Shown here: positions 1-64,000 of the stretch, piece by piece
How the letters are laid out: each line of letters opens with the position of its first letter
Numbering within the stretch: the stretch's first letter is position 1
IMG/VR virus record: IMGVR_UViG_3300036779_000023
Coordinates: 897 to 64,896 of that record
Source: a virus
Taxonomy: Duplodnaviria; Caudoviricetes
Length of the DNA: 64,000 nucleotides
Strand: one strand, 5' to 3'
Made by a program: the position numbers and the translations under genes
Notes under the pieces: model-generated
The model's database searches: none
Seen by the model: only the letters and a program-made list of their open reading frames with translations
Told to the model about the DNA's origin: nothing

Positions 1-1489
1 CGATGCCGAGCATCGAGCCCTGATCCGGCGTCAGATTGTACTTCTTCAGAAGCGGGTCATGCCGGGCCGCGAGCTGGTTGCGGTACCACTCGCTGATCGG
101 CGAATGCTCGGCGAAATACAGCCCTTCGCCGCGCACGCCCGAGCCCTCGCCGGTGCCGATCTTGGAGGTGTCCATCTGGGTGAAGGCGTGCGGCGAGCCC
201 TGATAGACGATGATCGGCGCCGGACTGTTGCGGTCGCGCATCGTCCACTCCGGCATCAGTCCGACCTTCTGGTCGGCATATTTGGTGTCGGCGCCGCTGG
301 CGCTGCGGTTGAAGTCGCCGTGCGGGCCGTAGTTGACCCAGCTGTTCTGGCCGCGCGTCTCGGTCGTCATCGCCGGTCGCGCCAGATCGGAGTACATCGC
401 CGCATGCGATCGCCACGCGTTGTCCTCGCCGGCAGCGCGGAAGCCGTAGCCCTCCTTCAGGTGCCCGAAGTAGTCGTGCACGATGCGGAACAGGTCGTTG
501 TTGAGCAGCGGCACGCCGCCCAGCGTGCGGCCCGAGGGCTGCATCATCGGATGCGTCGACATGTCGATGCCGCCCTGCCCGGCGGTGCCGAAACCCTGAT
601 CGGTCGGAAAGAAATGCAGCCGGTTGTTTTCGATCACGTCCTTGGCCGCCAGCCTCGGCGTCGCCGCGTAGGGGTCCTCGCCCGGCGCATTGGCCACCAG
701 ATTCAGCTCGGGATGGTTTCGGCGCAGGTAGTCGTACTGGTCGCGGGTCTCCTTGATCATCGCGTCGTAGGAGTTTTTCACCGCCGGATTATCCGGATCG
801 TGCGGCATCTCCTCATAGGCCTGCGCGATATTCTTGGCGTGCTCCGGATCGAGCGGATGATACTGATCCGGTGTCTGGTGGTAGCTCGGCGTCGGCCGAT
901 CCCGCATGTAGCCTTCCGCAATGTCCTTGATCTTCGCGATCGGGCCCGGAATGTAGAGATCGTTGCCTACCTTGAGCGGGTTGGTGGGGAGGCCGGGGAG
1001 GGGAGCGTACCGTCCAGCCGCCTTTTCTGCTGATGCCTGTGCCGGTCCCAGCCGCGCGTCTCCTCCGCCATCTCCTCCGGGCTCAGCGGCGGCTGGTTGA
1101 GCCATTCCGGCTTCTGCTGTTGCTGCACCGGCTGCTTGGGCTTGTCCTGTGCCATGGCGTTTTCCTGTCAGTTGATCGACCCAGCTGTCGAAGGCTTCGC
1201 GCGCGCCGCCTGTGGCCGGCTTGGGCACCTCGGTCGCGAGGCCGCCGCCGGAGAACGATAGCGCGACGTTCATGGCACGGTCGATGTCCCGCTTGGTCAT
1301 GCTGAGGCGGGGATCGCGCGCCCTGATCTCCACCTCGCCGCCGGGATCGCTGATCGCACCGACCGGCTGGTTCAGCTTCGACCAGTCGACACCAGCCGGC
1401 GGAGCCGGTGGCGGCGCAGAGCGGGTGGCCGCGCCTTGATCGGGCGACCAGTCTTCCTCCGGCGCGAGCGAGCCGAAACCGTTTGCCAT
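1..1489 (-). CDS. Virion-associated polyvalent protein, partial (runs off left edge): zincin-like HDxxGH domain then ADP-ribosyltransferase-like domain
   Basis: Absent from ORF track (no stop in window). Manual translation from ATG 1489 is open to base 1: MANGFGSLAP...NDLFRIVHDYFGHLKEGYGFRAAGEDNAW...ETRGQNSWVNYGP...IIVYQGSPHAFTQMDTSKIGTGEGSGVRGEGLYFAEH. Confidence 0.8.
   Translation of the reverse strand, partial: MANGFGSLAPEEDWSPDQGAATRSAPPPAPPAGVDWSKLNQPVGAISDPGGEVEIRARDPRLSMTKRDIDRAMNVALSFSGGGLATEVPKPATGGAREAFDSWVDQLTGKRHGTGQAQAAGAATAEAGMAQPAAAEPGGDGGGDARLGPAQASAEKAAGRYAPLPGLPTNPLKVGNDLYIPGPIAKIKDIAEGYMRDRPTPSYHQTPDQYHPLDPEHAKNIAQAYEEMPHDPDNPAVKNSYDAMIKETRDQYDYLRRNHPELNLVANAPGEDPYAATPRLAAKDVIENNRLHFFPTDQGFGTAGQGGIDMSTHPMMQPSGRTLGGVPLLNNDLFRIVHDYFGHLKEGYGFRAAGEDNAWRSHAAMYSDLARPAMTTETRGQNSWVNYGPHGDFNRSASGADTKYADQKVGLMPEWTMRDRNSPAPIIVYQGSPHAFTQMDTSKIGTGEGSGVRGEGLYFAEHSPISEWYRNQLAARHDPLLKKYNLTPDQGSMLGI
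967..1155 (-). CDS. Small 62-aa ORF nested out of frame inside the 1-1489 gene
   Basis: SD-like ACAGGAAAA just upstream of ATG; about 53 of 62 codons end in G/C by hand count, while the host frame over the same bases is A/T-ending. Confidence 0.55.
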   Translation of the reverse strand: MAQDKPKQPVQQQQKPEWLNQPPLSPEEMAEETRGWDRHRHQQKRRLDGTLPSPASPPTRSR

Positions 1490-1490
1490 C

Positions 1491-3251
1491 TCACTGCCTC
1501 TGATCTTGCGGCATCAGCGAGCCGAACGCCGCGCCTGCACCAACCGTCCCGGCCAGCAGACCGGCACCGGCCTTGCCCGAAAGGATGAGATCGCGCGCCT
1601 TCTCGGGCGAGATGCCGAGCCGGTTGGCCGCCGTCATGATCTGCTTCGACAGCAGTTCGAGCTTCGGCGCCCCGAGCGCGCTCTCGACGCCCGTCTGCGG
1701 CCCCAGCGCCGTCCACAGCCGCGCCTGCGCCGGTACGCTTTCGAGCCCGAGCGGCTCCGCCACCTGATGCTGCCACCATGGCTGCGTCGTCTGATACTCC
1801 GGCGTCGAGAACGAGCCTTGGACGTCGGTCGGGCCTTTGCGCACGTCGGTCAGCCCGACACCGCGCGACCAGTGCGCGTCACCCACCTGCCCTTGGGTCT
1901 GGAAACCGGTCTCCGGAACGCCCGAGGCGCCGACATAGAGCGGCACCTTCGGCGCGTTGCTCTGGATCGAGCCCGCCGCGAGATACTTCGCCATCGGGCC
2001 GCCTTGCGCCGTCATGTGATAAGGGTGACCGCCGATGTACATCATGTCCTCGGGGAACGCGGCGCTGCCACGCTGCTCCTCCGGCACACCGGCATAGCGC
2101 AGGAAGTCCTCGAAACGGCCTTGGCTGGCCAGCCAGTGCGCGGCGGTGCCGCGCTGGATTTCCGTCATCACGTCACTGCCCGGGGAGGCCATGCCGGTCA
2201 GCGTGTTGAAGCGGTTGTAGCGCGGGATCGCTTCAGTCGGGCCATGCAGCTGCGCCATGCGCTCATAGACCGGGTCCATGATGTACCACGCATCGGCACC
2301 GCGCAGTCCTTCGTGCTTGCCCGCCTCAGCGAGGATGTCCTGTAGCCGCTGGGTGTTCTGCGGCGTCATCACCTGCAGCGCGGCGGCCGAGCCACGCGCC
2401 CGGGGACCGCCCGGCGGCACCGCCGGCAGCGCATTGCCGCGTCGGTCCTGCGCCATCTCCCAGAGATCGCCCCGGGTGACGCCGAACAGCCGCTGCATCG
2501 CCGGGTCTTCCGGGCCCACCTGCGCCGCCGCCTGCGCCGCGATCTCGCGCGGGTTGGCATAGATGCCCGGGTACATCATGCGCCGGGGCTCGCCGACCGT
2601 CTGCACCCGGAGATTGGGCGGCGCATCGACACCGGCGCTGACGACACCGCTGACCCCGGCGGTAGGCGTGTACGACCGCGCAGAAGGGGTCTGGGCGGGG
2701 CTGGGAGCCTCGCTGGGAGGCGCTTCTGGCGGGGCAGTCTCTGGTGCCGCCGGGCGGGCCGCCGCAACCCGCGCCATCGTGGGCTTCGCGGCGGGGGTTT
2801 CTGGTTGCTCCGGAGGCAGCTCCGGCTTCACGGTCGGCTTCTTGGCCTTGATCACCTTGGCCATGCCGGCGCCGAGCGCGGTCTCGCCGGCCGCACCTTC
2901 GACCGGGCCGCCGATCACGTAGGAGTACAGGTCGGCCAATTTCGGCTTCACCATCGTGACGCCTTCCGGCGTCTTGGCGAACGGCAATACGCCCGGCCGC
3001 CGCACCACCGTCAGCGGCTCGCCGGTGTCCTCATAGACCGGCCGCCCCGTCTCATCGGTGGTGACGCCTGCCGGCAGCTGCCCGGTCTGCGTCCCCAATA
3101 GATCGGGCTCCATCATCCACATCCTGCGCGGCTTCGGCGGCTCGTATCTGTCGGTGCCGCCGACCGGAAGCCCGGTGCCGGGATCGTAGTAGCGGTTCAT
3201 CAGCTCGTCGTCGGCCGAGCTGTCGGGTGCGAGGCTGCCGAATCCTGCCAT
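1491..3251 (-). CDS. Virion-associated protein, 586 aa, with a C-terminal DNA-glycosylase-like (HhH-GPD/DUF7178-like) motif set
   Basis: Start MAGFGSLAP at 3251 (TGATG overlap with upstream gene); motifs DAWY...ASP...PKV...VGDAHWSR...AQARLW; position among tail/ejection genes. Confidence 0.65.
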   Translation of the reverse strand: MAGFGSLAPDSSADDELMNRYYDPGTGLPVGGTDRYEPPKPRRMWMMEPDLLGTQTGQLPAGVTTDETGRPVYEDTGEPLTVVRRPGVLPFAKTPEGVTMVKPKLADLYSYVIGGPVEGAAGETALGAGMAKVIKAKKPTVKPELPPEQPETPAAKPTMARVAAARPAAPETAPPEAPPSEAPSPAQTPSARSYTPTAGVSGVVSAGVDAPPNLRVQTVGEPRRMMYPGIYANPREIAAQAAAQVGPEDPAMQRLFGVTRGDLWEMAQDRRGNALPAVPPGGPRARGSAAALQVMTPQNTQRLQDILAEAGKHEGLRGADAWYIMDPVYERMAQLHGPTEAIPRYNRFNTLTGMASPGSDVMTEIQRGTAAHWLASQGRFEDFLRYAGVPEEQRGSAAFPEDMMYIGGHPYHMTAQGGPMAKYLAAGSIQSNAPKVPLYVGASGVPETGFQTQGQVGDAHWSRGVGLTDVRKGPTDVQGSFSTPEYQTTQPWWQHQVAEPLGLESVPAQARLWTALGPQTGVESALGAPKLELLSKQIMTAANRLGISPEKARDLILSGKAGAGLLAGTVGAGAAFGSLMPQDQRQ

Positions 3252-4978
3252 CAGCGATCTCCCCCCAGCTGGCTGTCGGTCTGGGCGCCGCGCGCATAGG
3301 TCCACGCCGTGCCCGCCACGATGCGCACCCGCACCCGCTGGTAGCGGCTCTCGATGTCGAGCGGCGATTGCCCTTGGTCGTCGATCGCCGATTCGGCGGT
3401 GTAGGTGACGGCGCCCTGCGGCGAGTTGCGATAGCCGATCGAGCAGTAGACCTGCGTCGCGTCGGTGATCGGCATCACCGCATTGGTGAAGATGAACTGC
3501 CCTTTGCCGTCCGCGTCGCCGGTCTCCATGATCGCCTCCAGCGTCGGGCCGTTGAAGAAGCCGAGCTGGTTGAGGCTGTTGAAGCTCGACAGCGATGTGG
3601 TCGACGATTTCGCGACGCTGTCGAGCGAGAACGTCAGCGCATCGAGCGAGCCGCCGATCGCGCCGCCGCCGGTGTAGGTGTGCACGAACACCGAGCCGAC
3701 CAGCTCGATATGCGTGGCGTCGATGATATTGGGCTTCCATGTGCCGTTGGCCTCGACCGTGCCCTGCACGCCCTGCACCACGATGAAGTTCTGCCCGGCG
3801 ATGTTGAAGTAGCTGTTCGAGGTCGCCGACAAGGTCAGCCGGATCAGCGGCGGGTTGGTCGGCGACACCACGGCGCCCGTCACCAAGAGCTGCTGCGGCG
3901 CAATCGCGTCCATGCCCTCCAGCGTCACGCCGGGCTTGGCCAGCGAGGCGATGTACTCGCCGGTCACGTTGAGCCGGGCCCATTTGTTGAGCACGAAATC
4001 ATAGATCAGGATGCGATCGAACAGCGCGGTCTGGCCCGAGATGCTCTTGTAGGCCCAGAACACCCGCGTCGAGGTCGGATCGGAGGCGCCGATGATCAGC
4101 TGCGGGTTGGCTGGGTCGACGTCAGCGAAGAAAGTCTTGTCGGTGATCTCCTTGCCGATGAACTGCGCATCGCTGCCTGCAACAACCATCTTGAAGCCGG
4201 CGGCCCCGCAGAACAGCACGCGATTGCCGATGTTGATCACCGAATACTTGCCGTACAGCGCCTCCTGCGTCGACATGCGATAGAACTGGAAGATCGCCGC
4301 CGAGCCCGGCATGTAGGTCATCGAGCGGACCGACTGCTCCTGAAAAATCATCCCGAAGGCGTCGCCGCCGGTGACCGTCTGGCAGGAGCCGCCGTCCGGG
4401 AAGTCCTGAAAATCCGACAGCCCGACGCCCGCCGTCCACTGCTCCGGCAGATCGAGATCGCTCCACTGCACCCGCCGCTCGTTCGAGGTCAGCGCGCTCA
4501 AGACCACGAAAAAGCCGATCACCGCGATCGCCGCCGCGAACGGCGGCGTGCCGCCGAGGTCGACGAACAGGCTCGCGCTCGACAGGATGAACTTCTGTGG
4601 CGTGGTGTTGGCCTGACAGGCAATGACGAGATCGTTGAACTGCCCGAACGACCAGTTGTCGGTCGAGGGAATCGTCGCATAGGCGTTGGTGACGCCACCT
4701 TTCGACGCCAAGACCCATGCGAACGTGGTGTTGTTGAGGACATAGAGATCGGTCGCGGTGCCGGCGAAGATCGTGATCGATCCATCGGTCTTGCGGCCGA
4801 AGAAATAGCCGCGACAGGCGGACGGCAGCGCCGAGGTGAAGGTCTGCAAGGATAGCGCCGGGCCATAGCCGTCGCTCTTCGGCAGCACATTGAAGATCGC
4901 CTGCGAGATCGCCTGCCCGATCGGCGCCAAGTCCGGCGAGTAGTTGGGGAATGGGATGAGATCGCCGACATCTGCCAT
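3251..4978 (-). CDS. Tail nozzle / packaged-DNA stabilisation protein (P22 gp10-like)
   Basis: 575 aa, beta-rich, directly after the adaptor; typical podovirus order. Confidence 0.7.
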   Translation of the reverse strand: MADVGDLIPFPNYSPDLAPIGQAISQAIFNVLPKSDGYGPALSLQTFTSALPSACRGYFFGRKTDGSITIFAGTATDLYVLNNTTFAWVLASKGGVTNAYATIPSTDNWSFGQFNDLVIACQANTTPQKFILSSASLFVDLGGTPPFAAAIAVIGFFVVLSALTSNERRVQWSDLDLPEQWTAGVGLSDFQDFPDGGSCQTVTGGDAFGMIFQEQSVRSMTYMPGSAAIFQFYRMSTQEALYGKYSVINIGNRVLFCGAAGFKMVVAGSDAQFIGKEITDKTFFADVDPANPQLIIGASDPTSTRVFWAYKSISGQTALFDRILIYDFVLNKWARLNVTGEYIASLAKPGVTLEGMDAIAPQQLLVTGAVVSPTNPPLIRLTLSATSNSYFNIAGQNFIVVQGVQGTVEANGTWKPNIIDATHIELVGSVFVHTYTGGGAIGGSLDALTFSLDSVAKSSTTSLSSFNSLNQLGFFNGPTLEAIMETGDADGKGQFIFTNAVMPITDATQVYCSIGYRNSPQGAVTYTAESAIDDQGQSPLDIESRYQRVRVRIVAGTAWTYARGAQTDSQLGGDR

Positions 4979-5713
4979 TTAGAACGCCATCGGTTTGATG
5001 CGCGAACGCGTCGAGGTCACCTTGTTGGTCTCCGCCTTGAGGTCGCGCCACGCCAGATAGGTCTCGCCCGGCCGCCCGTTGTTGCCGTCAGGCTCCGGCG
5101 ACATCGCCATCGCCATCGCCATGTTGCGCGTGACATGGGTCGCGATCTCATACTTGGCCCGGCAGCGGATCAGCTTCTCGCCCTGCGCCGGCTGCATCCA
5201 CACATTGCTCTGGTCGATGTCGCTGGCGGGGCCGGCGAGCTGCAGATGGGCGCCGATATAGATCACATAGTTGGTCACCGGCACCGGATAGAGAATCACC
5301 GAATTGCCTTCGTAGGCCCAGCTGGTCGGCAGGCCGAACTGCGTGAACAGCTGGATGTTCAGATGCTGCCGCTCGGGCTCGACTTGCGTCAGCTTCATCA
5401 GCGTGTTGCCGATCTGGATGTTGAGGTAGTCGACGAAGTACATCGACGACAGGATCGGGCTGTCGGCCGAGGTGTAGACCGATTGCAGCCCGTTGGTGAT
5501 GAAGGTCGGCGGATTAGATGGCTGGATTTCGTTGAAGCGGAAGCGCTGCTTCTGGTAGACCGCGATCGCGGTAGCGATGGCGTTGCGGATCGCCTCGCTA
5601 TTCGGCGCGGCTTGCGTCGCCGAGCCGGGCAGGCCGGCCAGATCGAACCGTGCGCCCAGCTCCGCAGCGATGCGGAAGATCATCGACTGCAAGTCGGTTC
5701 CGGTGAAGGCCAT
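4979..5713 (-). CDS. Head-tail adaptor protein
   Basis: 244 aa; IRNAIATAI...RFRFNE, G.PTSWAYEGNSVILYPVP, LIRCRAK pattern recalled from podovirus adaptors; synteny. Confidence 0.7.
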   Translation of the reverse strand: MAFTGTDLQSMIFRIAAELGARFDLAGLPGSATQAAPNSEAIRNAIATAIAVYQKQRFRFNEIQPSNPPTFITNGLQSVYTSADSPILSSMYFVDYLNIQIGNTLMKLTQVEPERQHLNIQLFTQFGLPTSWAYEGNSVILYPVPVTNYVIYIGAHLQLAGPASDIDQSNVWMQPAQGEKLIRCRAKYEIATHVTRNMAMAMAMSPEPDGNNGRPGETYLAWRDLKAETNKVTSTRSRIKPMAF

Positions 5714-5727
5714 AGCACATCACGTCC

Positions 5728-6228
5728 TCATGCAATCTGGCAGTACCACCGCCCGATCGAGACCGAGTAGCAGCTCGCGACCTTGTTCGACGGCAGCGCC
5801 AATGCCGCGCCGGCGCCCAGCGCCGAACCGCCCGAGACGAACACATCGCTGCTCGCAAACGGCCAGATGTTCAGCGAGTTGGAAGTGTGGTTGATCACGA
5901 TCATATTGAGCGAGGCGTCAAGATTGGTCGGCGGTCCCAGAGCTGTGACGGACGGCATCTTCACGCCATCGCCGATGGTCGCGACCGTCGTCACCTGCGA
6001 GACGCCTGCGGAGAGCTGGTAGGACGTCAGGATGGTGCCGGATGGTGTCGCCGTGATGGCCTGCTCGACGCTCGATGCCGAGATGCCGGTCTGGATGATT
6101 TCGTTGGCGCCCTCACTGTTGCGCCCGTGGATCACCCATGCCAGCGCCGCTTGGATCGACAGCATGGTTGCGATGCCGATGCCGAAGGCCGCACCGCGCA
6201 GGAAAGACGATGTCAGCCGCTTGCGCAT
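5728..6228 (-). CDS. Structural-module protein with signal-peptide-like N-terminus, paralog 2
   Basis: Basic-hydrophobic-AxA N-terminus; shares TATPSGT..SYQL.AG...VTTVATIGD.VK.PS and NLDASLN with neighbour. Confidence 0.75.
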   Translation of the reverse strand: MRKRLTSSFLRGAAFGIGIATMLSIQAALAWVIHGRNSEGANEIIQTGISASSVEQAITATPSGTILTSYQLSAGVSQVTTVATIGDGVKMPSVTALGPPTNLDASLNMIVINHTSNSLNIWPFASSDVFVSGGSALGAGAALALPSNKVASCYSVSIGRWYCQIA

Positions 6229-6232
6229 CGCT

Positions 6233-6721
6233 TTACCCTACCACGCAGTACCAGCGCGCCTGTGCGGTCGAGGCCCAGCAGATCGCCGTCTTGTTCGCCG
6301 CGACCGCCATGACCGCGCCGGCCGCGCCTGCGGCACCATTGCCGGTGATGGCGTCAGTCGTCAAAAATGGCCAGACGTTCATCGAGTTGCCGGTGGTGTT
6401 GGCGATCACGACATTGAGGGAGGCGTCGAGATTCGACGGCGAGAACAGCGTCTGGATCGACGGCAGCTTCACGCTGTCGCCGATGGTCGCCACCGTGGTC
6501 ACGGAGGTGAAGCCGGCCGTGAGCTGGTAAGAGTTGGCCTGCGTGCCCGAAGGCGTCGCCGTCACGCTGAGATCGGTTGAGAGCGCGAGCAGTCCGGCCT
6601 GCAGGATGTTGCGGTTGTCGGTCGAGTTGCGGCCAATCACGCTGAGCGCCAGCGCCGATGACACCAGCGCCGCCAGCCCGAAGATGGCGCCCATCGCAGC
6701 CGCGTTGAGGAAGCGCTTCAT
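6233..6721 (-). CDS. Structural-module protein with signal-peptide-like N-terminus, paralog 1
   Basis: MKRFLNAAAMGAIFGLAALVSSALA leader; clear paralog of 5728-6228; both end in RWYC. Confidence 0.75.
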   Translation of the reverse strand: MKRFLNAAAMGAIFGLAALVSSALALSVIGRNSTDNRNILQAGLLALSTDLSVTATPSGTQANSYQLTAGFTSVTTVATIGDSVKLPSIQTLFSPSNLDASLNVVIANTTGNSMNVWPFLTTDAITGNGAAGAAGAVMAVAANKTAICWASTAQARWYCVVG

Positions 6722-6734
6722 GATCTCACCCTAC

Positions 6735-6763
6735 AAAAAGAGGCGGGCGGGGTCGGCCGCCCG
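6735..6763 (-). terminator. Intrinsic terminator after capsid/decoration genes
   Basis: Minus strand GGGCGG-ccgacc-CCGCCC followed by gcctcTTTTT. Confidence 0.7.
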
Positions 6764-6781
6764 GCCCAAGGCTGGGAGAAA

Positions 6782-7195
6782 CTACGACTGCCATCCGCCC
6801 TCGAACTCGATCACGACGATCGCTTGGCCTGCACTCGGTGCGCCAGTCGCGCTGTAGACCACCTGCGGCAGCACATCGCCGGCCGCCGTCAGCGAGCGGC
6901 CGAGGCCGCGCGTCACCGGCGTCACTGCCGCCGCCGTCCACGTCACATCGGCAGCGGCAACGATGTTGTTGTAGGTGGTCGGGTTGGTGCCGACCGTGAG
7001 CGTGGGCCCGGTGCCGTTGAACGCCGTCACCACCTCGACCAGAACAAGCGTGATGAAGGCGCCTTGCGGCAGATAGTTCGCCATCGGGGACGCGACGCCG
7101 GAGGCATTGTCGTTCCAGTTGACGGTCTTCTTCAGCGTGTTCGAGACTTGGCGCGGGTCCTGCCGTGCAGCCGTGCCGAGAACGCCAGTTGCCAT
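6782..7195 (-). CDS. Capsid decoration/cement protein
   Basis: 137 aa, beta-rich (VEVVTAFNG...LTVGT), directly after the major capsid gene. Confidence 0.65.
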   Translation of the reverse strand: MATGVLGTAARQDPRQVSNTLKKTVNWNDNASGVASPMANYLPQGAFITLVLVEVVTAFNGTGPTLTVGTNPTTYNNIVAAADVTWTAAAVTPVTRGLGRSLTAAGDVLPQVVYSATGAPSAGQAIVVIEFEGGWQS

Positions 7196-7205
7196 GTGAT
7201 CCTCC

Positions 7206-8318
7206 TTAGGTCGCGGGCGCCGCGTAGGTCGACATCACGATGGTCCCGTAGTCGATGTTGTTGTAACGGGTCTTCTTGATGCCGTGGATCGTCAGCGCGC
7301 TGATCTCCAGACGCCGCTTGTGGTCGAACAGCTCCTCATTCCACGTCAGCTTGTTCGGGCCGTTGTCGCGGCCGAACCCCATCATCGCGGCCTGTCCGCC
7401 GAGGAAGATTGCACGCCGGACAGTCGGAACGTCGGCGCCCGCCGCCGAGACGCCATCGGTCACATCGTAGGCCGAGCGCAGAATGGTCGAGTTGTACATG
7501 CCGATCGCGCCGGTGAAGATGCGGTTGTTGGTCTCCTCGCGGCCCATCGAGGCAGCCTTCTGGATGTCGATGAACTGGCCGGTCGAGGTGTTGCGCCGAA
7601 CCGCCGTGACTTGATACGGATGGAGGTAGGCGCAGTACATGTCCTCCAGCGTGTTGTTGTAGTCGCTGCGACCATTGGCGCGCGGTCCGGTGCCCTTGAT
7701 CCGGATCGGACGAATCAGCGGCGTCGCGGTGATCGCCGCTTCCTTGGCCTTGTCGATCATGTCCAAGGTGAAGGTGTCGCCCGCGACCAACAGATCGTCG
7801 GAAGCCCGGTTGGATTGCCGGATGATCCGGCCCGTCGAGGGCGCGGTGACCGGGTTGAGGCCGGTGTAGCGCACGTCGGTCTGGACGTTGTAGCCGCAAA
7901 CCTGATTGAAGAAAGCCACGCTGTAGCGTTTGGCGTACCAATCGCCGAGACGGCCTTTCGCCGTGTTGCGCAAGTCCCATGGCACGCGCTGCTGGTCGAT
8001 GGTGCGCCGGGATTTCACGCCTGCCACAGCCATCAGCTCGTTCACGACAAGCTGGTCGCTGTAGGTCGTCAGCGCCTCGCCATTGCCTTCCGCCAGTTGG
8101 TTCTCGGAAAAACCCGCCTGTGCGAGCTGCATGACGATCGCGTAGGTGATGGCGTCGCCCGGACCTTTCGACAGCGCGTCCTGCATGTGAATGATCGAGT
8201 TTTCGTCATCGCCGATGAGTGGAGCAATGGCCGTATACTTCAGCGCTTCATGGTCGAGCACACGCGACCAGAGCTTGACTGCCATTGAGTCGTTGACGGG
8301 GAATGAGGTCGTTCCCAT
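7206..8318 (-). CDS. Major capsid protein (N4-gp56/DUF4043-like)
   Basis: 370 aa; AVKLWSR, LSKGPGDAIT, EGNGEAL, LHPYQV..LR, G.IGMYN, GIKKTRYN..DYG motifs. Confidence 0.9.
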   Translation of the reverse strand: MGTTSFPVNDSMAVKLWSRVLDHEALKYTAIAPLIGDDENSIIHMQDALSKGPGDAITYAIVMQLAQAGFSENQLAEGNGEALTTYSDQLVVNELMAVAGVKSRRTIDQQRVPWDLRNTAKGRLGDWYAKRYSVAFFNQVCGYNVQTDVRYTGLNPVTAPSTGRIIRQSNRASDDLLVAGDTFTLDMIDKAKEAAITATPLIRPIRIKGTGPRANGRSDYNNTLEDMYCAYLHPYQVTAVRRNTSTGQFIDIQKAASMGREETNNRIFTGAIGMYNSTILRSAYDVTDGVSAAGADVPTVRRAIFLGGQAAMMGFGRDNGPNKLTWNEELFDHKRRLEISALTIHGIKKTRYNNIDYGTIVMSTYAAPAT

Positions 8319-8556
8319 AGGGCACCCTTGCGGTCGCGCCCGGCCCCAGATGGGGCCGTGGCACAGTTGCGTGCGATATGCGTGGGTGCAGAACGATTAG
8401 CGCTCGTCTGCGAGCGATAGGTCTCGCCGGATAACGGGCGGCGGTCTCGGAGGGTTTAACGGTGGCCCACAACAGAGGGGAAATTTAAGCGCCGATCCCC
8501 GGGGCGTGGAGGTGTTTTTACCTCACCCGGGCGGCCGAATCAAGCCACCCGGGAAC

Positions 8557-8769
8557 TCAGGTCAGATGTTGCAGCTGGCGCAGCAGCGGGACCAGCAGGT
8601 AAAAGATGATGATCAGCGCCAGCACCGCGATCAGCAGAACCCTGACGACTTGCGCGACCTGCGGCGGCAGCGGGATCAGCGGCAGCAACTGCTCGATTAC
8701 CCACCAGATGAGGCCAAGCACCAAGAGCGCAATGATCAGCTCAATGAGCAGGGTGATCATGCCGGTCAT
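8557..8769 (-). CDS. Small two-TM membrane protein (Thivi_2564-like)
   Basis: 70 aa; two hydrophobic helices separated by LPLIPLPPQV. Confidence 0.7.
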   Translation of the reverse strand: MTGMITLLIELIIALLVLGLIWWVIEQLLPLIPLPPQVAQVVRVLLIAVLALIIIFYLLVPLLRQLQHLT

Positions 8770-8779
8770 GCCCGTTCTC

Positions 8780-9178
8780 CTATTCGCAGATGTCGGTGCC
8801 GACCACGAGGTCTTTACCCGGCTCGCCGCCCATCAGCCTGCACAGCACGGCCGGGTCGACGCGATCGACCAGACGAGCGAAATCCTCGTCGCTCATGTCG
8901 AGCAGCTTCTGCACCGTGAGGCGCCCGGGCTCCATGACCGGGGGCGGCACATTGCGCGCCCCCCAGATACGCGCCACATCTTGCTCGACCGGAATCGGCG
9001 CCGGCACATTGCGCATCCGCCACGTCGCTTGCGGCGGACCCGGCGGCACGCAAGCCGGCAGCGCCGACCCGACCACCGCCGGCAGCTCAACCTGTTTGGG
9101 CTTGGGCGCGCGCGGCTGCCACCAGTCGTCGCCAAGCAGCCGCTGGTTCAGATCGCTAAAATCGAAGACGATCGACAT
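8780..9178 (-). CDS. Hypothetical protein carrying a copy of the scaffold C-terminal motif
   Basis: LTVQKLLDMSDEDF...LMG aligns ungapped with the scaffold C-terminus. Confidence 0.6.
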   Translation of the reverse strand: MSIVFDFSDLNQRLLGDDWWQPRAPKPKQVELPAVVGSALPACVPPGPPQATWRMRNVPAPIPVEQDVARIWGARNVPPPVMEPGRLTVQKLLDMSDEDFARLVDRVDPAVLCRLMGGEPGKDLVVGTDICE

Positions 9179-9202
9179 GATGCTCTCCGTTCGTCACCGG
9201 AC

Positions 9203-10501
9203 CTAGCCGCGTCCCGGAAACTCGCGTCCCATCAGCGCCTGTAGGCGCTGCGTCGGCAGATTGTCAATGTACATGCCGAACTCCTGATCGTCCATTCGGA
9301 GCAGCGTCTCGATCGAGAGCGGCTCGGCCGGCGGGGCGCCGCCGCCATCGGACAGCGATCGCGAGGCCGCAGCACCAGCCTGCTCCGCCTGAATCTGCGC
9401 GACCGCGTTGCGCGCAGCAGCCGGCGCCGCTGGGCTACGGGCCTGTGGCACAGCCGGCCGCCGGGCTCCGCCAGCTGGTGCCGGTGCTGGCGGGGGCGCG
9501 GCGGCTTGGGGCGGCCTCCATCCACGGCCTTTGGCGAGCCGCATGATCGCCTTCGCCGGGCTTTTGCCGGTCGACAGCGCGTTGTTGACCACCCATTTTT
9601 CCTCCGCATTGAAATCAGCGATCATCTTGTTGATTTCCTGCGGCGTGAACTGCTCGTTCGGGTCGGTCGGGTCCTTGTCGAACAGCGAGATGCCCAGCTC
9701 CACCAGCCGGCTGTTCTTCAAAAATTGATAGGCACCCTCGCCACCGAAGAAATGCATGCCTTCCTCGGTCTGCGCGTACATCTGGGTGTCGCGGGTGAAG
9801 TCCCGCAGTAGCGCCTGATCCTGCAATTGATCCTGCGTCGCCTCCTGCTGCTGCATCGAGGCATCGGCCATGAACACCTGCCGACGCTGCAGCTGGTTGA
9901 TCGCGGCCGGCAAATCCACCGCCGGGTCGATGGTGTCCTCCAGCATCGGATTTTGCGCGATCTGCTGCTGGCGCTGGTACTCCGCCTGCTGCGGCGTCAA
10001 GGGCTGCGATGGCATCGGCGCGGTCAGCGCATCGTTGAGGATCGCCAGCCGCTCGGAGAGCTTGGCGTGATTGATCCGCTCCTGCTCCGCCTGCGTCCGC
10101 AGCGCCTCGGCCTGCTGCCGCTCCCGGTTGAGGAGCCGCTGGTGCTTGCCGAACGAGATGGTGCGCTGCTCCTTGCCGGTGCGCGGATCGCGGGTGACCT
10201 GATCCGGCTCGTCATCCTCCTCGGGCGCCGGCGGCGGCTGACGTAGCTGTGGGCCCGGCGGAGCGTCCAGCACAGGCCTTTGCACGCCGGGCGGGCTGTC
10301 GGCAGCCGGCGCCGGCTCGCCCTCGTCTGGCGCCTCCGCAAGGCCGGCATCGGCACCCTTCATCGCGTCGAAGGCGGCGCGATCCTCGGCATTGAGACCA
10401 AGCTCATCCAGCTCTTCGGTATCGGGCGGCGTACCTTCTTCAACGTCCCCAATCGTCTCGGGCTGGAGCATCGGCTGCTGCGGTGCTGCTTTCGGTGCCA
10501 T
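9203..10501 (-). CDS. Capsid scaffolding protein
   Basis: 432 aa; acidic/Pro-rich N-terminus, coiled coil, located between portal and capsid. Confidence 0.75.
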   Translation of the reverse strand: MAPKAAPQQPMLQPETIGDVEEGTPPDTEELDELGLNAEDRAAFDAMKGADAGLAEAPDEGEPAPAADSPPGVQRPVLDAPPGPQLRQPPPAPEEDDEPDQVTRDPRTGKEQRTISFGKHQRLLNRERQQAEALRTQAEQERINHAKLSERLAILNDALTAPMPSQPLTPQQAEYQRQQQIAQNPMLEDTIDPAVDLPAAINQLQRRQVFMADASMQQQEATQDQLQDQALLRDFTRDTQMYAQTEEGMHFFGGEGAYQFLKNSRLVELGISLFDKDPTDPNEQFTPQEINKMIADFNAEEKWVVNNALSTGKSPAKAIMRLAKGRGWRPPQAAAPPPAPAPAGGARRPAVPQARSPAAPAAARNAVAQIQAEQAGAAASRSLSDGGGAPPAEPLSIETLLRMDDQEFGMYIDNLPTQRLQALMGREFPGRG

Positions 10502-10835
10502 GGTCGGCTCCTTGTTTCTCTCGTTTGATGAAATCCGCGATCATGTCCCATGTCCGCGCGTCGAGCGGTCCGTGAACCGAGATGTTGCCGTGCGTGACCT
10601 TGAGCTTGCCCATCGGCCAGTCCTCGCTCTCGAACGGGCCCATCAGCTCCATGCGAAAGCCGCCGAAATGCGCAATGACGAGGTCTTTGACCTTGCCCTG
10701 ATCGCGATTGCCTCTGACGGCGGGGATTGGAATCGCCTTGTCCACCTTGACGTCGTCCCATTTGACGACACCGAGGAGCAGCTGGTGGAAATACTCTTGC
10801 GCCTGCCGCAGCAGCGCCATTCGCGTCGAGATCAT
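10440..10835 (-). CDS. Hypothetical protein
   Basis: ATGA overlap with portal stop; fills the portal-scaffold gap. Confidence 0.6.
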   Translation of the reverse strand: MISTRMALLRQAQEYFHQLLLGVVKWDDVKVDKAIPIPAVRGNRDQGKVKDLVIAHFGGFRMELMGPFESEDWPMGKLKVTHGNISVHGPLDARTWDMIADFIKREKQGADHGTESSTAAADAPARDDWGR

Positions 10836-13369
10836 GGGGTTCTTGGGTTCATTGCCGACTGCATCCCCGCCATGGCAGTCAGTCTCGAAATGTCACTGGT
10901 TCGCCTGTTGTGCTCGTCCTGTTGCTGCAGCTGCCGCGACTTCAGCTGCCGGTCGGCCGCGCCGCTCGCGGCCTGCTGCGACATCTGCTGCTGATTGTTG
11001 GCGATGCCGGCCGCCGCCTGCATGGCGTCGATCTGCTGCTGCCGTGCCGCCAGATGGGCGTGGATGCGATCGGTCATCGCCTTGTGGGTGTCGGTCAGCG
11101 CCTTGTGACGGTCGATCACGACCCCGGCCGTATCGAGCGCGGCCTGATGCCGGGTCGAGGCGCGGCTGTGCGCGGCGTCGAGCATGTCGCTGGTGTGCTG
11201 CGCGACGCCCTGATCGGTCTGCTGCTGGGTCTGGTGGGCGAGTGCGATGGTGTGCGCGGCCTTGGCCTTGTTCAGCTCGGCTTTCGCGGCCTCGCTCATC
11301 GCCTGAATGTGGTGGGTGAAGCCCTCGATGTCGTTCTTGGCCAAGAGGTTCTGCGCCATCGCCAGATCGTAGGTCGCAGTCGAGTTGGTGGAGCCGGCCT
11401 TGGCGTTCTGCATCTCCGCCGTCGACTGGTCCTTGTTGATTTCCGCGACCAGTTTCGAGATCGCCAGCTGCTTCATGGTCTCCTGCCACTGCTGCTGGCC
11501 CGGATCGTCCTGCTGCTTCTTCAGCAGCGCCTTCTTCATGGCATCGACGAACGGCGTCGGCAGCGGCGAATATTCCAGCGCCAGCATCAGCAGCTCCGGG
11601 TTCGCCGACAGCTGATCCTTGAACGCGGCCAGCAGCGGCTGCATCACCGCCCAGTTGGCTTCCTTCTGGTTCGGCGAGGTCGGTGCGTCATCCACCACGA
11701 CGTCATAGGTGCCGGTGGTGCGGTCCTTGGTCACCGCGACGACTTGCGCGTATTCCGGGCCCGCCACCCGGATCATGGTGCCGTCCGGAACGCGGGTCTG
11801 GATGAAGTAGAGCCGCTTGCGGCCGACGATCTTCAAAAAACCGCGCAGCGAATCGAAGATGGTCGCGAGCACCGTCATGCCGGCCTGCTTGCGCATGTGC
11901 TCGATGATGCCGGGCTGGTTCTGGTCCTGCTGGCCGAGCAGCTCCAGATTGATGCCGGTGACCGCCGTGATCGCCTGCACCGCGTAGGTCAAGAGATTGA
12001 CATAGGCCGAGGCATCGCCCTGCCCGGGCTTCGGCATGATCTTCGGCTTCGGACCGGAAAGTGACCCGGGCGCCGCCCATGTGATACCCTCGGGCATCGC
12101 ATAGGTCTCTTCCGCCTGCCGCTGATCGTCGAACGCGTCGGCTTCCGCAAGGATGCCGCCCTTCGCGGTAGCGTTCATAATCTGCATGATCTGCGACATG
12201 AACTTGTTGGCCCACATCTGCGGATCACGCATCACCCGCACCAGCCCGTACCACTGCCGCTTCTTGGCATCGTACGATCCGGTGACCACCGCCCACGAGA
12301 ACTGATCGCCGCACGGCGCCGGAGCCACCTGTTCGAGCAGCCCGTGGTTGCCGAGGAAGGCCTGATAGTAGCGCCAGCGGTGGGCTTTCCGCGCATGCAA
12401 GAGCACGTTGGCGCCGAGCCTGCTGCCGACCGCCTTAAGCCGCGCCTGCACCTTCACATAATCATCCTCGCTGAGGTCTTGCACGGTGTTGGTGGCAACG
12501 TCGGCGACCCGATAATACGGCTCGCGCTCCTTCCACTGGATCACCACCACCGTCACCTCGTCGCGGTCGTCGGTGTCTTCCCACAGGTTGGTGTTTTCCT
12601 CGCGGATGCGCTTTTCCTCGATCGATTTCAGCGTCGCCTCGTCGAGATAGTTCTGGTTGGCCCACACCGCGTCGATGTCCATGCGGCTCTTGCCGGGAAA
12701 CAGCTGCATCGCGTCGGATAACGGCATCCGCCGCAGCCTGCCCTTGCGCCGCGCATCGCGCAGGTTCTTCTTGCGCGCGGTGCGGTCCCACACGAACTCG
12801 CGGCAATCGATCTGCTCCTCGATGTAAGAGCCCTCGGCATCGTTTTCGTAGGAATAGCGGCACTCCGCCACGCCGACGCCGGTGCCCAGCGTCTGCTGGA
12901 ACGCTTCCGACTGCTCGTCCTCGGCGTCGCAGCCGTCGCCCATCCACTTCGAGGTCGCGGTGAGCAGCTCGTTCTTGGCGGTGTCGGCATTGTTGCGCGG
13001 CAGGAAGTTGATCTCGTGCCGGCCGTTGATCTCCATGCCGGCGATCGCCTTCAAGATGGTCTCGATCCGGTTGAAGACGATGTGCGGGCGGCCTTGGTCG
13101 TCGAGTAGCTGCTTGTCCTCGTCGGAGAGCTGGTCGCCCGCGATGAAGCCGAGATCGTCGGTGGCCTGCTTGCGCCATTTGACCGAATATTCGAGGTCGG
13201 CGAGCACATTGGCCTTGAGGATGCGGAACTGCTGGGCCGGGGTCTTTCGCGACAGCGGAATCGCGGCGCGGCGATCGTTCTCGCCGTAGGTCAATCCGTC
13301 GCTGTCAGCTCCGGCCGTCACATCTTTATAGTCGACGTCATCCAGAACTGCCGCCGCGTTCCGCGCCAT
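10832..13369 (-). CDS. Portal protein (P22-like) with long Q/H/A-rich C-terminal helical extension
   Basis: 845 aa; DDLGFIAGDQ, RPHIVFNRI, YGLVRVMRDPQMWANK, TGINLELLG motifs; follows terL. Confidence 0.9.
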   Translation of the reverse strand: MARNAAAVLDDVDYKDVTAGADSDGLTYGENDRRAAIPLSRKTPAQQFRILKANVLADLEYSVKWRKQATDDLGFIAGDQLSDEDKQLLDDQGRPHIVFNRIETILKAIAGMEINGRHEINFLPRNNADTAKNELLTATSKWMGDGCDAEDEQSEAFQQTLGTGVGVAECRYSYENDAEGSYIEEQIDCREFVWDRTARKKNLRDARRKGRLRRMPLSDAMQLFPGKSRMDIDAVWANQNYLDEATLKSIEEKRIREENTNLWEDTDDRDEVTVVVIQWKEREPYYRVADVATNTVQDLSEDDYVKVQARLKAVGSRLGANVLLHARKAHRWRYYQAFLGNHGLLEQVAPAPCGDQFSWAVVTGSYDAKKRQWYGLVRVMRDPQMWANKFMSQIMQIMNATAKGGILAEADAFDDQRQAEETYAMPEGITWAAPGSLSGPKPKIMPKPGQGDASAYVNLLTYAVQAITAVTGINLELLGQQDQNQPGIIEHMRKQAGMTVLATIFDSLRGFLKIVGRKRLYFIQTRVPDGTMIRVAGPEYAQVVAVTKDRTTGTYDVVVDDAPTSPNQKEANWAVMQPLLAAFKDQLSANPELLMLALEYSPLPTPFVDAMKKALLKKQQDDPGQQQWQETMKQLAISKLVAEINKDQSTAEMQNAKAGSTNSTATYDLAMAQNLLAKNDIEGFTHHIQAMSEAAKAELNKAKAAHTIALAHQTQQQTDQGVAQHTSDMLDAAHSRASTRHQAALDTAGVVIDRHKALTDTHKAMTDRIHAHLAARQQQIDAMQAAAGIANNQQQMSQQAASGAADRQLKSRQLQQQDEHNRRTSDISRLTAMAGMQSAMNPRTP

Positions 13370-13370
13370 C

Positions 13371-13841
13371 TCACTTCCTCAGCATCTTCTCCACCTTCTT
13401 GAGCCGCTGATCGAAATCGTCGAGATACTCGATCATCGACTTGTCCGGCGCCTCGTAGTCGCCGTACATCTGCTGCTTCAGCTCGCGCACCAGCGCCTTG
13501 ATCACTTCAAAGCGCCGCTCGGTCTCGTCGGCGAACTCGGCCTCGGGGTCGGGGTCGATCGGTTCGACATGGGTGTAGCAGTGACCGGGCTGCGCTTCGC
13601 TGTAGGGCTTGACCCGCTGCTCCCAGATGCGGTCCTCCGCCTCGTACTCGACGATCAGATCGAGCGAGCCGTCATCCTCATGCTGCTTCAGCACGATGGC
13701 GGGAAACTCGGTGCGCCCTTGCCGCATCGAGCCCATGCGGCCATGGTAAACCACTCTGTTGCCGACCGGGACGCGCCTGATCTTGACGATTGCGGGATCG
13801 TTCTCGGCCATGCGTCGCGTCGATTCCATCAGATGGCTCAT
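13371..13841 (-). CDS. Hypothetical protein
   Basis: 156 aa ORF in operon with ATGA overlap. Confidence 0.7.
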   Translation of the reverse strand: MSHLMESTRRMAENDPAIVKIRRVPVGNRVVYHGRMGSMRQGRTEFPAIVLKQHEDDGSLDLIVEYEAEDRIWEQRVKPYSEAQPGHCYTHVEPIDPDPEAEFADETERRFEVIKALVRELKQQMYGDYEAPDKSMIEYLDDFDQRLKKVEKMLRK

Positions 13842-14134
13842 GGCGGTTCGTCCTTTTTGGGCTCGTACGTCAGCGGAATCGCCTTCACGAAAGCCTTGGC
13901 GGTCTCAGCAGTCAGCTGACTGATGTCAAAGCTGGCCGGCATCTCCCGCGACTTCAGATTATGGACCTTGCCATCGGGACCATTAACACAAAACGAAAGC
14001 ACCTGCCATTCGGTGTTGTCTGGCTTGTGCACGTAGTCGAGATTCGCCGTCGCCACCGTCCAGCCCGGCGGCAGCAGCTCAGCGAAGACTTGTCGGACCA
14101 GACGGATTCCTGCAAGGTTGTTCACGGCGCTCAT
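13838..14134 (-). CDS. Hypothetical protein
   Basis: 98 aa ORF in operon. Confidence 0.6.
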   Translation of the reverse strand: MSAVNNLAGIRLVRQVFAELLPPGWTVATANLDYVHKPDNTEWQVLSFCVNGPDGKVHNLKSREMPASFDISQLTAETAKAFVKAIPLTYEPKKDEPP

Positions 14135-14483
14135 CCTCCATCTTCGGCATGAAGAACTGGCGCATCTCCGCGCCAGCGTAGCGCTCCTCCCACATCGCGA
14201 TGGCCTGCTCGCTGGTTTTGTCCGCCGCTTCCAGCTTGTCGCCGTTCAGGCGCACATCGACTACCCAAACGATCGGCTCGGCCGGAATGCGCGACTCGTT
14301 CGACAGCGGCGCCAGCATCAGACGCTCCTTGAGCGCAATCCGCCAGCGCGAGCCCGGATACATCTGGCGCAGATTGAAATGCGCGTCCGACAGCTGGCGG
14401 GCATGCACCGCCTCGAACAGATGGATGGCAAGCGCACGGTCGATGGATGGCTTCACAGCCCGCTGCTTTTTTATTGCGCCCAT
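14079..14483 (-). CDS. Hypothetical protein
   Basis: Start MGAIKK at 14483 overlapping the terL end; the longer upstream extension is an off-frame shadow of terL. Confidence 0.55.
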   Translation of the reverse strand: MGAIKKQRAVKPSIDRALAIHLFEAVHARQLSDAHFNLRQMYPGSRWRIALKERLMLAPLSNESRIPAEPIVWVVDVRLNGDKLEAADKTSEQAIAMWEERYAGAEMRQFFMPKMEDERREQPCRNPSGPTSLR

Positions 14484-16027
14484 TGTGATCCCTTGACCTT
14501 TTTGCCCTTGCGGCTGCCGTCCGCCAGCGGGATTCCCTCGGGCTTCAATCCAACGGCGCCGGTCATGCCGGCATCGGCCGCGTTGCTGGCCCAGTTGTGC
14601 AGCGGCACCGAGGTCCACTGCCCGAGCTGCTTGTTCCATGTCTTGCGATAGTTGTCGAGACACTCGATCATCCGCGCGCAGTGCTCGGCGTCGATCCATG
14701 TCAGCGACAGCATCTTGCGCAAGGCCTCGATCGCGTCCTCCTTGTCGAGCACGCGCGGCACCACCTCGAACTCGATGCCGAGATCGCTCGCGATGTCCTT
14801 GCGGGTGCGCGCGTTGTCTTCCCAGCTGCGGTGCCCGACGTCGTGCGGGCCATAGTGCTTGCCGAACGTGAAGCGCCGCTTTTCGCCGATCTCGTGCACC
14901 TTGGCGCAATAATGCTGCACGCCCTCGCCCGCGTTCTCGTAGTAGTCGATGATGCGGTGCCTTGTGCCATCGGTCTGGTGAAACCAGATCGCATTTTGAT
15001 TGTTCTTGGTCTCCAGCCCGATGTCCCAGAACGTGTTGACGAGATAGTTCGGATCATGCGGGATCGGGTGCCCGATGCGGTGCTCCTCGCGCGCCTTGGT
15101 CAGCTCGCGCTTGAACCACGTGCCCTCCAGCGAGTTGAAGAAGGTCTCGTCCATCGCGCTCGGGAACTCCGAGTGCATATCGTCGCGGCCGAGCGTCTGA
15201 TACTTCAGCACGTACCAAGCTTTTTGCCCGGGCGTCAGAACGACGCCGTGCTTGGCCTTGAGCGTGTCGAAATAGTCGTGCATCTCGCTAGAGATGATCG
15301 CGAGGTTGGGCTGGATGGTGTACTTCGGGTCCATCCACCACGCGAAGAAATGCAGCTTGAAGTCCAACTGCGACAGCGGCCGGCCGCTCCGCATCTTGGC
15401 GTCGGCCGTCTGCACCATGTCATAGAACGACCCGCTGGTGCCGTGGGCGGTCGATTCGAGCTTGACCTTCTGGCCCGGCGCGATCGTGTTCAAGGCGCCG
15501 GTCATGATCTCCCGGGCGATGTCGGGCTTGTCGGTGGCGATCTTGCCGAACTCTGAAATATGCAGATACTGCAGGGTGCCGCCCCGATGCGATGTCCCGA
15601 CATAGCAGGTCGAGCCGTTGGTCCATTTCAGCTCCTCCTCGTTGTCCTTGACGAGCCCGATGGTCTCGCGCACCGCGCGCGGGGTGCCGAGATAGGCGGT
15701 CCTGATCTTCTGCAGCTTGAGCTTGGCGTCGTCGAGCGTGTAGTCGATGATGCCGGCGGTGAAGTTTTTCCGCCACAGGCAGTGGTCGCAGATGTCGATC
15801 GCGATCTCGGTGGAGAAGCCGAGCTGGCGGGCTTTCACGATCAGATCGAGCAGCCATTGCGCATCGGCGTATCTCTGCTGCGCGAGCCGGCGCCGATACG
15901 GCACGATCTTGCCGGTCTCATCCAGCACCTGATACAGCGTGTTCATGCGCACGCTGCGGTCACTGAACTGCTTGGCGAGGCCTTTGTAGAGCGGCGTTGC
16001 CTTCAGGATCGAGACCGGCTCGTTCAC
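14471..16027 (-). CDS. terL: Terminase large subunit
   Basis: Walker A region VKARQLGFST, Walker B YLHISEFG, ESTAHG, nuclease WDIG and NAADA; GTG start overlapping upstream TGA. Confidence 0.92.
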   Translation of the reverse strand: MNEPVSILKATPLYKGLAKQFSDRSVRMNTLYQVLDETGKIVPYRRRLAQQRYADAQWLLDLIVKARQLGFSTEIAIDICDHCLWRKNFTAGIIDYTLDDAKLKLQKIRTAYLGTPRAVRETIGLVKDNEEELKWTNGSTCYVGTSHRGGTLQYLHISEFGKIATDKPDIAREIMTGALNTIAPGQKVKLESTAHGTSGSFYDMVQTADAKMRSGRPLSQLDFKLHFFAWWMDPKYTIQPNLAIISSEMHDYFDTLKAKHGVVLTPGQKAWYVLKYQTLGRDDMHSEFPSAMDETFFNSLEGTWFKRELTKAREEHRIGHPIPHDPNYLVNTFWDIGLETKNNQNAIWFHQTDGTRHRIIDYYENAGEGVQHYCAKVHEIGEKRRFTFGKHYGPHDVGHRSWEDNARTRKDIASDLGIEFEVVPRVLDKEDAIEALRKMLSLTWIDAEHCARMIECLDNYRKTWNKQLGQWTSVPLHNWASNAADAGMTGAVGLKPEGIPLADGSRKGKKVKGSQWAQ

Positions 16028-16389
16028 GGCAGGTCCGCCGCATCCACGAACGCAAACGATGAGCCGGCCGACCATTCAAGGTAGTCGAAGCCGCTCCCCA
16101 TCTTGCGTGAGCCTTCGCCAGCTATCCGCGCGCGCTTCGCCTCCGGCCCGAGCGGCTGCAGCTCCCAGCGGATCGCGGCGCCCTCCGGCACCTCGACGCC
16201 GATGATGGTCGCATTGTCGGGTCCGGGTCCGGGAAAGCTTAAGATGACGGGCTCGACGCCGTTGGAGACGCCGATCACCGACCACAGCGGGGGCTCCTCG
16301 TGCATCCAGATGTAATCGGCGGCGAACTTGCGCTGGTTCGACAGCTGATAGCCGAACACGCGCACCTTGAACGCGGCTTCCGAAGGCAT
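16024..16389 (-). CDS. Hypothetical protein
   Basis: 121 aa ORF, GTGA overlap with terL. Confidence 0.65.
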   Translation of the reverse strand: MPSEAAFKVRVFGYQLSNQRKFAADYIWMHEEPPLWSVIGVSNGVEPVILSFPGPGPDNATIIGVEVPEGAAIRWELQPLGPEAKRARIAGEGSRKMGSGFDYLEWSAGSSFAFVDAADLP

Positions 16390-16393
16390 GGCT

Positions 16394-16609
16394 TTAGTCC
16401 ATCGCTAGCGATCCGAACTTGCGATGGGGCTTCCGACCTCCCCTCACGGCTTTGCCCGCCTTCACCCGCGCCGGCAGGTGATGATAGGCGCCCTTGCCAT
16501 GCGGACCTTTCTCGATGAACTCGGCGGCGGCTTGCCCGGCCTGACTGTGCGGGCTTTGCGCGCGCTTCCAGTAGGCCCACCGCGCCTGTGCTTTCGAGAC
16601 CAGCGGCAT
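16394..16609 (-). CDS. Small basic protein ending in KFGSLAMD
   Basis: 71 aa, K/R/H-rich; SD AGGAG upstream. Confidence 0.7.
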   Translation of the reverse strand: MPLVSKAQARWAYWKRAQSPHSQAGQAAAEFIEKGPHGKGAYHHLPARVKAGKAVRGGRKPHRKFGSLAMD

Positions 16610-16701
16610 GACTGTCTCCTGTTAGGCTGGCGCGGTGAGCGGAAAGACGCCTTTTACACCTTGCTGGGGCTATAAAAGCACTCACCGCGCCAAGCTTTGC
16701 T

Positions 16702-17343
16702 TTACTTGCTCGGCACCGGATGGGGCACGTTCGGCACCCCGACCACGACCCATCCCTTGTCTTCACCGGTCCAGATCGCATGCCACTCGATCAAGGATTC
16801 CTGATCCGGCGGAGTATCCGGCGGGATCACGATCGGATGGGTCGGGAAGCCCGGAATCCCGACTTCCGGCGGTGGCAGCACGATTGGATGCTCGGGCTTG
16901 GCGTCGACCGGCGGCAGCGGGATCACGATCGGGTGCGCGGGATGACCCGGGCTCGGCCAGATCACCACCGGCGGCCCGCCGCCCGGAGGCTGCGGAACGA
17001 CGACGATCGGCGGCGTCGGGAACGGCTCATTGCCGCCGCCCCAGATGCCGGGCGGGATCACGATCGGGTGGGTCGGCACGCCGGGCGCGAGGCCGTCCGG
17101 AGGAATGACGATCGGATGCTCCGGGTAGATCGGAATGTAGATCGGATGGGTCGGCACGCCCGGGGCGATCGCGTCCGGCGGAATGACAATCGGGTGGGTC
17201 GGCACCCCCGGCGGATTGTAGATCGGCGGCATCACGCCAACCGGCGGATAATAGATCGGCGGCATCACGACCGGACCGTCGCCACCGCCACCGCCATCGG
17301 CTTCTTTGAGCAGCGTAATCAGCGCGAGATACTGTTTTGCCAT
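16702..17343 (-). CDS. Proline-rich repeat protein (PxHPIxxP repeats)
   Basis: SD GGGAG before ATG 17343; seven P[TEA]HPIx[IL]P units plus related PPI units; Trp-rich non-repeat C-terminus. Confidence 0.75.
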   Translation of the reverse strand: MAKQYLALITLLKEADGGGGGDGPVVMPPIYYPPVGVMPPIYNPPGVPTHPIVIPPDAIAPGVPTHPIYIPIYPEHPIVIPPDGLAPGVPTHPIVIPPGIWGGGNEPFPTPPIVVVPQPPGGGPPVVIWPSPGHPAHPIVIPLPPVDAKPEHPIVLPPPEVGIPGFPTHPIVIPPDTPPDQESLIEWHAIWTGEDKGWVVVGVPNVPHPVPSK

Positions 17344-17354
17344 GCGATTCTCCC

Positions 17355-17636
17355 TCAATCTTCAGGCGGCATCACGCCCGGCTGCATCGCAGCGATATTT
17401 TGCGTGGGACCAATGCCGGGAATTGATGCTGCCATTCCCGGTTGGGGAAGCGGTGCCACCGGCTTGGCAAGAGACCCAAAGCCGGCGGGTGGCTTCATCG
17501 GCTTCGGTTGGGTCGGCATTTTGAGGGAGGGTGCGGCGGCTGCCGCGACGATGCGTTTGTGGTGGGCGGGCGTGATGTGGCCCATGTTGAGAAGATGCTT
17601 TGCGCTGGCGAGTGTCAGGTTTCGCATTCTCGACAT
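17355..17636 (-). CDS. Small basic/Pro-rich protein containing AGFGSLA
   Basis: 93 aa; first gene after the 17640-17770 intergenic region. Confidence 0.65.
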   Translation of the reverse strand: MSRMRNLTLASAKHLLNMGHITPAHHKRIVAAAAAPSLKMPTQPKPMKPPAGFGSLAKPVAPLPQPGMAASIPGIGPTQNIAAMQPGVMPPED

Positions 17637-17772
17637 CGGCGTATCCCTGCTTCGGAAGGAAACGGCGGCAAATTAGTCGAACTATTGCTTCTGTTCAAGA
17701 AAGACGTGGAGGCATTTGCAGCCCTCCACGCCAGTCGTCCCGGGTCGCGTAAGGGCTTGGACCGGGATTCGT

Positions 17773-17871
17773 CTATCGCAAGAACACAATGAGCATGGCC
17801 GCCAGCATGATCACGGCCAACAGACCGATCACGAGCGCACACGATGCTGCTCCGCTCGGCGACATCATCAT
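17773..17871 (-). CDS. Small membrane peptide (32 aa)
   Basis: Manual translation MMMSPSGAASCALVIGLLAVIMLAAMLIVFLR; ATGA overlap with upstream stop. Confidence 0.4.
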   Translation of the reverse strand: MMMSPSGAASCALVIGLLAVIMLAAMLIVFLR

Positions 17872-18500
17872 CGAACGATCGGCCCCGGTGGTCTTGCCGA
17901 TTGCACGCAGCTCTCTTCCGCCGCCATGATCCTCGGCGGCGTTGTTACGGCAGCCATCGCCATCAGCTTCATGTTTTCAAGCAGCGGCGCCTGCGCCTCG
18001 CGATAGATCGTCCGCACCAGCATGTGCAGATCGCGCTCGAACTCGATTGCCTGATCCCTGCTGTTGGGCATGTAACAGCGCAGGAAATGATCGACCTGAT
18101 GCGCCGTGATCATGGTGTCGCGATGTTCGGTGTTGAAGGTCAGCAGCGGCTTTGCCTCGGCTTGATCTATAGGCTTGTTGCTCTGCGTTGCATTCTGTCC
18201 TTGCGGGATTGCCGTGCACGGCTGTGGCTGCCGTGGCGGCTCCTGATAGGCTGGCGGTCCATCGGTTCGATCGCAGGTTTGCTCGTTTTGTGCAGCCCTG
18301 AGCATGTCCTTGCTCACCGGCGGATATTTTCCCTGCGTCTCTCTCGGATCAAACACCATAGTTCTCTCCTCTCCTGAAAAACTGTCGATGATTTCCTTCG
18401 TCATTGCCTCCAGCAAGTCGATGTCGACCAGCTTGCTGGTGTTCGCGGCATGGCAATAGCCCCGCGCCAGTGCCTGCTTCACTTGTGTCATTCTGTCCAT
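17868..18500 (-). CDS. Hypothetical protein
   Basis: 210 aa ORF abutting neighbours. Confidence 0.6.
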   Translation of the reverse strand: MDRMTQVKQALARGYCHAANTSKLVDIDLLEAMTKEIIDSFSGEERTMVFDPRETQGKYPPVSKDMLRAAQNEQTCDRTDGPPAYQEPPRQPQPCTAIPQGQNATQSNKPIDQAEAKPLLTFNTEHRDTMITAHQVDHFLRCYMPNSRDQAIEFERDLHMLVRTIYREAQAPLLENMKLMAMAAVTTPPRIMAAEESCVQSARPPGPIVR

Positions 18501-18734
18501 CTATCGCCGGCCTATGATCTTGATGCCGTCGTACATCGCGACCACGCCGAACTGATACTCCGGCGCGTCGCGCGTGATCAGCACGTCGTGGGACACTTCG
18601 TTCTGCAACATGTCAGCGAGAAAATTCGCCGTGGAGCGGTCGGTCTGAAGCTGCGGCAACGGCAGATTTTCTCGCCGCGAATTGTCGGCGATATAGGTCA
18701 GCACGTCACGCAACGGCGTCGGATGGGTGCTCAT
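18501..18734 (-). CDS. Hypothetical protein
   Basis: Start MSTHP with GGAGG SD. Confidence 0.6.
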   Translation of the reverse strand: MSTHPTPLRDVLTYIADNSRRENLPLPQLQTDRSTANFLADMLQNEVSHDVLITRDAPEYQFGVVAMYDGIKIIGRR

Positions 18735-18736
18735 GT

Positions 18737-19126
18737 TTACGCCTCCAGCACACGCCGCAGCTTCATCCTGTCGCCGTGGCGCACGAACACCCAGAGCTTG
18801 CCATTGTCGTCGGCCCACACCTGCTTGAGACCGACCTGCTCAGGGATGATGTCGCCGCTCCAGTCCAATTCGTCGATCTCGCCGGACATGATCTGCTCGC
18901 GCTTTTGCATGTGCTCGGCTTTGATGCGCTCCAGCGGCGTGCGTCCGTTCTCCGACACTCTCTCGTCCATCGTCACCTCCATCATCGAAACCACAGCCCA
19001 TTTCTGCTCGGGATTATCGCGGGCAAGGCGATGCGCCATCTTGAGCGCAAGCTCATGGTGCTCGTCGCCGTCGCCGAACTCGGCCGCGATCTCCTCGGTC
19101 CCCAGACAGACGACGCGATAGGTCAT
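18737..19126 (-). CDS. Hypothetical protein
   Basis: Start MTYRVV with ATGA overlap. Confidence 0.6.
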   Translation of the reverse strand: MTYRVVCLGTEEIAAEFGDGDEHHELALKMAHRLARDNPEQKWAVVSMMEVTMDERVSENGRTPLERIKAEHMQKREQIMSGEIDELDWSGDIIPEQVGLKQVWADDNGKLWVFVRHGDRMKLRRVLEA

Positions 19127-19308
19127 TTTCTCGGCTCCGGCCAGTTCGGCCAATTCCTCGCGCGCCACCAGTCCCAGCGCGGCTCTTTCATGCAGTCATC
19201 GCAAACGATGTATCGGGTACGGCCATAGCCGCCCGGCGGATTGACTTCGGTGAAATAATCCTCATCGGATTTCTCGACTTCACAATCGTCACATCTGGTC
19301 GTGAGCAT
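19123..19308 (-). CDS. Small Zn-ribbon-like protein
   Basis: CDDC...CDDC pairs. Confidence 0.55.
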   Translation of the reverse strand: MLTTRCDDCEVEKSDEDYFTEVNPPGGYGRTRYIVCDDCMKEPRWDWWRARNWPNWPEPRK

Positions 19309-19447
19309 CGCTTACGGCCCCCCTCACCGACAAATGGTAGTTGAGCCAGCGCCAGACATGATCGTCGTGCTGCTCAAAGCCGTTGAGGTACCGAGCATAC
19401 ATCGAGCGCCGCTCATGGCTGCAAATCTCCTGCAAGGTCATGCTCAT
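19289..19447 (-). CDS. Hypothetical 52-aa protein
   Basis: Manual ORF MSMTLQEICSH...; ATGA overlap; fills the gap. Confidence 0.45.
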   Translation of the reverse strand: MSMTLQEICSHERRSMYARYLNGFEQHDDHVWRWLNYHLSVRGAVSDAHDQM

Positions 19448-19767
19448 TCACCGAACAGCGCTTTACGCATTTCGGGCGACAGCATGGCGAATGTCTCTTG
19501 TCCGGACGGGCTCGCCGCCCATTCGTCGCTTTCTTCCTTGGTGGCGTCGAACTCGCCATTGGCGACGCGCGTGGCGAACTTGTTCAAGCCGTGCGCACGC
19601 AGTTCGGTGTAGAGCTGCGTGATCGGACACACATAGGTGTCGGAATAGTCGTCGAACTCGCCGGTCTCGGCGCGCTTGGCGAAGGCCTCATAGCGGGATT
19701 TCTTCCAGTGCGAGGCCTTCTCGGCGCATTTGCGCAGCTCGGCTGCGAGCTTGTCCCGCGTTCTCAT
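19444..19767 (-). CDS. Hypothetical protein
   Basis: 107 aa; internal repeat RAETGEFD / RVANGEFD. Confidence 0.7.
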   Translation of the reverse strand: MRTRDKLAAELRKCAEKASHWKKSRYEAFAKRAETGEFDDYSDTYVCPITQLYTELRAHGLNKFATRVANGEFDATKEESDEWAASPSGQETFAMLSPEMRKALFGE

Positions 19768-20093
19768 GCGTTCACCAACTTAGCACGTCGGAGCGCGGCG
19801 CCGAAGGTGGGGCTGCCATGAGACGCGATCCAGTCGAAATGCTCCGGCAGCTCCTCGTGGTTGCCAAGGAAAAACAATCCGGCGAAGCGTGGCGTGTCAT
19901 GCACGACATGGGTGCGCGACACCTCCACCCGATCGAAACCACAGGCGGAGAAATACTGCGCCAGCATGCAATGCCGGCAGTTCTTGTAGTCGTACCTCTC
20001 GAACGGATCGCATCTCTCCAGCCACGCGATCAGGGTGGCGAGCTTCATCGGGTCGCACGTCTTCGCTTTCTGCCAGTCGGGATTGTAGAGCAT
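19764..20093 (-). CDS. Hypothetical protein
   Basis: Start MLYNPDW with GGGAG SD; ATGA overlap downstream. Confidence 0.65.
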   Translation of the reverse strand: MLYNPDWQKAKTCDPMKLATLIAWLERCDPFERYDYKNCRHCMLAQYFSACGFDRVEVSRTHVVHDTPRFAGLFFLGNHEELPEHFDWIASHGSPTFGAALRRAKLVNA

Positions 20094-20116
20094 GACGATC
20101 TCCCTGTGATGAGGAA

Positions 20117-20148
20117 GCGGCGGGAGGAGCATCACCAACTCCCGCCGC
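20117..20148 (-). terminator. Stem-loop, probable terminator after the fibre cassette
   Basis: 10-bp perfect stem GCGGCGGGAG/CTCCCGCCGC; weak U tract. Confidence 0.45.
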
Positions 20149-20229
20149 CCGCGCTCAAGCCGGGGGCAGGGGGCTGTCATCGGCTCGGCGCGATGGCGAT
20201 CCTATGCCGGCCCCGTGCAGGCGGCAACC

Positions 20230-20454
20230 TTACTTCTTCTTCGACGGCGTCGCTGGCGGCGGCTTGATCGGTGGCTCAGTCGGCGGCCCACCCGGTGGCT
20301 CGACCGGCTCCGGCGGCGCTACAGCTTCCAGCGGCGGCTGCGGCACCGGATTATCGCGATTTACCTCTTGGCCGGCGGGGTGCTGCTCGGTAGGGATGGG
20401 GCGCACCTCGGCGGGATTTGGCGGATCGTTTGGGTTGCGGATTGGGGTCGTCAT
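20230..20454 (-). CDS. Small Pro-rich protein
   Basis: 74 aa; GGAG SD; GC3-rich. Confidence 0.55.
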   Translation of the reverse strand: MTTPIRNPNDPPNPAEVRPIPTEQHPAGQEVNRDNPVPQPPLEAVAPPEPVEPPGGPPTEPPIKPPPATPSKKK

Positions 20455-20572
20455 TGGACTGCTCCTTCTCGGTCTCGATGATGTTTTCGCCGCCAGCCGT
20501 GCTGATGCCTGCGGGCCTTCCTGCTGTCGGCCCGGTTGATTGCGGCGTCACTTCCGGATCAGGCGCGCTCAT
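20351..20572 (-). CDS. Hypothetical protein (uncertain)
   Basis: ATGA overlap with upstream stop, but about 100 bp overlap with the next gene. Confidence 0.35.
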   Translation of the reverse strand: MSAPDPEVTPQSTGPTAGRPAGISTAGGENIIETEKEQSNDDPNPQPKRSAKSRRGAPHPYRAAPRRPRGKSR

Positions 20573-21258
20573 GTCTTGCCTTTCTTGTCACTGGTGACCT
20601 TTGTTGCTCCCATCCGCTCGAAAATGAAAGTGCAGGCCCCGTAGGGCGGAGACGACTGCGGTGGATAGACCATGAACTCGAACACAGCGCCCTGATGCCG
20701 AAACGCATAGATCGTCCATGTTGCACTGTTGACTTCGATGGTATCCCCGATCGCAACGGTCGTGAAGAAACCGGCATTGTTGTTGGTGTCGCTGTCCTTC
20801 AAGGCGAAAGACAGCACCATTTCCCCGAGCGGATCGGTCGATTGATAACAAAATCCATTCGGTGGCGGACCGTCGAGTACCTGATAGTTGTAGTTCAGAG
20901 ATGTGAAGGTATCCTGCGTGTCCGGCGGCGGCACATAGTCAGGCGGCCAGTCCACCGGGTTGGTCGGATTGAACGGCTGATGCACCGGATATTGGCCATA
21001 AGACGCATCGGCCTGCTGCTGCTGCTGCGGCGTCGGCTTGCGCACCGCCGCCTCGACCTTCTGGCTCGTCACCGACAAATCCTGCATCGCCTGCTCGACG
21101 TCGCCGATGATGGCCTGCACCTTTTCTTGGCTGTTGCACGTCGACAGCGCCACCCTGATGATCTTGAACGCGGCGGTGTTGGCCGCAATCACGTCTCGCA
21201 GCGCCTGCTCATTGTTCGGCGCCGTCATTGCCGGCACCAAAAGCGCATCCGTGTCCAT
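20569..21258 (-). CDS. Hypothetical protein (helical N-terminus, beta C-terminal domain)
   Basis: AGGAG SD before MDTD. Confidence 0.65.
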   Translation of the reverse strand: MDTDALLVPAMTAPNNEQALRDVIAANTAAFKIIRVALSTCNSQEKVQAIIGDVEQAMQDLSVTSQKVEAAVRKPTPQQQQQADASYGQYPVHQPFNPTNPVDWPPDYVPPPDTQDTFTSLNYNYQVLDGPPPNGFCYQSTDPLGEMVLSFALKDSDTNNNAGFFTTVAIGDTIEVNSATWTIYAFRHQGAVFEFMVYPPQSSPPYGACTFIFERMGATKVTSDKKGKT

Positions 21259-21284
21259 CTCGATCTCTCCTTGCTTGAGGTTCA

Positions 21285-22739
21285 TCAGCCCACGCCCATC
21301 ATCGACAGTGTCACGCCGACCACCGCAGCCGCAGCGACCGGCGCATAATAGACCGTGATCAGCCCGTCGCCACCCACGCCTGTGACAAATGTCGCGGTCC
21401 CGCGACCATAGCCGGTGCCGCCGCCGCCTGAACCATAGACGCCGCCATTGCCGCCGGTCAGCGTATAGGTGCCGGTCGAGGTCGCAGCACCAGCGCCACC
21501 GCCGCCCCCGCCAAAGCCGTGGCTGGCGTCAAAAAACGTATCGGTGCCGCCACCCGCGCCGGCCGTTGAACCGGTCGTCGTCGTCGCAGTCGACCCAGCA
21601 CCCCCGGATGAGCCGGTGCCAGCTGCGCCGCTGCTTGTCCCCGGCGCACCTGTCAATCCAGCGCCGCCCGAGCCGAACGTCGCACCGCTGGAGGACGCGC
21701 CAGAGACAACCAGATTGCCAGCTCCGCCGCCGCCACCGCCTGTCGCGCTCGCTGCGATGGCATTCTGATTGCCCGCCGCATTGGGCCCGGCCGCACCACC
21801 GCCGCCGCCGCCGCCAAGCAGCGACGCCGTCGTCGTGCCCGAAGCACCGAGCCAGCCGAACCCGTTGAAATAGCCGATCGGCGGCGTGCCGTTGCCATTG
21901 CCGCCTGCTGTTGCCCCGCCGGTGATCCCGGATGCATTGCCGCCGCATGTCGAAGAGTAGCAGTTGAGCTGCGTCGCGGCTTCCCATTCGGTGTAGCTGG
22001 CGTTGCCGACACCGCCGCCCTTCACCGAAAAAGCAAACGTCGTCGTGCCGGGGACAATCGCCGTACCGGTCCCGGCCGCGAGAAACCAGCCCCAGTTGCC
22101 GCCCGCGCCGCCACCGCCGCCATTGCCCGAGGTGCCGATGGTGCCCGCCGCGCCATTGCCGCCGCTGCCCTGCAGATGGACCTGATGCGAAAAAGAATCG
22201 ACATCGAAAATCAGCGCAGAGGTGGCGCTCGCCTGCACCCATCCGGGTATGGTCGAATCATATATATACAGAATGCCGCTGGCGTAGCCGCCGGTGGTGT
22301 TGCCGATCACCTCGTAATAGTTGCTGCCGTCGACCGCGCCTGAGCGATCGACGACGAGGCTGTAGGTCGTCCCACTGACGACACTGACCGGCGTCGCAAA
22401 CGTGAACTGGGTCCAGCCGCCATTGCCGTTGTTGCCCATCCGCGTACCCGGGATCGTGGCCGATGTGCCGAGTAGCGTCGTTGCGGTCGAATCGTAGATG
22501 CTGACATAGATGTTGTCGGTCGGGGCCCCGAACCGGCTCGCCGCCAGCACGACCTGATCGATTTGGGCCGTCGCGCTTGGCACGAAGGTCTGTCTGATGC
22601 GCGTCGATGTGGTGGCGTTGGCAACCGACCAGAAGTTGGCGGTCGCCGGATAGTTGGACGTCAGCCGCTTGCCGACTTGCATGGTCGCGGGCGTCGCCCA
22701 TGGCGAGGTCGAGGCCTTGGTGAGGAAGACTTGCGTCAT
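21285..22739 (-). CDS. Glycine-rich fibre/receptor-binding-like protein with N-terminal beta-sandwich
   Basis: 484 aa; QTF...YVSIYD...WTQFTFATPVSVVSGTTYSLVV sandwich followed by poly-Gly GGGGGA tracts. Confidence 0.65.
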   Translation of the reverse strand: MTQVFLTKASTSPWATPATMQVGKRLTSNYPATANFWSVANATTSTRIRQTFVPSATAQIDQVVLAASRFGAPTDNIYVSIYDSTATTLLGTSATIPGTRMGNNGNGGWTQFTFATPVSVVSGTTYSLVVDRSGAVDGSNYYEVIGNTTGGYASGILYIYDSTIPGWVQASATSALIFDVDSFSHQVHLQGSGGNGAAGTIGTSGNGGGGGAGGNWGWFLAAGTGTAIVPGTTTFAFSVKGGGVGNASYTEWEAATQLNCYSSTCGGNASGITGGATAGGNGNGTPPIGYFNGFGWLGASGTTTASLLGGGGGGGAAGPNAAGNQNAIAASATGGGGGGAGNLVVSGASSSGATFGSGGAGLTGAPGTSSGAAGTGSSGGAGSTATTTTGSTAGAGGGTDTFFDASHGFGGGGGGAGAATSTGTYTLTGGNGGVYGSGGGGTGYGRGTATFVTGVGGDGLITVYYAPVAAAAVVGVTLSMMGVG

Positions 22740-23383
22740 TCGATCACCTTGAGGCCGAACTTCTGCAGCGAGATGATGTGATCGCGCACATTCTGCTGTT
22801 GCAGCGGATCACAGCTCCACATGCGATCGAGAAAAGTCTCCACCACTTCGCCCTTAGTCTCGAAAATCACGCCGCATTGATCCGGGCGCAGATGGATCGG
22901 CATGCGATCGTTGCGCGACTGCGAGGCGAGCCAGTCGCAGGCGTAGTCGCGGCAGGGCGAAGGCCGCACCGGGTGAATGCAGCAGCCGTTGACGCAAGAA
23001 TCCATGTGCGGACAGGTTTGATGCGCACCCTTGTTGAGAAAATCGGGAATGATCGCCTCCTTGATGCGGCAGCACGCCTTGCAGCCGCCGCACGGATTGT
23101 CCGGCGCCAGCACCGTCGTCGCATAGCGCTCGGCGAGGCGAATAGTGCGCGGGATATCGTCCAAGTCGATCGGATCAGCCATGCGGATTTTCGGCACCAT
23201 GATCCTGCGCTCGGTCGGCCCGAGATGAAACCTGATCTCCCAGTACGGCGTGATGACGAAACGCCAGCCGCCGCCATGGTCGAGCACGATGAACAGCCGT
23301 GAGATCGGCACCATGCCGCGACGCTTGGCCTCATCGCGAAAATGGATGGTCGCGCGCTCGATCTCGTGCCGGATATCGATCAT
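22736..23383 (-). CDS. YkgJ-like (CxxCxxCC) cysteine-cluster protein
   Basis: CGGCKACC...CPHM...C.IH..RP..CRDY.C.W. Confidence 0.75.
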   Translation of the reverse strand: MIDIRHEIERATIHFRDEAKRRGMVPISRLFIVLDHGGGWRFVITPYWEIRFHLGPTERRIMVPKIRMADPIDLDDIPRTIRLAERYATTVLAPDNPCGGCKACCRIKEAIIPDFLNKGAHQTCPHMDSCVNGCCIHPVRPSPCRDYACDWLASQSRNDRMPIHLRPDQCGVIFETKGEVVETFLDRMWSCDPLQQQNVRDHIISLQKFGLKVIE

Positions 23384-26300
23384 GTGTTCGACACATAGAG
23401 CGCTGTGACGAGGATCGATGACACCGCGCTCGACACCGTCGCGGTCCAGTTGTTGGCAGCGGTCGCCTGCACCACCGCGCTGTCGACCGGCACCGTGAAG
23501 CCGCGCGTGTCGCCGGCCGGGACCATGATCGTCATGCGCGTCGTGCCTGCGGTAGCGTCCTTGATGGCGACATTGACCGCCGTCGCGCTGGTATTGGCGA
23601 TGACGAGGCCATAGAGGTCTTGGAACACGCCTGCCGCACCTGCCGTCACGATGGTGGTTTCGGTGGCGACCGTGATCGTGGTGGCCTGCACGCCCTTGAG
23701 CTGGCGGATGGCGCCGACCACGACTTGCTTGCCGACCTTGTCGAACATCGCATTGACGCGCTGGCCGTCCGTCACCGCAGTCGGATTGGTGGTCTTAGCG
23801 AGGCCGCCGATCTTGATCGGCCAACCGCCGTCAGTGGTGCCAGCTGCGGTATCGCCTCCACAGATGCTGTTGGTCAGATCAACCGCACTTAAGGGAGATT
23901 GCGTCCATGCGACGGTGACGGAGCCGGTGCCCGCAATCACGGTCGACAGCCGCGCCCGAATCTGCCCCGTGCTGGATGGAATGATGTGGAAGCGCTGGTT
24001 GGTGGTCGCAGCACAGACATAGGGATTCGCCAGCGGCGCATACGTGGCGGGATCGACAAAGCGCTGTGGAGGAATCGTGACGTACGTGGCGCCATTGTCG
24101 TAGCTTTCTTCGAACGTGATCTGGCCGCCAGTGATCGTCGAGGTCTGCGTGATCTGACCAACGATCGTCGTCCACGTCGTCAGCGTGGAGTTGGCCAGCG
24201 CCGCCGTCGTATTGACACCGGTCGCGCTGGTCCATGCTGTACCAGCATTATAGGTCGCAGGATCAAGCTGAAGCGCCGCCGTCGCCGCGCCAGTGGGCAA
24301 TGGCAAAGCGGCGGCACTGACCCGCAGATTGCCGGCCGTATCGAGCGACAGCGGATCGCTCTGACCGGTCGTATAAGCCGGTGCACCCGTCGTCACCGCG
24401 CCCATCTGCAGCTGACCGTTCTGGCCCGAGGTGGCCGAACCGGAGGTGACGACAGTGGTCTGGTTCGCCGCCGTCGCCGCACCGGCCGGCAGCGGCAATG
24501 CGGCTGCAGAGACCGGCTGCGTTGCCTGCCAGAAGGTGCCTGAGACAGGTTGCGTGACGCCTGAGCCGTCAACGCGCAGATTGCCCACGGTCGTCAGCGA
24601 CAGCGCGTTCGCCGTCGCGGTGGTATAGGCCGGAGCGGCTGTCGTAACCGAGCCCATCGCCACCGTCGCGGCAGTCGGCATCGCGGCGCCGACATTGGAT
24701 GAGGTGCCGCCGCCACCACCACCACCCGCCATGATGTTGACGCGCAAGTAGCCGTTGGCATCGAGCTGCAGCGGACAGGAGTTGCCGGCGGTCAAGGTCG
24801 GCGGGCTCGACTGATAGACGCCGCCGGTCTGCAGCGAGTTGGCGGCTGCCGCAACATTCGAGCCGGCGAAATCCATCACCGCACCGGCATTGCCGACGAT
24901 CCGATTGGTCCAGTTGCCGCTTTGCGTCGCCGCCACCGTCCATGCGCCGCCTTGGTTGGCGGTGATCGTTCCCGAGATCGGCTGGGTGGCCTGCCAGAAC
25001 GTCCCCGACACCGGTTGCGTGACGCCTGAGCCATCGACGCGAAGCCCGCCGGCCAGATTGAGGCTGAGCGGGTTGGTCTGCCCGGTCGTATAGCTCGGCG
25101 CCGCCGTGGTCGCGGCACCCATCGACAGACCGCCGGTCTGGCCGCTTGTCGCGCTCGCCTGTGCGGCATTGGTCGGCTGGTTGGCAGAGATCGAGGCACC
25201 AGCCGGCAGCGGCAGGGAGGACGCGCTGACCGGCTGAGTGGCCTGCCAGAACGTGCCGCTGACCGGCTGGGTCACACCGGAGCCATCGACCGACACCAGC
25301 CCGGCGGCTGAGACCTTTGCCACCTCGACTGAGCCGGTCGCGCCGCCGGTAGCCGTACCGCCGAGCAGCACGGGCGGATTCGCTGCGGCCGATCCCACGG
25401 CGGTCGGGCCGAACACCGCGCCGCCGCCGGTGCCGCCGGCTACGACGTTGACGCGCAGATTGCCGGCCAGATCGAGGCTGAGCGGCGAGGTCTGGGCGGT
25501 GGTGTAGCTCGGCGCGCCCGTCGTCACCGCGCCCATCGCGATGTGGCCGGTCTGCCCTGACGTCGTCGATCCCTGTCCGGCATTGGTCGGCTGATTGGCC
25601 GACGTCGCCGCCCCGGCCGGCAATGAGATCGTGCCGGTGATGTTCGTGATATTCCACGCGCCGCCTTGGTTCGCGGTGATGGTGCCACTGATCGGCTGCG
25701 TCGCCTGCCAGAAGGTCCCGCTCACCGGTTGCGTGACGGATGATCCATCCACGCGCAGATTGCCAGTCGTCGTCAGCGAGAGCGGGTTGGTCTGGGCCGT
25801 CGTATAGGCCGGCGCAGCCGAGGTGACGGCGCCCATCGCGAGGCCGCCGGTCTGTCCCGACGTCGCCGAGGCTTGGCCCGCGTTGGTCGGTTGGTTGGCA
25901 GCGGTCGAAGCTCCGGTCGGCAGCGGCAACGCGGCGGCCGACACCGGTTGCGTGGTTTGCCAGAACGTGCCCGAGACAGGCTGGGTAACGCTGGAGCCAT
26001 CGACCGACAGCACGCCCGTCGCGGAGACCTTGGCGACTTGCACGTTACCGGTCGAGGTCGCGTTCGCGGTGCCGGCAACGAGAATGGGCGGATTGGCCGC
26101 AGCACTGCCGACCGGCGTCGGACCGAACACCGCGCCGCCACCGGTGCCGCCGGCCTTGATGTTGACCAAGAGATTGCCGTTGGTGTCGAGCTGCAGCGGC
26201 GAGGCGTTGCCGCTCGTGATCGCGGTCGGCGTGGTGTTGAACTGGCCGCCCATCATCAGCGCATTCGCCGGGCTCGACGCGTTCTGCCCGGGGAAGTCCA

Positions 26301-28335
26301 TGATCGCACCGGCGTTGCCGAGCATCCGCGCCAGCCAGTTGCCACCCTGATTGGCCGTCACGGTGCCGCTGATAGGCTGCGTGACGCCGGAGCCGTCGAC
26401 CTTGAGCGCGCTCGCTGCCGTCACGGAGGCGACATTGCCGGCCTGTTGGATCGTCATCAGCCATGGCGTGGTGTTCGCCGTGTTGCCCGGCTGCATGGTC
26501 CATGTGCCGCCTTGGCTGGCCGTCACCGTGCCCGAGATCGGCTGCGTCACGCCTGAGTTGTCGACCCGCAAGGCGCCTGCCGTCGTCAAGGACAACGCGT
26601 TCGAGGTGGCCGTGGTGTAGCTCGGGCTACCTGTCGTCACCGCACCGAGGCCGAGCGTTCCGGTCTGGCCCGACGTCGTTGATGCCAGCGCGGCGTTGGT
26701 CGGCTGATTCGCAGCTGTGGACGCGCCGGTGGGCAGCGAGACCGTGCCCGAGATGTTGGTGATCGACCACGCGCCGCTCTGGGTGACCGCGAGCGTACCG
26801 GTGATGCCGACATTGCCACTGATCGGCTGCGTCACATTCGAGCCGTCGACCCGCAAGAGCCCCGATGGCGACAGCGACAGCGGATCGGTCTGCCCGGTGG
26901 TGTAGCCCGGCAGACTGGTCGTCACCGCGCCCATCGCGAGGCCGCCGGTTTGCCCTGATGTCGTCGAGGCGATGCCGGCAGCGGTCGCCTGATTGGCCGA
27001 GGTCGCGGCGCCACTCGGCAGCGGCAACGCGGCTGCGCTGATGGGCTGGGTGGCCTGCCAGAAGGTGCCTGAAACGGGCTGGGTGGCCTGCCAGAACGTC
27101 CCCGACACCGGCTGTGTGGTGGCCGAGCCATCCACTTTCAACGCACCCCCGGCGTTGAGATTGAGCCCGGCCATGTTGCCGCCGACATCCTTGGCGCCGA
27201 CCGCTTGGCCGGTCGACGGGAAGGCCGATCCGAAGCTCGGGCCCGAGCCGGCCCCGAAACTCGTGATCTGGTTGCCCGAGGCGTCGAGGATTTCGACCGC
27301 CAGCGGCCTTGCGCTGCCGCGCGCATCAGAGGTGATGGCGTTGCCGGCGCCGTCCTGCGTCCTCGTCGACCAGTTGCCGCCTTGGGTGGCCGTGACGGTT
27401 CCGCTGACGGGCTGGCTGACAGCGGAACCGTCGACACGGATCGCACCAGCGGTTGTGAGGCTGACCGGGCTGGTGGTCCCGTTCGCATAGGTGGGTGCTG
27501 CGGTGGCCACAGCGCCCTGCACAAGCGGTCCGGTCTGACCGCTGGTTGTGGAGCCCTGCGCCGCATTGGTCGGCTGTAGCGCCGCCGTAGCCGCGCCTGC
27601 AGGCAACGGCAGCGCCGTGGCAGAAACCGGCTGGGTTGTTGCGCTGGCATCGGTCTTCAGCGCACCGGTGGCGCTGACCGTTGCAGCGTTGCCGCCCTGA
27701 TTGATGGTCATCAGCCACGGCACCGTGTTGGGCGTATTGCCGGGCTGCACCGTCCATGTGCCGCTCTGGGTGGCACCAATCGTGCCGGAGATCGAGACCG
27801 TTCCTGACACCGGCTGCGTCGTCGCCGAGCTGTCCGTGCGCAGCGCCCCGGTCGTGGTCAGCGACAGCGCATTGCTCTGGCCGGTGGTGTAGCTCGGGGC
27901 GGCGGTGGTGGTGGCGCCCATCGCCAGATTGCCGGTCTGGCCAGACGTGGCCGAACCGAGCGCCGCATTGGTCGGCTGCAGCGCAGCTGTCGCGGCACCG
28001 GTCGGCAGTGAGATGGTCCCGGTGATGTTGGTGATGTTCCAGCTGCCGGACTGGGTCGCCGCGAGCGTGCCCGAGACCGACCACGGACCGCCCGATTGCG
28101 TCACGCCGCCGATGACGTTGCCGCCTGTCTGCAGCACGATGCCACCAGCGAGGTCGCGGCTGATCGCTCTGAGCTTGCCGGAGATCGAGCCGGTGCCGCC
28201 TGCCACTGGTGCCAGATCGGTGGTCGCGCCGATCGTGATGTTGGCGCCATCGACCAGCGTCTGCCCGAGCGTCGTGATGTTGCCGGTGCCTGAAGCCGGA
28301 ATACCATTGACGATACCAACAATCGGGTCTGCCAT
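23380..28335 (-). CDS. Giant T/A/G/S-rich repeat protein, probable virion fibre/decoration
   Basis: 1651 aa; about nine LP.GA.TAA.QPTNA...TSGQTG..MGA.T...P.YTT.Q..PLSL...G.LRVDGS.VTQP modules and seven FWQ[AT]TQP units. Confidence 0.8.
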   Translation of the reverse strand: MADPIVGIVNGIPASGTGNITTLGQTLVDGANITIGATTDLAPVAGGTGSISGKLRAISRDLAGGIVLQTGGNVIGGVTQSGGPWSVSGTLAATQSGSWNITNITGTISLPTGAATAALQPTNAALGSATSGQTGNLAMGATTTAAPSYTTGQSNALSLTTTGALRTDSSATTQPVSGTVSISGTIGATQSGTWTVQPGNTPNTVPWLMTINQGGNAATVSATGALKTDASATTQPVSATALPLPAGAATAALQPTNAAQGSTTSGQTGPLVQGAVATAAPTYANGTTSPVSLTTAGAIRVDGSAVSQPVSGTVTATQGGNWSTRTQDGAGNAITSDARGSARPLAVEILDASGNQITSFGAGSGPSFGSAFPSTGQAVGAKDVGGNMAGLNLNAGGALKVDGSATTQPVSGTFWQATQPVSGTFWQATQPISAAALPLPSGAATSANQATAAGIASTTSGQTGGLAMGAVTTSLPGYTTGQTDPLSLSPSGLLRVDGSNVTQPISGNVGITGTLAVTQSGAWSITNISGTVSLPTGASTAANQPTNAALASTTSGQTGTLGLGAVTTGSPSYTTATSNALSLTTAGALRVDNSGVTQPISGTVTASQGGTWTMQPGNTANTTPWLMTIQQAGNVASVTAASALKVDGSGVTQPISGTVTANQGGNWLARMLGNAGAIMDFPGQNASSPANALMMGGQFNTTPTAITSGNASPLQLDTNGNLLVNIKAGGTGGGAVFGPTPVGSAAANPPILVAGTANATSTGNVQVAKVSATGVLSVDGSSVTQPVSGTFWQTTQPVSAAALPLPTGASTAANQPTNAGQASATSGQTGGLAMGAVTSAAPAYTTAQTNPLSLTTTGNLRVDGSSVTQPVSGTFWQATQPISGTITANQGGAWNITNITGTISLPAGAATSANQPTNAGQGSTTSGQTGHIAMGAVTTGAPSYTTAQTSPLSLDLAGNLRVNVVAGGTGGGAVFGPTAVGSAAANPPVLLGGTATGGATGSVEVAKVSAAGLVSVDGSGVTQPVSGTFWQATQPVSASSLPLPAGASISANQPTNAAQASATSGQTGGLSMGAATTAAPSYTTGQTNPLSLNLAGGLRVDGSGVTQPVSGTFWQATQPISGTITANQGGAWTVAATQSGNWTNRIVGNAGAVMDFAGSNVAAAANSLQTGGVYQSSPPTLTAGNSCPLQLDANGYLRVNIMAGGGGGGGTSSNVGAAMPTAATVAMGSVTTAAPAYTTATANALSLTTVGNLRVDGSGVTQPVSGTFWQATQPVSAAALPLPAGAATAANQTTVVTSGSATSGQNGQLQMGAVTTGAPAYTTGQSDPLSLDTAGNLRVSAAALPLPTGAATAALQLDPATYNAGTAWTSATGVNTTAALANSTLTTWTTIVGQITQTSTITGGQITFEESYDNGATYVTIPPQRFVDPATYAPLANPYVCAATTNQRFHIIPSSTGQIRARLSTVIAGTGSVTVAWTQSPLSAVDLTNSICGGDTAAGTTDGGWPIKIGGLAKTTNPTAVTDGQRVNAMFDKVGKQVVVGAIRQLKGVQATTITVATETTIVTAGAAGVFQDLYGLVIANTSATAVNVAIKDATAGTTRMTIMVPAGDTRGFTVPVDSAVVQATAANNWTATVSSAVSSILVTALYVSNT

Positions 28336-28338
28336 GGC

Positions 28339-28653
28339 TCAGAATCCATACAGGTAATAGGTCGCCGCAGACACTGCCGTGATGACCACCTGCATCGGCA
28401 GCTCAAGAACATCTCCCGCATTGCCTGTTGCTTGGACCAGCAGATTGTCGATGCCCGGGACCATTGCTGCATTGACCTGCAGCTGATTGCCCACAATCGT
28501 GAAGTAGCCGAGCTGGTCGGATATGATCGTGTAAACGTAGCTCGACGAGGCGCCGCCCTGCACCGAGAAGGTCGCGACCACCGTTCCGACCGGCGCATTG
28601 GCCGGCACCGTGAGCGAACCCGGAGGCGAGAAGGTGATCGCCCCAAGGTTCAT
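28339..28653 (-). CDS. Cadherin-like single-domain protein
   Basis: VPANAPVGTVVATFSV...YVYTII...YFTIVGNQLQV matches the cadherin-repeat pattern; start uncertain (28653 or 28743). Confidence 0.6.
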   Translation of the reverse strand: MNLGAITFSPPGSLTVPANAPVGTVVATFSVQGGASSSYVYTIISDQLGYFTIVGNQLQVNAAMVPGIDNLLVQATGNAGDVLELPMQVVITAVSAATYYLYGF

Positions 28654-28706
28654 CGACGAGCCGAGATCGGCAAATCTCGGCAGCGCGCTCCAGAAGCCGA
28701 GGAGGG

Positions 28707-29273
28707 TTAGCGCGCCCGGGGCGGCGTCAAGCCAGCCAGCCATTTGTTGTGCTCCGCGATGTCGTCCGCGAGCGTTTTCTCGCGCATCGCGAGATCGTCC
28801 TCACGCTGCTTCAGCTTGGCATCAGCCGCATCTAGCTTGGCCTTGCGGTTCGAGAGATCGACGGCGGCATCGCGCAGGCCTTTCTCGCGCTCGTCGACCA
28901 TCTTGTTTTTCTCGTCGACGTCCCGCTCAAGCTTGGCGAGCTGCGCCTGCATGTGCGCGACCTCCTCCTTGCGCCGCTCCGCCAGCACTAGCGTGGCTTT
29001 CGCGTTTCCCAGATCGGCCGCTGCTTTCGAGGCCACACTATCCGCGTCTTGCTTGGTTTTTTGGGCTTCCAGATTCGCCTTGCGGCTTGCCTCTTGACTG
29101 GTTGCGATGATCTCACGCTGCTTCTCCGTCGCGTTCTCGATCGCCTTGCGCTCCTCGACCATCTTGTCGAGCACCTTCTTGGCGTCGTTGGGGTTGGCGA
29201 TCACCTGCAGCAGCGCATAGACCGCGCCGGCCTCGCCGGTGACCGGCGGCAGGTAGGGTTGCAAGCTCATCAT
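28707..29273 (-). CDS. Coiled-coil protein
   Basis: 188 aa, K/E/A/D heptads. Confidence 0.7.
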   Translation of the reverse strand: MMSLQPYLPPVTGEAGAVYALLQVIANPNDAKKVLDKMVEERKAIENATEKQREIIATSQEASRKANLEAQKTKQDADSVASKAAADLGNAKATLVLAERRKEEVAHMQAQLAKLERDVDEKNKMVDEREKGLRDAAVDLSNRKAKLDAADAKLKQREDDLAMREKTLADDIAEHNKWLAGLTPPRAR

Positions 29274-29287
29274 GGTTCGATTCCCTT

Positions 29288-29596
29288 TTAGGTGTTGGTG
29301 ATGACCGAGACCACATAGCCCGGAATGACCATCTTGTACTCGGTCTGATTGGCCGCCATGCGCTGGTTCTGGGCGGTCGCTACCACACCCGGCGGACCGA
29401 TCGCAATCGAGCAGATCGCGTCGGTATGCAGCCGCACGATCCGGGTTCGCGCATTGAACGGTTGAGATGGGGCGGCGCTGGCGCCGATCGCGAGCGGCAC
29501 CTGCTCAACGATCGGCGGGTCTCTGACCACCTGCGGCGCCCACGTGGCTTGAGCGCCCGGCAGATCGGGATATTCCGCTACATACAACAAGGCCAT
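29288..29596 (-). CDS. Small beta-rich virion decoration/spike-base-like protein
   Basis: 102 aa; LYVAEY...S.PFN..TRIVRLHTD..CSI.IG; GGAGG SD; heads the fibre cassette. Confidence 0.6.
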   Translation of the reverse strand: MALLYVAEYPDLPGAQATWAPQVVRDPPIVEQVPLAIGASAAPSQPFNARTRIVRLHTDAICSIAIGPPGVVATAQNQRMAANQTEYKMVIPGYVVSVITNT

Positions 29597-29608
29597 TCGA
29601 GCCTCCGG

Positions 29609-29812
29609 TCAATGCCGGCCGACCTCCGATGGACCTCCCAGCCTTTTTAGAAACTGTCGATGAGCTTCTTCTTCGTCCTTCATAGCACAGTCGAAACAAA
29701 CATTCATCCCGCCCGGGCCGTACGGTCGCAGCTCGTCCTTCTTGCCGCACATCTGGCAGATTCCATCGTCCTCGCCGAACACGAAAAGCGTCTCGCCGAC
29801 TTTCTGGGTCAT
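29609..29812 (-). CDS. Small Zn-ribbon protein
   Basis: CQMCG...ELRPYGP...VCFDC. Confidence 0.65.
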   Translation of the reverse strand: MTQKVGETLFVFGEDDGICQMCGKKDELRPYGPGGMNVCFDCAMKDEEEAHRQFLKRLGGPSEVGRH

Positions 29813-30030
29813 GGCTCTTCTCCCGTGAAGGTCTCGATCCCCCACCATTTGCGCTGGCAGTCATCACAGAACTTCGCACAGGCACCGTCCGGCTTGAACA
29901 GCATCAGCGGTATGCTTTCCTCGGGCACGCCAGCCGAGCAGTACGAGCACAGCGCGGGCGCCGGAGATCGCGGCCCGCTCCACGTCACATGATCCCAGTC
30001 GAAGCCTGCGCGTGGCGGAATGTGGCTCAT
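29809..30030 (-). CDS. Small Zn-ribbon protein
   Basis: CSYC...CDDC. Confidence 0.6.
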   Translation of the reverse strand: MSHIPPRAGFDWDHVTWSGPRSPAPALCSYCSAGVPEESIPLMLFKPDGACAKFCDDCQRKWWGIETFTGEEP

Positions 30031-30662
30031 GTGCGCTTTCCCCAATTGCGTTGGCATAGCGCAAGCAGCTCGTAAATATCGCGCGCCGAGTTGGGCGGCG
30101 GCGCGTCCTTATAGCAGTTGTGGAATGGATTCGGCACCCAGTAGTTCTTAAGATTGAAGCCGTGCGTCTTCGGGATCGACTTGCGCAGCTTGACGTCCCA
30201 GTCCCAGCACAATAGCTCGGCGTCCCATTCGAGCTTCGGCGTCGGCTCGCCATTGTCATCCTTGTGGTTGATCAGCCCGGCGAGGATGAAGATCAGCCGC
30301 TGCTCCGGACCATACTTCTCGATGAACGCCTCCATGTCCTTGACCCATACGATGATCTCTTTCGGATTGACAGCGCATTTGACGTCAGCCGGCCAGTCAC
30401 GGCCATCGCGCATGGTGAGAATGCGGTCGACATGGCCGTCGCCTCTACCCTTGACCAGCGGTTTGTAGTCGCCACCGAGCAGATAGGCCAGCCGCCGCTC
30501 GCTCAGTGCAGACATGAAATCGTGATCCGGGTTGCGATACTGCGACTGTGAGTAGGCGGCGGTGGCGATTTTCATCCGCTCGCCGTAGTCGATCAGGAAG
30601 GCGTTGTCCGGCAGCCCGGCATGGCGATAGCGCGCAAACCGCGCCGCGATCTCCTCGTTCAT
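30027..30662 (-). CDS. PD-(D/E)xK-like nuclease
   Basis: DGHVD...ADVK motif spacing. Confidence 0.5.
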   Translation of the reverse strand: MNEEIAARFARYRHAGLPDNAFLIDYGERMKIATAAYSQSQYRNPDHDFMSALSERRLAYLLGGDYKPLVKGRGDGHVDRILTMRDGRDWPADVKCAVNPKEIIVWVKDMEAFIEKYGPEQRLIFILAGLINHKDDNGEPTPKLEWDAELLCWDWDVKLRKSIPKTHGFNLKNYWVPNPFHNCYKDAPPPNSARDIYELLALCQRNWGKRT

Positions 30663-31237
30663 CCTGCCCTCGATGGCTTGTGCTCGATCGGGATCGGCTT
30701 CTCCCGCTCGCGCTCGTCGATCTCGTCAAACAGCTCCTGCAGGATCGAGGCCTGCGACACGCCGGTATTGGCATTGACCGCGATCGCCTGCAGCTTCGGA
30801 TGGATGAAGCCCGCGACCTTGAACGCGAACTCGCCGACCTTGTCCCACAGCCGCTCGATCTCGCGCTCGGCGATGTCAACGTTCGCCGTCAGCTCCGGCG
30901 TCGGCGCCTGCACGGCCCAGAACTCCAGCATCGCCTCCCAGTCGCGGATCGCCTGCAGATTATGCTGCATGCCCTTGAGCAGCGCCTCCTTCGGCGTCAT
31001 GTCCTCGACCGCGTCCGACAGCCCGTTGATGATCCGCGCGATCTGGATGCGCCGCTCCACCACCACCGTCTCCAGCCGGCTCGATCCGTGATGCTTCTGG
31101 GCCGCCTCGCGCATGATCTCGGCCGGTGTCTCGTGATGGCGCCGCTGCTCAATCTCCCGAGCCTTGCGATTGGCATCCCGCTTGGCTGGCCGCTTGCGCG
31201 CATTGCCGCGTCGCTCGCCTTTCTTGCTGCCGCCCAT
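30659..31237 (-). CDS. terS: Putative terminase small subunit
   Basis: N-terminal GGSKKGERRG and C-terminal FIHPKLQAI pattern recalled from alphaproteobacterial phage terS-like proteins. Confidence 0.55.
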   Translation of the reverse strand: MGGSKKGERRGNARKRPAKRDANRKAREIEQRRHHETPAEIMREAAQKHHGSSRLETVVVERRIQIARIINGLSDAVEDMTPKEALLKGMQHNLQAIRDWEAMLEFWAVQAPTPELTANVDIAEREIERLWDKVGEFAFKVAGFIHPKLQAIAVNANTGVSQASILQELFDEIDEREREKPIPIEHKPSRAG

Positions 31238-31413
31238 CAATTGCCCTTCTTCAGCATGTTCATCACGCTGGTCGGCTCCGTTGGTGCATCTTCCAGCGCC
31301 GCCAGCGCCTTCGCACAATGCTGCAACGCTATCCGGAATCGCTCGATCTCGTCCAGCGCCAGCGTCGCCTGCATGCTCAGCACGCCGGCTTCCAACACAA
31401 TCCTGTAGCCCAT
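31237..31413 (-). CDS. Hypothetical 58-aa protein
   Basis: Start MGYRIV; stop overlaps the next ATG. Confidence 0.5.
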   Translation of the reverse strand: MGYRIVLEAGVLSMQATLALDEIERFRIALQHCAKALAALEDAPTEPTSVMNMLKKGN

Positions 31414-31415
31414 GA

Positions 31416-32189
31416 TCAAAACATCTCCAGCTGCGGTTCGCGATCCGGCTCCTGTTCGGCCGTGATCGGGAACTGCCGTACCAATGGGAAGTCGGTCGGG
31501 ATCGCGGCCTTGCCGGCCAGCTGCTTGAAGAAATAGGCGATGCCGAGGATGCGGCACTGCTCGCGAATCGTCGCTTCCCACATCGGGTCCATCGGCCGAT
31601 GGTTGCGACCGCTCTCGCCGCCGCAGATCAGCCAGTCGAGCCCACGCGCAATCCCCTTGGTGATGAGGTCCAATGGCCCGAGCGCCGGCTCGTACGAACA
31701 GAACCGCACCGCCGCATCGATCTCGCGCATGATCGGCCAGCGCTGATCGAACCGCTCCTGATCTTCCGCCGAAAACCCGAGCCACACATGCGACCATCCC
31801 GGTCCCGCCCAGCCCGGCGGCAGCATGCGCGCGACGTTCTCGCATCGCTTGGTCAGGATCAGCCAGTCCAACTCCGGGGTAATCCGGATGGTCTGCCACA
31901 GCCGGGTCCGCCACTCCTCGGGAATCTGATTGTCGAACAGGTCAGCCATGCTGGCACAGAACACCCGTGGCCGGATGGGCTTTTCCCGGGCTTGCCGAGC
32001 CCACCGGAGCGGGGATTTCCACGCCGCCTCAGATGCCAGCCGGCGCTCGGCGTGCGGGCCCCACCCCACGCCAAGCCGATAGGCAATCCCTTCAGCGTAA
32101 CAATGGTCGCAGCCCGGGCTGACACGCTGGCAGCCGATCCACGGGTTGAACGTGTGGTCGCACCACTCGATCTTGGTCTTGTCACCCAT
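31416..32189 (-). CDS. DUF5131 (phage Gp37/Gp68) family protein
   Basis: TKIEWCDHTFNPWIGCQRVSPGCDHCYA, VFCASMADLF, LILTKR, WLICGGESG. Confidence 0.9.
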   Translation of the reverse strand: MGDKTKIEWCDHTFNPWIGCQRVSPGCDHCYAEGIAYRLGVGWGPHAERRLASEAAWKSPLRWARQAREKPIRPRVFCASMADLFDNQIPEEWRTRLWQTIRITPELDWLILTKRCENVARMLPPGWAGPGWSHVWLGFSAEDQERFDQRWPIMREIDAAVRFCSYEPALGPLDLITKGIARGLDWLICGGESGRNHRPMDPMWEATIREQCRILGIAYFFKQLAGKAAIPTDFPLVRQFPITAEQEPDREPQLEMF

Positions 32190-32421
32190 CGCTGACCCGC
32201 TTGATCTTCAGCACCCCGCCCTCGCCGCGCGCCATGGCGATCTCGCGGCCTTCCCAGTCGCCGCGCCCCAATAGGCCCACCAGCGTCCGGAAGTCCGCTG
32301 CCGAGATCGCCAGCATCACCTCGTCCTCCAGCTGGATGAACCGCACGTCGTCCGGAAACGGCGGCTGCAGCGGCAGCACCTCGATCCAGAAGTCATCATC
32401 CTCCAGCCTTTGATACCTCAT
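32182..32421 (-). CDS. Hypothetical protein
   Basis: 79 aa; GGGAGG SD. Confidence 0.6.
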   Translation of the reverse strand: MRYQRLEDDDFWIEVLPLQPPFPDDVRFIQLEDEVMLAISAADFRTLVGLLGRGDWEGREIAMARGEGGVLKIKRVSDG

Positions 32422-32611
32422 GCGATTTCCTCCCTCGCTTGGCCAGCTCTCGCTTCAGCTGCTTCACCTCGGCGCGCAGGCTGTCAATCGTCGCCTGCAT
32501 CTCGATCAGGAGCGGCGTGGCCGGCTTCATCTCCTTGCTCACTTTCTGGAACTTCGGACAGATGCGCGACCAGTGCCGCTCACCGCACGTCTTACACTTC
32601 GGGGCTTCCAT
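32396..32611 (-). CDS. Small Zn-knuckle plus coiled-coil protein
   Basis: CKTCGERH...C then heptads. Confidence 0.55.
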   Translation of the reverse strand: MEAPKCKTCGERHWSRICPKFQKVSKEMKPATPLLIEMQATIDSLRAEVKQLKRELAKRGRKSHEVSKAGG

Positions 32612-32870
32612 CGTCCTTGGTCTCGACCGTGGCCTTGATGCCGCTGAACTCGATCGTGATCTTGCCGACCCCGGCGTGCTGCATGATCAGCTTCGCCAGC
32701 TGGATCGCCTGCTCGGGCGGAAAGCCCAGCCAGCTCACCTCGGTTCCGAAGTTGATGATGACATTGCCCTTGGAGTCGTGCGCCACTCCGATCTTGAGCG
32801 CACCGCGATCCTCTGGTCCGAGCGAGCCTCTCGGATATTCGCCGGTCGGTCCGAACTTCTCCCGGCTCAT
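32592..32870 (-). CDS. Conserved phage hypothetical protein
   Basis: GPTGEYP.G.L..EDRG.L...INFG..VSWL...P.QA pattern. Confidence 0.7.
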   Translation of the reverse strand: MSREKFGPTGEYPRGSLGPEDRGALKIGVAHDSKGNVIINFGTEVSWLGFPPEQAIQLAKLIMQHAGVGKITIEFSGIKATVETKDDGSPEV

Positions 32871-33283
32871 TGGTTGCCCTCCGGCGGCTTGCCCGGCTTC
32901 GGCGGCGTGAATGGCTTCTGGGTAGTACCGAGGCCACTCGGCGGGATTTCGCTCAGCGCCTTCTTGGTCGCCTCTTCGTTGCTGATCGGCTTGGCCTTCA
33001 CTGCGTCCGGCATCACGTAGCCCGGCGGCGTCTTGCCGGCGGCTTGATCGGCCGCCTTCTGCTTGTCCTCTTCCTCGTGCTTCTTGACAGCCTCGCTGAC
33101 GTCGGTGAGGTGGGTCTTGGGATCGACCTTGTAGAGCTGGATCATCGGACCGTTCTTCTGCTCGCCCAGTGGCGGCGGCGGCTTGCCTTCATCGACATAG
33201 ACCGGCGCCTTGGGTTTCTCAGCCGCACTCAACACAGATGCAGCCAGCAGCAGCGGGAGGCTGATCAACAGCGATATGCGCAT
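32867..33283 (-). CDS. Secreted K/P/E-rich protein
   Basis: Signal peptide MRISLLISLPLLLAASVLSA. Confidence 0.7.
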   Translation of the reverse strand: MRISLLISLPLLLAASVLSAAEKPKAPVYVDEGKPPPPLGEQKNGPMIQLYKVDPKTHLTDVSEAVKKHEEEDKQKAADQAAGKTPPGYVMPDAVKAKPISNEEATKKALSEIPPSGLGTTQKPFTPPKPGKPPEGNQ

Positions 33284-33662
33284 TTCTCTCTCCTTTGCCG
33301 TCGTCGATCGCGATCTTGCGATACTGCATCCGGGTCACGTACGTGCGCGGATCGATATCATGGACCTCGCACAACATGTCGACGAACTGTTTTGGGCTGA
33401 AATGTGAAAATCCTTCGCGTTTGCACTCCAGTGTGCCGTAGTGTGGGTAAAGCAGCATCAGCTCCAACGGCTCGCGCCTGACGTTCACCAGCTCGATATA
33501 TCCGAGCGTCTTCACGTGCTCGCCCTTGCTTAGGCCTCGCGCCTTCTGCACTACGCGCAGCCGCATGTTCTTGGTGGCGAACAGCCAGCCGATCCGCCGG
33601 GTCACGGTCTTGGTGCCGGCGAGAAACGGCACCGTGGCGAGCGACATCGAGATCAGTCGCAT
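33219..33662 (-). CDS. ASCH-domain protein
   Basis: GTKTVTRR.GW...VRREPL...REGF. Confidence 0.75.
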   Translation of the reverse strand: MRLISMSLATVPFLAGTKTVTRRIGWLFATKNMRLRVVQKARGLSKGEHVKTLGYIELVNVRREPLELMLLYPHYGTLECKREGFSHFSPKQFVDMLCEVHDIDPRTYVTRMQYRKIAIDDGKGERNAHIAVDQPPAAAGCICVECG

Positions 33663-33901
33663 GCTTCGACGCGCTCGCTGAACTTTGTCGTCACCGGCAC
33701 CGGCTCGCGCAGCACGCTGCCGACAGCCCGGCATGCCGCCTTGCGCTCCCCCTCGGGGAGATACTGCTGGATCGCCGCCCGCACCGCAATCGCGGCCGAG
33801 GCGATGATGTCCCAGCGCTCAGTCTCCGTCAGCACCCCGTCCGGTCTCTTGCATTCGATCGTGATTGTCACCTTGACCTTGCTTGTCTGCCGCATTGCCA
33901 T
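33653..33901 (-). CDS. Hypothetical protein
   Basis: GGAGG SD upstream of MAMRQ. Confidence 0.5.
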   Translation of the reverse strand: MAMRQTSKVKVTITIECKRPDGVLTETERWDIIASAAIAVRAAIQQYLPEGERKAACRAVGSVLREPVPVTTKFSERVEACD

Positions 33902-34202
33902 CCTTGCCTCCCTGTTTTGACGCATCGATTCCATAGGTGATCCGGATCATGTAGTTGCAGCCGCGCTCTCTGATCTTGGTGACCGTCGAGCACTGGTCGC
34001 AGGTGCCTTCCTCATAGAATACGCCGGGCGTCTCCATGCCCAGCCGCTGGCCGCAGCCGGCACAGCTGAACTTCTGGTACACCTCCATGCCCTGTCTGGT
34101 CAGCTCGCGCGCCTTCTTGCACACCTGATCGAACGGGAAATCGAAATACTCGACACCGCGATTGTCGACCCGCCTGATCGCATCTTTCTTCTTGAACGCC
34201 AT
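33819..34202 (-). CDS. Zn-ribbon protein
   Basis: QKFSCAGCG...CDQC; GGGAG SD. Confidence 0.6.
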   Translation of the reverse strand: MAFKKKDAIRRVDNRGVEYFDFPFDQVCKKARELTRQGMEVYQKFSCAGCGQRLGMETPGVFYEEGTCDQCSTVTKIRERGCNYMIRITYGIDASKQGGKDGNAADKQGQGDNHDRMQETGRGADGD

Positions 34203-34213
34203 GCCCCGCTCCC

Positions 34214-34456
34214 TCAATGGACATTGCCGCCGGAGGATACGATCTCTAGCTGCTTGGCGAACCTCAGCAGCATCTCCGCCAGCTCGATCAGCGTATCGTC
34301 CTCGATCGCCATTGCGGCGAACACGCGATTGTCGTCGTCGAGCAGCTCGATATGGTAGCAACCGCAATTGGGGCAGGCATAGCCGTGCCAGCCGCTCGCG
34401 AGCAGCCGGCCGTCCTCGCCGCGATCGACCTTGATGTCGTCAATGCTTCCAACCAT
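34214..34456 (-). CDS. Hypothetical protein
   Basis: CPNCGCYH motif. Confidence 0.55.
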   Translation of the reverse strand: MVGSIDDIKVDRGEDGRLLASGWHGYACPNCGCYHIELLDDDNRVFAAMAIEDDTLIELAEMLLRFAKQLEIVSSGGNVH

Positions 34457-34733
34457 TGATGGTTTCCCTGATGCCGTTCTGGATGTCCTGATTGCGCGCA
34501 ACGCGCCTCCCGAACGCGACAATATCCTCGTGCACAGCGTCAAAAATGCGATCGAGCGGCGCATGCTCGTCGAGCCCGATGTCGACCCGCCCGGTCAGAA
34601 TGCCGAACAGCGCGATGAAGCCCATCACAAACGACACTTCGTCGGGCGGCGTTTCGCCCATCTTGATCTGGGTCTTGACCGCGACGTCGAAGGCCTTGTC
34701 GATGATGTTGGCATTGTCATAGCGGTCAGGCAT
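34440..34733 (-). CDS. Hypothetical protein
   Basis: Start MPDRY with GGAG SD. Confidence 0.6.
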   Translation of the reverse strand: MPDRYDNANIIDKAFDVAVKTQIKMGETPPDEVSFVMGFIALFGILTGRVDIGLDEHAPLDRIFDAVHEDIVAFGRRVARNQDIQNGIRETINGWKH

Positions 34734-35385
34734 GAACGGCTCCATCGTCCTTGGGAATCCACTGCAGCGCGCGCTTGACGTTGTGCTCCAGCTCCAGCTC
34801 CGATTTCTTACCTTCACGCACAGCCATCTTGAGCAGCACCGGCAAGCCCTTGTTGATCGATGCGAGCACCTCGGCCTGCGTCGCGGTGCGGCCTTCATGA
34901 TACCACAGCACGTTGATCGGATCGCCCAGCTTGAACAGCACTCCGCCCTTCACCCGGAACGGCTTGTAGCTTTTCGTGATCCAGATCGCCATCGAGCCCG
35001 GATTGTGGTCGAGGTGCTCGCCGGCAATGGTTCCACCGGGCAGGTCGACGGTGTTGCGCCGCATGTTCGGGTGCGCAAGGAATGGACACGCCTTCACCGC
35101 ATACTGGGCGCATTCCAGATGGCTCGGCGGCTCGCTGTTGATCCGGTTCACGCTGCACATTGGCCCGATGATGAACGCGAGATACCGGCCGAGCGGCTCG
35201 CCGCACAGCCAGCACTGCTTCTTGTTGTAGGCATCGGCCATCTTGCCGGGTCCGATCGCCCGGAAGTCCCACTCGCCCTTGACCCGGGCCACGAACCACG
35301 GCACCGGAAATCCCTTGTCGCTGATCGGCAGCCGCTGCATGCGCAGCGGCAGCGGAATGTCTCGGATCGATGCGTTCAGGTCCAT
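34726..35385 (-). CDS. Conserved phage Cys/His protein
   Basis: GFPVPWFV...DFR...CWLCG...GPMC...EPP.H..CA.Y...CPFL. Confidence 0.7.
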   Translation of the reverse strand: MDLNASIRDIPLPLRMQRLPISDKGFPVPWFVARVKGEWDFRAIGPGKMADAYNKKQCWLCGEPLGRYLAFIIGPMCSVNRINSEPPSHLECAQYAVKACPFLAHPNMRRNTVDLPGGTIAGEHLDHNPGSMAIWITKSYKPFRVKGGVLFKLGDPINVLWYHEGRTATQAEVLASINKGLPVLLKMAVREGKKSELELEHNVKRALQWIPKDDGAVHA

Positions 35386-35630
35386 GGTCTTTCCTCTCCC
35401 TCGATGCGCAACTCCACCGGCCAATGCGGCAGACTGCCATGCTCGGCATACCAATGCACGATCAGCCACACCAAACGGCCAATGTACAGCGGCACCAGCT
35501 CTTCGTCTTCCAGCCTCCGGACCCGCAGATTGTTGTTGCGATCGTTGCCGACATAGCCGAGCAGGAGCGCAAAATCATTGCGCCCCAGCCCAAGCTCCTC
35601 CCTGATCCTTTTCAGCTCCGCGCCGGTCAT
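35376..35630 (-). CDS. XRE-family helix-turn-helix protein
   Basis: MTGAELKRIREELGLGRNDFALLLG. Confidence 0.7.
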   Translation of the reverse strand: MTGAELKRIREELGLGRNDFALLLGYVGNDRNNNLRVRRLEDEELVPLYIGRLVWLIVHWYAEHGSLPHWPVELRIEGEERPWT

Positions 35631-35842
35631 GGCGGCCCCACCAGCGAACGATGACATTCGACCTTGCGCGAGAACACCTGCCACGCCATCGCCCGATTAT
35701 TGCCCATGTATGTGACACTGATCGCGTCGGGCTGGGCCACGATCGAAAACACGATGCTATAGCGCGGGCCCCGGCTTTCCCACAGCTCCATCTTCAGCCC
35801 GCCGACCACGACGGAGATCAAGACCGCGCTCTTCATCACCAT
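35627..35842 (-). CDS. Hypothetical protein
   Basis: Operon-packed ORF with SD. Confidence 0.45.
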   Translation of the reverse strand: MVMKSAVLISVVVGGLKMELWESRGPRYSIVFSIVAQPDAISVTYMGNNRAMAWQVFSRKVECHRSLVGPP

Positions 35843-36222
35843 CTCTCCCTTTCCTGCTTCTGAAAAGCCTCTATGCGCTCTTGCATTTTTGTCTGCTCTT
35901 CGCGCCATGGCCGTTCAGCTTCTCGGCGAGCTGCCCTTTCTGCCCGTATCTTGATCGCGCGTTCCTCGCGCTCTCGATCAAACCGGGCTTGCCCTGCTTG
36001 CTTATGGGCTTCTTCACGCGCTGGCCACTCCTCCTCCCACTTTCTCCGTCGCTCTTCGCAAGCCTCGAACTGCCTTTGCTTTTCCCAGTCCAGATCGATC
36101 TTGGCCATGCGAGCCGCGAAACTCGCTTCTTTCCGTCGTCGTTCAGCGCTTGCGCCAGTCAGATCATCTATGAGCAGACCGAAACCCCAAGCGGCAAAAA
36201 ATAGAAAAATAAAATGCACCAT
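35836..36222 (-). CDS. Single-TM protein with charged coiled-coil tail
   Basis: MVHFIFLFFAAWGFGLLI then E/R-rich helix. Confidence 0.6.
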   Translation of the reverse strand: MVHFIFLFFAAWGFGLLIDDLTGASAERRRKEASFAARMAKIDLDWEKQRQFEACEERRRKWEEEWPAREEAHKQAGQARFDREREERAIKIRAERAARREAERPWREEQTKMQERIEAFQKQERERW

Positions 36223-36452
36223 CACTGCCCCCTGACATAGTCGTGCTCGATCAGCCATCCGTAAACCTCGGCCGTCGAGCAGCCAGACTCCCGCGCGATG
36301 TCGCCCAGCGAGTTGGCAAAGAGATACGAGTCGACATCGGCGATCCCAGCCATGAAGGTATCCATGCTGGTGCCGGGCACCAGCCATACGCACGTGGCCG
36401 GAAACATATAGCCCAACGTAAGGCCAAGCTTGGGGTGATAAGAAATGATCAT
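36222..36452 (-). CDS. Hypothetical protein
   Basis: Overlapping start/stop junctions on both sides. Confidence 0.55.
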   Translation of the reverse strand: MIISYHPKLGLTLGYMFPATCVWLVPGTSMDTFMAGIADVDSYLFANSLGDIARESGCSTAEVYGWLIEHDYVRGQ

Positions 36453-36622
36453 GCGGGCACCCCATCGATCCGAAGGTCTTTCAGCCAGTCGCGGTTAAAA
36501 CGAACCCAGTTGACCGCCTCCATATGGTTTCGTGCGTAATACGTGACCAGCTCAGTCCAGTCACGATCGGTGGCAGACCATCCGAGGCCAGTGGCCGTAA
36601 CGATGTTGGGATCAATGTTCAT
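36449..36622 (-). CDS. Hypothetical 57-aa protein, first gene after promoter cassette 1
   Basis: Manual ORF MNIDPNIV...; GGAGCATCGC before ATG; ATGA overlap at end. Confidence 0.6.
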   Translation of the reverse strand: MNIDPNIVTATGLGWSATDRDWTELVTYYARNHMEAVNWVRFNRDWLKDLRIDGVPA

Positions 36623-36734
36623 GCGATGCTCCTACGAGCCCCAATGGCTCGACCCGCCCGTTGTCTCACAGTCCGGTCCCAATGTCAACATGATGTTGAC
36701 CCCCGGCGGCACTCTGGAGGGGATGCCGCCGGGG
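36623..36734 (-). promoter_or_regulatory. Early promoter/operator cassette 1
   Basis: 11-bp stem (36701-36734), GTCAAC-N5-GTTGAC (36684-36700), TTGACA-17-GACAAC, CGAGCC...GGCTCG hairpin, GGAGCATC RBS. Confidence 0.75.
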
Positions 36735-36795
36735 CGCAGGCGAAAGCCGGGGGTGCATCCCAGCCTTGTCGGGTGGCCACCTTATCGCCTGCAAA

Positions 36796-36981
36796 CTACA
36801 GCTGGGTGACGGTCTCCGTGACCGGATCGTCGCACTCGACCACCCGGGTCTGACGCACCGCCGTCCAGCGATAGGCCAGATCGGCGACATAGCTTTCCGC
36901 CTGTTGCTTGGTGGCGAAACGTAGCTGGTTGCTGACCCACTGGCCAGACGAATCGGCAATCACTTCAGGCTTCCACGACAT
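36796..36981 (-). CDS. Conserved small phage early protein
   Basis: MSWKPEV..D.SG.W..N.LRFAT...RWT.VR.TRVVE.DDPV. Confidence 0.7.
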   Translation of the reverse strand: MSWKPEVIADSSGQWVSNQLRFATKQQAESYVADLAYRWTAVRQTRVVECDDPVTETVTQL

Positions 36982-36994
36982 GATGCTCTCCCTG

Positions 36995-37243
36995 TTAACT
37001 TTGATTGAGGATGCCCTCGGCGATCGTCTCCAACTCATTCGATACCAGACGTAACGCTCGACAACGCTCAGCGTGCTCGTGCATCGCTTTCCTGATGTCG
37101 CCGCTCTGGTAGTCCCGGCCGTGCGGCCAGACGCCTGACAGGGCTTGTATGGCCTCGTCGACCGCCTTCTTGGCTATGACGTAGTCCTTCAGAAGGTCGT
37201 CCGGCGTCGTGCCGCTCAGCCGGTTGATCTGCGGTATCTCCAC
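36995..37243 (-). CDS. Conserved small phage protein (PHGRDY motif)
   Basis: SGT..DDL...WPHGRDYQ; GTG start with AAGGA SD. Confidence 0.65.
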   Translation of the reverse strand: MEIPQINRLSGTTPDDLLKDYVIAKKAVDEAIQALSGVWPHGRDYQSGDIRKAMHEHAERCRALRLVSNELETIAEGILNQS

Positions 37244-37583
37244 GGTGCTTTCCTTTCTCCGCCATGGCGGCTTGATACATCTCTTTCCATTGCTCGGGTG
37301 TGCGGGCCCGGCGAATCTGGCCGGGGCATGCCTGTATCGCTGCAGTGTGCTGGGACGCCACCGCCTTGAGGATGGCGGCGCCCGTGGTGTGGTTGCTGCG
37401 GCTGGCGCAGTGAATGGCGTGGCTTGAGGTGACCCGCATCAGCGAGCCCCGCTGGGCCGCCTGAACGGCCTTCAGCACCGCCGCGCCATGGGCCTTGCGA
37501 TCGGAGCCTCGGCGCAGCTTGCGCAACGCCGGGCCGTCGATGTCATAGATCGGACCAAACCCTTCGCTCAGCCGGTCATCCAT
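37068..37583 (-). CDS. Hypothetical protein (C-terminal part overlaps the next gene)
   Basis: Start MDDRLS with GAGGAG SD; internal repeat GAA[VI]LKAV. Confidence 0.4.
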   Translation of the reverse strand: MDDRLSEGFGPIYDIDGPALRKLRRGSDRKAHGAAVLKAVQAAQRGSLMRVTSSHAIHCASRSNHTTGAAILKAVASQHTAAIQACPGQIRRARTPEQWKEMYQAAMAEKGKHRGDTADQPAERHDAGRPSEGLRHSQEGGRRGHTSPVRRLAARPGLPERRHQESDARAR

Positions 37584-38065
37584 CGATCGCTCCTCTGTTG
37601 GATTTTGCGGACGATACTCTCCAGCTCCGGATCGACCGAGAACATGTACCTGAAGTTGAGCCCGTGACCCGGATCGAACACGCCGTAGACGCCATTGCCG
37701 TTGATCTCGCGATCGAGCGTGTCCCAGTCCATCACGACACCGAAATACTCGCGCCCTTCGGCATCGAGCGTCGGGTCCATGGCGTCGTCGCCGTGCATCG
37801 TCACCCACGCATGGTGGATGCGCACCGGCAAATCCTTCGCCAGCGTGAAGCCCTCGACATACTGCGGCGGCATGTACTGCTCGCGCCGATCCCGAACAAA
37901 CAGCGCCGCGTTTTCGAAGCAGCGGTGCGCCCGACGTTTGCGGCCGATTCGCGGGGACGGCTTGAAGTGCCGGCCGTTGCGCAGCACGAAGCGCTCCAAG
38001 AGCGCCGGATGGTCGAGCCGTTCCCAGCTCGCCACCGCATCTTCCAGCATCTCGTAAAGCATCAC
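37568..38065 (-). CDS. Transglutaminase/papain-like Cys-His-Asp protein
   Basis: CFENA...YVEG...IHHAW...DPT. Confidence 0.6.
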   Translation of the reverse strand: MMLYEMLEDAVASWERLDHPALLERFVLRNGRHFKPSPRIGRKRRAHRCFENAALFVRDRREQYMPPQYVEGFTLAKDLPVRIHHAWVTMHGDDAMDPTLDAEGREYFGVVMDWDTLDREINGNGVYGVFDPGHGLNFRYMFSVDPELESIVRKIQQRSDRWMTG

Positions 38066-38250
38066 AGCTCCCGGGGATGGCGATAGAACAGCACGGTGGT
38101 GGCGTCGTTGATCTGATCGAGATACTTGGCCTCGGCCCGCTCGTCGAAGCCGCGCATGTTGCGGGCAGCCTCGGACGCATCGGCGATGATGAATAGCAGT
38201 TCGCCATCGGTTTTGCCGTGGTAGGGGTGACCTTTGAGGGGACGGCCCAT
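38062..38250 (-). CDS. Conserved small phage protein
   Basis: L.FII.DA.EA......YLDQINDA.TVL. Confidence 0.6.
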   Translation of the reverse strand: MGRPLKGHPYHGKTDGELLFIIADASEAARNMRGFDERAEAKYLDQINDATTVLFYRHPREL

Positions 38251-38254
38251 GTGC

Positions 38255-38443
38255 TCAGCCCTCCACCTGCGTACCGGGGATGAGCCACACGCAGATCGAG
38301 ATCAGATCGGCGATCGTGTTGAAGGTGGCCGGGCAATACGTCACCCACTGGCCAGTCGGCCCGTAGATGATGCTGTGGCTCAGGGAGGCGGTATCGACAA
38401 CGGTGAGATGCTCGTCACGAGCTTGAACTTTGGTGATCTTCAT
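38255..38443 (-). CDS. Hypothetical protein, first gene after promoter cassette 2
   Basis: GGAGCATCAT before ATG. Confidence 0.6.
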   Translation of the reverse strand: MKITKVQARDEHLTVVDTASLSHSIIYGPTGQWVTYCPATFNTIADLISICVWLIPGTQVEG

Positions 38444-38561
38444 ATGATGCTCCGTCGAGACCCAATGTCTCGTGAGGTGAGCTTATAGCCGATACGGAAA
38501 CGGGTGTCAACACGAGGTTGACACCCGACCCGCCGGCGCACCTGCCCTAATATGAGGGCAG
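38444..38561 (-). promoter_or_regulatory. Early promoter/operator cassette 2
   Basis: Hairpin 38541-38561; palindrome CGGGTGTCAAC-N5-GTTGACACCCG (38501-38527); TTGACA-17-TATAAG; CGAGAC...GTCTCG hairpin; GGAGCATC. Confidence 0.8.
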
Positions 38562-38572
38562 CGTGTTAGTTA

Positions 38573-38938
38573 TCAGGGCAGCACGTTGGTGAAACCACCA
38601 CCGACGCCGACGCCGCCGCCGAGAACGGACGAGGTGGAGGCCGCCGCACCGTTCGGACCGGCCAGAGCACCGGAGGCGCCCTGCGTCTGCCCGACCGAGG
38701 CTCCGATCCCGCTCGACAGGCTGCCGGCCGGGGTCGCGACCGCGACGCCAGCACCGACCGAGGTGTTGGAGCCGGCCGCCGCAGCACCGCTCACCGCGTT
38801 GCCGAGCGAGAGAGCACCGGTCGTGGTGGTCACTCCCGAGAGCTGCGCGCCACCTCCAACAGCGAGGGTGGACGCGGCCTGTGCGGAGCTACCGAGGAGC
38901 AGCACAAAAGCCGAGGCAGCGAACAAGAGATTCTTCAT
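38573..38938 (-). CDS. Secreted Gly/Ala/Ser-rich small-residue protein
   Basis: Signal peptide MKNLLFAASAFVLLLGSSAQA; mature part has no charged residues. Confidence 0.7.
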   Translation of the reverse strand: MKNLLFAASAFVLLLGSSAQAASTLAVGGGAQLSGVTTTTGALSLGNAVSGAAAAGSNTSVGAGVAVATPAGSLSSGIGASVGQTQGASGALAGPNGAAASTSSVLGGGVGVGGGFTNVLP

Positions 38939-39896
38939 TCTGAACTTCCTTTCTTTCAATGGATGGTCCCCCCTTGACCGGCTCGACCGGGGTGGTGAGC
39001 TTGAACGCGGATGGGACCGGAGCCTCCAGCGCGGACGTCGGTTGCGGCTCGGTCGGTTTGGGATCGACCGGCCTAACCTGCCACACCGGAGACGGTGATG
39101 CTGCCGTGGTCTTGGTCTCACTCCTCACCGCACGCGCAACACGTTTCGGCTTGGAGCTTACGGCATCGGCCCACAGGCGGCAGCGCCGGTGGCCTTTGTC
39201 GTAATCGGTGCAGAGGCGTTCCTTGCCGGTCTTGCCGTCGACCAGCATGATCGAGCCACCGCGATAGGTGTCGATGTCGTCGTAATAGTAGCCGGCCGGA
39301 CCCACCGGCTCCGGATAGCCCACCGGCGCCGCTACGGCGACCGCTGATGCGCGGCTCGGCAGGTACTGGCCACACACCTCGGGCATCGCATTGTAGACGT
39401 CAGTGCCCTCGCAGAGCCTAGCAACAGCCGCCCTCTTCAGGCCGAAGCTCCAGAGGGTTCGTGCATCGAGGCGCGCGGCACAACCCGGGTCCGGGATCGT
39501 CGAACCGAAACTGAAGCCCGTCCCAACGAAGGCGCCGCCGCCAGAGATCGAGCCGAGGCACGTCTCCAGTCCCGCAGCTGCCAAGCCCGGGGCGAAGACA
39601 CTGGGCACGTTTTTTATCGTGCTCGTGCCGGTGTTGTTGATGGTTTGCGTGGTGTTCGCCGGAGCGCCAGCGATGTTGATCGTGGCCGAAGGGTTGCCGC
39701 CGACGCCGACACCGACGCCAGTGCCGCCTTGACCGCCCTGACCGCCTTTGCCGCCCTGTCCGGAGATCGCGACCGCGTTGGATGATGATGAGGATTTCGC
39801 GACACCGACACCGGTGCCGATTGCCGTTGCGTCCTGTCCGAACGCAGGGGTGGCGATGATCGCCAATGACGTGGCGACCGCTGCAAGCTTTATCAT
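38889..39896 (-). CDS. Secreted protein with Gly-rich N-terminus and Cys-containing conserved domain
   Basis: Signal peptide MIKLAAVATSLAIIATPAFG; ETCLGS.SGG...GFSFG...D.GC..R..AR.L...G...AA...LC. Confidence 0.75.
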   Translation of the reverse strand: MIKLAAVATSLAIIATPAFGQDATAIGTGVGVAKSSSSSNAVAISGQGGKGGQGGQGGTGVGVGVGGNPSATINIAGAPANTTQTINNTGTSTIKNVPSVFAPGLAAAGLETCLGSISGGGAFVGTGFSFGSTIPDPGCAARLDARTLWSFGLKRAAVARLCEGTDVYNAMPEVCGQYLPSRASAVAVAAPVGYPEPVGPAGYYYDDIDTYRGGSIMLVDGKTGKERLCTDYDKGHRRCRLWADAVSSKPKRVARAVRSETKTTAASPSPVWQVRPVDPKPTEPQPTSALEAPVPSAFKLTTPVEPVKGGPSIERKEVQNEESLVRCLGFCAAPR

Positions 39897-40150
39897 GTCT
39901 GGATGGCTCCCCTTGTGTGATGCTCTGTAGGTGGATGATGGTGTAACTCAACTTCTCGACTTAAGATGTAGCGCCGCTGCAACAGTCTTCGGAAACTTGG
40001 CCGGGGCCTCGGTTAACGACGCCGATCCCCGGCTGCTGGGTGTTGTTTTCCTTCCACGGACACCTCCCAGCTGGTCCGTGGCGCAGCTTCATCAGCGCGG
40101 TAGTCCTCCAATAGGGTTCACGGCGCCAAAACCCCTGCGCAGGGTGCCGT

Positions 40151-40348
40151 TCAAATAGCCCAGTATCGTGTCAAGCGTCCATTCTTCTGCCGGCGCAGCG
40201 TCAAGCCAAGCTGCTGGGCGCGCTGCGGGATCGAGATCGCGGCCCAGCCCAAAACCTCCAGCGCCTCACGATTGGTGCAGCCCTTCTTGCGACGCAGAAG
40301 TTTTTCAATCTTCCGCATCTTGGTGCCTTTTTTGGCTTTCAGGATCAT
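40151..40348 (-). CDS. Small basic winged-HTH-like protein (DUF3489-like)
   Basis: KGTK...LLRR..G.T..E...LGW; GGAGCATCAC before ATG 40348. Confidence 0.6.
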   Translation of the reverse strand: MILKAKKGTKMRKIEKLLRRKKGCTNREALEVLGWAAISIPQRAQQLGLTLRRQKNGRLTRYWAI

Positions 40349-40450
40349 GTGATGCTCCGGCAGGTTGGCGACCGTAGCCCCGTCACTTTTCCGTGTCAAC
40401 AGCTGGTTTACGTCATGAGAGTGATCCCCCGCCATTCGCGGCGGGGGATC
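40349..40450 (-). promoter_or_regulatory. Early promoter/operator cassette 3 with upstream terminator hairpin
   Basis: 11-bp stem GATCCCCCGCC/GGCGGGGGATC (40423-40450); GTCAAC-N5-GTTTAC (40395-40411); TTGACA-17-TACGGT; GGAGCATC. Confidence 0.7.
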
Positions 40451-40461
40451 GGGCGCCCGGA

Positions 40462-41340
40462 TCAGGCCTTGAGCTTGGCCATCTCCTCCCCAAGCGTCCA
40501 CAGCGCACGGTTCAGCGCGGTCGACTGATCGATGCCCTTGACCGGGCGCGTATGCCGGTAGGTCATCCGGTTGTTGGCATCGCGGCCGAAGTTGTCGAGC
40601 CCGCCGCGCACCACGTTCTCCTGCACCCGGTTGAACACCGTCCAAAGATCATCCGCGAAGTCGCCCTGCCGGCGCGGCTTCAACAGCTGCAGCGGCTGCA
40701 CGTGGGTGGTCTGGTTGTTCTCCTCATCAACCGGGAAGCGGATGGCGTGGGCCGCCCGGGCGAACGCCTCGGCCTCGGGTGCCCCAAGCTGCAGCTGGCC
40801 CCACTGGTCGGGCGCCTTGAGCGCGCGCTCGGCATCCTTGATCACCGAGAACACGCCGTCGATCACCTTGGGCGCGACGTCGCCGGAGTGACGCACACGC
40901 TGCGTCGACATCTGGGTGTCCATCGCGACGAGGCTGTTCATGCAGCGGATGCGGAACAGCCCGGAGAGCAGATCGTAGGCGGCCGAACCGTCGTTGGCGT
41001 TCTTCAGCAGCACTTCGAACACGGTGTCGCCGACCTTCTTCTGCACGCCATTCTTCTCACGCAGGCGCAGCATGTGCTTGGTGAAGTCCTTGCGGTCCTC
41101 GGTCCGGGCCACCGACTGCATCGCCCCGACCACGCCGAAGCCCTCCTGATCGAGCATGCGCAGCACCTCGATGGTGGCGATCGGCTTGAAGCGCTCCGAG
41201 CGCGAGGCGTGCGCGGTGGTGGCGAATACGCTCGGCGCCAGCGTGCGGATTTCATCCTCGTTGAGGAAGCGCTGCTGATCGTCGAAGCGGGCGGACTGGG
41301 TGTAGACGGAGCCGGAGCGGAACTGAGCGTGGGTGGCCAT
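40462..41340 (-). CDS. DUF932 family protein
   Basis: APSVFA...H.SRS.RF..I.T...KHMLRLR...NANDGS.AY.L..GLFR..CMNSL...W..FNRVQEN. Confidence 0.85.
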   Translation of the reverse strand: MATHAQFRSGSVYTQSARFDDQQRFLNEDEIRTLAPSVFATTAHASRSERFKPIATIEVLRMLDQEGFGVVGAMQSVARTEDRKDFTKHMLRLREKNGVQKKVGDTVFEVLLKNANDGSAAYDLLSGLFRIRCMNSLVAMDTQMSTQRVRHSGDVAPKVIDGVFSVIKDAERALKAPDQWGQLQLGAPEAEAFARAAHAIRFPVDEENNQTTHVQPLQLLKPRRQGDFADDLWTVFNRVQENVVRGGLDNFGRDANNRMTYRHTRPVKGIDQSTALNRALWTLGEEMAKLKA

Positions 41341-41440
41341 GAGTGAAGTCCTCTTCTTGGGTTGATGCTCCCGAGACCCGATGTCTCGGCGACGGGTGTG
41401 TTGTCTCACATCCCGCCGCCCGTGTCAACACGGTGTTTAC
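41341..41440 (-). promoter_or_regulatory. Early promoter/operator cassette 4
   Basis: GTCAAC-N5-GTTTAC (41424-41440); TTGACA-17-GACAAC; CGAGAC...GTCTCG hairpin; GGGAGCATC. Confidence 0.75.
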
Positions 41441-41721
41441 TCAGGTGGCCTATATTTTTCCACATAAGCCTCGAACACCTTATCCATACCGTCATACGTG
41501 CCGTCATCCTCGATCGGCAGATAGACGTAGCAGGCCTCCTGTTTCGGCCAGCCCTTGCTGCGCTTGACGTCCGCCTCGAAGTGACGGACCACAACGCAGG
41601 TGCGTGCCGTGTTTCTGATCGTCATGACCGAGATCATGCGCCTGCCCTCGGTCTTCTCGAACAGGCAGTGACCGAGAAACTTCCTCTCGAACTGCTCGTA
41701 ACGCTCGTTGCCTTCATCCAT
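41437..41721 (-). CDS. Hypothetical protein
   Basis: GGAGCATCACGAC before ATG 41721 (alternative start 41736); extended -10 TGcTATACT at 41757-41765. Confidence 0.6.
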   Translation of the reverse strand: MDEGNERYEQFERKFLGHCLFEKTEGRRMISVMTIRNTARTCVVVRHFEADVKRSKGWPKQEACYVYLPIEDDGTYDGMDKVFEAYVEKYRPPE

Positions 41722-41946
41722 GTCGTGATGCTCCATTGTGTGACTTCAACGCGATCAGTATAGCACATCGACTTTTTGCATTTTTGCATAACAGGCGGAT
41801 TCCGCTGTGTGATCCCCCTGTCTCGCAGCGGTTTATTGCATTCGAAAAAATCGCTTGCACTGGAAAACAAGGCCTTCAGCGCGACGTCGCAGCGTAGATC
41901 ACAGTGCAGAAGTGCAGCACTGTCGCTGTGGAAAACTTTTTTCAAG

Positions 41947-43416
41947 CTATGCAAATCGCCTCCCTTGTGACTTGGCCCACGCGATGTTGCCGCGCTTGAT
42001 CCAACCGATCGCCGCCGCCGATACCCCCGCCTGTGGCGCCACCTGCGCGATCCCGTTGTGTGGCCACACGCCGAACTTCTCGCGATACTTATTCGAAGCC
42101 CAGCCGGGCTTGAAGCCCTTCCGCTCGCAATAGGCCTTCAGCTCGGCCAGAAATGCCCCACGATCGATGTTTTCCTTCTCCGCCTTCTGCTGCCGCGCCA
42201 GCTCTTTCAGCTCACCAGCGGTCGGCTCGATCTTGTTGTGCTTCACCGCCACGAACTGGCACACCGGGCATCTGGCGGTGCCGGGCGGCTTCAGGAACGA
42301 GCATGACGGGCATTCCTTCGGCAGCCGGATGCGATCCGTCACCGTGTCGGTGGCGTCCGAGCCGTTGAGCAGCTCACCATGGTTGGCGTCGATGTCAGTG
42401 ACGAAGCCGAGCCGCAGATGGTTGTCGGAATGGTCGAGGCAGAGCAGGTGATCCTTGCCGTTCGCCGTCCTCAAGCCTCGCCCCATGATCTGCACGAACA
42501 GCATCTCGCTCTTGGTCGGCCGCGCCAAGATGATGCAGCGGACGTCCCAGTCGATCCCCGTCGTCAGCGTGCCGATATTGACCACCACCTCGATCGAACC
42601 ATCGTGAAAGCCCTTCTTGATTGCGGCGCGATCTTGATCCTTGGTGTGGGCGTCCTGATAGGCCACCCGCACACCGGCCGCCTCGAACTGGTCCTTGAGG
42701 TGCTTGCCATGCGCGCAGTCGACCGCAAAGCACAGCGTCGGCCGCCCTCTGCCATTCTCCATCCACGTCGCGATGATGTCCGCGATCAGCCTGACGTTCG
42801 ACATCCGCTCTGCCAGCTCGCCCTCGTGGTAGTCGCCGGCAACGGTCCGGATGCCCTCCAGATCGGGATGCGTCGGCGAGAACACCTTAAAATCCGACAG
42901 CAGGCCTTTGTCGATCAACTCCGATGTCGTCGAGGCGATCAATAGCCGGCCGAAGAAGTTGCCCAGCCCTTTGCGCCATGGCGTCGCGCTTAAGCCAATC
43001 ACCGGCTTGTCGAGCCACGCCTCGCGCATCGTCTTGCCGTAGAAGTCGAACCATTTGTGCACCTCGTCGATCAGGACGACGTCAGCCTCGGGCATCTCCC
43101 TCTTCTGCAGCGTCTGCACGCTCGCCACCTGCACCGGCTGACAGCCGTCCGTCTGGCGATGGTTGGCCTGAATCACGCCGACGTCGCTGATGCCCTGCTG
43201 ATAGAACATCTCCACCGTCTGATCGACCAGACTGATCGCCGGCACCGTGAACAGCACCTTCTTGTTTTTTCGCCGCGCGCTGTTCACCACCTCCGCCGAC
43301 AGCACCGTTTTGCCGAACCCGGTCGGCGCCTGCATCACCACGTGCCTGAGACCTCCCATCATCGCCTGCCGCAGCATCTGCATCGCGTCGCTCTGGTCCG
43401 GTCTCAGTGCTCGCAT
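41947..43416 (-). CDS. SF2 DEAD/DEAH-box helicase with C-terminal Zn ribbon
   Basis: APTGFGKT, LIDEVH, GLSATP, LTTGIDW, QIMGRGLR, CPSC...CPVC. Confidence 0.92.
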   Translation of the reverse strand: MRALRPDQSDAMQMLRQAMMGGLRHVVMQAPTGFGKTVLSAEVVNSARRKNKKVLFTVPAISLVDQTVEMFYQQGISDVGVIQANHRQTDGCQPVQVASVQTLQKREMPEADVVLIDEVHKWFDFYGKTMREAWLDKPVIGLSATPWRKGLGNFFGRLLIASTTSELIDKGLLSDFKVFSPTHPDLEGIRTVAGDYHEGELAERMSNVRLIADIIATWMENGRGRPTLCFAVDCAHGKHLKDQFEAAGVRVAYQDAHTKDQDRAAIKKGFHDGSIEVVVNIGTLTTGIDWDVRCIILARPTKSEMLFVQIMGRGLRTANGKDHLLCLDHSDNHLRLGFVTDIDANHGELLNGSDATDTVTDRIRLPKECPSCSFLKPPGTARCPVCQFVAVKHNKIEPTAGELKELARQQKAEKENIDRGAFLAELKAYCERKGFKPGWASNKYREKFGVWPHNGIAQVAPQAGVSAAAIGWIKRGNIAWAKSQGRRFA

Positions 43417-43687
43417 AGTTTCGCTCCCTTGGTGATGATGACAGTTTCCCGATGCTCTCGGGCAGTGATCCGATGAAGTAGTCCAAGAGATCGGCGTCGC
43501 GCAGCCACTGCACCGCCGTCTCGCTTGTTATCATTCTCCCCTTTAGCGCCACCCCTATGCGGGTGATCTCGCTCTCGATCAGCTTGGCGCGCAGCGTGCC
43601 AACCCGGCACGCCTGCAGCAAATAGTCGCGGTGCTGCTCCTCCTCCTCGCTGATGTAGCCGGTCGGCAGGTCGTCGGTGATGCTCAT
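43082..43687 (-). CDS. Hypothetical protein upstream of helicase (C-terminus overlaps helicase)
   Basis: Purine-rich SD before MSITDD; the first ~90 aa look coding. Confidence 0.45.
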   Translation of the reverse strand: MSITDDLPTGYISEEEEQHRDYLLQACRVGTLRAKLIESEITRIGVALKGRMITSETAVQWLRDADLLDYFIGSLPESIGKLSSSPRERNYASTETGPERRDADAAAGDDGRSQARGDAGADRVRQNGAVGGGGEQRAAKKQEGAVHGAGDQSGRSDGGDVLSAGHQRRRRDSGQPSPDGRLSAGAGGERADAAEEGDARG

Positions 43688-44194
43688 TCCCCTTCCTTCC
43701 ACTATTACTACTGTTAGAGTCTTTCTTTCCTTGGCTAGCCTCTTGCTCACCTCACTCCCTGCCTCGCTCCAAAATCGGCGCCCGTCGACCCATGGCCCAT
43801 GAGTCTGCGTCCGCCGGAGTGGGCGGTATGCGCAACTTGGAAAGGACAAGGAGTGAGCCCGCGCGACGTGGCCAACGAAGAACGCGGTCTCTGACCGGTG
43901 TTGTTGCCCGCACCCGGTCAGGGATTAACCCTCACTCGTGCGGTGAGACTGGAACCGGGCTTGCGTTTTCGGGGGAGTCTGCTATGTATCAGGCAGGACT
44001 GGGAGACCCGGGACGACAACCGGTTCGAAGCAGTTTCAGAGAGAGGTGGTCGCGATCAACGGCCACCTCTTTCGCATTTCTGAGCATGACGAAGAGTCGC
44101 CCGTCACGCAAGCTTCATATTTTATTACATCTCCAAAATAAGACTCGACATCAATGGGTTGGCCGAATCACCCGCCCGGTACACCAGCGGTTGA

Positions 44195-44833
44195 CTACGG
44201 CTGCCGGCGATTGTCCGCGATTGTCGACGACCGTCCGGATGGCTCGTCGAACTTGGTCGCCTCGTCCCCCCGCACCGTCCAGCCCGGCCTGCTGCGGCGT
44301 CCGAACAGGTCGAGACGGGGACCGCGACAATATGACTCAATGCGCCCGTAAACCTCGTCAGGCTTGCGGCTATGCTCCCGGAGCGGGGCGAAGATCACCT
44401 GCCGCACCGCCTTCGACAGCCGCATGGGCGAGCCCCGGCGGCCCAGCAAACACAGCTCTACGTTCTGCCGGGTGGTGTGGCCGAGCCCCATCCATGTGAT
44501 CGCATCGTCGATGTAGCCGAGCCAGCGCGGGTGCCACGTCGAGTTGAGCTTCACCCAGACGAACGCGACCGAGCTTGGCTCGAACCCCCACGCGCGCATG
44601 ATCGGGACATGAGCGCCGGACACGATGAACGGCCCGGTGCACCAGAAGAACAGGTGACAATCCGGCGCGGCGTGCGCCACCACCGGCAGCCGCAAGATGT
44701 CGTGCAGCGACATGCAGTCATAGTGCTGCTGCGCGCTGCGATCCTCGCCAGCCTCAGACCAGCTCTCGAACTGCCACGGCACATCGCTGTGGATGCATGC
44801 GAAGTGATGGTAGGGCAGGCCGTCGAGGAGCAT
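44195..44833 (-). CDS. MT-A70 family adenine methyltransferase
   Basis: I.SDVPW...HY..M...LF.W...WGF...FVWVK...G.G..TR.N.E.CL...REHSRKPD...DLFGR...GW. Confidence 0.85.
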   Translation of the reverse strand: MLLDGLPYHHFACIHSDVPWQFESWSEAGEDRSAQQHYDCMSLHDILRLPVVAHAAPDCHLFFWCTGPFIVSGAHVPIMRAWGFEPSSVAFVWVKLNSTWHPRWLGYIDDAITWMGLGHTTRQNVELCLLGRRGSPMRLSKAVRQVIFAPLREHSRKPDEVYGRIESYCRGPRLDLFGRRSRPGWTVRGDEATKFDEPSGRSSTIADNRRQP

Positions 44834-45030
44834 TATCCATGTCCGGCGCCACGCACGAAACGCGGAGGTGGTGGCGGTCCCCAGTCATCCGGCCACATGC
44901 CCCATACGAACTCGTCGTCGCATTGGATGCAAAAATGTTCGATGCTCGTCACGCCATCAGTGATAAACTTCACCTCACGCAGCGGCTCGCCATGCACAAA
45001 AATGCCGCCACACTTCGAACAGCGGCTCAT
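44833..45030 (-). CDS. Small Zn-ribbon protein
   Basis: CSKC...CIQC. Confidence 0.55.
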   Translation of the reverse strand: MSRCSKCGGIFVHGEPLREVKFITDGVTSIEHFCIQCDDEFVWGMWPDDWGPPPPPRFVRGAGHG

Positions 45031-45509
45031 CACCAGTTTCTCCCAATGATCGGCCGGGCGCCCCATTTCGCGATCAACATGCCCTCGGCGCGTTGGTGAT
45101 CCTTCTTGCGCGCAAGGACAGCAGCATGCATCGGAAACAACGTCAATGCCAGTTGGCGCGAAGCTTCCTTGTCGCAACCGACGAGATCGAAATACTCTTT
45201 CCACACCGCCGCCTCGACCAGCTCCAGATCACTGGCCTGCACCACGACGTGGCACATTGCCTTGATCATGCCAACCGCGACGCCGAACCGGAACGCGCTG
45301 ACGACGCCTTCCTTCGGCATCGAGTGGACGTTTTCGATGACAATGCGATGGGGCCGCACTATGCGCAGCCAGCGCAGCAGCGCGTAGCTGTCGATCTCCA
45401 GCCGCTTCCCAACTTGGTGCGTCGGCAAGTCGATCACAGCGAGCATGCCGCGCCTCTCGCAGAGCGCGGCTGCGGCTCCATGTATGCCCGGGTCGATCCC
45501 AACGATCAT
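45030..45509 (-). CDS. RuvC-like Holliday junction resolvase
   Basis: VGIDPG, IVIENV.SMP..GV.SAFRFG, WK..F.L...DKEASR, RAEG.LI. Confidence 0.85.
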   Translation of the reverse strand: MIVGIDPGIHGAAAALCERRGMLAVIDLPTHQVGKRLEIDSYALLRWLRIVRPHRIVIENVHSMPKEGVVSAFRFGVAVGMIKAMCHVVVQASDLELVEAAVWKEYFDLVGCDKEASRQLALTLFPMHAAVLARKKDHQRAEGMLIAKWGARPIIGRNW

Positions 45510-46243
45510 TCAGCGGCTTCTGGCGCCGGACCGTTGCCCGTCTTCTTCTGGAACAGCGAGGAGCGCTCCTCGGCGTTGTCGGCCTGTTTCTTCGCGGCGG
45601 CCTGCTGCGCCTTGAACTGGCTGCGCGTGACCCGGGTGCCCGACGTCGGCTCCGGCTCCAGCTTCTTGAAGCCCTTCGCCAGCTCGTCCTGCGTCTTGCT
45701 CTTGCCCTCTTGATGGTCGTGGTAGCCGCGCATGTAGGCCTCGAACCCGGGCGTGCCCGGCGCATAGATCGGAGATGCCGGCTTGTTGGTGCGGGACGCC
45801 TCCTCGCCATCGGCATAGGCCTGCATCTCGATGTCATGGTCGTCAGCCTCGACGAACAGGTCGAGCTGCTTGCCCAATCCGTAGCCGAGCCATTTCGCGA
45901 TCGTCATGTCACGGGCGATCGCGGCCTTGATCTGTTTTTCCCCGGTCTGGGTCTTGAGCTGGAACGCCACATCGAAATCATGCTGCAGAAAACCGTCCTT
46001 CTTCGCGGTCTTATAGCCGTTGCGCAGGTTGGCGTTTGCGGTGTTTGACAGCTCGCGGAGCCGGGCGATCTTGGGGAGGTGGTGATCGAGGAAGAGCGCC
46101 TTGCTTTCCTCGTTGACCATGCCGCCCTTCTTGCGCATCGCCACTTCAGGCGTCTTGACTGGCTTCACCTTGGTGATCTTCTTCGTTGCCTTCTTTACGG
46201 CTGGTTTGAACTTGGGCTTCGACCTTTTCGCTTTGGCTGCCAT
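45506..46243 (-). CDS. GapR-like DNA-binding protein with K/P/A-rich N-tail and Rmf-like motif
   Basis: Basic AKRSKPKFKPAVKK tail; LRNGYKTAKKDGF...GKQLDLF; AY.DG..A...Y.PG...Y.RGY. Confidence 0.55.
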   Translation of the reverse strand: MAAKAKRSKPKFKPAVKKATKKITKVKPVKTPEVAMRKKGGMVNEESKALFLDHHLPKIARLRELSNTANANLRNGYKTAKKDGFLQHDFDVAFQLKTQTGEKQIKAAIARDMTIAKWLGYGLGKQLDLFVEADDHDIEMQAYADGEEASRTNKPASPIYAPGTPGFEAYMRGYHDHQEGKSKTQDELAKGFKKLEPEPTSGTRVTRSQFKAQQAAAKKQADNAEERSSLFQKKTGNGPAPEAAE

Positions 46244-46351
46244 TGCGCTCTCCGTAGGACAAGAGGGGTGGGGGCCGACAGTGAACCTGTCAAGTAAGCT
46301 GTCGACCCCCTTGCGGCCCGATCCGGGGGGGCAGGTGGGTACAGGCCGCAA

Positions 46352-46594
46352 TCACGCAAAATCGGATGGTCGCAGATGCCGCTTGCGAATGCCAGTGGCA
46401 TTCGACAGCGGGGTCACGTATTTCAGCGGCACGTCTCGCCAGCGGGTGACCGCCTGCTTGCTGATGCCGAGAAGCGAGGCCAGCCGCATCTTGGTATAGC
46501 CGCTATCCAGCAGCCGCTGATAGGCGTCTCGGTCGCGCTCGTCGACCTTTTTGGGCGGCGGGTTGCGTTTTAGCACGGGTCGGGGTTTCCTCAT
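46352..46594 (-). CDS. Cro-like helix-turn-helix regulator
   Basis: LASLLGISKQAVTRW..VP......S.ATGI....LRP; sits at the divergence point. Confidence 0.8.
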   Translation of the reverse strand: MRKPRPVLKRNPPPKKVDERDRDAYQRLLDSGYTKMRLASLLGISKQAVTRWRDVPLKYVTPLSNATGIRKRHLRPSDFA

Positions 46595-46611
46595 GTTCCC
46601 ATTCCTAGCAG

Positions 46612-46690
46612 GTCAACATGGGGTTGACAAGGCATGCGCAATGCGTCTATAAGACGGCACGAGCCAAGGGGGCTCGACTGGGAGCATCAC
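46612..46690 (+). promoter_or_regulatory. Early promoter/operator cassette 5 (rightward)
   Basis: GTCAAC-N5-GTTGAC (46612-46628); TTGACA-18-TATAAG; CGAGCC...GGCTCG hairpin; GGGAGCATCAC ATG. Confidence 0.8.
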
Positions 46691-46900
46691 ATGATCGTCG
46701 AAACGTCCGACAATCGCTTCTATTCTGTCCGTGAAACTGGCAATCCCGATCTCGGCCATCTCTGGGTCGGCATCGAGGTCCGCCTCACCAAAGGCAAGTG
46801 GGTAAAGCGCCCGAACCGGCGCGGCGGCGGCAACCGTCCCCAGCTGATCCGCAAGGCCGCTTCCAAGGTCATTACGGAGCACGTATGCGAGACTTCCTGA
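46691..46900 (+). CDS. Hypothetical protein, first rightward gene
   Basis: RBS and promoter cassette upstream. Confidence 0.65.
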   Translation: MIVETSDNRFYSVRETGNPDLGHLWVGIEVRLTKGKWVKRPNRRGGGNRPQLIRKAASKVITEHVCETS

Positions 46901-46980
46901 ACGACATGGCCATCTGCGCCGGCCAAGCCATCCTCGTCACCGTCATCATCATAACCCTCGCCGTCTGTATCGGCGTCTAA
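46885..46980 (+). CDS. Small membrane peptide (31 aa)
   Basis: MRDFLNDMAICAGQAILVTVIIITLAVCIGV; GGAG SD. Confidence 0.45.
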   Translation: MRDFLNDMAICAGQAILVTVIIITLAVCIGV

Positions 46981-46995
46981 CCGGAGACCTTCAAC

Positions 46996-47901
46996 ATGAC
47001 CGACACCAGCAATCCCCGTGCCGTCGTTGGCGACAACATCGGCGTCGACCAAGCCGAGATCGTCAACAGCCGCCTCGCGCAGGACTATGCCGAATCGGCC
47101 AAGTCGCTGGCCGAGCTGCGGGCCGAGGCTGCCCCGCTCAAGGAAACGCCGTGCACCTCGGACGAGAACGCCGTCGAGCGCGGCGGCGTGATCAAGCGCT
47201 TCCGCGATCTCGACAAGCGGCTGGAAGCGTTCCGTGAGGCTGAGAAACAGCCGTTCCTGCGTGGCGGCAATGCCGTCGACAGTTTCTTTTTCGCCATGCG
47301 CGATCTGATCGGCAAGCGCAATAAAAACGATCGCTCGGTCAAGCCCGGCGATGCCGACATTCTGCAGGCCACGATCGACGACTTTCAGCAGGAGAAGATC
47401 AACAAGGAACGCGCCCGCCTGCTCGCCGAGCAGCAGGAGCGCGATCGGGTCGCCCGGGAAGAAGCCACGCGCCTCCGCAAGGCACAGGAGGAGGCAGACG
47501 AGGCCGCCCGGGCGGCTGCCCGAGCCCGCAAGCCCGAGACGCGGGAGGAGAAGACGACCATCGCCATCAACGCGATTGGGATCGCGGCCGAGCAGAGGGC
47601 GCGCGCCGAGCTGGCGCAGGAGCAGGCCGAGGAAGCCCGGCTGGCGACGCTGGTCAAGCCCGCTGACATTTCCCGGGTGCGCGGTGTCACCTCTGGCGGT
47701 GGAGGCGTCCTGCTCACGACGGCGCGCGAGCCCTACGCGATCCTGACCGATCGCTCAAAGCTCGACATGAACGCGCTGCGCCCGTACTTCACCGACGCCG
47801 AGATCGAGAAGGCGTTGCGCGGCTGGGCCCGGGCGACCGGCCACAAGATGCAGATGGCTGGCGCCGAGATCGGTGTCGGCAACAAAGGCGTCACGCGGTG
47901 A
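46996..47901 (+). CDS. Coiled-coil protein of the recombination module (Gam/Gp157-like)
   Basis: RAVVGDN...R.AEKQPFL.GG.AVD.FF...long helix; position before ERF/exonuclease. Confidence 0.6.
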   Translation: MTDTSNPRAVVGDNIGVDQAEIVNSRLAQDYAESAKSLAELRAEAAPLKETPCTSDENAVERGGVIKRFRDLDKRLEAFREAEKQPFLRGGNAVDSFFFAMRDLIGKRNKNDRSVKPGDADILQATIDDFQQEKINKERARLLAEQQERDRVAREEATRLRKAQEEADEAARAAARARKPETREEKTTIAINAIGIAAEQRARAELAQEQAEEARLATLVKPADISRVRGVTSGGGGVLLTTAREPYAILTDRSKLDMNALRPYFTDAEIEKALRGWARATGHKMQMAGAEIGVGNKGVTR

Positions 47902-48137
47902 CATGGCGGACCAGCTCACCCAAAATCCTGCTCGCCGAGCTACGGCCCGGCGGGTGGCTGCTTGGCCGCAGCGGCCTGTATCCCGCTTATCTGCGGCTGC
48001 ACAAGACCGACGTGTCGGCCGATCTCCGCAAGCTACCGCCAGATCACGAATGTGTCTGGCAAATCACTGGCGATCCTGAACAGACTGGGCACTACGCCAA
48101 GGATCGCCGCACCGTCATCATCTGGCTGGGGAAATAA
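47898..48137 (+). CDS. Hypothetical protein
   Basis: GTGA overlap. Confidence 0.5.
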   Translation: MTWRTSSPKILLAELRPGGWLLGRSGLYPAYLRLHKTDVSADLRKLPPDHECVWQITGDPEQTGHYAKDRRTVIIWLGK

Positions 48138-48139
48138 CG

Positions 48140-48550
48140 ATGAGCCGAATCGTCTCTGCGCCCCGGTCGGCGGTGCTCAAGAAGCCGCCGCACGGGGAGG
48201 CCTGCAACAGATGCGGCCTGTGCTGCATGATGACGCTCTGCCCGCTCGGGCAGCACGTCTTCAAGCGGGTGATGGGACCGTGCCCCGCGCTCGAAATGGA
48301 CGCCGCTGGGGTGTCGTCCTGCGGGCTGGTCGCCGATCCGGGCGCCCACGCACTGGGCCACACACTGGCCGCCGGTGGCCGTGAGAACGCCTCCGAGGCG
48401 GCGAAGTGGCTGATCGCCTCGAACACCGGCTGCGATGCCCGGATCAATGGCGAACCGGTGAACGAGGCGTTCAACGATCGCTGCCGGCAATGGGATCGGG
48501 ATCACAAGAGGCAAGTCGTCAAGGCGCAAAAGACGTGGAGGATGCCGTGA
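48140..48550 (+). CDS. YkgJ-like (CxxCxxCC) cysteine-cluster protein
   Basis: CNRCGLCC....CP...CPAL......CGL. Confidence 0.7.
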   Translation: MSRIVSAPRSAVLKKPPHGEACNRCGLCCMMTLCPLGQHVFKRVMGPCPALEMDAAGVSSCGLVADPGAHALGHTLAAGGRENASEAAKWLIASNTGCDARINGEPVNEAFNDRCRQWDRDHKRQVVKAQKTWRMP

Positions 48551-48702
48551 CAGCACCTGAAAAGTTTTTGCTGTACATACTCTCCATTGTGACTGATCGG
48601 GACATCAAGGCCGTCCTGCTGCAGAGCTTCATCGCGGAGTACGGACCGCTGAGCGAGAAAGCCGCCAAGCTGGTCCGCGAAAATCTGAAAGCGAAGCAAT
48701 GA
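48547..48702 (+). CDS. Hypothetical 51-aa protein
   Basis: GTG start overlapping upstream TGA, GGAGG SD. Confidence 0.5.
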   Translation: MTAPEKFLLYILSIVTDRDIKAVLLQSFIAEYGPLSEKAAKLVRENLKAKQ

Positions 48703-49181
48703 AGCGACCTTACATCCCGGTGGCAGTGCGTCTGCGCGCCGCCGAGTTGCAAGCATTATACAGCACGCGCATTCCGGATGGATGGTGGCGCTATTACCAA
48801 AGAATCTGCTACGCCGGGACTACCTCTCCAACCATGAGACTGCATTACGTACTGGAATCCTTGTTTGCCGGTGAAAAGGTAGAGTTGGATCATAATCCAG
48901 CGCTGCGCCTGCGAAAGTTTAACCGACGCACCGGAAGATACATGCCAGACGCCAACGATCCGCGTTATCTGACCTATCGCTTGGTACCGGATCATGACCA
49001 CAAAACTTTCGGCCGCAAGCCGGGTGCCAGCCGCACTGTGACCACGAAGGGATCGGACACATGGCTCGCGAAGAAGTTTCGGAAACTGGAGCGCCCGCAG
49101 AAGTTGAAGCGAAAGATACCGTCCCGACCGTTCGGGAAGAGCCGGTCATCATTTGCGACCTCTGCGGCAAAGGGCTCTTGA
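48699..49181 (+). CDS. HNH-like endonuclease
   Basis: VELDHNPAL...DAND..YL......H..KT. Confidence 0.6.
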   Translation: MKRPYIPVAVRLRAAELQALYSTRIPDGWWRYYQRICYAGTTSPTMRLHYVLESLFAGEKVELDHNPALRLRKFNRRTGRYMPDANDPRYLTYRLVPDHDHKTFGRKPGASRTVTTKGSDTWLAKKFRKLERPQKLKRKIPSRPFGKSRSSFATSAAKGS

Positions 49182-49360
49182 GAATGTGGCCGGACGGGGT
49201 CGACATCGAGCCCGTCTGGCTGGTGCTGAGTACGCTGCAAAACGGGGGCGAATGCGGCGGCGCTCTCATGATGGTCAGCCGTTCACAGGCGATGGACATC
49301 GCCGACAGATACGAGAAAATAGGGAGTGATCAATGGCTAAGAGGGCAACGAAAACCGTGA
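49061..49360 (+). CDS. Hypothetical protein (start uncertain, possibly 49184)
   Basis: Fills the gap before ERF. Confidence 0.4.
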   Translation: MAREEVSETGAPAEVEAKDTVPTVREEPVIICDLCGKGLLRMWPDGVDIEPVWLVLSTLQNGGECGGALMMVSRSQAMDIADRYEKIGSDQWLRGQRKP

Positions 49361-50220
49361 GCAAGACCACGCTGCCGGCGCGATCAAAGCCGGTGCTGGT
49401 CGTCGACAACACCCAGTCCAACCGGCTGATCGATGCGATCATCCGGGCGGCGGCCGATCCGCGCGTCAAGGTCGAGAAGATGGAGCGGCTGGTCGCGCTG
49501 CAGCGATCGATGGAGGAGCGCGCCGCCAAGATCGCGTTCGATGCGGCGCTGGCCGAGCTGCAGCCCGAGCTGCCGATCATCGATCGCAACGGCAGCATCA
49601 TCATCCGCAAGAAAGACCCAAAGACCGGCGAGCGCACCGGGCCGATCGAGCAGAAGACGCCCTATGCGAAATGGGAAGACATCATGGAGACAGTGCGCCC
49701 GATCCTGCACAAATTCGGCTTCGCGCTGTCGTTCCGCACGCCGGCCGACCCGCAAGGCCGGGTTGCCGTGACAGGCATCCTGTCGCGCGGCGGACACCGT
49801 GAAGAGACCACGCTGTCCTACCAGCACGACACCACGGGATCGAAGAACGCCGCGCAGGCGATCAACTCCTCGACCAGTTACGGCCAGCGCAAGACCGCCT
49901 GCCTGCTGCTCAACATCATCAGCCGGGGCGAAGACGACGACGCCAAGAAGTCCGAAGGCTTGGAGCGCCTTACGACCGCGCAGGTGAACCTGCTCGACAA
50001 GCTGGTCACCGAATCGGGCGCCGATCTCGCCCGCTTCCTCATCCTGTTCGGCGTCGACAGCCTCGCCGACATCCCGCAGCTGCGCTTCAATGAAGCGAAG
50101 GCGCAGCTGAACCGCAAGCTCAAGGACAAGAAGGCGCGCGAGAAAGCGGCGAAAGAAACCTCCGATTTCCCGGGCGACAAACCGCTGAAGACGGAGCCGC
50201 CGAAAAACGAGTTCAGGTGA
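49333..50220 (+). CDS. erf: ERF-family single-strand annealing protein
   Basis: YAKWEDI...VRPIL.K.GF.LSF...Q.INSSTSYGQR......NI...EDDDA. Confidence 0.8.
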   Translation: MAKRATKTVSKTTLPARSKPVLVVDNTQSNRLIDAIIRAAADPRVKVEKMERLVALQRSMEERAAKIAFDAALAELQPELPIIDRNGSIIIRKKDPKTGERTGPIEQKTPYAKWEDIMETVRPILHKFGFALSFRTPADPQGRVAVTGILSRGGHREETTLSYQHDTTGSKNAAQAINSSTSYGQRKTACLLLNIISRGEDDDAKKSEGLERLTTAQVNLLDKLVTESGADLARFLILFGVDSLADIPQLRFNEAKAQLNRKLKDKKAREKAAKETSDFPGDKPLKTEPPKNEFR

Positions 50221-50224
50221 GAAC

Positions 50225-50842
50225 ATGTCAACTAGATACGAGATCATCGAGTGCGAGCAGGGCACGCCGGAATGGCACGAGGCGCGTCGGGGCATCCCGA
50301 CCGCCAGCCGCTTTTCCGACGTGCTCGCCCAAGGCGAGGGCAAGATGCGGACCAAATATTTGCGCCAGCTGGCCGGCGAGATCGTCACCGAGGAGGTGAT
50401 GGCCGACTACTCGAACGACCGCATGAAGGATGGCCGGGAGAAATACGAGCCGATCCTGCGCAAGCAATACGAGTTTGACAACGCCATCGACACCATGCGG
50501 ATCGGCTTCGTCAAGATGAACCCGGAGCTGTGCCGGTGCGGCTGCAGTCCGGACGGCTGGATCGGCGATCAAGGCATGGTCGAGTTCAAGTCGGCCGAGC
50601 CGCACATCCTGATCGAGCTGTTGGAGACCAAGAGATTTCCGACCGAGCACACCGCGCAGGTGCAGGGCAATCTCTACATCAGTAAGCGCAAATGGTGCGA
50701 TCTCGTGATCGGCTGGCCCAAGCTGCCGCTCTACGTCGTGCGGGTCCAGCGCGACGAAGACTTCATCGCCCGGCTGTCGGTGGGGCTGAAGGCGTTCAAC
50801 AAAGAACTCGACGCCATGGTCGAGCGGCTGAGGAACTACTGA
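50225..50842 (+). CDS. Lambda-exonuclease/YqaJ family recombination nuclease
   Basis: QGTPEWH..R.G.PTAS.F...CSPDG...EFKS...QVQG.L...RKWCD. Confidence 0.9.
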   Translation: MSTRYEIIECEQGTPEWHEARRGIPTASRFSDVLAQGEGKMRTKYLRQLAGEIVTEEVMADYSNDRMKDGREKYEPILRKQYEFDNAIDTMRIGFVKMNPELCRCGCSPDGWIGDQGMVEFKSAEPHILIELLETKRFPTEHTAQVQGNLYISKRKWCDLVIGWPKLPLYVVRVQRDEDFIARLSVGLKAFNKELDAMVERLRNY

Positions 50843-51366
50843 TGGCCACCGTCACCCGTCGCCCCGTGCATGTCGTCTGGACCGGCGCATCGTTCGTGCC
50901 GCAAGGCCCGGACATGCGCCACTGCCAGCATTTCTTCGGTGCCGGCGAAATCCTGATCATCGATCCCGAGCAGGAGCGGGACATGAACAGCCACCGCCAC
51001 TACTTCGCCCAGCTGCACGAGGCATGGCGCAATCTGCCGGAGCGGCTGGAGAAGAAGTATCCGACCGAGGACATCTTCCGCAAGAAGCTGTTGATCGAGG
51101 CCGGCTTCTTTCACCTCGACGAGATTGTCTGCGACACCGAGCGCGACGCCGCCGTCGTCGCCGCCTTCATGGCTCCGCTCGATCCCTCCACCATCATCCG
51201 GGTACGGGGCCCGGTGATCATGAAGTACACCGCGATGTCGCAGTCCGTCGCCGCGATGGGCCGCAGCGAGTTTCAGAAATCGAAATGGGCGGTGCTCGAT
51301 CTCGCCGCGAGCCTGATCGAGGTGACGCCGAAGCAGCTGGAAAAACACACGGGGAAAAGCGCATGA
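50842..51366 (+). CDS. NinB-like recombination accessory protein
   Basis: R...SHRHYFA.L...W.NLPE...RK..LI.AGF...SQS..AM...EF; TGATG overlap. Confidence 0.6.
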   Translation: MATVTRRPVHVVWTGASFVPQGPDMRHCQHFFGAGEILIIDPEQERDMNSHRHYFAQLHEAWRNLPERLEKKYPTEDIFRKKLLIEAGFFHLDEIVCDTERDAAVVAAFMAPLDPSTIIRVRGPVIMKYTAMSQSVAAMGRSEFQKSKWAVLDLAASLIEVTPKQLEKHTGKSA

Positions 51367-51581
51367 CCATCGAGATAGGAACCGAAGCCGACATGGTGCT
51401 CGTCGATGCAATGATCGCCTTGCTCGATCAGCGGCCTGATCCGATCGCGCAGCAAAAAGCGATCGAAATCCTGATGGCACGGCATGCACGCCGCGCCTCC
51501 GATTTTCCGGACGAGCGCCAGTTCGTGTTGAAATCCATGGTGAGGCACGCCACGCAAATCCTTATACAATCGAAGGTCTGA
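51363..51581 (+). CDS. Hypothetical protein
   Basis: ATGA overlap. Confidence 0.55.
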   Translation: MTIEIGTEADMVLVDAMIALLDQRPDPIAQQKAIEILMARHARRASDFPDERQFVLKSMVRHATQILIQSKV

Positions 51582-51585
51582 TCAC

Positions 51586-52194
51586 ATGACGCTGCATCTG
51601 GCGATCGACATCGAGACCACCGGGCTGTTCGACTACACCGTCCCGGCTGATGCGCCGGGGCAGCCGCGCGCCGCCCAGATCGGCATGATCTGGCTCGACC
51701 ACGATCTTGTCACCATCCGGGAAAGCGAGTGGCTGATCAAGCCGGACGGCTGGACCATCAGCGACGAGGCCTCCGCCGTGAACGGTCTCACGCAGGAGAT
51801 GCTGGAGCAGGATGGCGTGCCGATCGACGAAGCACTGCAGAATTATGCCAAGGCGATCGACGACCGCAACGTCATCATCGGCTTCAATGCCGCCTACGAC
51901 ATCAAGCTGATGCGCGGCGAGCTGCGCCGGGCCAAGCTGGAAGACCGCTACATGCAGACCAAGACGCTCGACGTCATGCAGGGCTGTCGCTACGTCGTCG
52001 GCGCCAAGACCTTGGCCGGCAAGAACAAGGTGCCAAAACTGGAGGAGGCCTGCGCCTTCTTCGGCATCGAGCGCGAGCCGGTGCCGCACCGTGCGCTCGG
52101 GGGCGCCCGGGCCTGCGTCGAGATTCTGCGCAAGCTGCGCGAGATGGGACAGATGCCGTTCTACAAGGACCCCTATGACAAGCGGAGGAAGTGA
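51586..52194 (+). CDS. DEDDh 3'-5' exonuclease (DnaQ-like)
   Basis: DIETTG, GFNAAYD, HRAL. Confidence 0.85.
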   Translation: MTLHLAIDIETTGLFDYTVPADAPGQPRAAQIGMIWLDHDLVTIRESEWLIKPDGWTISDEASAVNGLTQEMLEQDGVPIDEALQNYAKAIDDRNVIIGFNAAYDIKLMRGELRRAKLEDRYMQTKTLDVMQGCRYVVGAKTLAGKNKVPKLEEACAFFGIEREPVPHRALGGARACVEILRKLREMGQMPFYKDPYDKRRK

Positions 52195-52406
52195 TGCCAA
52201 CAATGTGGGTGCTGTTCTACATGACCTCGCTCACCGCGCCGCTGACGCCGATCTTCGGCTTCACCAGCCTCAAGTCCTGCGAGGGCACCCGGGTGCAGAT
52301 GGAACGCCAGCTCGGAGTGCGCAAATCAGCGTGCATCGCGATCGCTGCCACCGCGCCGGCTCTCCCGCCGGCTCCGGGCAATGGCCCCGAAGAGCACCAA
52401 CCATGA
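52191..52406 (+). CDS. Hypothetical protein
   Basis: GTGA overlap, GGAGG SD. Confidence 0.5.
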   Translation: MMPTMWVLFYMTSLTAPLTPIFGFTSLKSCEGTRVQMERQLGVRKSACIAIAATAPALPPAPGNGPEEHQP

Positions 52407-52780
52407 CTGAGCGCGTGCCGACCCCGATTGCGACCGTCCAGCTGATCAAGGCGATCCTCAACCAAGACCGGCGCGAGCGCCATGCGGCCGGCTACAAGCA
52501 GGGCACCAACGGACTGGCGAAGCGGATCGCGGCAGCCTTCGGGATGAAGCTCGAAACCGTCCTCAAGATCATGCAGCGCAAACGCCACAAGCACGTCAGC
52601 GTGCCATGCGGCCTGCATCGCGGGCTCACCCGGGAACCCGAGGTGCTGGAGAAAATACGTCAGCGTCGCATACGCGAAGGCGCCATAGCAGCCTCGTGGA
52701 GAGGCGATAACCCGGCCCGGTATAGGGGACGGGACTCCTACCGGAAACGCCTGCGCGCCTCCCCCGCCGCCCGTAAATAG
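52403..52780 (+). CDS. Basic HTH-like protein
   Basis: LAKRIAAAFGMKLETVLKIMQRKRHKHV; ATGA overlap. Confidence 0.5.
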   Translation: MTERVPTPIATVQLIKAILNQDRRERHAAGYKQGTNGLAKRIAAAFGMKLETVLKIMQRKRHKHVSVPCGLHRGLTREPEVLEKIRQRRIREGAIAASWRGDNPARYRGRDSYRKRLRASPAARK

Positions 52781-52784
52781 CCTT

Positions 52785-53711
52785 CTAGGCCGGATAGACC
52801 ACCTCGACCTCATCGTCGGTGTCGAGATCGAGCGCGGCGAGCAGGGCGGGGGACAAGTCAGCCACCCTGTCCGTATCCTCATGCGGGCCCCAGTCCGCCG
52901 GCCACGCCAGCAGCGCCTTGCCGGTCTTGACCGAGCGCACCAAGGCTTTCTTGTCCTTGTCGTCGAGCATGGTCTTGGGCGTGGTGTCGTAGTCCCAGCG
53001 GCAGGCGATGTAGAACACGTCGGGATCGAGGCGCCGGGCGAGCCCGGTGGTTCCTTGTGGCTGTCTGGGCAGGAACAGATGCGGCGCCTGCTCGACGTCG
53101 TAAATGAACGCCAGCCCTTCGTCGGCCGACACGCCGTCATCCTGCGGGCCGCCGAACCAAGAGCATTTGCCGGCAGCCGAGAACGCCATTTCGGTCGGAG
53201 GCCGCAAGCCCACATGCGCAATCGCCCTACAGATGTCCTCGAAATGCTCCTCGTACTCGCCGCAGTCGGCCGTCGAATCGACAAAGCACGTCTCGATCAG
53301 GATCGCCGGTTCGTCGCAGCCGTTGAGAAAGGCCAGATCATCGCGATATTTGGGCCCGCGATTGTAGAGATGCCCAGCCTCGGCTATCGCGGCCGAGACC
53401 CGGCGCGCGAGGTCTTCCTGCGACAGGTACAGCACCTCGACGCCCATGGCCTTGTCGGTGGGTTCGAAGGCGTTGAAGTGGATCGAGACATCGAGATCGC
53501 GATCCTGCGCGTTGTGGAAGTTGACGATGGTGTCAAGGTTCTCGCTCTGCGTCGTCGAGGTATCGTCGTTGAACTCGATCACCTGATAGCCGATGCGCCT
53601 CAAGTAGCTCGCCACGTTGGCGACCACGCGCCGCGCCTCGTCGACTTCGTCGATGATGCCGCTGGCACCGCGCACCTGAAGCCCGTGTCCCGATGAAATA
53701 ACAATCTTCAT
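52785..53711 (-). CDS. Endolysin: N-acetylmuramoyl-L-alanine amidase (Amidase_3) plus C-terminal DPBB/RlpA-like domain
   Basis: VISSGHG...DEV.E...VSIHFNA...ILIETCFVD; then CSWFGGP.D...YIACRW...DWGP...RVADLSP. Confidence 0.85.
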   Translation of the reverse strand: MKIVISSGHGLQVRGASGIIDEVDEARRVVANVASYLRRIGYQVIEFNDDTSTTQSENLDTIVNFHNAQDRDLDVSIHFNAFEPTDKAMGVEVLYLSQEDLARRVSAAIAEAGHLYNRGPKYRDDLAFLNGCDEPAILIETCFVDSTADCGEYEEHFEDICRAIAHVGLRPPTEMAFSAAGKCSWFGGPQDDGVSADEGLAFIYDVEQAPHLFLPRQPQGTTGLARRLDPDVFYIACRWDYDTTPKTMLDDKDKKALVRSVKTGKALLAWPADWGPHEDTDRVADLSPALLAALDLDTDDEVEVVYPA

Positions 53712-53929
53712 TTCGACTCCTCTACCAGTTTTTGGACTGTCGAGCAGGTTTCGGTCACGGCGACGAACTTGCCGTCCGTCAGACCGATCATGCAATGCGC
53801 ATTGGCTGGGAAATGCTCAGCCCTCGGATGCATCGGCGAGCGCAGCACGGTCACCTGTCCCGGCGCGATGCGGACCTCGCCGCCGTCTGCACCATGCAGC
53901 ACAAGGATGATGACGGTCGCAAGCAGCAT
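53708..53929 (-). CDS. Small protein with hydrophobic N-terminus, FlbD-like
   Basis: MLLATVIILVLHG.DG.E..I.P..V...C.I...DGK.V.V.ETC..V. Confidence 0.6.
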   Translation of the reverse strand: MLLATVIILVLHGADGGEVRIAPGQVTVLRSPMHPRAEHFPANAHCMIGLTDGKFVAVTETCSTVQKLVEESK

Positions 53930-55326
53930 CACTGCACTCGGACGATGTAGCTCAAGGCCATGGTGTGCTGGATCACCGGGAAAGGCGTGCTCGATCCGGC
54001 GTTGCTGGTGTAGTTCGCCGCCGCGCCTGAGACATAGACGCCGACCCCGGCCGTACTGGTCAGGTTGGTGCCGTTCGCCGAGGTGACATAGGCGCCGGTG
54101 GCCTTGGAGCCCACCGTATTGGCGCCGTTGCCGCTGTTCATGTAGACGCCGGTCCCCGCGGCGTATGTCGCATTGTTGCCCTGCACCCCGCCGTTCACGA
54201 GGACGCCGGTCCCGGCTGCGGAGATGGTGATCGCTGCGGGCCCACCACCTTGGCTGCCACCCTGATAGTACTGGTAGACCAGATTGGATGAGCCGTAGAC
54301 GCCGCCCGTGACGCCGTGGGTGTGTCCCGGATCGTATATGCCCGCCGTGTGGGCATGGGTCGGATCGGCCGTCGAGGTGGCGTGGAAGTGCCCGGGATCG
54401 GCCAGCGACATGCCATGGTAGTGGCCCGGATCGGCGATCGGCGCATAATGATTGTGCGCCACCAGCTCGGCGATCGCCATGACGTGCTGTTCGCTGCCGT
54501 TGGCGCAAGTCGCGCCGATCACGTTCATCGCCGTGCCGCAGCCGGTCGCCGCACTGGTCAGGCGATTGGTCGCGGTGGCGCCGCCCATGCTATCGACGCC
54601 GGCCGCAACCCGGCCTTGCAGATCGATGATGCGGAACTGGCCCGCCGCGCAGCCGCCGGTGCCCGGTGAGCCCAGCGCCGCATAATAGAACGCATAGGTC
54701 GCCTGCGAGAGGCACTGACCGTTGGCGAAAGCCCAGTTGGCGTTGGGCACGCTCGCCAGCGTATAGGGCAGCACCACGCCGATCGGCGCGGAGTCGTAGA
54801 TGCTGACGTTGGAGACGTTGCGCAGAATCCACGCGCTGCTCGCGGCGGTGAACTTCATCGTGTAGGGATTGCCCGCCACCAGATACAGCGCGGGCACCGC
54901 AACGCCCGCCGCCTGCTGGATCGGATAGGCGGTGCCGCCGGCATCGACCGCCAAGGTCGGATTGGCCGCATTGGTGACGTTGAAGTTGACGCCGATCACC
55001 TGACCGTCGTTCGGCGTTGGCGTCGGGAATCCCTGATTGGTCGCGACCGTGTAGGCGGTTGGGCCGCCCGCCGTCGTCAGTGCACCAGAGGTGTCCTGCC
55101 CTTGCTCGGCGAGCCGCGCCATCATCGCGCGCGCCGAGTCGTTCACAGCGGACGGCGACATGCCCTCCGCCCAGTTGATCGACGGGTCCGCCACCGAATT
55201 GTTGATCGCGGTCTTCGACCACTGCCAGAATGCCGCCCGCGCCGATTCGATCGCGAACTGGCCGCCGATCGAGGCCGCGATGAACAATAGCGCCAAGCCG
55301 ACGAAGTTGCGGATGTGCGTCTTCAT
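53929..55326 (-). CDS. Tail fibre with tail-collar domain, HxH repeats and signal-peptide-like leader
   Basis: WS.TA..N...D..INWAEG..PS.VNDSARAMMA; PIGVVLPY...W.FANG...DLQGRV.AG; five DP[GT]HxH-type repeats. Confidence 0.8.
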   Translation of the reverse strand: MKTHIRNFVGLALLFIAASIGGQFAIESARAAFWQWSKTAINNSVADPSINWAEGMSPSAVNDSARAMMARLAEQGQDTSGALTTAGGPTAYTVATNQGFPTPTPNDGQVIGVNFNVTNAANPTLAVDAGGTAYPIQQAAGVAVPALYLVAGNPYTMKFTAASSAWILRNVSNVSIYDSAPIGVVLPYTLASVPNANWAFANGQCLSQATYAFYYAALGSPGTGGCAAGQFRIIDLQGRVAAGVDSMGGATATNRLTSAATGCGTAMNVIGATCANGSEQHVMAIAELVAHNHYAPIADPGHYHGMSLADPGHFHATSTADPTHAHTAGIYDPGHTHGVTGGVYGSSNLVYQYYQGGSQGGGPAAITISAAGTGVLVNGGVQGNNATYAAGTGVYMNSGNGANTVGSKATGAYVTSANGTNLTSTAGVGVYVSGAAANYTSNAGSSTPFPVIQHTMALSYIVRVQ

Positions 55327-56099
55327 GAGGTGCTCCCCGTCTGTGGCGGCTGGTTCTGCATCGCCTGCGCCATCATGCGCGCCCGCATCATGGCCGGCGT
55401 CATCATCGGCTGGATTTGCATCCATTGGATCGGCGGCGGCTGGTCGCCCTCGGTTGATTTCCTCAGCGTCTCCGGGATCGATGCGAGCTTGTCGAGCAGC
55501 TCGTCCTCGTTCGGCGCCGCTGTATCAGAGGTCGCACCGTCCGTCGACTCGCCGGTAGCTGTCCCACGCACGCTACTGACAGCAGACGATCCGGGCCGAT
55601 TGCTGGCCACGCTGCCGCCGCCGATGTCGCCGCCGCCACCGAAGATTTTCGCCCGCCGCTCTAATTCGCGTCCCCAGCCCTGCTCGAACGATTGCGGCGT
55701 CTGCGGGCCCGACATGCCGGGATAGGCGTTGCCGGAGATGTTGGTCATGATGCCCTTGGAATAAAACCCCGGGCCTTGCTGGTGCATCATGTAGGTCTCG
55801 ATCGGCGACGGAGCCCGGCCGAATTTGTTGGCGAACCACGCATTGTTCTCGGCCGCGAGCGCCGCCGCCGCATTGGCATTGTCGCCGGCATTGTAGATGT
55901 CGCCGCTGCCATGACGCGCCCACTCCGATTGTGGGCCGCGTGAGCCGATCTGGAACAGCCCTTTGTACTGGACGTCCTTGTTGTAGTTGCTGGAGGCGTT
56001 GAGCGAACTTTCTATCGACGCAATTGCCTTCCAGTAGGAGGGGTCCATGCCAGCGCGCCCCGCTGTCCCCATCAGAGCATCATTCACCGAGGCATCCAT
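55323..56099 (-). CDS. Virion-associated lytic transglycosylase (SLT-like) ejection protein
   Basis: AIASIESS...YKGLFQI...Y.MHQQG; GGGAG SD before MDASV. Confidence 0.8.
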   Translation of the reverse strand: MDASVNDALMGTAGRAGMDPSYWKAIASIESSLNASSNYNKDVQYKGLFQIGSRGPQSEWARHGSGDIYNAGDNANAAAALAAENNAWFANKFGRAPSPIETYMMHQQGPGFYSKGIMTNISGNAYPGMSGPQTPQSFEQGWGRELERRAKIFGGGGDIGGGSVASNRPGSSAVSSVRGTATGESTDGATSDTAAPNEDELLDKLASIPETLRKSTEGDQPPPIQWMQIQPMMTPAMMRARMMAQAMQNQPPQTGSTS

Positions 56100-56271
56100 G
56101 TTGGAACGCTCCCTGTTGGTCTTCTTCGTCCTCTTGGCGATCGTGGTCGCCAATCTCCTGCACTTCCTCGCCCACTGGTTCGTCAACTCTCAGGGCATCC
56201 TGCCCGGGCTGCTGCTCGTCGGCGTGATCGTTTTGCTCGCGCAGGTGCTCGATCCTTACTGGGAAGACTGA
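56098..56271 (+). CDS. Antisense two-TM membrane protein (57 aa)
   Basis: MLERSLLVFFVLLAIVVANLLHFLAHWFVNSQGILPGLLLVGVIVLLAQVLDPYWED; GAGG SD; fills the gap between two minus-strand genes. Confidence 0.6.
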   Translation: MLERSLLVFFVLLAIVVANLLHFLAHWFVNSQGILPGLLLVGVIVLLAQVLDPYWED

Positions 56272-58892
56272 TCCGGCAGCCGCAGCGCCTGACCGATCGT
56301 CGCGCCGCCCCGCTGCGCGCCCGGCACCGCATAGACGGGCTTGCGGCCCAAGAACAGGTTGCGCGCCCGCGCCGCCTCCATCTGTCGCGCGATCGCCTCC
56401 CAGCCCATCCCGGCCACGTGCCCGGCCACCATCCCGGGCAGCCCGCCATGCGACAGCCCGAACATCCGTAATAGCTGCTTCGTCATCCCCTTCATCATGT
56501 GCTGGCCCATGAAGGCGGTGCCGGACGGGTTGGTGGTGCCGGGCACCGGGATCAGCTGCAGATGCGCGTCGGCAATCGCCTTCATCATCATCAGCTCATT
56601 GGTCGTGAACAATTCGCGCGCCATCGGGTTGTTGAGCAGCTTCGTGATCTGGGTGTTGATCTTCTGGTGCTCCCACGGCTTGCCGCCTTCCGGCTCCTCG
56701 CTGACACTGCGCCAGATGCCCTGCTTGAGCTGCCCGAGACCTTCCGGCGTCAGCACCCCCGGCTGCTGCAGGGCGCGAGCCAGCTCGGGCCCGCGCTTGC
56801 CCATCAACTGGCTGATCAGCTGCTGGCCGCTCGCCTCCTCGCCGGTGACGCGGCCCGACAGCTGCGCGACCGTCTGGGCAATGGTGCCGCGCGCCGGCAT
56901 GATGTCCGCAACGCCGCGCAGATTGTCGGCATGCTGCTGCAGCTGCGCGCGCTCGTTCGCATCGAGTAGCGTCGAAGCGTGCCGCTCGTTCTCAAGGAAG
57001 GCATCGATCCGGTCCGCCAAATCGGCAGGCGCGATCGGCTCCGCGCCGGGCTTTACCCGCGACAGGTTCAGCATCGCGCCGCGCTTGACCGCGCCCCACT
57101 CCGGGCTGTCGGCGCCGAACACGTTGTCGCGCAGATGGGTCAGGATCGGCACCGCGTTCTCGGGCACCGTTCCGCCGGGCTTGCCATACAGCGAGCCGAG
57201 GATTTTCTCCGGGCTCATCTCCTGACCCGGCACCTTGCCGACCGCCTTCTCCATGAAGCCGCCGACCACGTCGCCCGCCTGTCGCCGCGAGAACCGGGCG
57301 CGCTCCCACGAATGCGCCAGCCGCGCCGCCTGCTGCGCGTTGATGACGTCCTCGGGGTTGCCGCTGATGAGGCCGCCCTGTCTGCGCGCGGTTGATTCCT
57401 GCCAGTCGTCGAAGGCGTCGATGACGCGGCCGACCGCGCGCGCATCCTCATAGTTGCCCGAGGCGCGCGCCGCTGCATTGGCCATCCCGCGCTGGATCAC
57501 CAGCTGCTTGCGCACCATCTCCATGTCCGCTGGCGTGATCGCATTGCCGGCGCCCCGGGTCTGGTCGGTGGTAAGCATGCCAAGTCTCGAGATTTCCTCG
57601 TTGATGGTGTCGAGCGCGTTGCTGGCATGCGGCGTCACGCCGGGCTTGATCTTGACCTGACCGGGCTGCGCGTCGAGGCTGGCGCGAATGTCGTCGCCGG
57701 CCCGCAGCAGGTAGCGCGGATTGTAGACCGCCGGCACCTGCGCCGACGCGTCGTAGGCCGCTCGGGTGGCCTGACGGGCTCCGGTAAAAAGATCGCGAAT
57801 CCGCTGGCTGATCGTCGCGCCTACGTCCCCGATTGTCGTAGGCTGCGCGGCGCCTCCGAAAGTTGTCGCCAGCTGCGCGGTCTGGCCGCGTGCGCCGAGG
57901 ATGCGCGCCGTCTCCGCCGCTGCCCGCGCCTGCTCCTGCGACACCAGATCAGAGACCGCCGCCTCGCCGCCCTCATGCGGAAACGTCACCCCGGCCGATT
58001 GCCCGGTGGGATCGAGCTGCGCGGCAAGATTGCTGTGCGCCTGTCCCATCGCCTGATTCGTCTGCGCATCGGCCGCCACCGCGTCGGGCTGGCCCATGGC
58101 GAGCAGCCGCTGCTCCTCGCGGGAGGCGCCGCGATCGCCGGTCACGACGCTTTCACGGACCGGGACATTGACGCCGGCCACATTGGGAATCTCGTTGGGG
58201 AGCCGATCGCGGAAGACACCGGCCGCCTTATCGAACACCTTGCCCACCGCCTTGCCGCCGAGCACACCCGCGCCGCCGGTGAGCGCGCCGGAAATCGCGC
58301 CCCGCGTCGGGTCCTCGCCGCGCGCGGCAGCATCGGCTGCCCCGATGCCGGCGCCTGACAATGCCCCCAACGGCACCGCGCTCGCCAGCCGGCCGGTCAT
58401 TCCCAAGGCCCGCGCCGCGCCCGGAATCGCGCCGCCAACACCGCCAAGCGCCACCGTGCCACCCACGCCCTGAATGATCGTACTGCGCACCGGATGCGCC
58501 GCCTCGTACGCCTCGCGGGCCTTGATCTCTTGGGCGAGATTTTTGGTGTAGCGATCGTGATAGGTCTCCCCGGGCGAGCCGGCTCCGGTCATCGGATGTA
58601 CCAGCGCAGATGCCGCCGCACTCGCGCGCTCTGCCACCGCCGGACCGAGAATCGGGACGCCTCGAATGGCCTGCTTGGCCTCGATCGCCTGCTGAGTGAA
58701 GCGGGGATCGCCCGGGTCAATCTCGGGCACTGCGTCAGCCACTGGAGCAGCTGGATTGCTAGGTGCTGAAACAGCTGGCGGCGCAGCGTCCGTGCCGTAA
58801 TGCCGGCGGATCGCATTTCCGACGACGTCCTGCGACGTCCCATCTGGAAATTCGAAGGTCGAGCCATCGGGGCCTTGCACGCTGATTGTCAT
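56256..58892 (-). CDS. Large DNA ejection/internal virion protein
   Basis: 878 aa; I.VQGPDG..FEFPDGT start, Gly/Ala hydrophobic segment, helical body. Confidence 0.7.
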   Translation of the reverse strand: MTISVQGPDGSTFEFPDGTSQDVVGNAIRRHYGTDAAPPAVSAPSNPAAPVADAVPEIDPGDPRFTQQAIEAKQAIRGVPILGPAVAERASAAASALVHPMTGAGSPGETYHDRYTKNLAQEIKAREAYEAAHPVRSTIIQGVGGTVALGGVGGAIPGAARALGMTGRLASAVPLGALSGAGIGAADAAARGEDPTRGAISGALTGGAGVLGGKAVGKVFDKAAGVFRDRLPNEIPNVAGVNVPVRESVVTGDRGASREEQRLLAMGQPDAVAADAQTNQAMGQAHSNLAAQLDPTGQSAGVTFPHEGGEAAVSDLVSQEQARAAAETARILGARGQTAQLATTFGGAAQPTTIGDVGATISQRIRDLFTGARQATRAAYDASAQVPAVYNPRYLLRAGDDIRASLDAQPGQVKIKPGVTPHASNALDTINEEISRLGMLTTDQTRGAGNAITPADMEMVRKQLVIQRGMANAAARASGNYEDARAVGRVIDAFDDWQESTARRQGGLISGNPEDVINAQQAARLAHSWERARFSRRQAGDVVGGFMEKAVGKVPGQEMSPEKILGSLYGKPGGTVPENAVPILTHLRDNVFGADSPEWGAVKRGAMLNLSRVKPGAEPIAPADLADRIDAFLENERHASTLLDANERAQLQQHADNLRGVADIMPARGTIAQTVAQLSGRVTGEEASGQQLISQLMGKRGPELARALQQPGVLTPEGLGQLKQGIWRSVSEEPEGGKPWEHQKINTQITKLLNNPMARELFTTNELMMMKAIADAHLQLIPVPGTTNPSGTAFMGQHMMKGMTKQLLRMFGLSHGGLPGMVAGHVAGMGWEAIARQMEAARARNLFLGRKPVYAVPGAQRGGATIGQALRLPDQSSQ

Positions 58893-61048
58893 GGTCCGCT
58901 GACCGGGTTGCCGTACTTGTCGAACTTGTAGGTGCCGGGCTTCATCGGCGCGGCTGCGGCCGGCGCTGCGGCCGGCGCTGCCGCTGCCGGCTGCCCGCGT
59001 TGCCGGCCTTCCAGAATGGCGATGTTGCGATCGATCTTATCGAGCAGCGCCTGCTGTTTCGGCGTCGTGAACTCCGCGCCGGCCGGTCGATAGCGCTCAT
59101 CCGGGAATAGGGCATCGCGCTGGTCGGTCATGGTGTTCAGATTGTCCTCGATGATCTTGCGCGCCGACCTGAGCGCGCCGGCCGCCTCCTTTCCCGATTT
59201 GAAGCCGCCGCCGAGCCGGTCCGCCGTCTCCTGTGCCTCGCCCTTGCTGGTGCCGCCCGACATCTTGCCCATTTCACGTGACAGATATTGTGCGGTGCCT
59301 TGATTTTCGGAAATCAGACCGGCCTGCTCGGGATAGCTGCCCTTGAGCCGGTTGATGCCCTGCGCGAGATAGGCGCCGCCGGGGATTTCCCACGCGTTCG
59401 ACAGATGCATCTTCACGAGGTTGTCGGAGATGTCGCCCATGTGCTGCAGCGAATTGTGGAAGCCGGTGATCTGTTTTCCGACGCCGCGATCGGGCGTCGC
59501 GAGCCCGGTCTCATAGGTACGCCGCTGATTGACCTTCTGGTCGTCCGCCTCCATGCCGATGTCGTGGCCGTACTTCTGCGCGATGAACTTGACCCGGGCG
59601 CCGATCTGCTTGTTGCCGCGCGGATCGTAGTTGCCGTGCAGATAGTTGACCACGGCCTGCCGCACATCGGGCGAGAACTGATTGAGGTAGTCCTCGCCGA
59701 CCTTGTTTTGGTCGAGCGTCTCCTCGCTGACGCCGGGCGCATAGAACGCCGACTGCTGCTGCGGCGGCGCCCCGGCCGTGCCCATCGGTTGTGCCATCCC
59801 GCCTTTTGCGCCCTCCGGCGCCGGCCGCCCGGCCACCTGCCCGACTGCTGGCCCGGCATTGGCGGCACCCTCGGCCCCGATGTGCTGGCCGTTGTCGATG
59901 TAGTAGGCCTTCGATGGATCGCGGGGATCGACAGCCAGATAGCGCGTGGTCTTCTCGCCCCATGAGTTGGTGCTCTCGATCGGCTTGATGTCGTACTTCT
60001 GCCCGGTGATGTAGGTCTCCATCATCTGCTTGCGGACATCGGCGTCCTGTGTCGCGGCGAGCGCGAGATTATGCGGAGCGCCCGCCGCGCGCAGCGCGTT
60101 GTAGACCGCCTGCTGGCCGCCGGCCTGCGTCTGCATCTTGATATCGGCCTGCATCGCCGGGATCGCGCCAGCAAACCCGCGCGACATGCCCTGCCAGACA
60201 TTCGGCGCACCCATCAGCCCGGCACCGAGCGCAAGCAGCATGTTCGAATGCTCGTGCAGCCCTTGCATGATCTTGCTGCCGAGATCGGGCAGCATGCCCG
60301 CCTGCTGTCCAGTCTGCTGGATCACGTTCGGGCCGCCACCCGCCTGCATGTTGGTCGAGCGCAGATCGGACGGCTGCGCGCCGGGCGCATTGGGCGCGGT
60401 CGACGGCGCGCCATCGGCTTCGCGCGGCTGCGCTGGCGGCGGCATATCCGCAGCTGCCGGCCTCGCACGCGGCAGCGGCACCGGGCCCGGAAGCGGCTGC
60501 GGCTGCTCGGCCTGTGCCTGCGTGGCGAGCTGGCTCAGCGCGCCTGTGCCTCCGCCCAGCGTGCTGGGCAACGCGCCGGCCTGCGCGCTCCACGGCAACA
60601 TCGGCTGCTCCGGCAAATCCTCGAACGCTTTCTTTCGCTTCCGCGTCCACTCGTCGAGCTTGGAGCCCGGCCGCGCGCCCGGCTCATGGGTGTACGGGTC
60701 GCCGATGTCGGTCGGCGTGGTGTAGGCCGGGTTCGACGCCAGCTCTGGCGGCAGACCACCAGTGGGTGGGGGAGCTGCTGGAGCCGGCGGAGCCGGCGTC
60801 GAGACGGTTTGCGGTGGCGGCGTCGGCAACGGCATGTTGGCCTGCGGCAGCGGCGCTGCGCCGCTCCTCGGCAGCGTGATTCCCATCAGCCGCTCGATCA
60901 GCGACTGTTGCGGCGCCGCTGTTGCCTCCTCCGGCTTTTTCTTCTTGCCGATCGGCTGACCTTCGGTGTCGACATCGACCATGCTCGGGTCGGCATTTGC
61001 CGTCCCGTAGCCCATACGATCCAACAGGTCCTGCAAATAGTCGGCCAA
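58889..61048 (-). CDS. DNA ejection/internal virion protein
   Basis: TTG start with GGAGG SD; Pro-rich N-half, LLALGAGLMG...GMSRG, helical C-half. Confidence 0.7.
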   Translation of the reverse strand: MADYLQDLLDRMGYGTANADPSMVDVDTEGQPIGKKKKPEEATAAPQQSLIERLMGITLPRSGAAPLPQANMPLPTPPPQTVSTPAPPAPAAPPPTGGLPPELASNPAYTTPTDIGDPYTHEPGARPGSKLDEWTRKRKKAFEDLPEQPMLPWSAQAGALPSTLGGGTGALSQLATQAQAEQPQPLPGPVPLPRARPAAADMPPPAQPREADGAPSTAPNAPGAQPSDLRSTNMQAGGGPNVIQQTGQQAGMLPDLGSKIMQGLHEHSNMLLALGAGLMGAPNVWQGMSRGFAGAIPAMQADIKMQTQAGGQQAVYNALRAAGAPHNLALAATQDADVRKQMMETYITGQKYDIKPIESTNSWGEKTTRYLAVDPRDPSKAYYIDNGQHIGAEGAANAGPAVGQVAGRPAPEGAKGGMAQPMGTAGAPPQQQSAFYAPGVSEETLDQNKVGEDYLNQFSPDVRQAVVNYLHGNYDPRGNKQIGARVKFIAQKYGHDIGMEADDQKVNQRRTYETGLATPDRGVGKQITGFHNSLQHMGDISDNLVKMHLSNAWEIPGGAYLAQGINRLKGSYPEQAGLISENQGTAQYLSREMGKMSGGTSKGEAQETADRLGGGFKSGKEAAGALRSARKIIEDNLNTMTDQRDALFPDERYRPAGAEFTTPKQQALLDKIDRNIAILEGRQRGQPAAAAPAAAPAAAAPMKPGTYKFDKYGNPVSGP

Positions 61049-61050
61049 CT

Positions 61051-61581
61051 TCAGCCTCCGAAGGTCGACGGCAGCATGCCGGCCTGCCCGAACGCAGCGG
61101 AGCCCGGCATTCCGGGCGGCGCCGCGCCTTGTCCGCCAGCTGACATGTTCTTCAGCCACTGCAGCAGCTGCACCGGGTTCATCTGCTGCGCGATGTTGGC
61201 GCCCATCCCACCCGGACCGCCCGCGCCACCCGGCGGCGGCATGAACTGCGGACCACCCGGAGCGCCACCCGGCGGATTGCCACCCGGCGGCGGTGCACCG
61301 ATGTTCGGCGCCATCGGACCAGCCGCCGGATTGCCGGGCAGGCCAGCGCCTGCAGCTCCCATGTTGGCACCTACGCCGGGCGGTGGCGGACCAGCGAATG
61401 GGCTGCCGGGCAACCCGGTCTGAGCCGCGCCGGGCGGCGGCGCCTGACCGCTGTTGATCAAGCTTGCCAAGCCTCCTTGGGCGCCGCCGAGCGCTTTGCC
61501 GAGGCCGGCGAACTGCTGGCCCATGTTGGTCGGCTGCGCGTACTGCAGCGGCATGAACTGCATGGGAGGAGGTGCGGGCAT
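61051..61581 (-). CDS. Uncharged P/G/A/Q/M low-complexity protein
   Basis: 176 aa with no D, E, R, H or C; AGGAG SD. Confidence 0.65.
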   Translation of the reverse strand: MPAPPPMQFMPLQYAQPTNMGQQFAGLGKALGGAQGGLASLINSGQAPPPGAAQTGLPGSPFAGPPPPGVGANMGAAGAGLPGNPAAGPMAPNIGAPPPGGNPPGGAPGGPQFMPPPGGAGGPGGMGANIAQQMNPVQLLQWLKNMSAGGQGAAPPGMPGSAAFGQAGMLPSTFGG

Positions 61582-61590
61582 GTCGTTCTC

Positions 61591-63189
61591 CTATGCTGCT
61601 GCTCGCATCATTCCCATTTGAGCAGCCTTGCGGGTTGCAAGATCGTAGCGGACGCGCCGTGCGCCGGTCGCCGGATCGCGCACGATCGCCTCGGGCGTCT
61701 TCCTCTCAACTTCATCCGCCATCATCCCGATTTGCGGAATCGGCGAACCCTTGAGGCGGAAGCTGTAGATGTTCTGCTTGTCGTGGGTCTTGCCGACCTT
61801 CTTGATGTCGGTCTTCATTTCGCGCTCGGAGAACGGCAGCATCGCCATCAGCGCCGGACCGAGCGCCGTGGCCGCCGTGCCGCCAGACGGGAACAGCGAA
61901 CCGAGCAGGCCTGCACCCGCCGTGACGCCGCCGAGGATGTTCGAGAGCGGATTGTTGGCCGGCGTCTGGGTGCCGTAGGCCGTGCCCTGCTGCGTCGTGG
62001 TGCCGCCCATGCCGCCGAGACCCATGGCAGCAGCGAGCAATGGATTGATGTTGGTGAATGGCTGCGCCTGCATCATGTTCGCCGCCGCCCATGGTGCGTT
62101 CGCGGCCTGATAGTAGCCCTGCGCCGCCTGCACCGGGGTCTGTCCGGCCTGATACTGGGTCTGGGCGATCTGATAGGGCGTCAGTGCCGCCTGCAGCTGG
62201 GTCTGCGCTGCGGTGAGCGGCTGCCCGGCGGCGCCATATTGCGCCAGCGCGGCCTGCAGCGGCATCCCGGCTGCCCCATAGCCCGCCGTCGCGGCCTGCA
62301 GCGGCGCCTGCGCGGCGGCCCACTGCGCCTGTGCCGGGGCCATCTGCAGGCTCGGCAGCATCCCCGCAGCCTGCAGCGCCTGCATGGTGTTGCCACTCAT
62401 CGCGCCTGCGGTCGAGATGCCCGCGTTCTGCAGCATCTGGTTCGCACTCAGCGCGTTGGCGACGTTGGTGTTGTACTGGCTCTGGATGATCGGCGCCTCG
62501 CCTTGCATCAAGCCGCGCCCGAGCGATTGCGCATAGGTTCCGGCGCCTGACGGATCGCGACCGCTGCCGGCATAGCTTCCCGCGACTTGGCTGGTGATGT
62601 TTTTCGTCAGCGTATTGAGCGCATCGGAGAAGCCCGGCGTCGTATAAGGATTGAGATTCGCGGTGTTGGCGAGCGGGTTGACGTTCTGCTGCAGGTTTTG
62701 GTAGGCCGCCGGCAGCATGCCCGCGTTGGCGAACATCTGCTGCACGCCCGCCGTCGACTGCGGCGCCAGCGCATTGACGCCGCCGGCCGCGTTCATCAGG
62801 TTGTAGGCCGCCGGCATCTGCGGCTGCGCGGCCCCCATCATCTGATAGGCTGCCGGCGTCAGCATCCCCGCCGAGCCCGCCACGTTCTGCGCCGCCGGCA
62901 TCAGATTGCCCGAGGCGTTGATCACATACTGGCCGTAGGGCGTGAGATTGCCGGTCGAAGCGGCGACGTTCTGCGCCTGCGGAATCAGGTTGCCGGCCGC
63001 GTCGGTAAAGGTCTGCGCGGCACCCTGCAGCTGGCCGCCGGCCGCCGTCTGCTGCGGCGTCATCGCGGTGTTGACGCCGCCGAACTGGTTGATGAGATTC
63101 TGCAAGAGCGGCGTCGCGGCGGACCAAGGCGTCGCCGTCGAGGTCGAGTTTTGCGTTTGGGTCGTGGTTGCGGGTTGCGAGCTACCCAT
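61591..63189 (-). CDS. DNA pilot/ejection protein with 14-residue repeats and C-terminal peptidase S74 (ICA)-like domain
   Basis: MGSSQP.TTTQTQ start; Pro every 14 aa in two blocks; FSER.MKTDI..VG...IYSF...GMMADEVE...PEAI. Confidence 0.75.
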   Translation of the reverse strand: MGSSQPATTTQTQNSTSTATPWSAATPLLQNLINQFGGVNTAMTPQQTAAGGQLQGAAQTFTDAAGNLIPQAQNVAASTGNLTPYGQYVINASGNLMPAAQNVAGSAGMLTPAAYQMMGAAQPQMPAAYNLMNAAGGVNALAPQSTAGVQQMFANAGMLPAAYQNLQQNVNPLANTANLNPYTTPGFSDALNTLTKNITSQVAGSYAGSGRDPSGAGTYAQSLGRGLMQGEAPIIQSQYNTNVANALSANQMLQNAGISTAGAMSGNTMQALQAAGMLPSLQMAPAQAQWAAAQAPLQAATAGYGAAGMPLQAALAQYGAAGQPLTAAQTQLQAALTPYQIAQTQYQAGQTPVQAAQGYYQAANAPWAAANMMQAQPFTNINPLLAAAMGLGGMGGTTTQQGTAYGTQTPANNPLSNILGGVTAGAGLLGSLFPSGGTAATALGPALMAMLPFSEREMKTDIKKVGKTHDKQNIYSFRLKGSPIPQIGMMADEVERKTPEAIVRDPATGARRVRYDLATRKAAQMGMMRAAA

Positions 63190-63646
63190 CGCTGTCGAGC
63201 CTCTTTGACATCACCACCGCCGACACCCGGTAGTCAGGAAGGAGTTTTTGCCAGCCCTCCCTGCCTTCCCATGTCAGCGTCTGACAGCCTTGGCCCCGTG
63301 CGTAGTCTTCCAGCTCCTTGAGAGTATGGAGCCATTGACGCATGGAGCCGCCGCCGAGGTGCTCAATCCGGAGCGCGTGGCCCGACCGCAACGCGCTGAT
63401 AGAGGTAACACCAGCCGCGACGATTGTCACATCATCTTGCGTGATCAGCCACAGCTGGCGGAAACCGTGCCGCAGATCATCCCGCAGCGTCACCGGGATG
63501 TTCAGGTCGCGCTGCCGGTAGGATTTCAACAGCAGCGGCTCGGCGAGAAACCAGACGCCGTCCACGTCCTCGCGCGCGACCAGCGACAGCTTAACCGCCG
63601 ACGCAGGAGAAATCGAAGGTGCGATCCGCTTGTGCATTGTTCGCAT
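63182..63646 (-). CDS. GNAT-like phage acetyltransferase
   Basis: QLW......AAGVT.I......L.I..LGG..M..W...E.YAR..GC..L..EGR.GW; start uncertain. Confidence 0.7.
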   Translation of the reverse strand: MRTMHKRIAPSISPASAVKLSLVAREDVDGVWFLAEPLLLKSYRQRDLNIPVTLRDDLRHGFRQLWLITQDDVTIVAAGVTSISALRSGHALRIEHLGGGSMRQWLHTLKELEDYARGQGCQTLTWEGREGWQKLLPDYRVSAVVMSKRLDSDG

Positions 63647-63899
63647 GGGTCAAAACAAAGCTGCCGTTGAGTTTGGTTGAGACGTAGGTCGTCGACAAAG
63701 CCGCAGCGGCATCGGCCGTGCGCGGCGACAGGAAGATGGCGGAAAGCGTCGAGCAGTTGGCGAAGCTGACCGACGTCGTCGCCGCGCTCACCGCCAGCGT
63801 CACCGTGCCGGTGTTGTTCGAGCGACCGTCGACCACCTCATTGACCGCCGCGACGATGACCGTGAGGTCCTTCTCACGGGGTTGCAGCTTGCGAGCCAT
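63591..63899 (-). CDS. Small tail-associated beta-rich protein
   Basis: NEV.DGRSNNTG.VTL...GSF.LTH.NN...DRTF; GGGAGG SD. Confidence 0.65.
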   Translation of the reverse strand: MARKLQPREKDLTVIVAAVNEVVDGRSNNTGTVTLAVSAATTSVSFANCSTLSAIFLSPRTADAAAALSTTYVSTKLNGSFVLTHANNAQADRTFDFSCVGG

Positions 63900-64000
63900 C
63901 GTCGCCTCCCTGCATGGCGCCTGCCGCAGCGCCGCCGCCGATCAGCCCGGGCAGCGCATAGCGCTTTAAGATGCGCGGCGCCTCGAACGTCGCGAAGTTG
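63874..64000 (-). CDS. C-terminal fragment, probably the end of the 1-1489 gene
   Basis: Manual translation NFATFEAPRILKRYALPGLIGGGAAAGAMQGGDDGSQAATP*; resembles the NYVVFD...ILRKY ending recalled for this ART-like domain. Confidence 0.55.
   Translation of the reverse strand, partial: NFATFEAPRILKRYALPGLIGGGAAAGAMQGGDDGSQAATP

Follow-up and report, generated by a model that had tools for sequence, protein, structure and literature searches.

The capsid-targeting sequence of the T4 internal protein IPIII, as described in PMC9024508, occurs only at the N-terminus, attaches to the scaffolding core and is cut off by the prohead protease, and by itself it loads foreign proteins (Mullaney and Black, as cited there). 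In the case of P1 DarB, the N-terminal 30 residues suffice for loading a reporter; the signal requires over 9 residues but no more than 30, and no consensus emerged for the Dar proteins (PMC9024508). The targeting peptides of family-1 encapsulins carry a conserved Gly-Ser-Leu, are C-terminal and continue with Lys or Arg; the luminal face of an HK97-fold shell reads them, and they are portable to foreign cargo (PMC7925596). The ejection proteins gp7, gp16 and gp20 of P22 co-assemble with the scaffold during procapsid assembly and cluster round the portal barrel (PMC12005531). As for the phage-type polyvalent proteins, Iyer et al. 2017 (PMC5512222), in the passages searched, predict their packaging from gene context and from MuF or portal fusions, and name no terminal address peptide for them. 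Little is understood of the way in which short-tailed phages that have no head protease choose the accessory proteins that they package, and among polyvalent anti-defence proteins only the signal of P1 DarB has been mapped, without a consensus; the phage described here has a 4-7-residue consensus that is found at either terminus.

This phage is a short-tailed, soil-type podophage with a P22-type portal, whose genome (64,896 bp) holds portal, terminase, tail and ejection genes. The stretch analysed, referred to as the window, covers 64,000 nucleotides of it, and the features under discussion are compiled in Table 1. A megablast search with the first 20 kb returned a 212-bp match only, and tblastn of protein B against GenBank phages returned none; the phage has no cultured near relative, and the clade to which it belongs is uncultured. 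A prophage relative resides in Bradyrhizobium genosp. A BDV5028 (L188). A six-frame scan of the window and of the whole genome found five copies of the peptide FGSL, precisely where the initial annotation had placed them, all on the minus strand and each in a real late gene. Four of the five lie no more than 3-7 residues from a protein end. The general consensus reads Phe-Gly-Ser/Thr-Leu, 4-7 residues long and often continuing with Ala-Pro. Both N-terminal copies (proteins A and B) have an ATG upstream, preceded by a Shine-Dalgarno-like sequence, and the ATG of B overlaps the stop codon of the preceding gene as TGATG. Since the codons of the copies differ synonymously (TCG, AGC and TCT for Ser; CTC, CTG, CTA and CTT for Leu), conservation acts at the peptide level, as had been proposed, and the four carriers indeed show no other significant similarity to one another.

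Table 1. Tagged proteins, motif copies and candidate readers, with positions in the window
Feature	Position	Strand	Remarks
Protein A, first 496 codons	1..1489	(-)	gene extends beyond window start
N-terminal tag of A, FGSLA	1463..1477	(-)	residues 5-9, preceded by Met-Ala-Asn-Gly
FGSL in protein A	1466-1477	(-)	residues 5-8 of 739
Protein B, 586 aa	1491..3251	(-)	disordered 1-201 (mostly), domain 205-565, disordered tail 567-586
C-terminal tag of B, FGSLM	1512..1526	(-)	after Gly/Ala-rich stretch
FGSL, C-terminal, in protein B	1515-1526	(-)	7 residues before end
N-terminal tag of B, FGSLA	3228..3242	(-)	residues 4-8
FGSL, N-terminal, in protein B	3231-3242	(-)	residues 4-7 of 586
Major capsid protein, PF13252	7206..8318	(-)	candidate reader
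Putative scaffolding protein, 432 aa	9203..10501	(-)	candidate reader; between portal and capsid genes
P22-like portal protein	10832..13369	(-)	candidate reader
71-aa strongly basic protein	16394..16609	(-)	family start MP-x-VS-x-AQ
C-terminal tag of 71-aa protein, FGSLA	16403..16417	(-)	FGSL 3 residues before stop
FGSL in 71-aa protein	16406-16417	(-)	3 residues before end
93-aa basic Pro-rich protein	17355..17636	(-)	N-terminal domain conserved
Internal tag of 93-aa protein, FGSLA	17466..17480	(-)	within variable Pro-rich linker
FGSL in 93-aa protein	17469-17480	(-)	internal copy

By composition of the 18,838-aa gene set, 0.20 copies of FGSL and 0.03 of FGSL[AM] are expected, in line with the earlier estimate of well under one chance hit, and none of 5000 within-protein shuffles gave five copies. 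FGSL is the top terminal 4-mer of the real proteome; some 4-mer occupied at least four terminal windows in 55 of the 5000 shuffles, and the bare FGSL count is not significant once corrected over all 4-mers. The case for a tag rests on terminal position and orthologue conservation together. Whether orthologues keep the motif had been set as a refutation test in the initial annotation, and Phe-Gly proved invariant in the families of both small proteins: F65 and G66 of the 71-aa protein in 23-24 homologues, with indels in the basic linker ahead of them, and F53 and G54 of the 93-aa protein as islands in the linker of six orthologues. Terminal enrichment in relatives, likewise proposed there as a check, is seen among the 36 closest relatives of B, where 17 of the 18 matches to FG[STA][LI] are terminal, seven at residue 4, the same position as in B, and ten at 5-10 residues from the end; FG[SA]L is kept 5-10 residues before the end in 10 of the 36. 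In the structure model of B, both tags lie in predicted disordered tails (pLDDT <50) that flank the confident domain.

The tag is also found on proteins of different descent. In sister phages, non-homologous polyvalent proteins encoded after the same tail gene start with it (L001/L002/L022, G002, G003, L007 and L017), and a 1012-aa protein of G002 bears it at both ends. A Cys-rich small protein has the tag in L007 and lacks it in L001-3, L006 and L014, and in the small-protein family the tag forms the end of 12 of the 55 cluster representatives, the remainder having other tails or none, such that natural events of gain and loss are visible. The suggestion that new effectors could be loaded by acquiring the peptide is consistent with at least one such gain, that of the Cys-rich protein of L007. 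Within this clade of soil-type phages, all uncultured, the consensus is common to at least eight families of proteins. Complete relatives devoid of A, B, the 71-aa and the 93-aa proteins have no terminal tags. The tag is real, terminal, under purifying selection and portable between unrelated proteins, and only late genes or genes of the virion block carry it. That it might be a functionless coincidence, a by-product of Gly/Ala/Pro-rich linker composition, is extremely improbable: the corrected count given above and the abundance of low-complexity linkers in the carriers would agree with it, but it is already contradicted because orthologues conserve the motif, Phe-Gly remaining invariant inside linkers that otherwise vary. 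The terminal bias among the relatives of B, the synonymous codons and the recurrence on non-homologous proteins of sister phages speak against it as well.

Protein A comprises 739 aa, its full gene spanning positions 167-2385 of the genome, and judged by its sequence it appears to be a polyvalent-type cargo protein. Residues 163-419 resemble proteins whose annotation reads large polyvalent protein or lysin, and its match to ART-PolyVal is weak (E 0.031; 15.5 bits, under the curated cut-off of 31.2). The C-terminal tail of A is without the FGSL motif, which, like the internal copy of the 93-aa protein, was counted against the docking function discussed below. The domain of B adopts an HhH-GPD glycosylase-like fold (VIA-align: Z 11.2, rmsd 3.4 Å, 185 residues aligned); a Foldseek search of the B model against the PDB gave no match at E <= 0.001, and relatives of B are found fused to PF18760, PF19846 and PF18838. 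In favour of the proposal that A and B bear enzymes are the glycosylase-like fold of B and the putative polyvalent-protein domains of A; the ART-PolyVal match of A stays below its cut-off. A and B would be multidomain or single-module relatives of the phage-type polyvalent proteins, a type whose packaging is predicted (PMC5512222), and they are encoded among virion genes; they are flanked by a tail gene and by homologues of the proteins that are annotated in Rhizobium phage RHph_Y1_10 as injection proteins. The two small proteins are basic, as had been stated, with 14 K+R vs 3 D+E (71-aa) and 9 vs 2 (93-aa). Pfam and PHROGs gave no match for the 71-aa, 93-aa, 121-aa and 218-aa proteins, and a scan of genome contigs with the 71-aa alignment yielded no confirmed locus. 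Both small genes adjoin the terminase gene, a position which suggests that their products may reside in the virion.

We consider it somewhat probable that the tag is a cargo-loading or docking peptide for the phage head, analogous to the T4 and P1 signals and to the encapsulin targeting peptides. FG[ST][LI], extended to Pro/Gly-Phe-Gly-Ser-Leu-Ala-Pro, would serve as a short linear motif for docking, and the accessory cargo, made up of polyvalent proteins that bear enzymes and of small basic proteins, would expose it on flexible segments at the N-terminus, at the C-terminus or in a linker. Some conserved part of the head under assembly would bind the tag, and the tagged proteins would be trapped in the procapsid, to exit later with the DNA. 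Terminal position, selection on Phe-Gly, portability, the disordered tails of B, gene context, the lineage-specific tails described below and the precedents above speak in favour. We infer a virion location of the carriers, their binding to a head component and the absence of cleavage. The interpretation put forward in the initial annotation is, as a whole, partly supported. If docking were confirmed, the tag would be a minimal handle by which foreign proteins could be brought into phage heads, and cargo proteins could be predicted from sequence alone. A full-text literature search for FGSL in phage found no matching paper.

The annotation had drawn its analogy from T4, and A, B and their sister-phage counterparts do begin Met-x(1-3)-Phe-Gly-Ser/Thr-Leu, as would a short N-terminal leader of T4 type. 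Both systems use a short terminal peptide common to otherwise unrelated proteins; unlike the T4 sequence, however, the tag is unrelated in sequence, belongs to a P22-portal-type podophage and may be N-terminal, C-terminal or internal. For leader removal by a prohead protease no counterpart came to light, neither S78 nor S49 prohead protease being found in the genome (99% complete by CheckV). The analogy is incomplete, given this result on the protease and the copies at C-termini and in a linker. With P1 DarB, a polyvalent anti-defence-type injected protein directed to the head by its N-terminal residues (PMC9024508), the likeness would be one of cargo and route, but the tag differs in its 4-7-residue consensus, its spread over at least eight protein families and its use of C-termini. 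Cargo leaders of T4 and of many large phages serve as prohead-protease sites too (PMC9024508), and the tag might be a processing site where a protease of the phage or the host would cut back the carriers in the course of maturation. This is very unlikely: in addition to the missing S78 and S49 enzymes, the late proteins scanned gave no protease match, the alignment of the capsid protein with its family starts at residue 6, with no propeptide, and a cut at the tag would take off 3-8 residues only.

Three head components come into question as readers of a docking peptide. By analogy with P22, the scaffold or core would be the most likely one, the inner face of the capsid protein and the portal being the alternatives; the scaffolding-protein candidate gave no family match. 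The phage resembles P22 in its P22-like portal and apparently in lacking a protease (S78 and S49 were not found), and it differs in that PMC12005531 names no peptide signal common to the ejection proteins of P22, and in that the tagged proteins are accessory cargo. Homologous cargo domains of other phage lineages carry other tails (MG[GA]LA in G001, TERKL-type and others), and such lineage-specific tails on homologous cargo fit with a phage-encoded reader. The 218-aa protein, whose gene lies between the two small tagged genes, was set aside as a reader because phage G002 keeps both small genes and has no match to it. Choosing a reader by presence and absence across clades was likewise rejected, since tags occur wherever the cargo does and are uninformative on this point.

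A more specific variant of loading takes the capsid protein itself as reader: as in encapsulins, the hydrophobic-Gly-Ser-Leu tail would bind the luminal face of the HK97-fold capsid, without scaffold or proteolysis. We regard this as unlikely. The peptides are alike in presenting hydrophobic-Gly-Ser-Leu on a flexible cargo tail, a likeness that spans 3-4 residues only, Gly-Ser/Thr-Leu being conserved among the tags; the residues that follow the motif in this phage group are Ala-Pro and acidic ones. Unlike an encapsulin, the shell is that of a true tailed phage, which has both portal and terminase, and the encapsulin arrangement, a cargo gene beside a shell gene without either, is not what is found. 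If encapsulin-style loading were true, any protein gaining 5-7 residues at either end would be packaged and injected, the encapsulin peptides would be linked to a phage mechanism, and a minimal tag for phage protein delivery would be at hand.

On the other hand, the peptide could act at the exit rather than at the entry of the cargo. As an ejection or ejectosome tag it would, in the manner of a secretion signal, position a free terminus at the portal barrel or channel or at the ejection proteins, for an ordered exit with the DNA. Tags on free termini, in some proteins on both, the location of the A and B genes beside those of ejection proteins, the Gly/Ala-rich hydrophobic stretch that precedes the C-terminal tags of large proteins, and the clustering of P22 ejection proteins round the portal barrel (PMC12005531) are all compatible with this, but the same tag on small basic proteins encoded beside the terminase gene and the internal copy of the 93-aa protein are not what it predicts, and we hold it to be rather improbable. 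The core ejection proteins of the genome are without the FGSL tag. Ejection and loading may both apply.

Motifs that bind a cellular hub typically sit at extreme termini, as does the beta-clamp motif, with its consensus Gln-Leu-[Ser/Asp]-Leu-Phe. The tag could accordingly be a host-directed short linear motif by which the carriers, once injected, dock on one host hub, for instance of replication, repair or the membrane, so that the glycosylase-like and ART-like enzymes, and the basic proteins with them, would reach the place where they act. Besides terminal position, the DNA-glycosylase-like fold of B would suit such a role, which we nevertheless consider doubtful. In more than 60 instances of the tag no Gln comes first, and Phe precedes Gly-Ser-Leu instead of standing last, so that the clamp consensus does not fit; the early and replication proteins of the genome are untagged, and if the hub were a conserved bacterial one, such different tails on homologous cargo domains of other phage lineages would not be expected. 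Many short linear motifs, those that bind host hubs included, typically lie at termini, and for this reason terminal position was also counted against the docking function. Some of the MAG contigs and prophages recovered via the capsid protein also carry the tag, those of Pseudolabrys and Candidatus Cybelea, and it is possibly present in a Bradyrhizobium prophage recovered in the same way.

The initial annotation had placed the peptide Phe-Gly-Ser-Leu (FGSL, the tag) at five sites in four late proteins, and six-frame translation returned exactly these five copies, every one within a real gene. The carriers are two large proteins, A and B, and two basic proteins of 71 and 93 residues, which share no other significant similarity, and the copies are written with different synonymous codons, both as originally claimed. 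The starts of A and B are each preceded by a Shine-Dalgarno-like sequence and coupled to the upstream gene. The C-terminal Gly/Ala-rich tail of A (genome 167-250, before the window start) aligns with that of B (45% over 22 residues), with Ala-Met-Gln-Gly-Gly opposite the Ala-Phe-Gly-Ser-Leu of B, and may be a decayed tag.

Tag copies, genes and loci (nucleotide positions refer to the window unless a locus is named)
Feature	Position	Strand	Remark
Tag in A	residues 5-8 of 739
Tag in B, N-terminal	residues 4-7 of 586
Tag in B, second copy	7 residues before C-terminal end
Tag in 71-aa protein	3 residues before C-terminal end
Tag in 93-aa protein	internal		Pro-rich
B gene	1491-3251	-
Capsid protein	7206-8318	-	PF13252
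Portal	10832-13369	-	P22-type
Large terminase	14471-16075	-
71-aa protein gene	16394-16609	-
878-aa ejection-protein homologue	56256-58892	-
S74-domain protein	61591-63189	-
Near-identical contig ends	genome 1-292; window 63709-64000
Tag-starting protein after tail gene	L001/L002/L022
Tag-starting protein after tail gene	G002		1012 aa, zincin-bearing; tag also at C-terminal end
Tag-starting proteins after tail gene	G003		two consecutive
Tag-starting proteins after tail gene	L007		two
Tag-starting protein after tail gene	L017
Polyvalent pair	G001 (L043-L045), ~42.8-44.7 kb
Cargo-like proteins	L067:8492-14826
Cargo-like proteins	L085:6135-11590
Lytic-transglycosylase-type virion protein	L030:12913-14274

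The estimate that fewer than one match would arise by chance was borne out, with 0.20 FGSL and 0.03 FGSL[AM] predicted from the composition of the proteome, and five copies were reached in none of 5000 shuffles. FGSL is the top terminal 4-mer of the real proteome, whereas no more than 55 of the 5000 shuffled sets had some 4-mer in at least four terminal windows. The bare FGSL count is not significant once corrected over all 4-mers, and the comparative evidence is therefore decisive. In 36 related viral loci, fetched with a portal query, every orthologue of the 71-aa protein terminates with two basic residues, Phe-Gly-[Ser/Thr/Gln]-[Leu/Ile] and 2-6 further residues; across 23 aligned sequences of this family, database homologues included, Phe 65 and Gly 66 are invariant and the preceding basic linker carries indels. 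The 93-aa family retains an invariant Phe-Gly island within a variable Pro-rich linker. The 36 homologues nearest to B, 20,271 residues in total, contain FG[STA][LI] 18 times: 7 times at residue 4, 10 times at 5-10 residues from the C-terminus and once internally. Chance is a poorly supported explanation.

The tag is also portable. Sister phages encode non-homologous large proteins after the same tail gene that likewise start with it (see the table), and locus L007 adds two small proteins with the tag at the C-terminal end. One of these is Cys-rich, and its homologues in L001-3, L006 and L014 end just short of the basic linker and tag, which on sequence comparison is a natural case of tag gain or loss. 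A profile search with the 71-aa family returned 56 cluster representatives; a strict terminal tag, often Pro-Phe-Gly-Ser-Leu-Ala-Pro, is present in 12 of 55, the remainder having other or plain basic tails. The tag extends to more distant relatives found via the capsid protein: contigs of a Pseudolabrys MAG and a Candidatus Cybelea MAG encode C-terminally tagged small proteins at the same gene position. A prophage of Bradyrhizobium genosp. A BDV5028, found likewise, encodes a 1164-aa protein ending in a Gly-rich stretch and FGSL, to be read with caution as a single instance. Complete sister-clade genomes contain no A, B, 71-aa or 93-aa protein and no terminal tags. In a distant relative (L030; portal 38% identical), Pro-Ala-Phe-Gly-Ser-Leu-Ala-Pro lies in an Ala-rich linker of a virion protein.

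The tag fits a short linear docking motif with one common partner, since it sits terminally or in linkers within disorder, keeps two to four invariant residues amid variable flanks, and occurs on at least eight unrelated families, only in the late gene block and sometimes at both protein ends. It is possible that this partner, the reader, is a host hub; however, the peptide does not match the clamp consensus, and none of the early proteins of this genome carries it. Homologous cargo domains of other phage lineages end in other conserved tails, which argues for a reader specific to the phage lineage over a universal host hub. In G001, an unrelated 46-kb complete phage without a capsid or portal match, a pair of neighbouring homologues of A and B, both polyvalent proteins, bears four copies of a variant, MG[GA]LA...DQY, at N-terminal, internal and C-terminal positions. 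In another phage clade (L067-L146), genes for two or three cargo-like proteins separate the terminase gene from the portal gene, and every one of these proteins has a distinct conserved tail at its C-terminus (...VFGALPVRK.., ...THAHHL-x-IEERPL or ..ITERKL, ..D-x-M-x-[LY]-E-L..K). Such clade-specific tails may be a general feature of polyvalent proteins in phages.

Together with precedents, the docking features and lineage-specific tails lead us to favour, with guarded confidence, a role in which the tag would load its carriers into the procapsid. T4 IPIII has a capsid-targeting sequence and P1 DarB an N-terminal signal (PMC9024508), P22 ejection proteins depend on the scaffold for co-assembly (PMC12005531), and encapsulin targeting peptides, which bind an HK97-fold shell, have a conserved GSL (PMC7925596) like that of the tag. 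By analogy with P22, the most likely reader would be the scaffold or core, with the capsid lumen second and the portal third. A signal ordering ejection is not separable from loading with these data. The initial annotation had alternatively considered a processing signal. Whereas T4 employs a prohead protease for cleavage, searches of this genome found neither S78 nor S49, so that T4-like cleavage is unlikely and a processing site is poorly supported.

Residues 356-361 of the capsid protein (Asp-Tyr/Phe-Gly-Thr-Ile/Val-Val) lie in the C-terminal strand, 9-12 residues from the end; the motif, with Phe or Tyr, recurs in nearly all of about 50 capsid homologues fetched, with a few variants, and its core resembles the tag, a candidate for strand mimicry. 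The ejection-protein homologue ends Ile-Gly-Gln-Ala-Leu-Arg-Leu-Pro-Asp-Gln-Ser-Ser-Gln, loosely like the tail of B; in its orthologue from G003, FGAL lies 15 residues before the C-terminal end. The C-terminal sequence of the S74-domain protein and its orthologues is Met-Gly-Met-Met/Leu or Val-Gly-Ala-Leu followed by Ala-Ala. The C-termini of both proteins may be degenerate or ancestral tags.

AlphaFold models B (mean pLDDT 73.7) with a confidently folded region at residues 205-565, flanked by mostly disordered residues 1-201 and disordered residues 567-586, which places both tags on flexible tails. Foldseek gave no PDB match for this model; VIA-align returned a consistent set of HhH-GPD DNA glycosylases (best Tm1821, Z 11.2, rmsd 3.4 Å over 185 residues), suggestive of such a fold at a score short of the caution threshold applied to helical folds. 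The folded region is widespread, with over 425 relatives in databases, which are often parts of larger polyvalent fusions, and it has no Pfam family. A has only a sub-threshold ART-PolyVal match and shares a domain with proteins whose annotation reads large polyvalent protein or lysin. Both genes sit between a tail gene and homologues of annotated injection proteins of Rhizobium phage RHph_Y1_10, the location expected for polyvalent proteins that are packaged (PMC5512222). The 71-aa family (P0143-P0197), for which no Pfam or PHROG model was found, starts Met-Pro-x-Val-Ser-Lys-Ala-Gln-x-Arg-Trp and is encoded immediately upstream of the large terminase and of a beta-rich, conserved protein of 121 aa.

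The late genes, those for tail and structural proteins included, lie on the minus strand. By capsid protein, the closest cultured relative is RHph_Y1_10 (48% identity), the Bcep22/DC1 group reaching about 30%. The closest capsid homologues in bacterial assemblies (L147-L199) are from a Pseudolabrys MAG (65%), a bin labelled Nitrospirae (62%) and an alphaproteobacterial MAG (57%); for prophages of cultured Hyphomicrobiales (Methylobacterium, Brucella, Bradyrhizobium) the identity does not exceed 49%. These assemblies and the G+C content of 64% hint at a soil alphaproteobacterium as host. The window covers the 64,896-bp contig from base 897 onwards. The 292-base stretches at the two contig ends are 98.6% identical to each other (4 mismatches), owing to a terminal repeat or, alternatively, to overlapping ends in the assembly of a circularly permuted genome; a small gene starting Met-Ala-Arg-Lys-Leu-Gln is therefore present in two copies.
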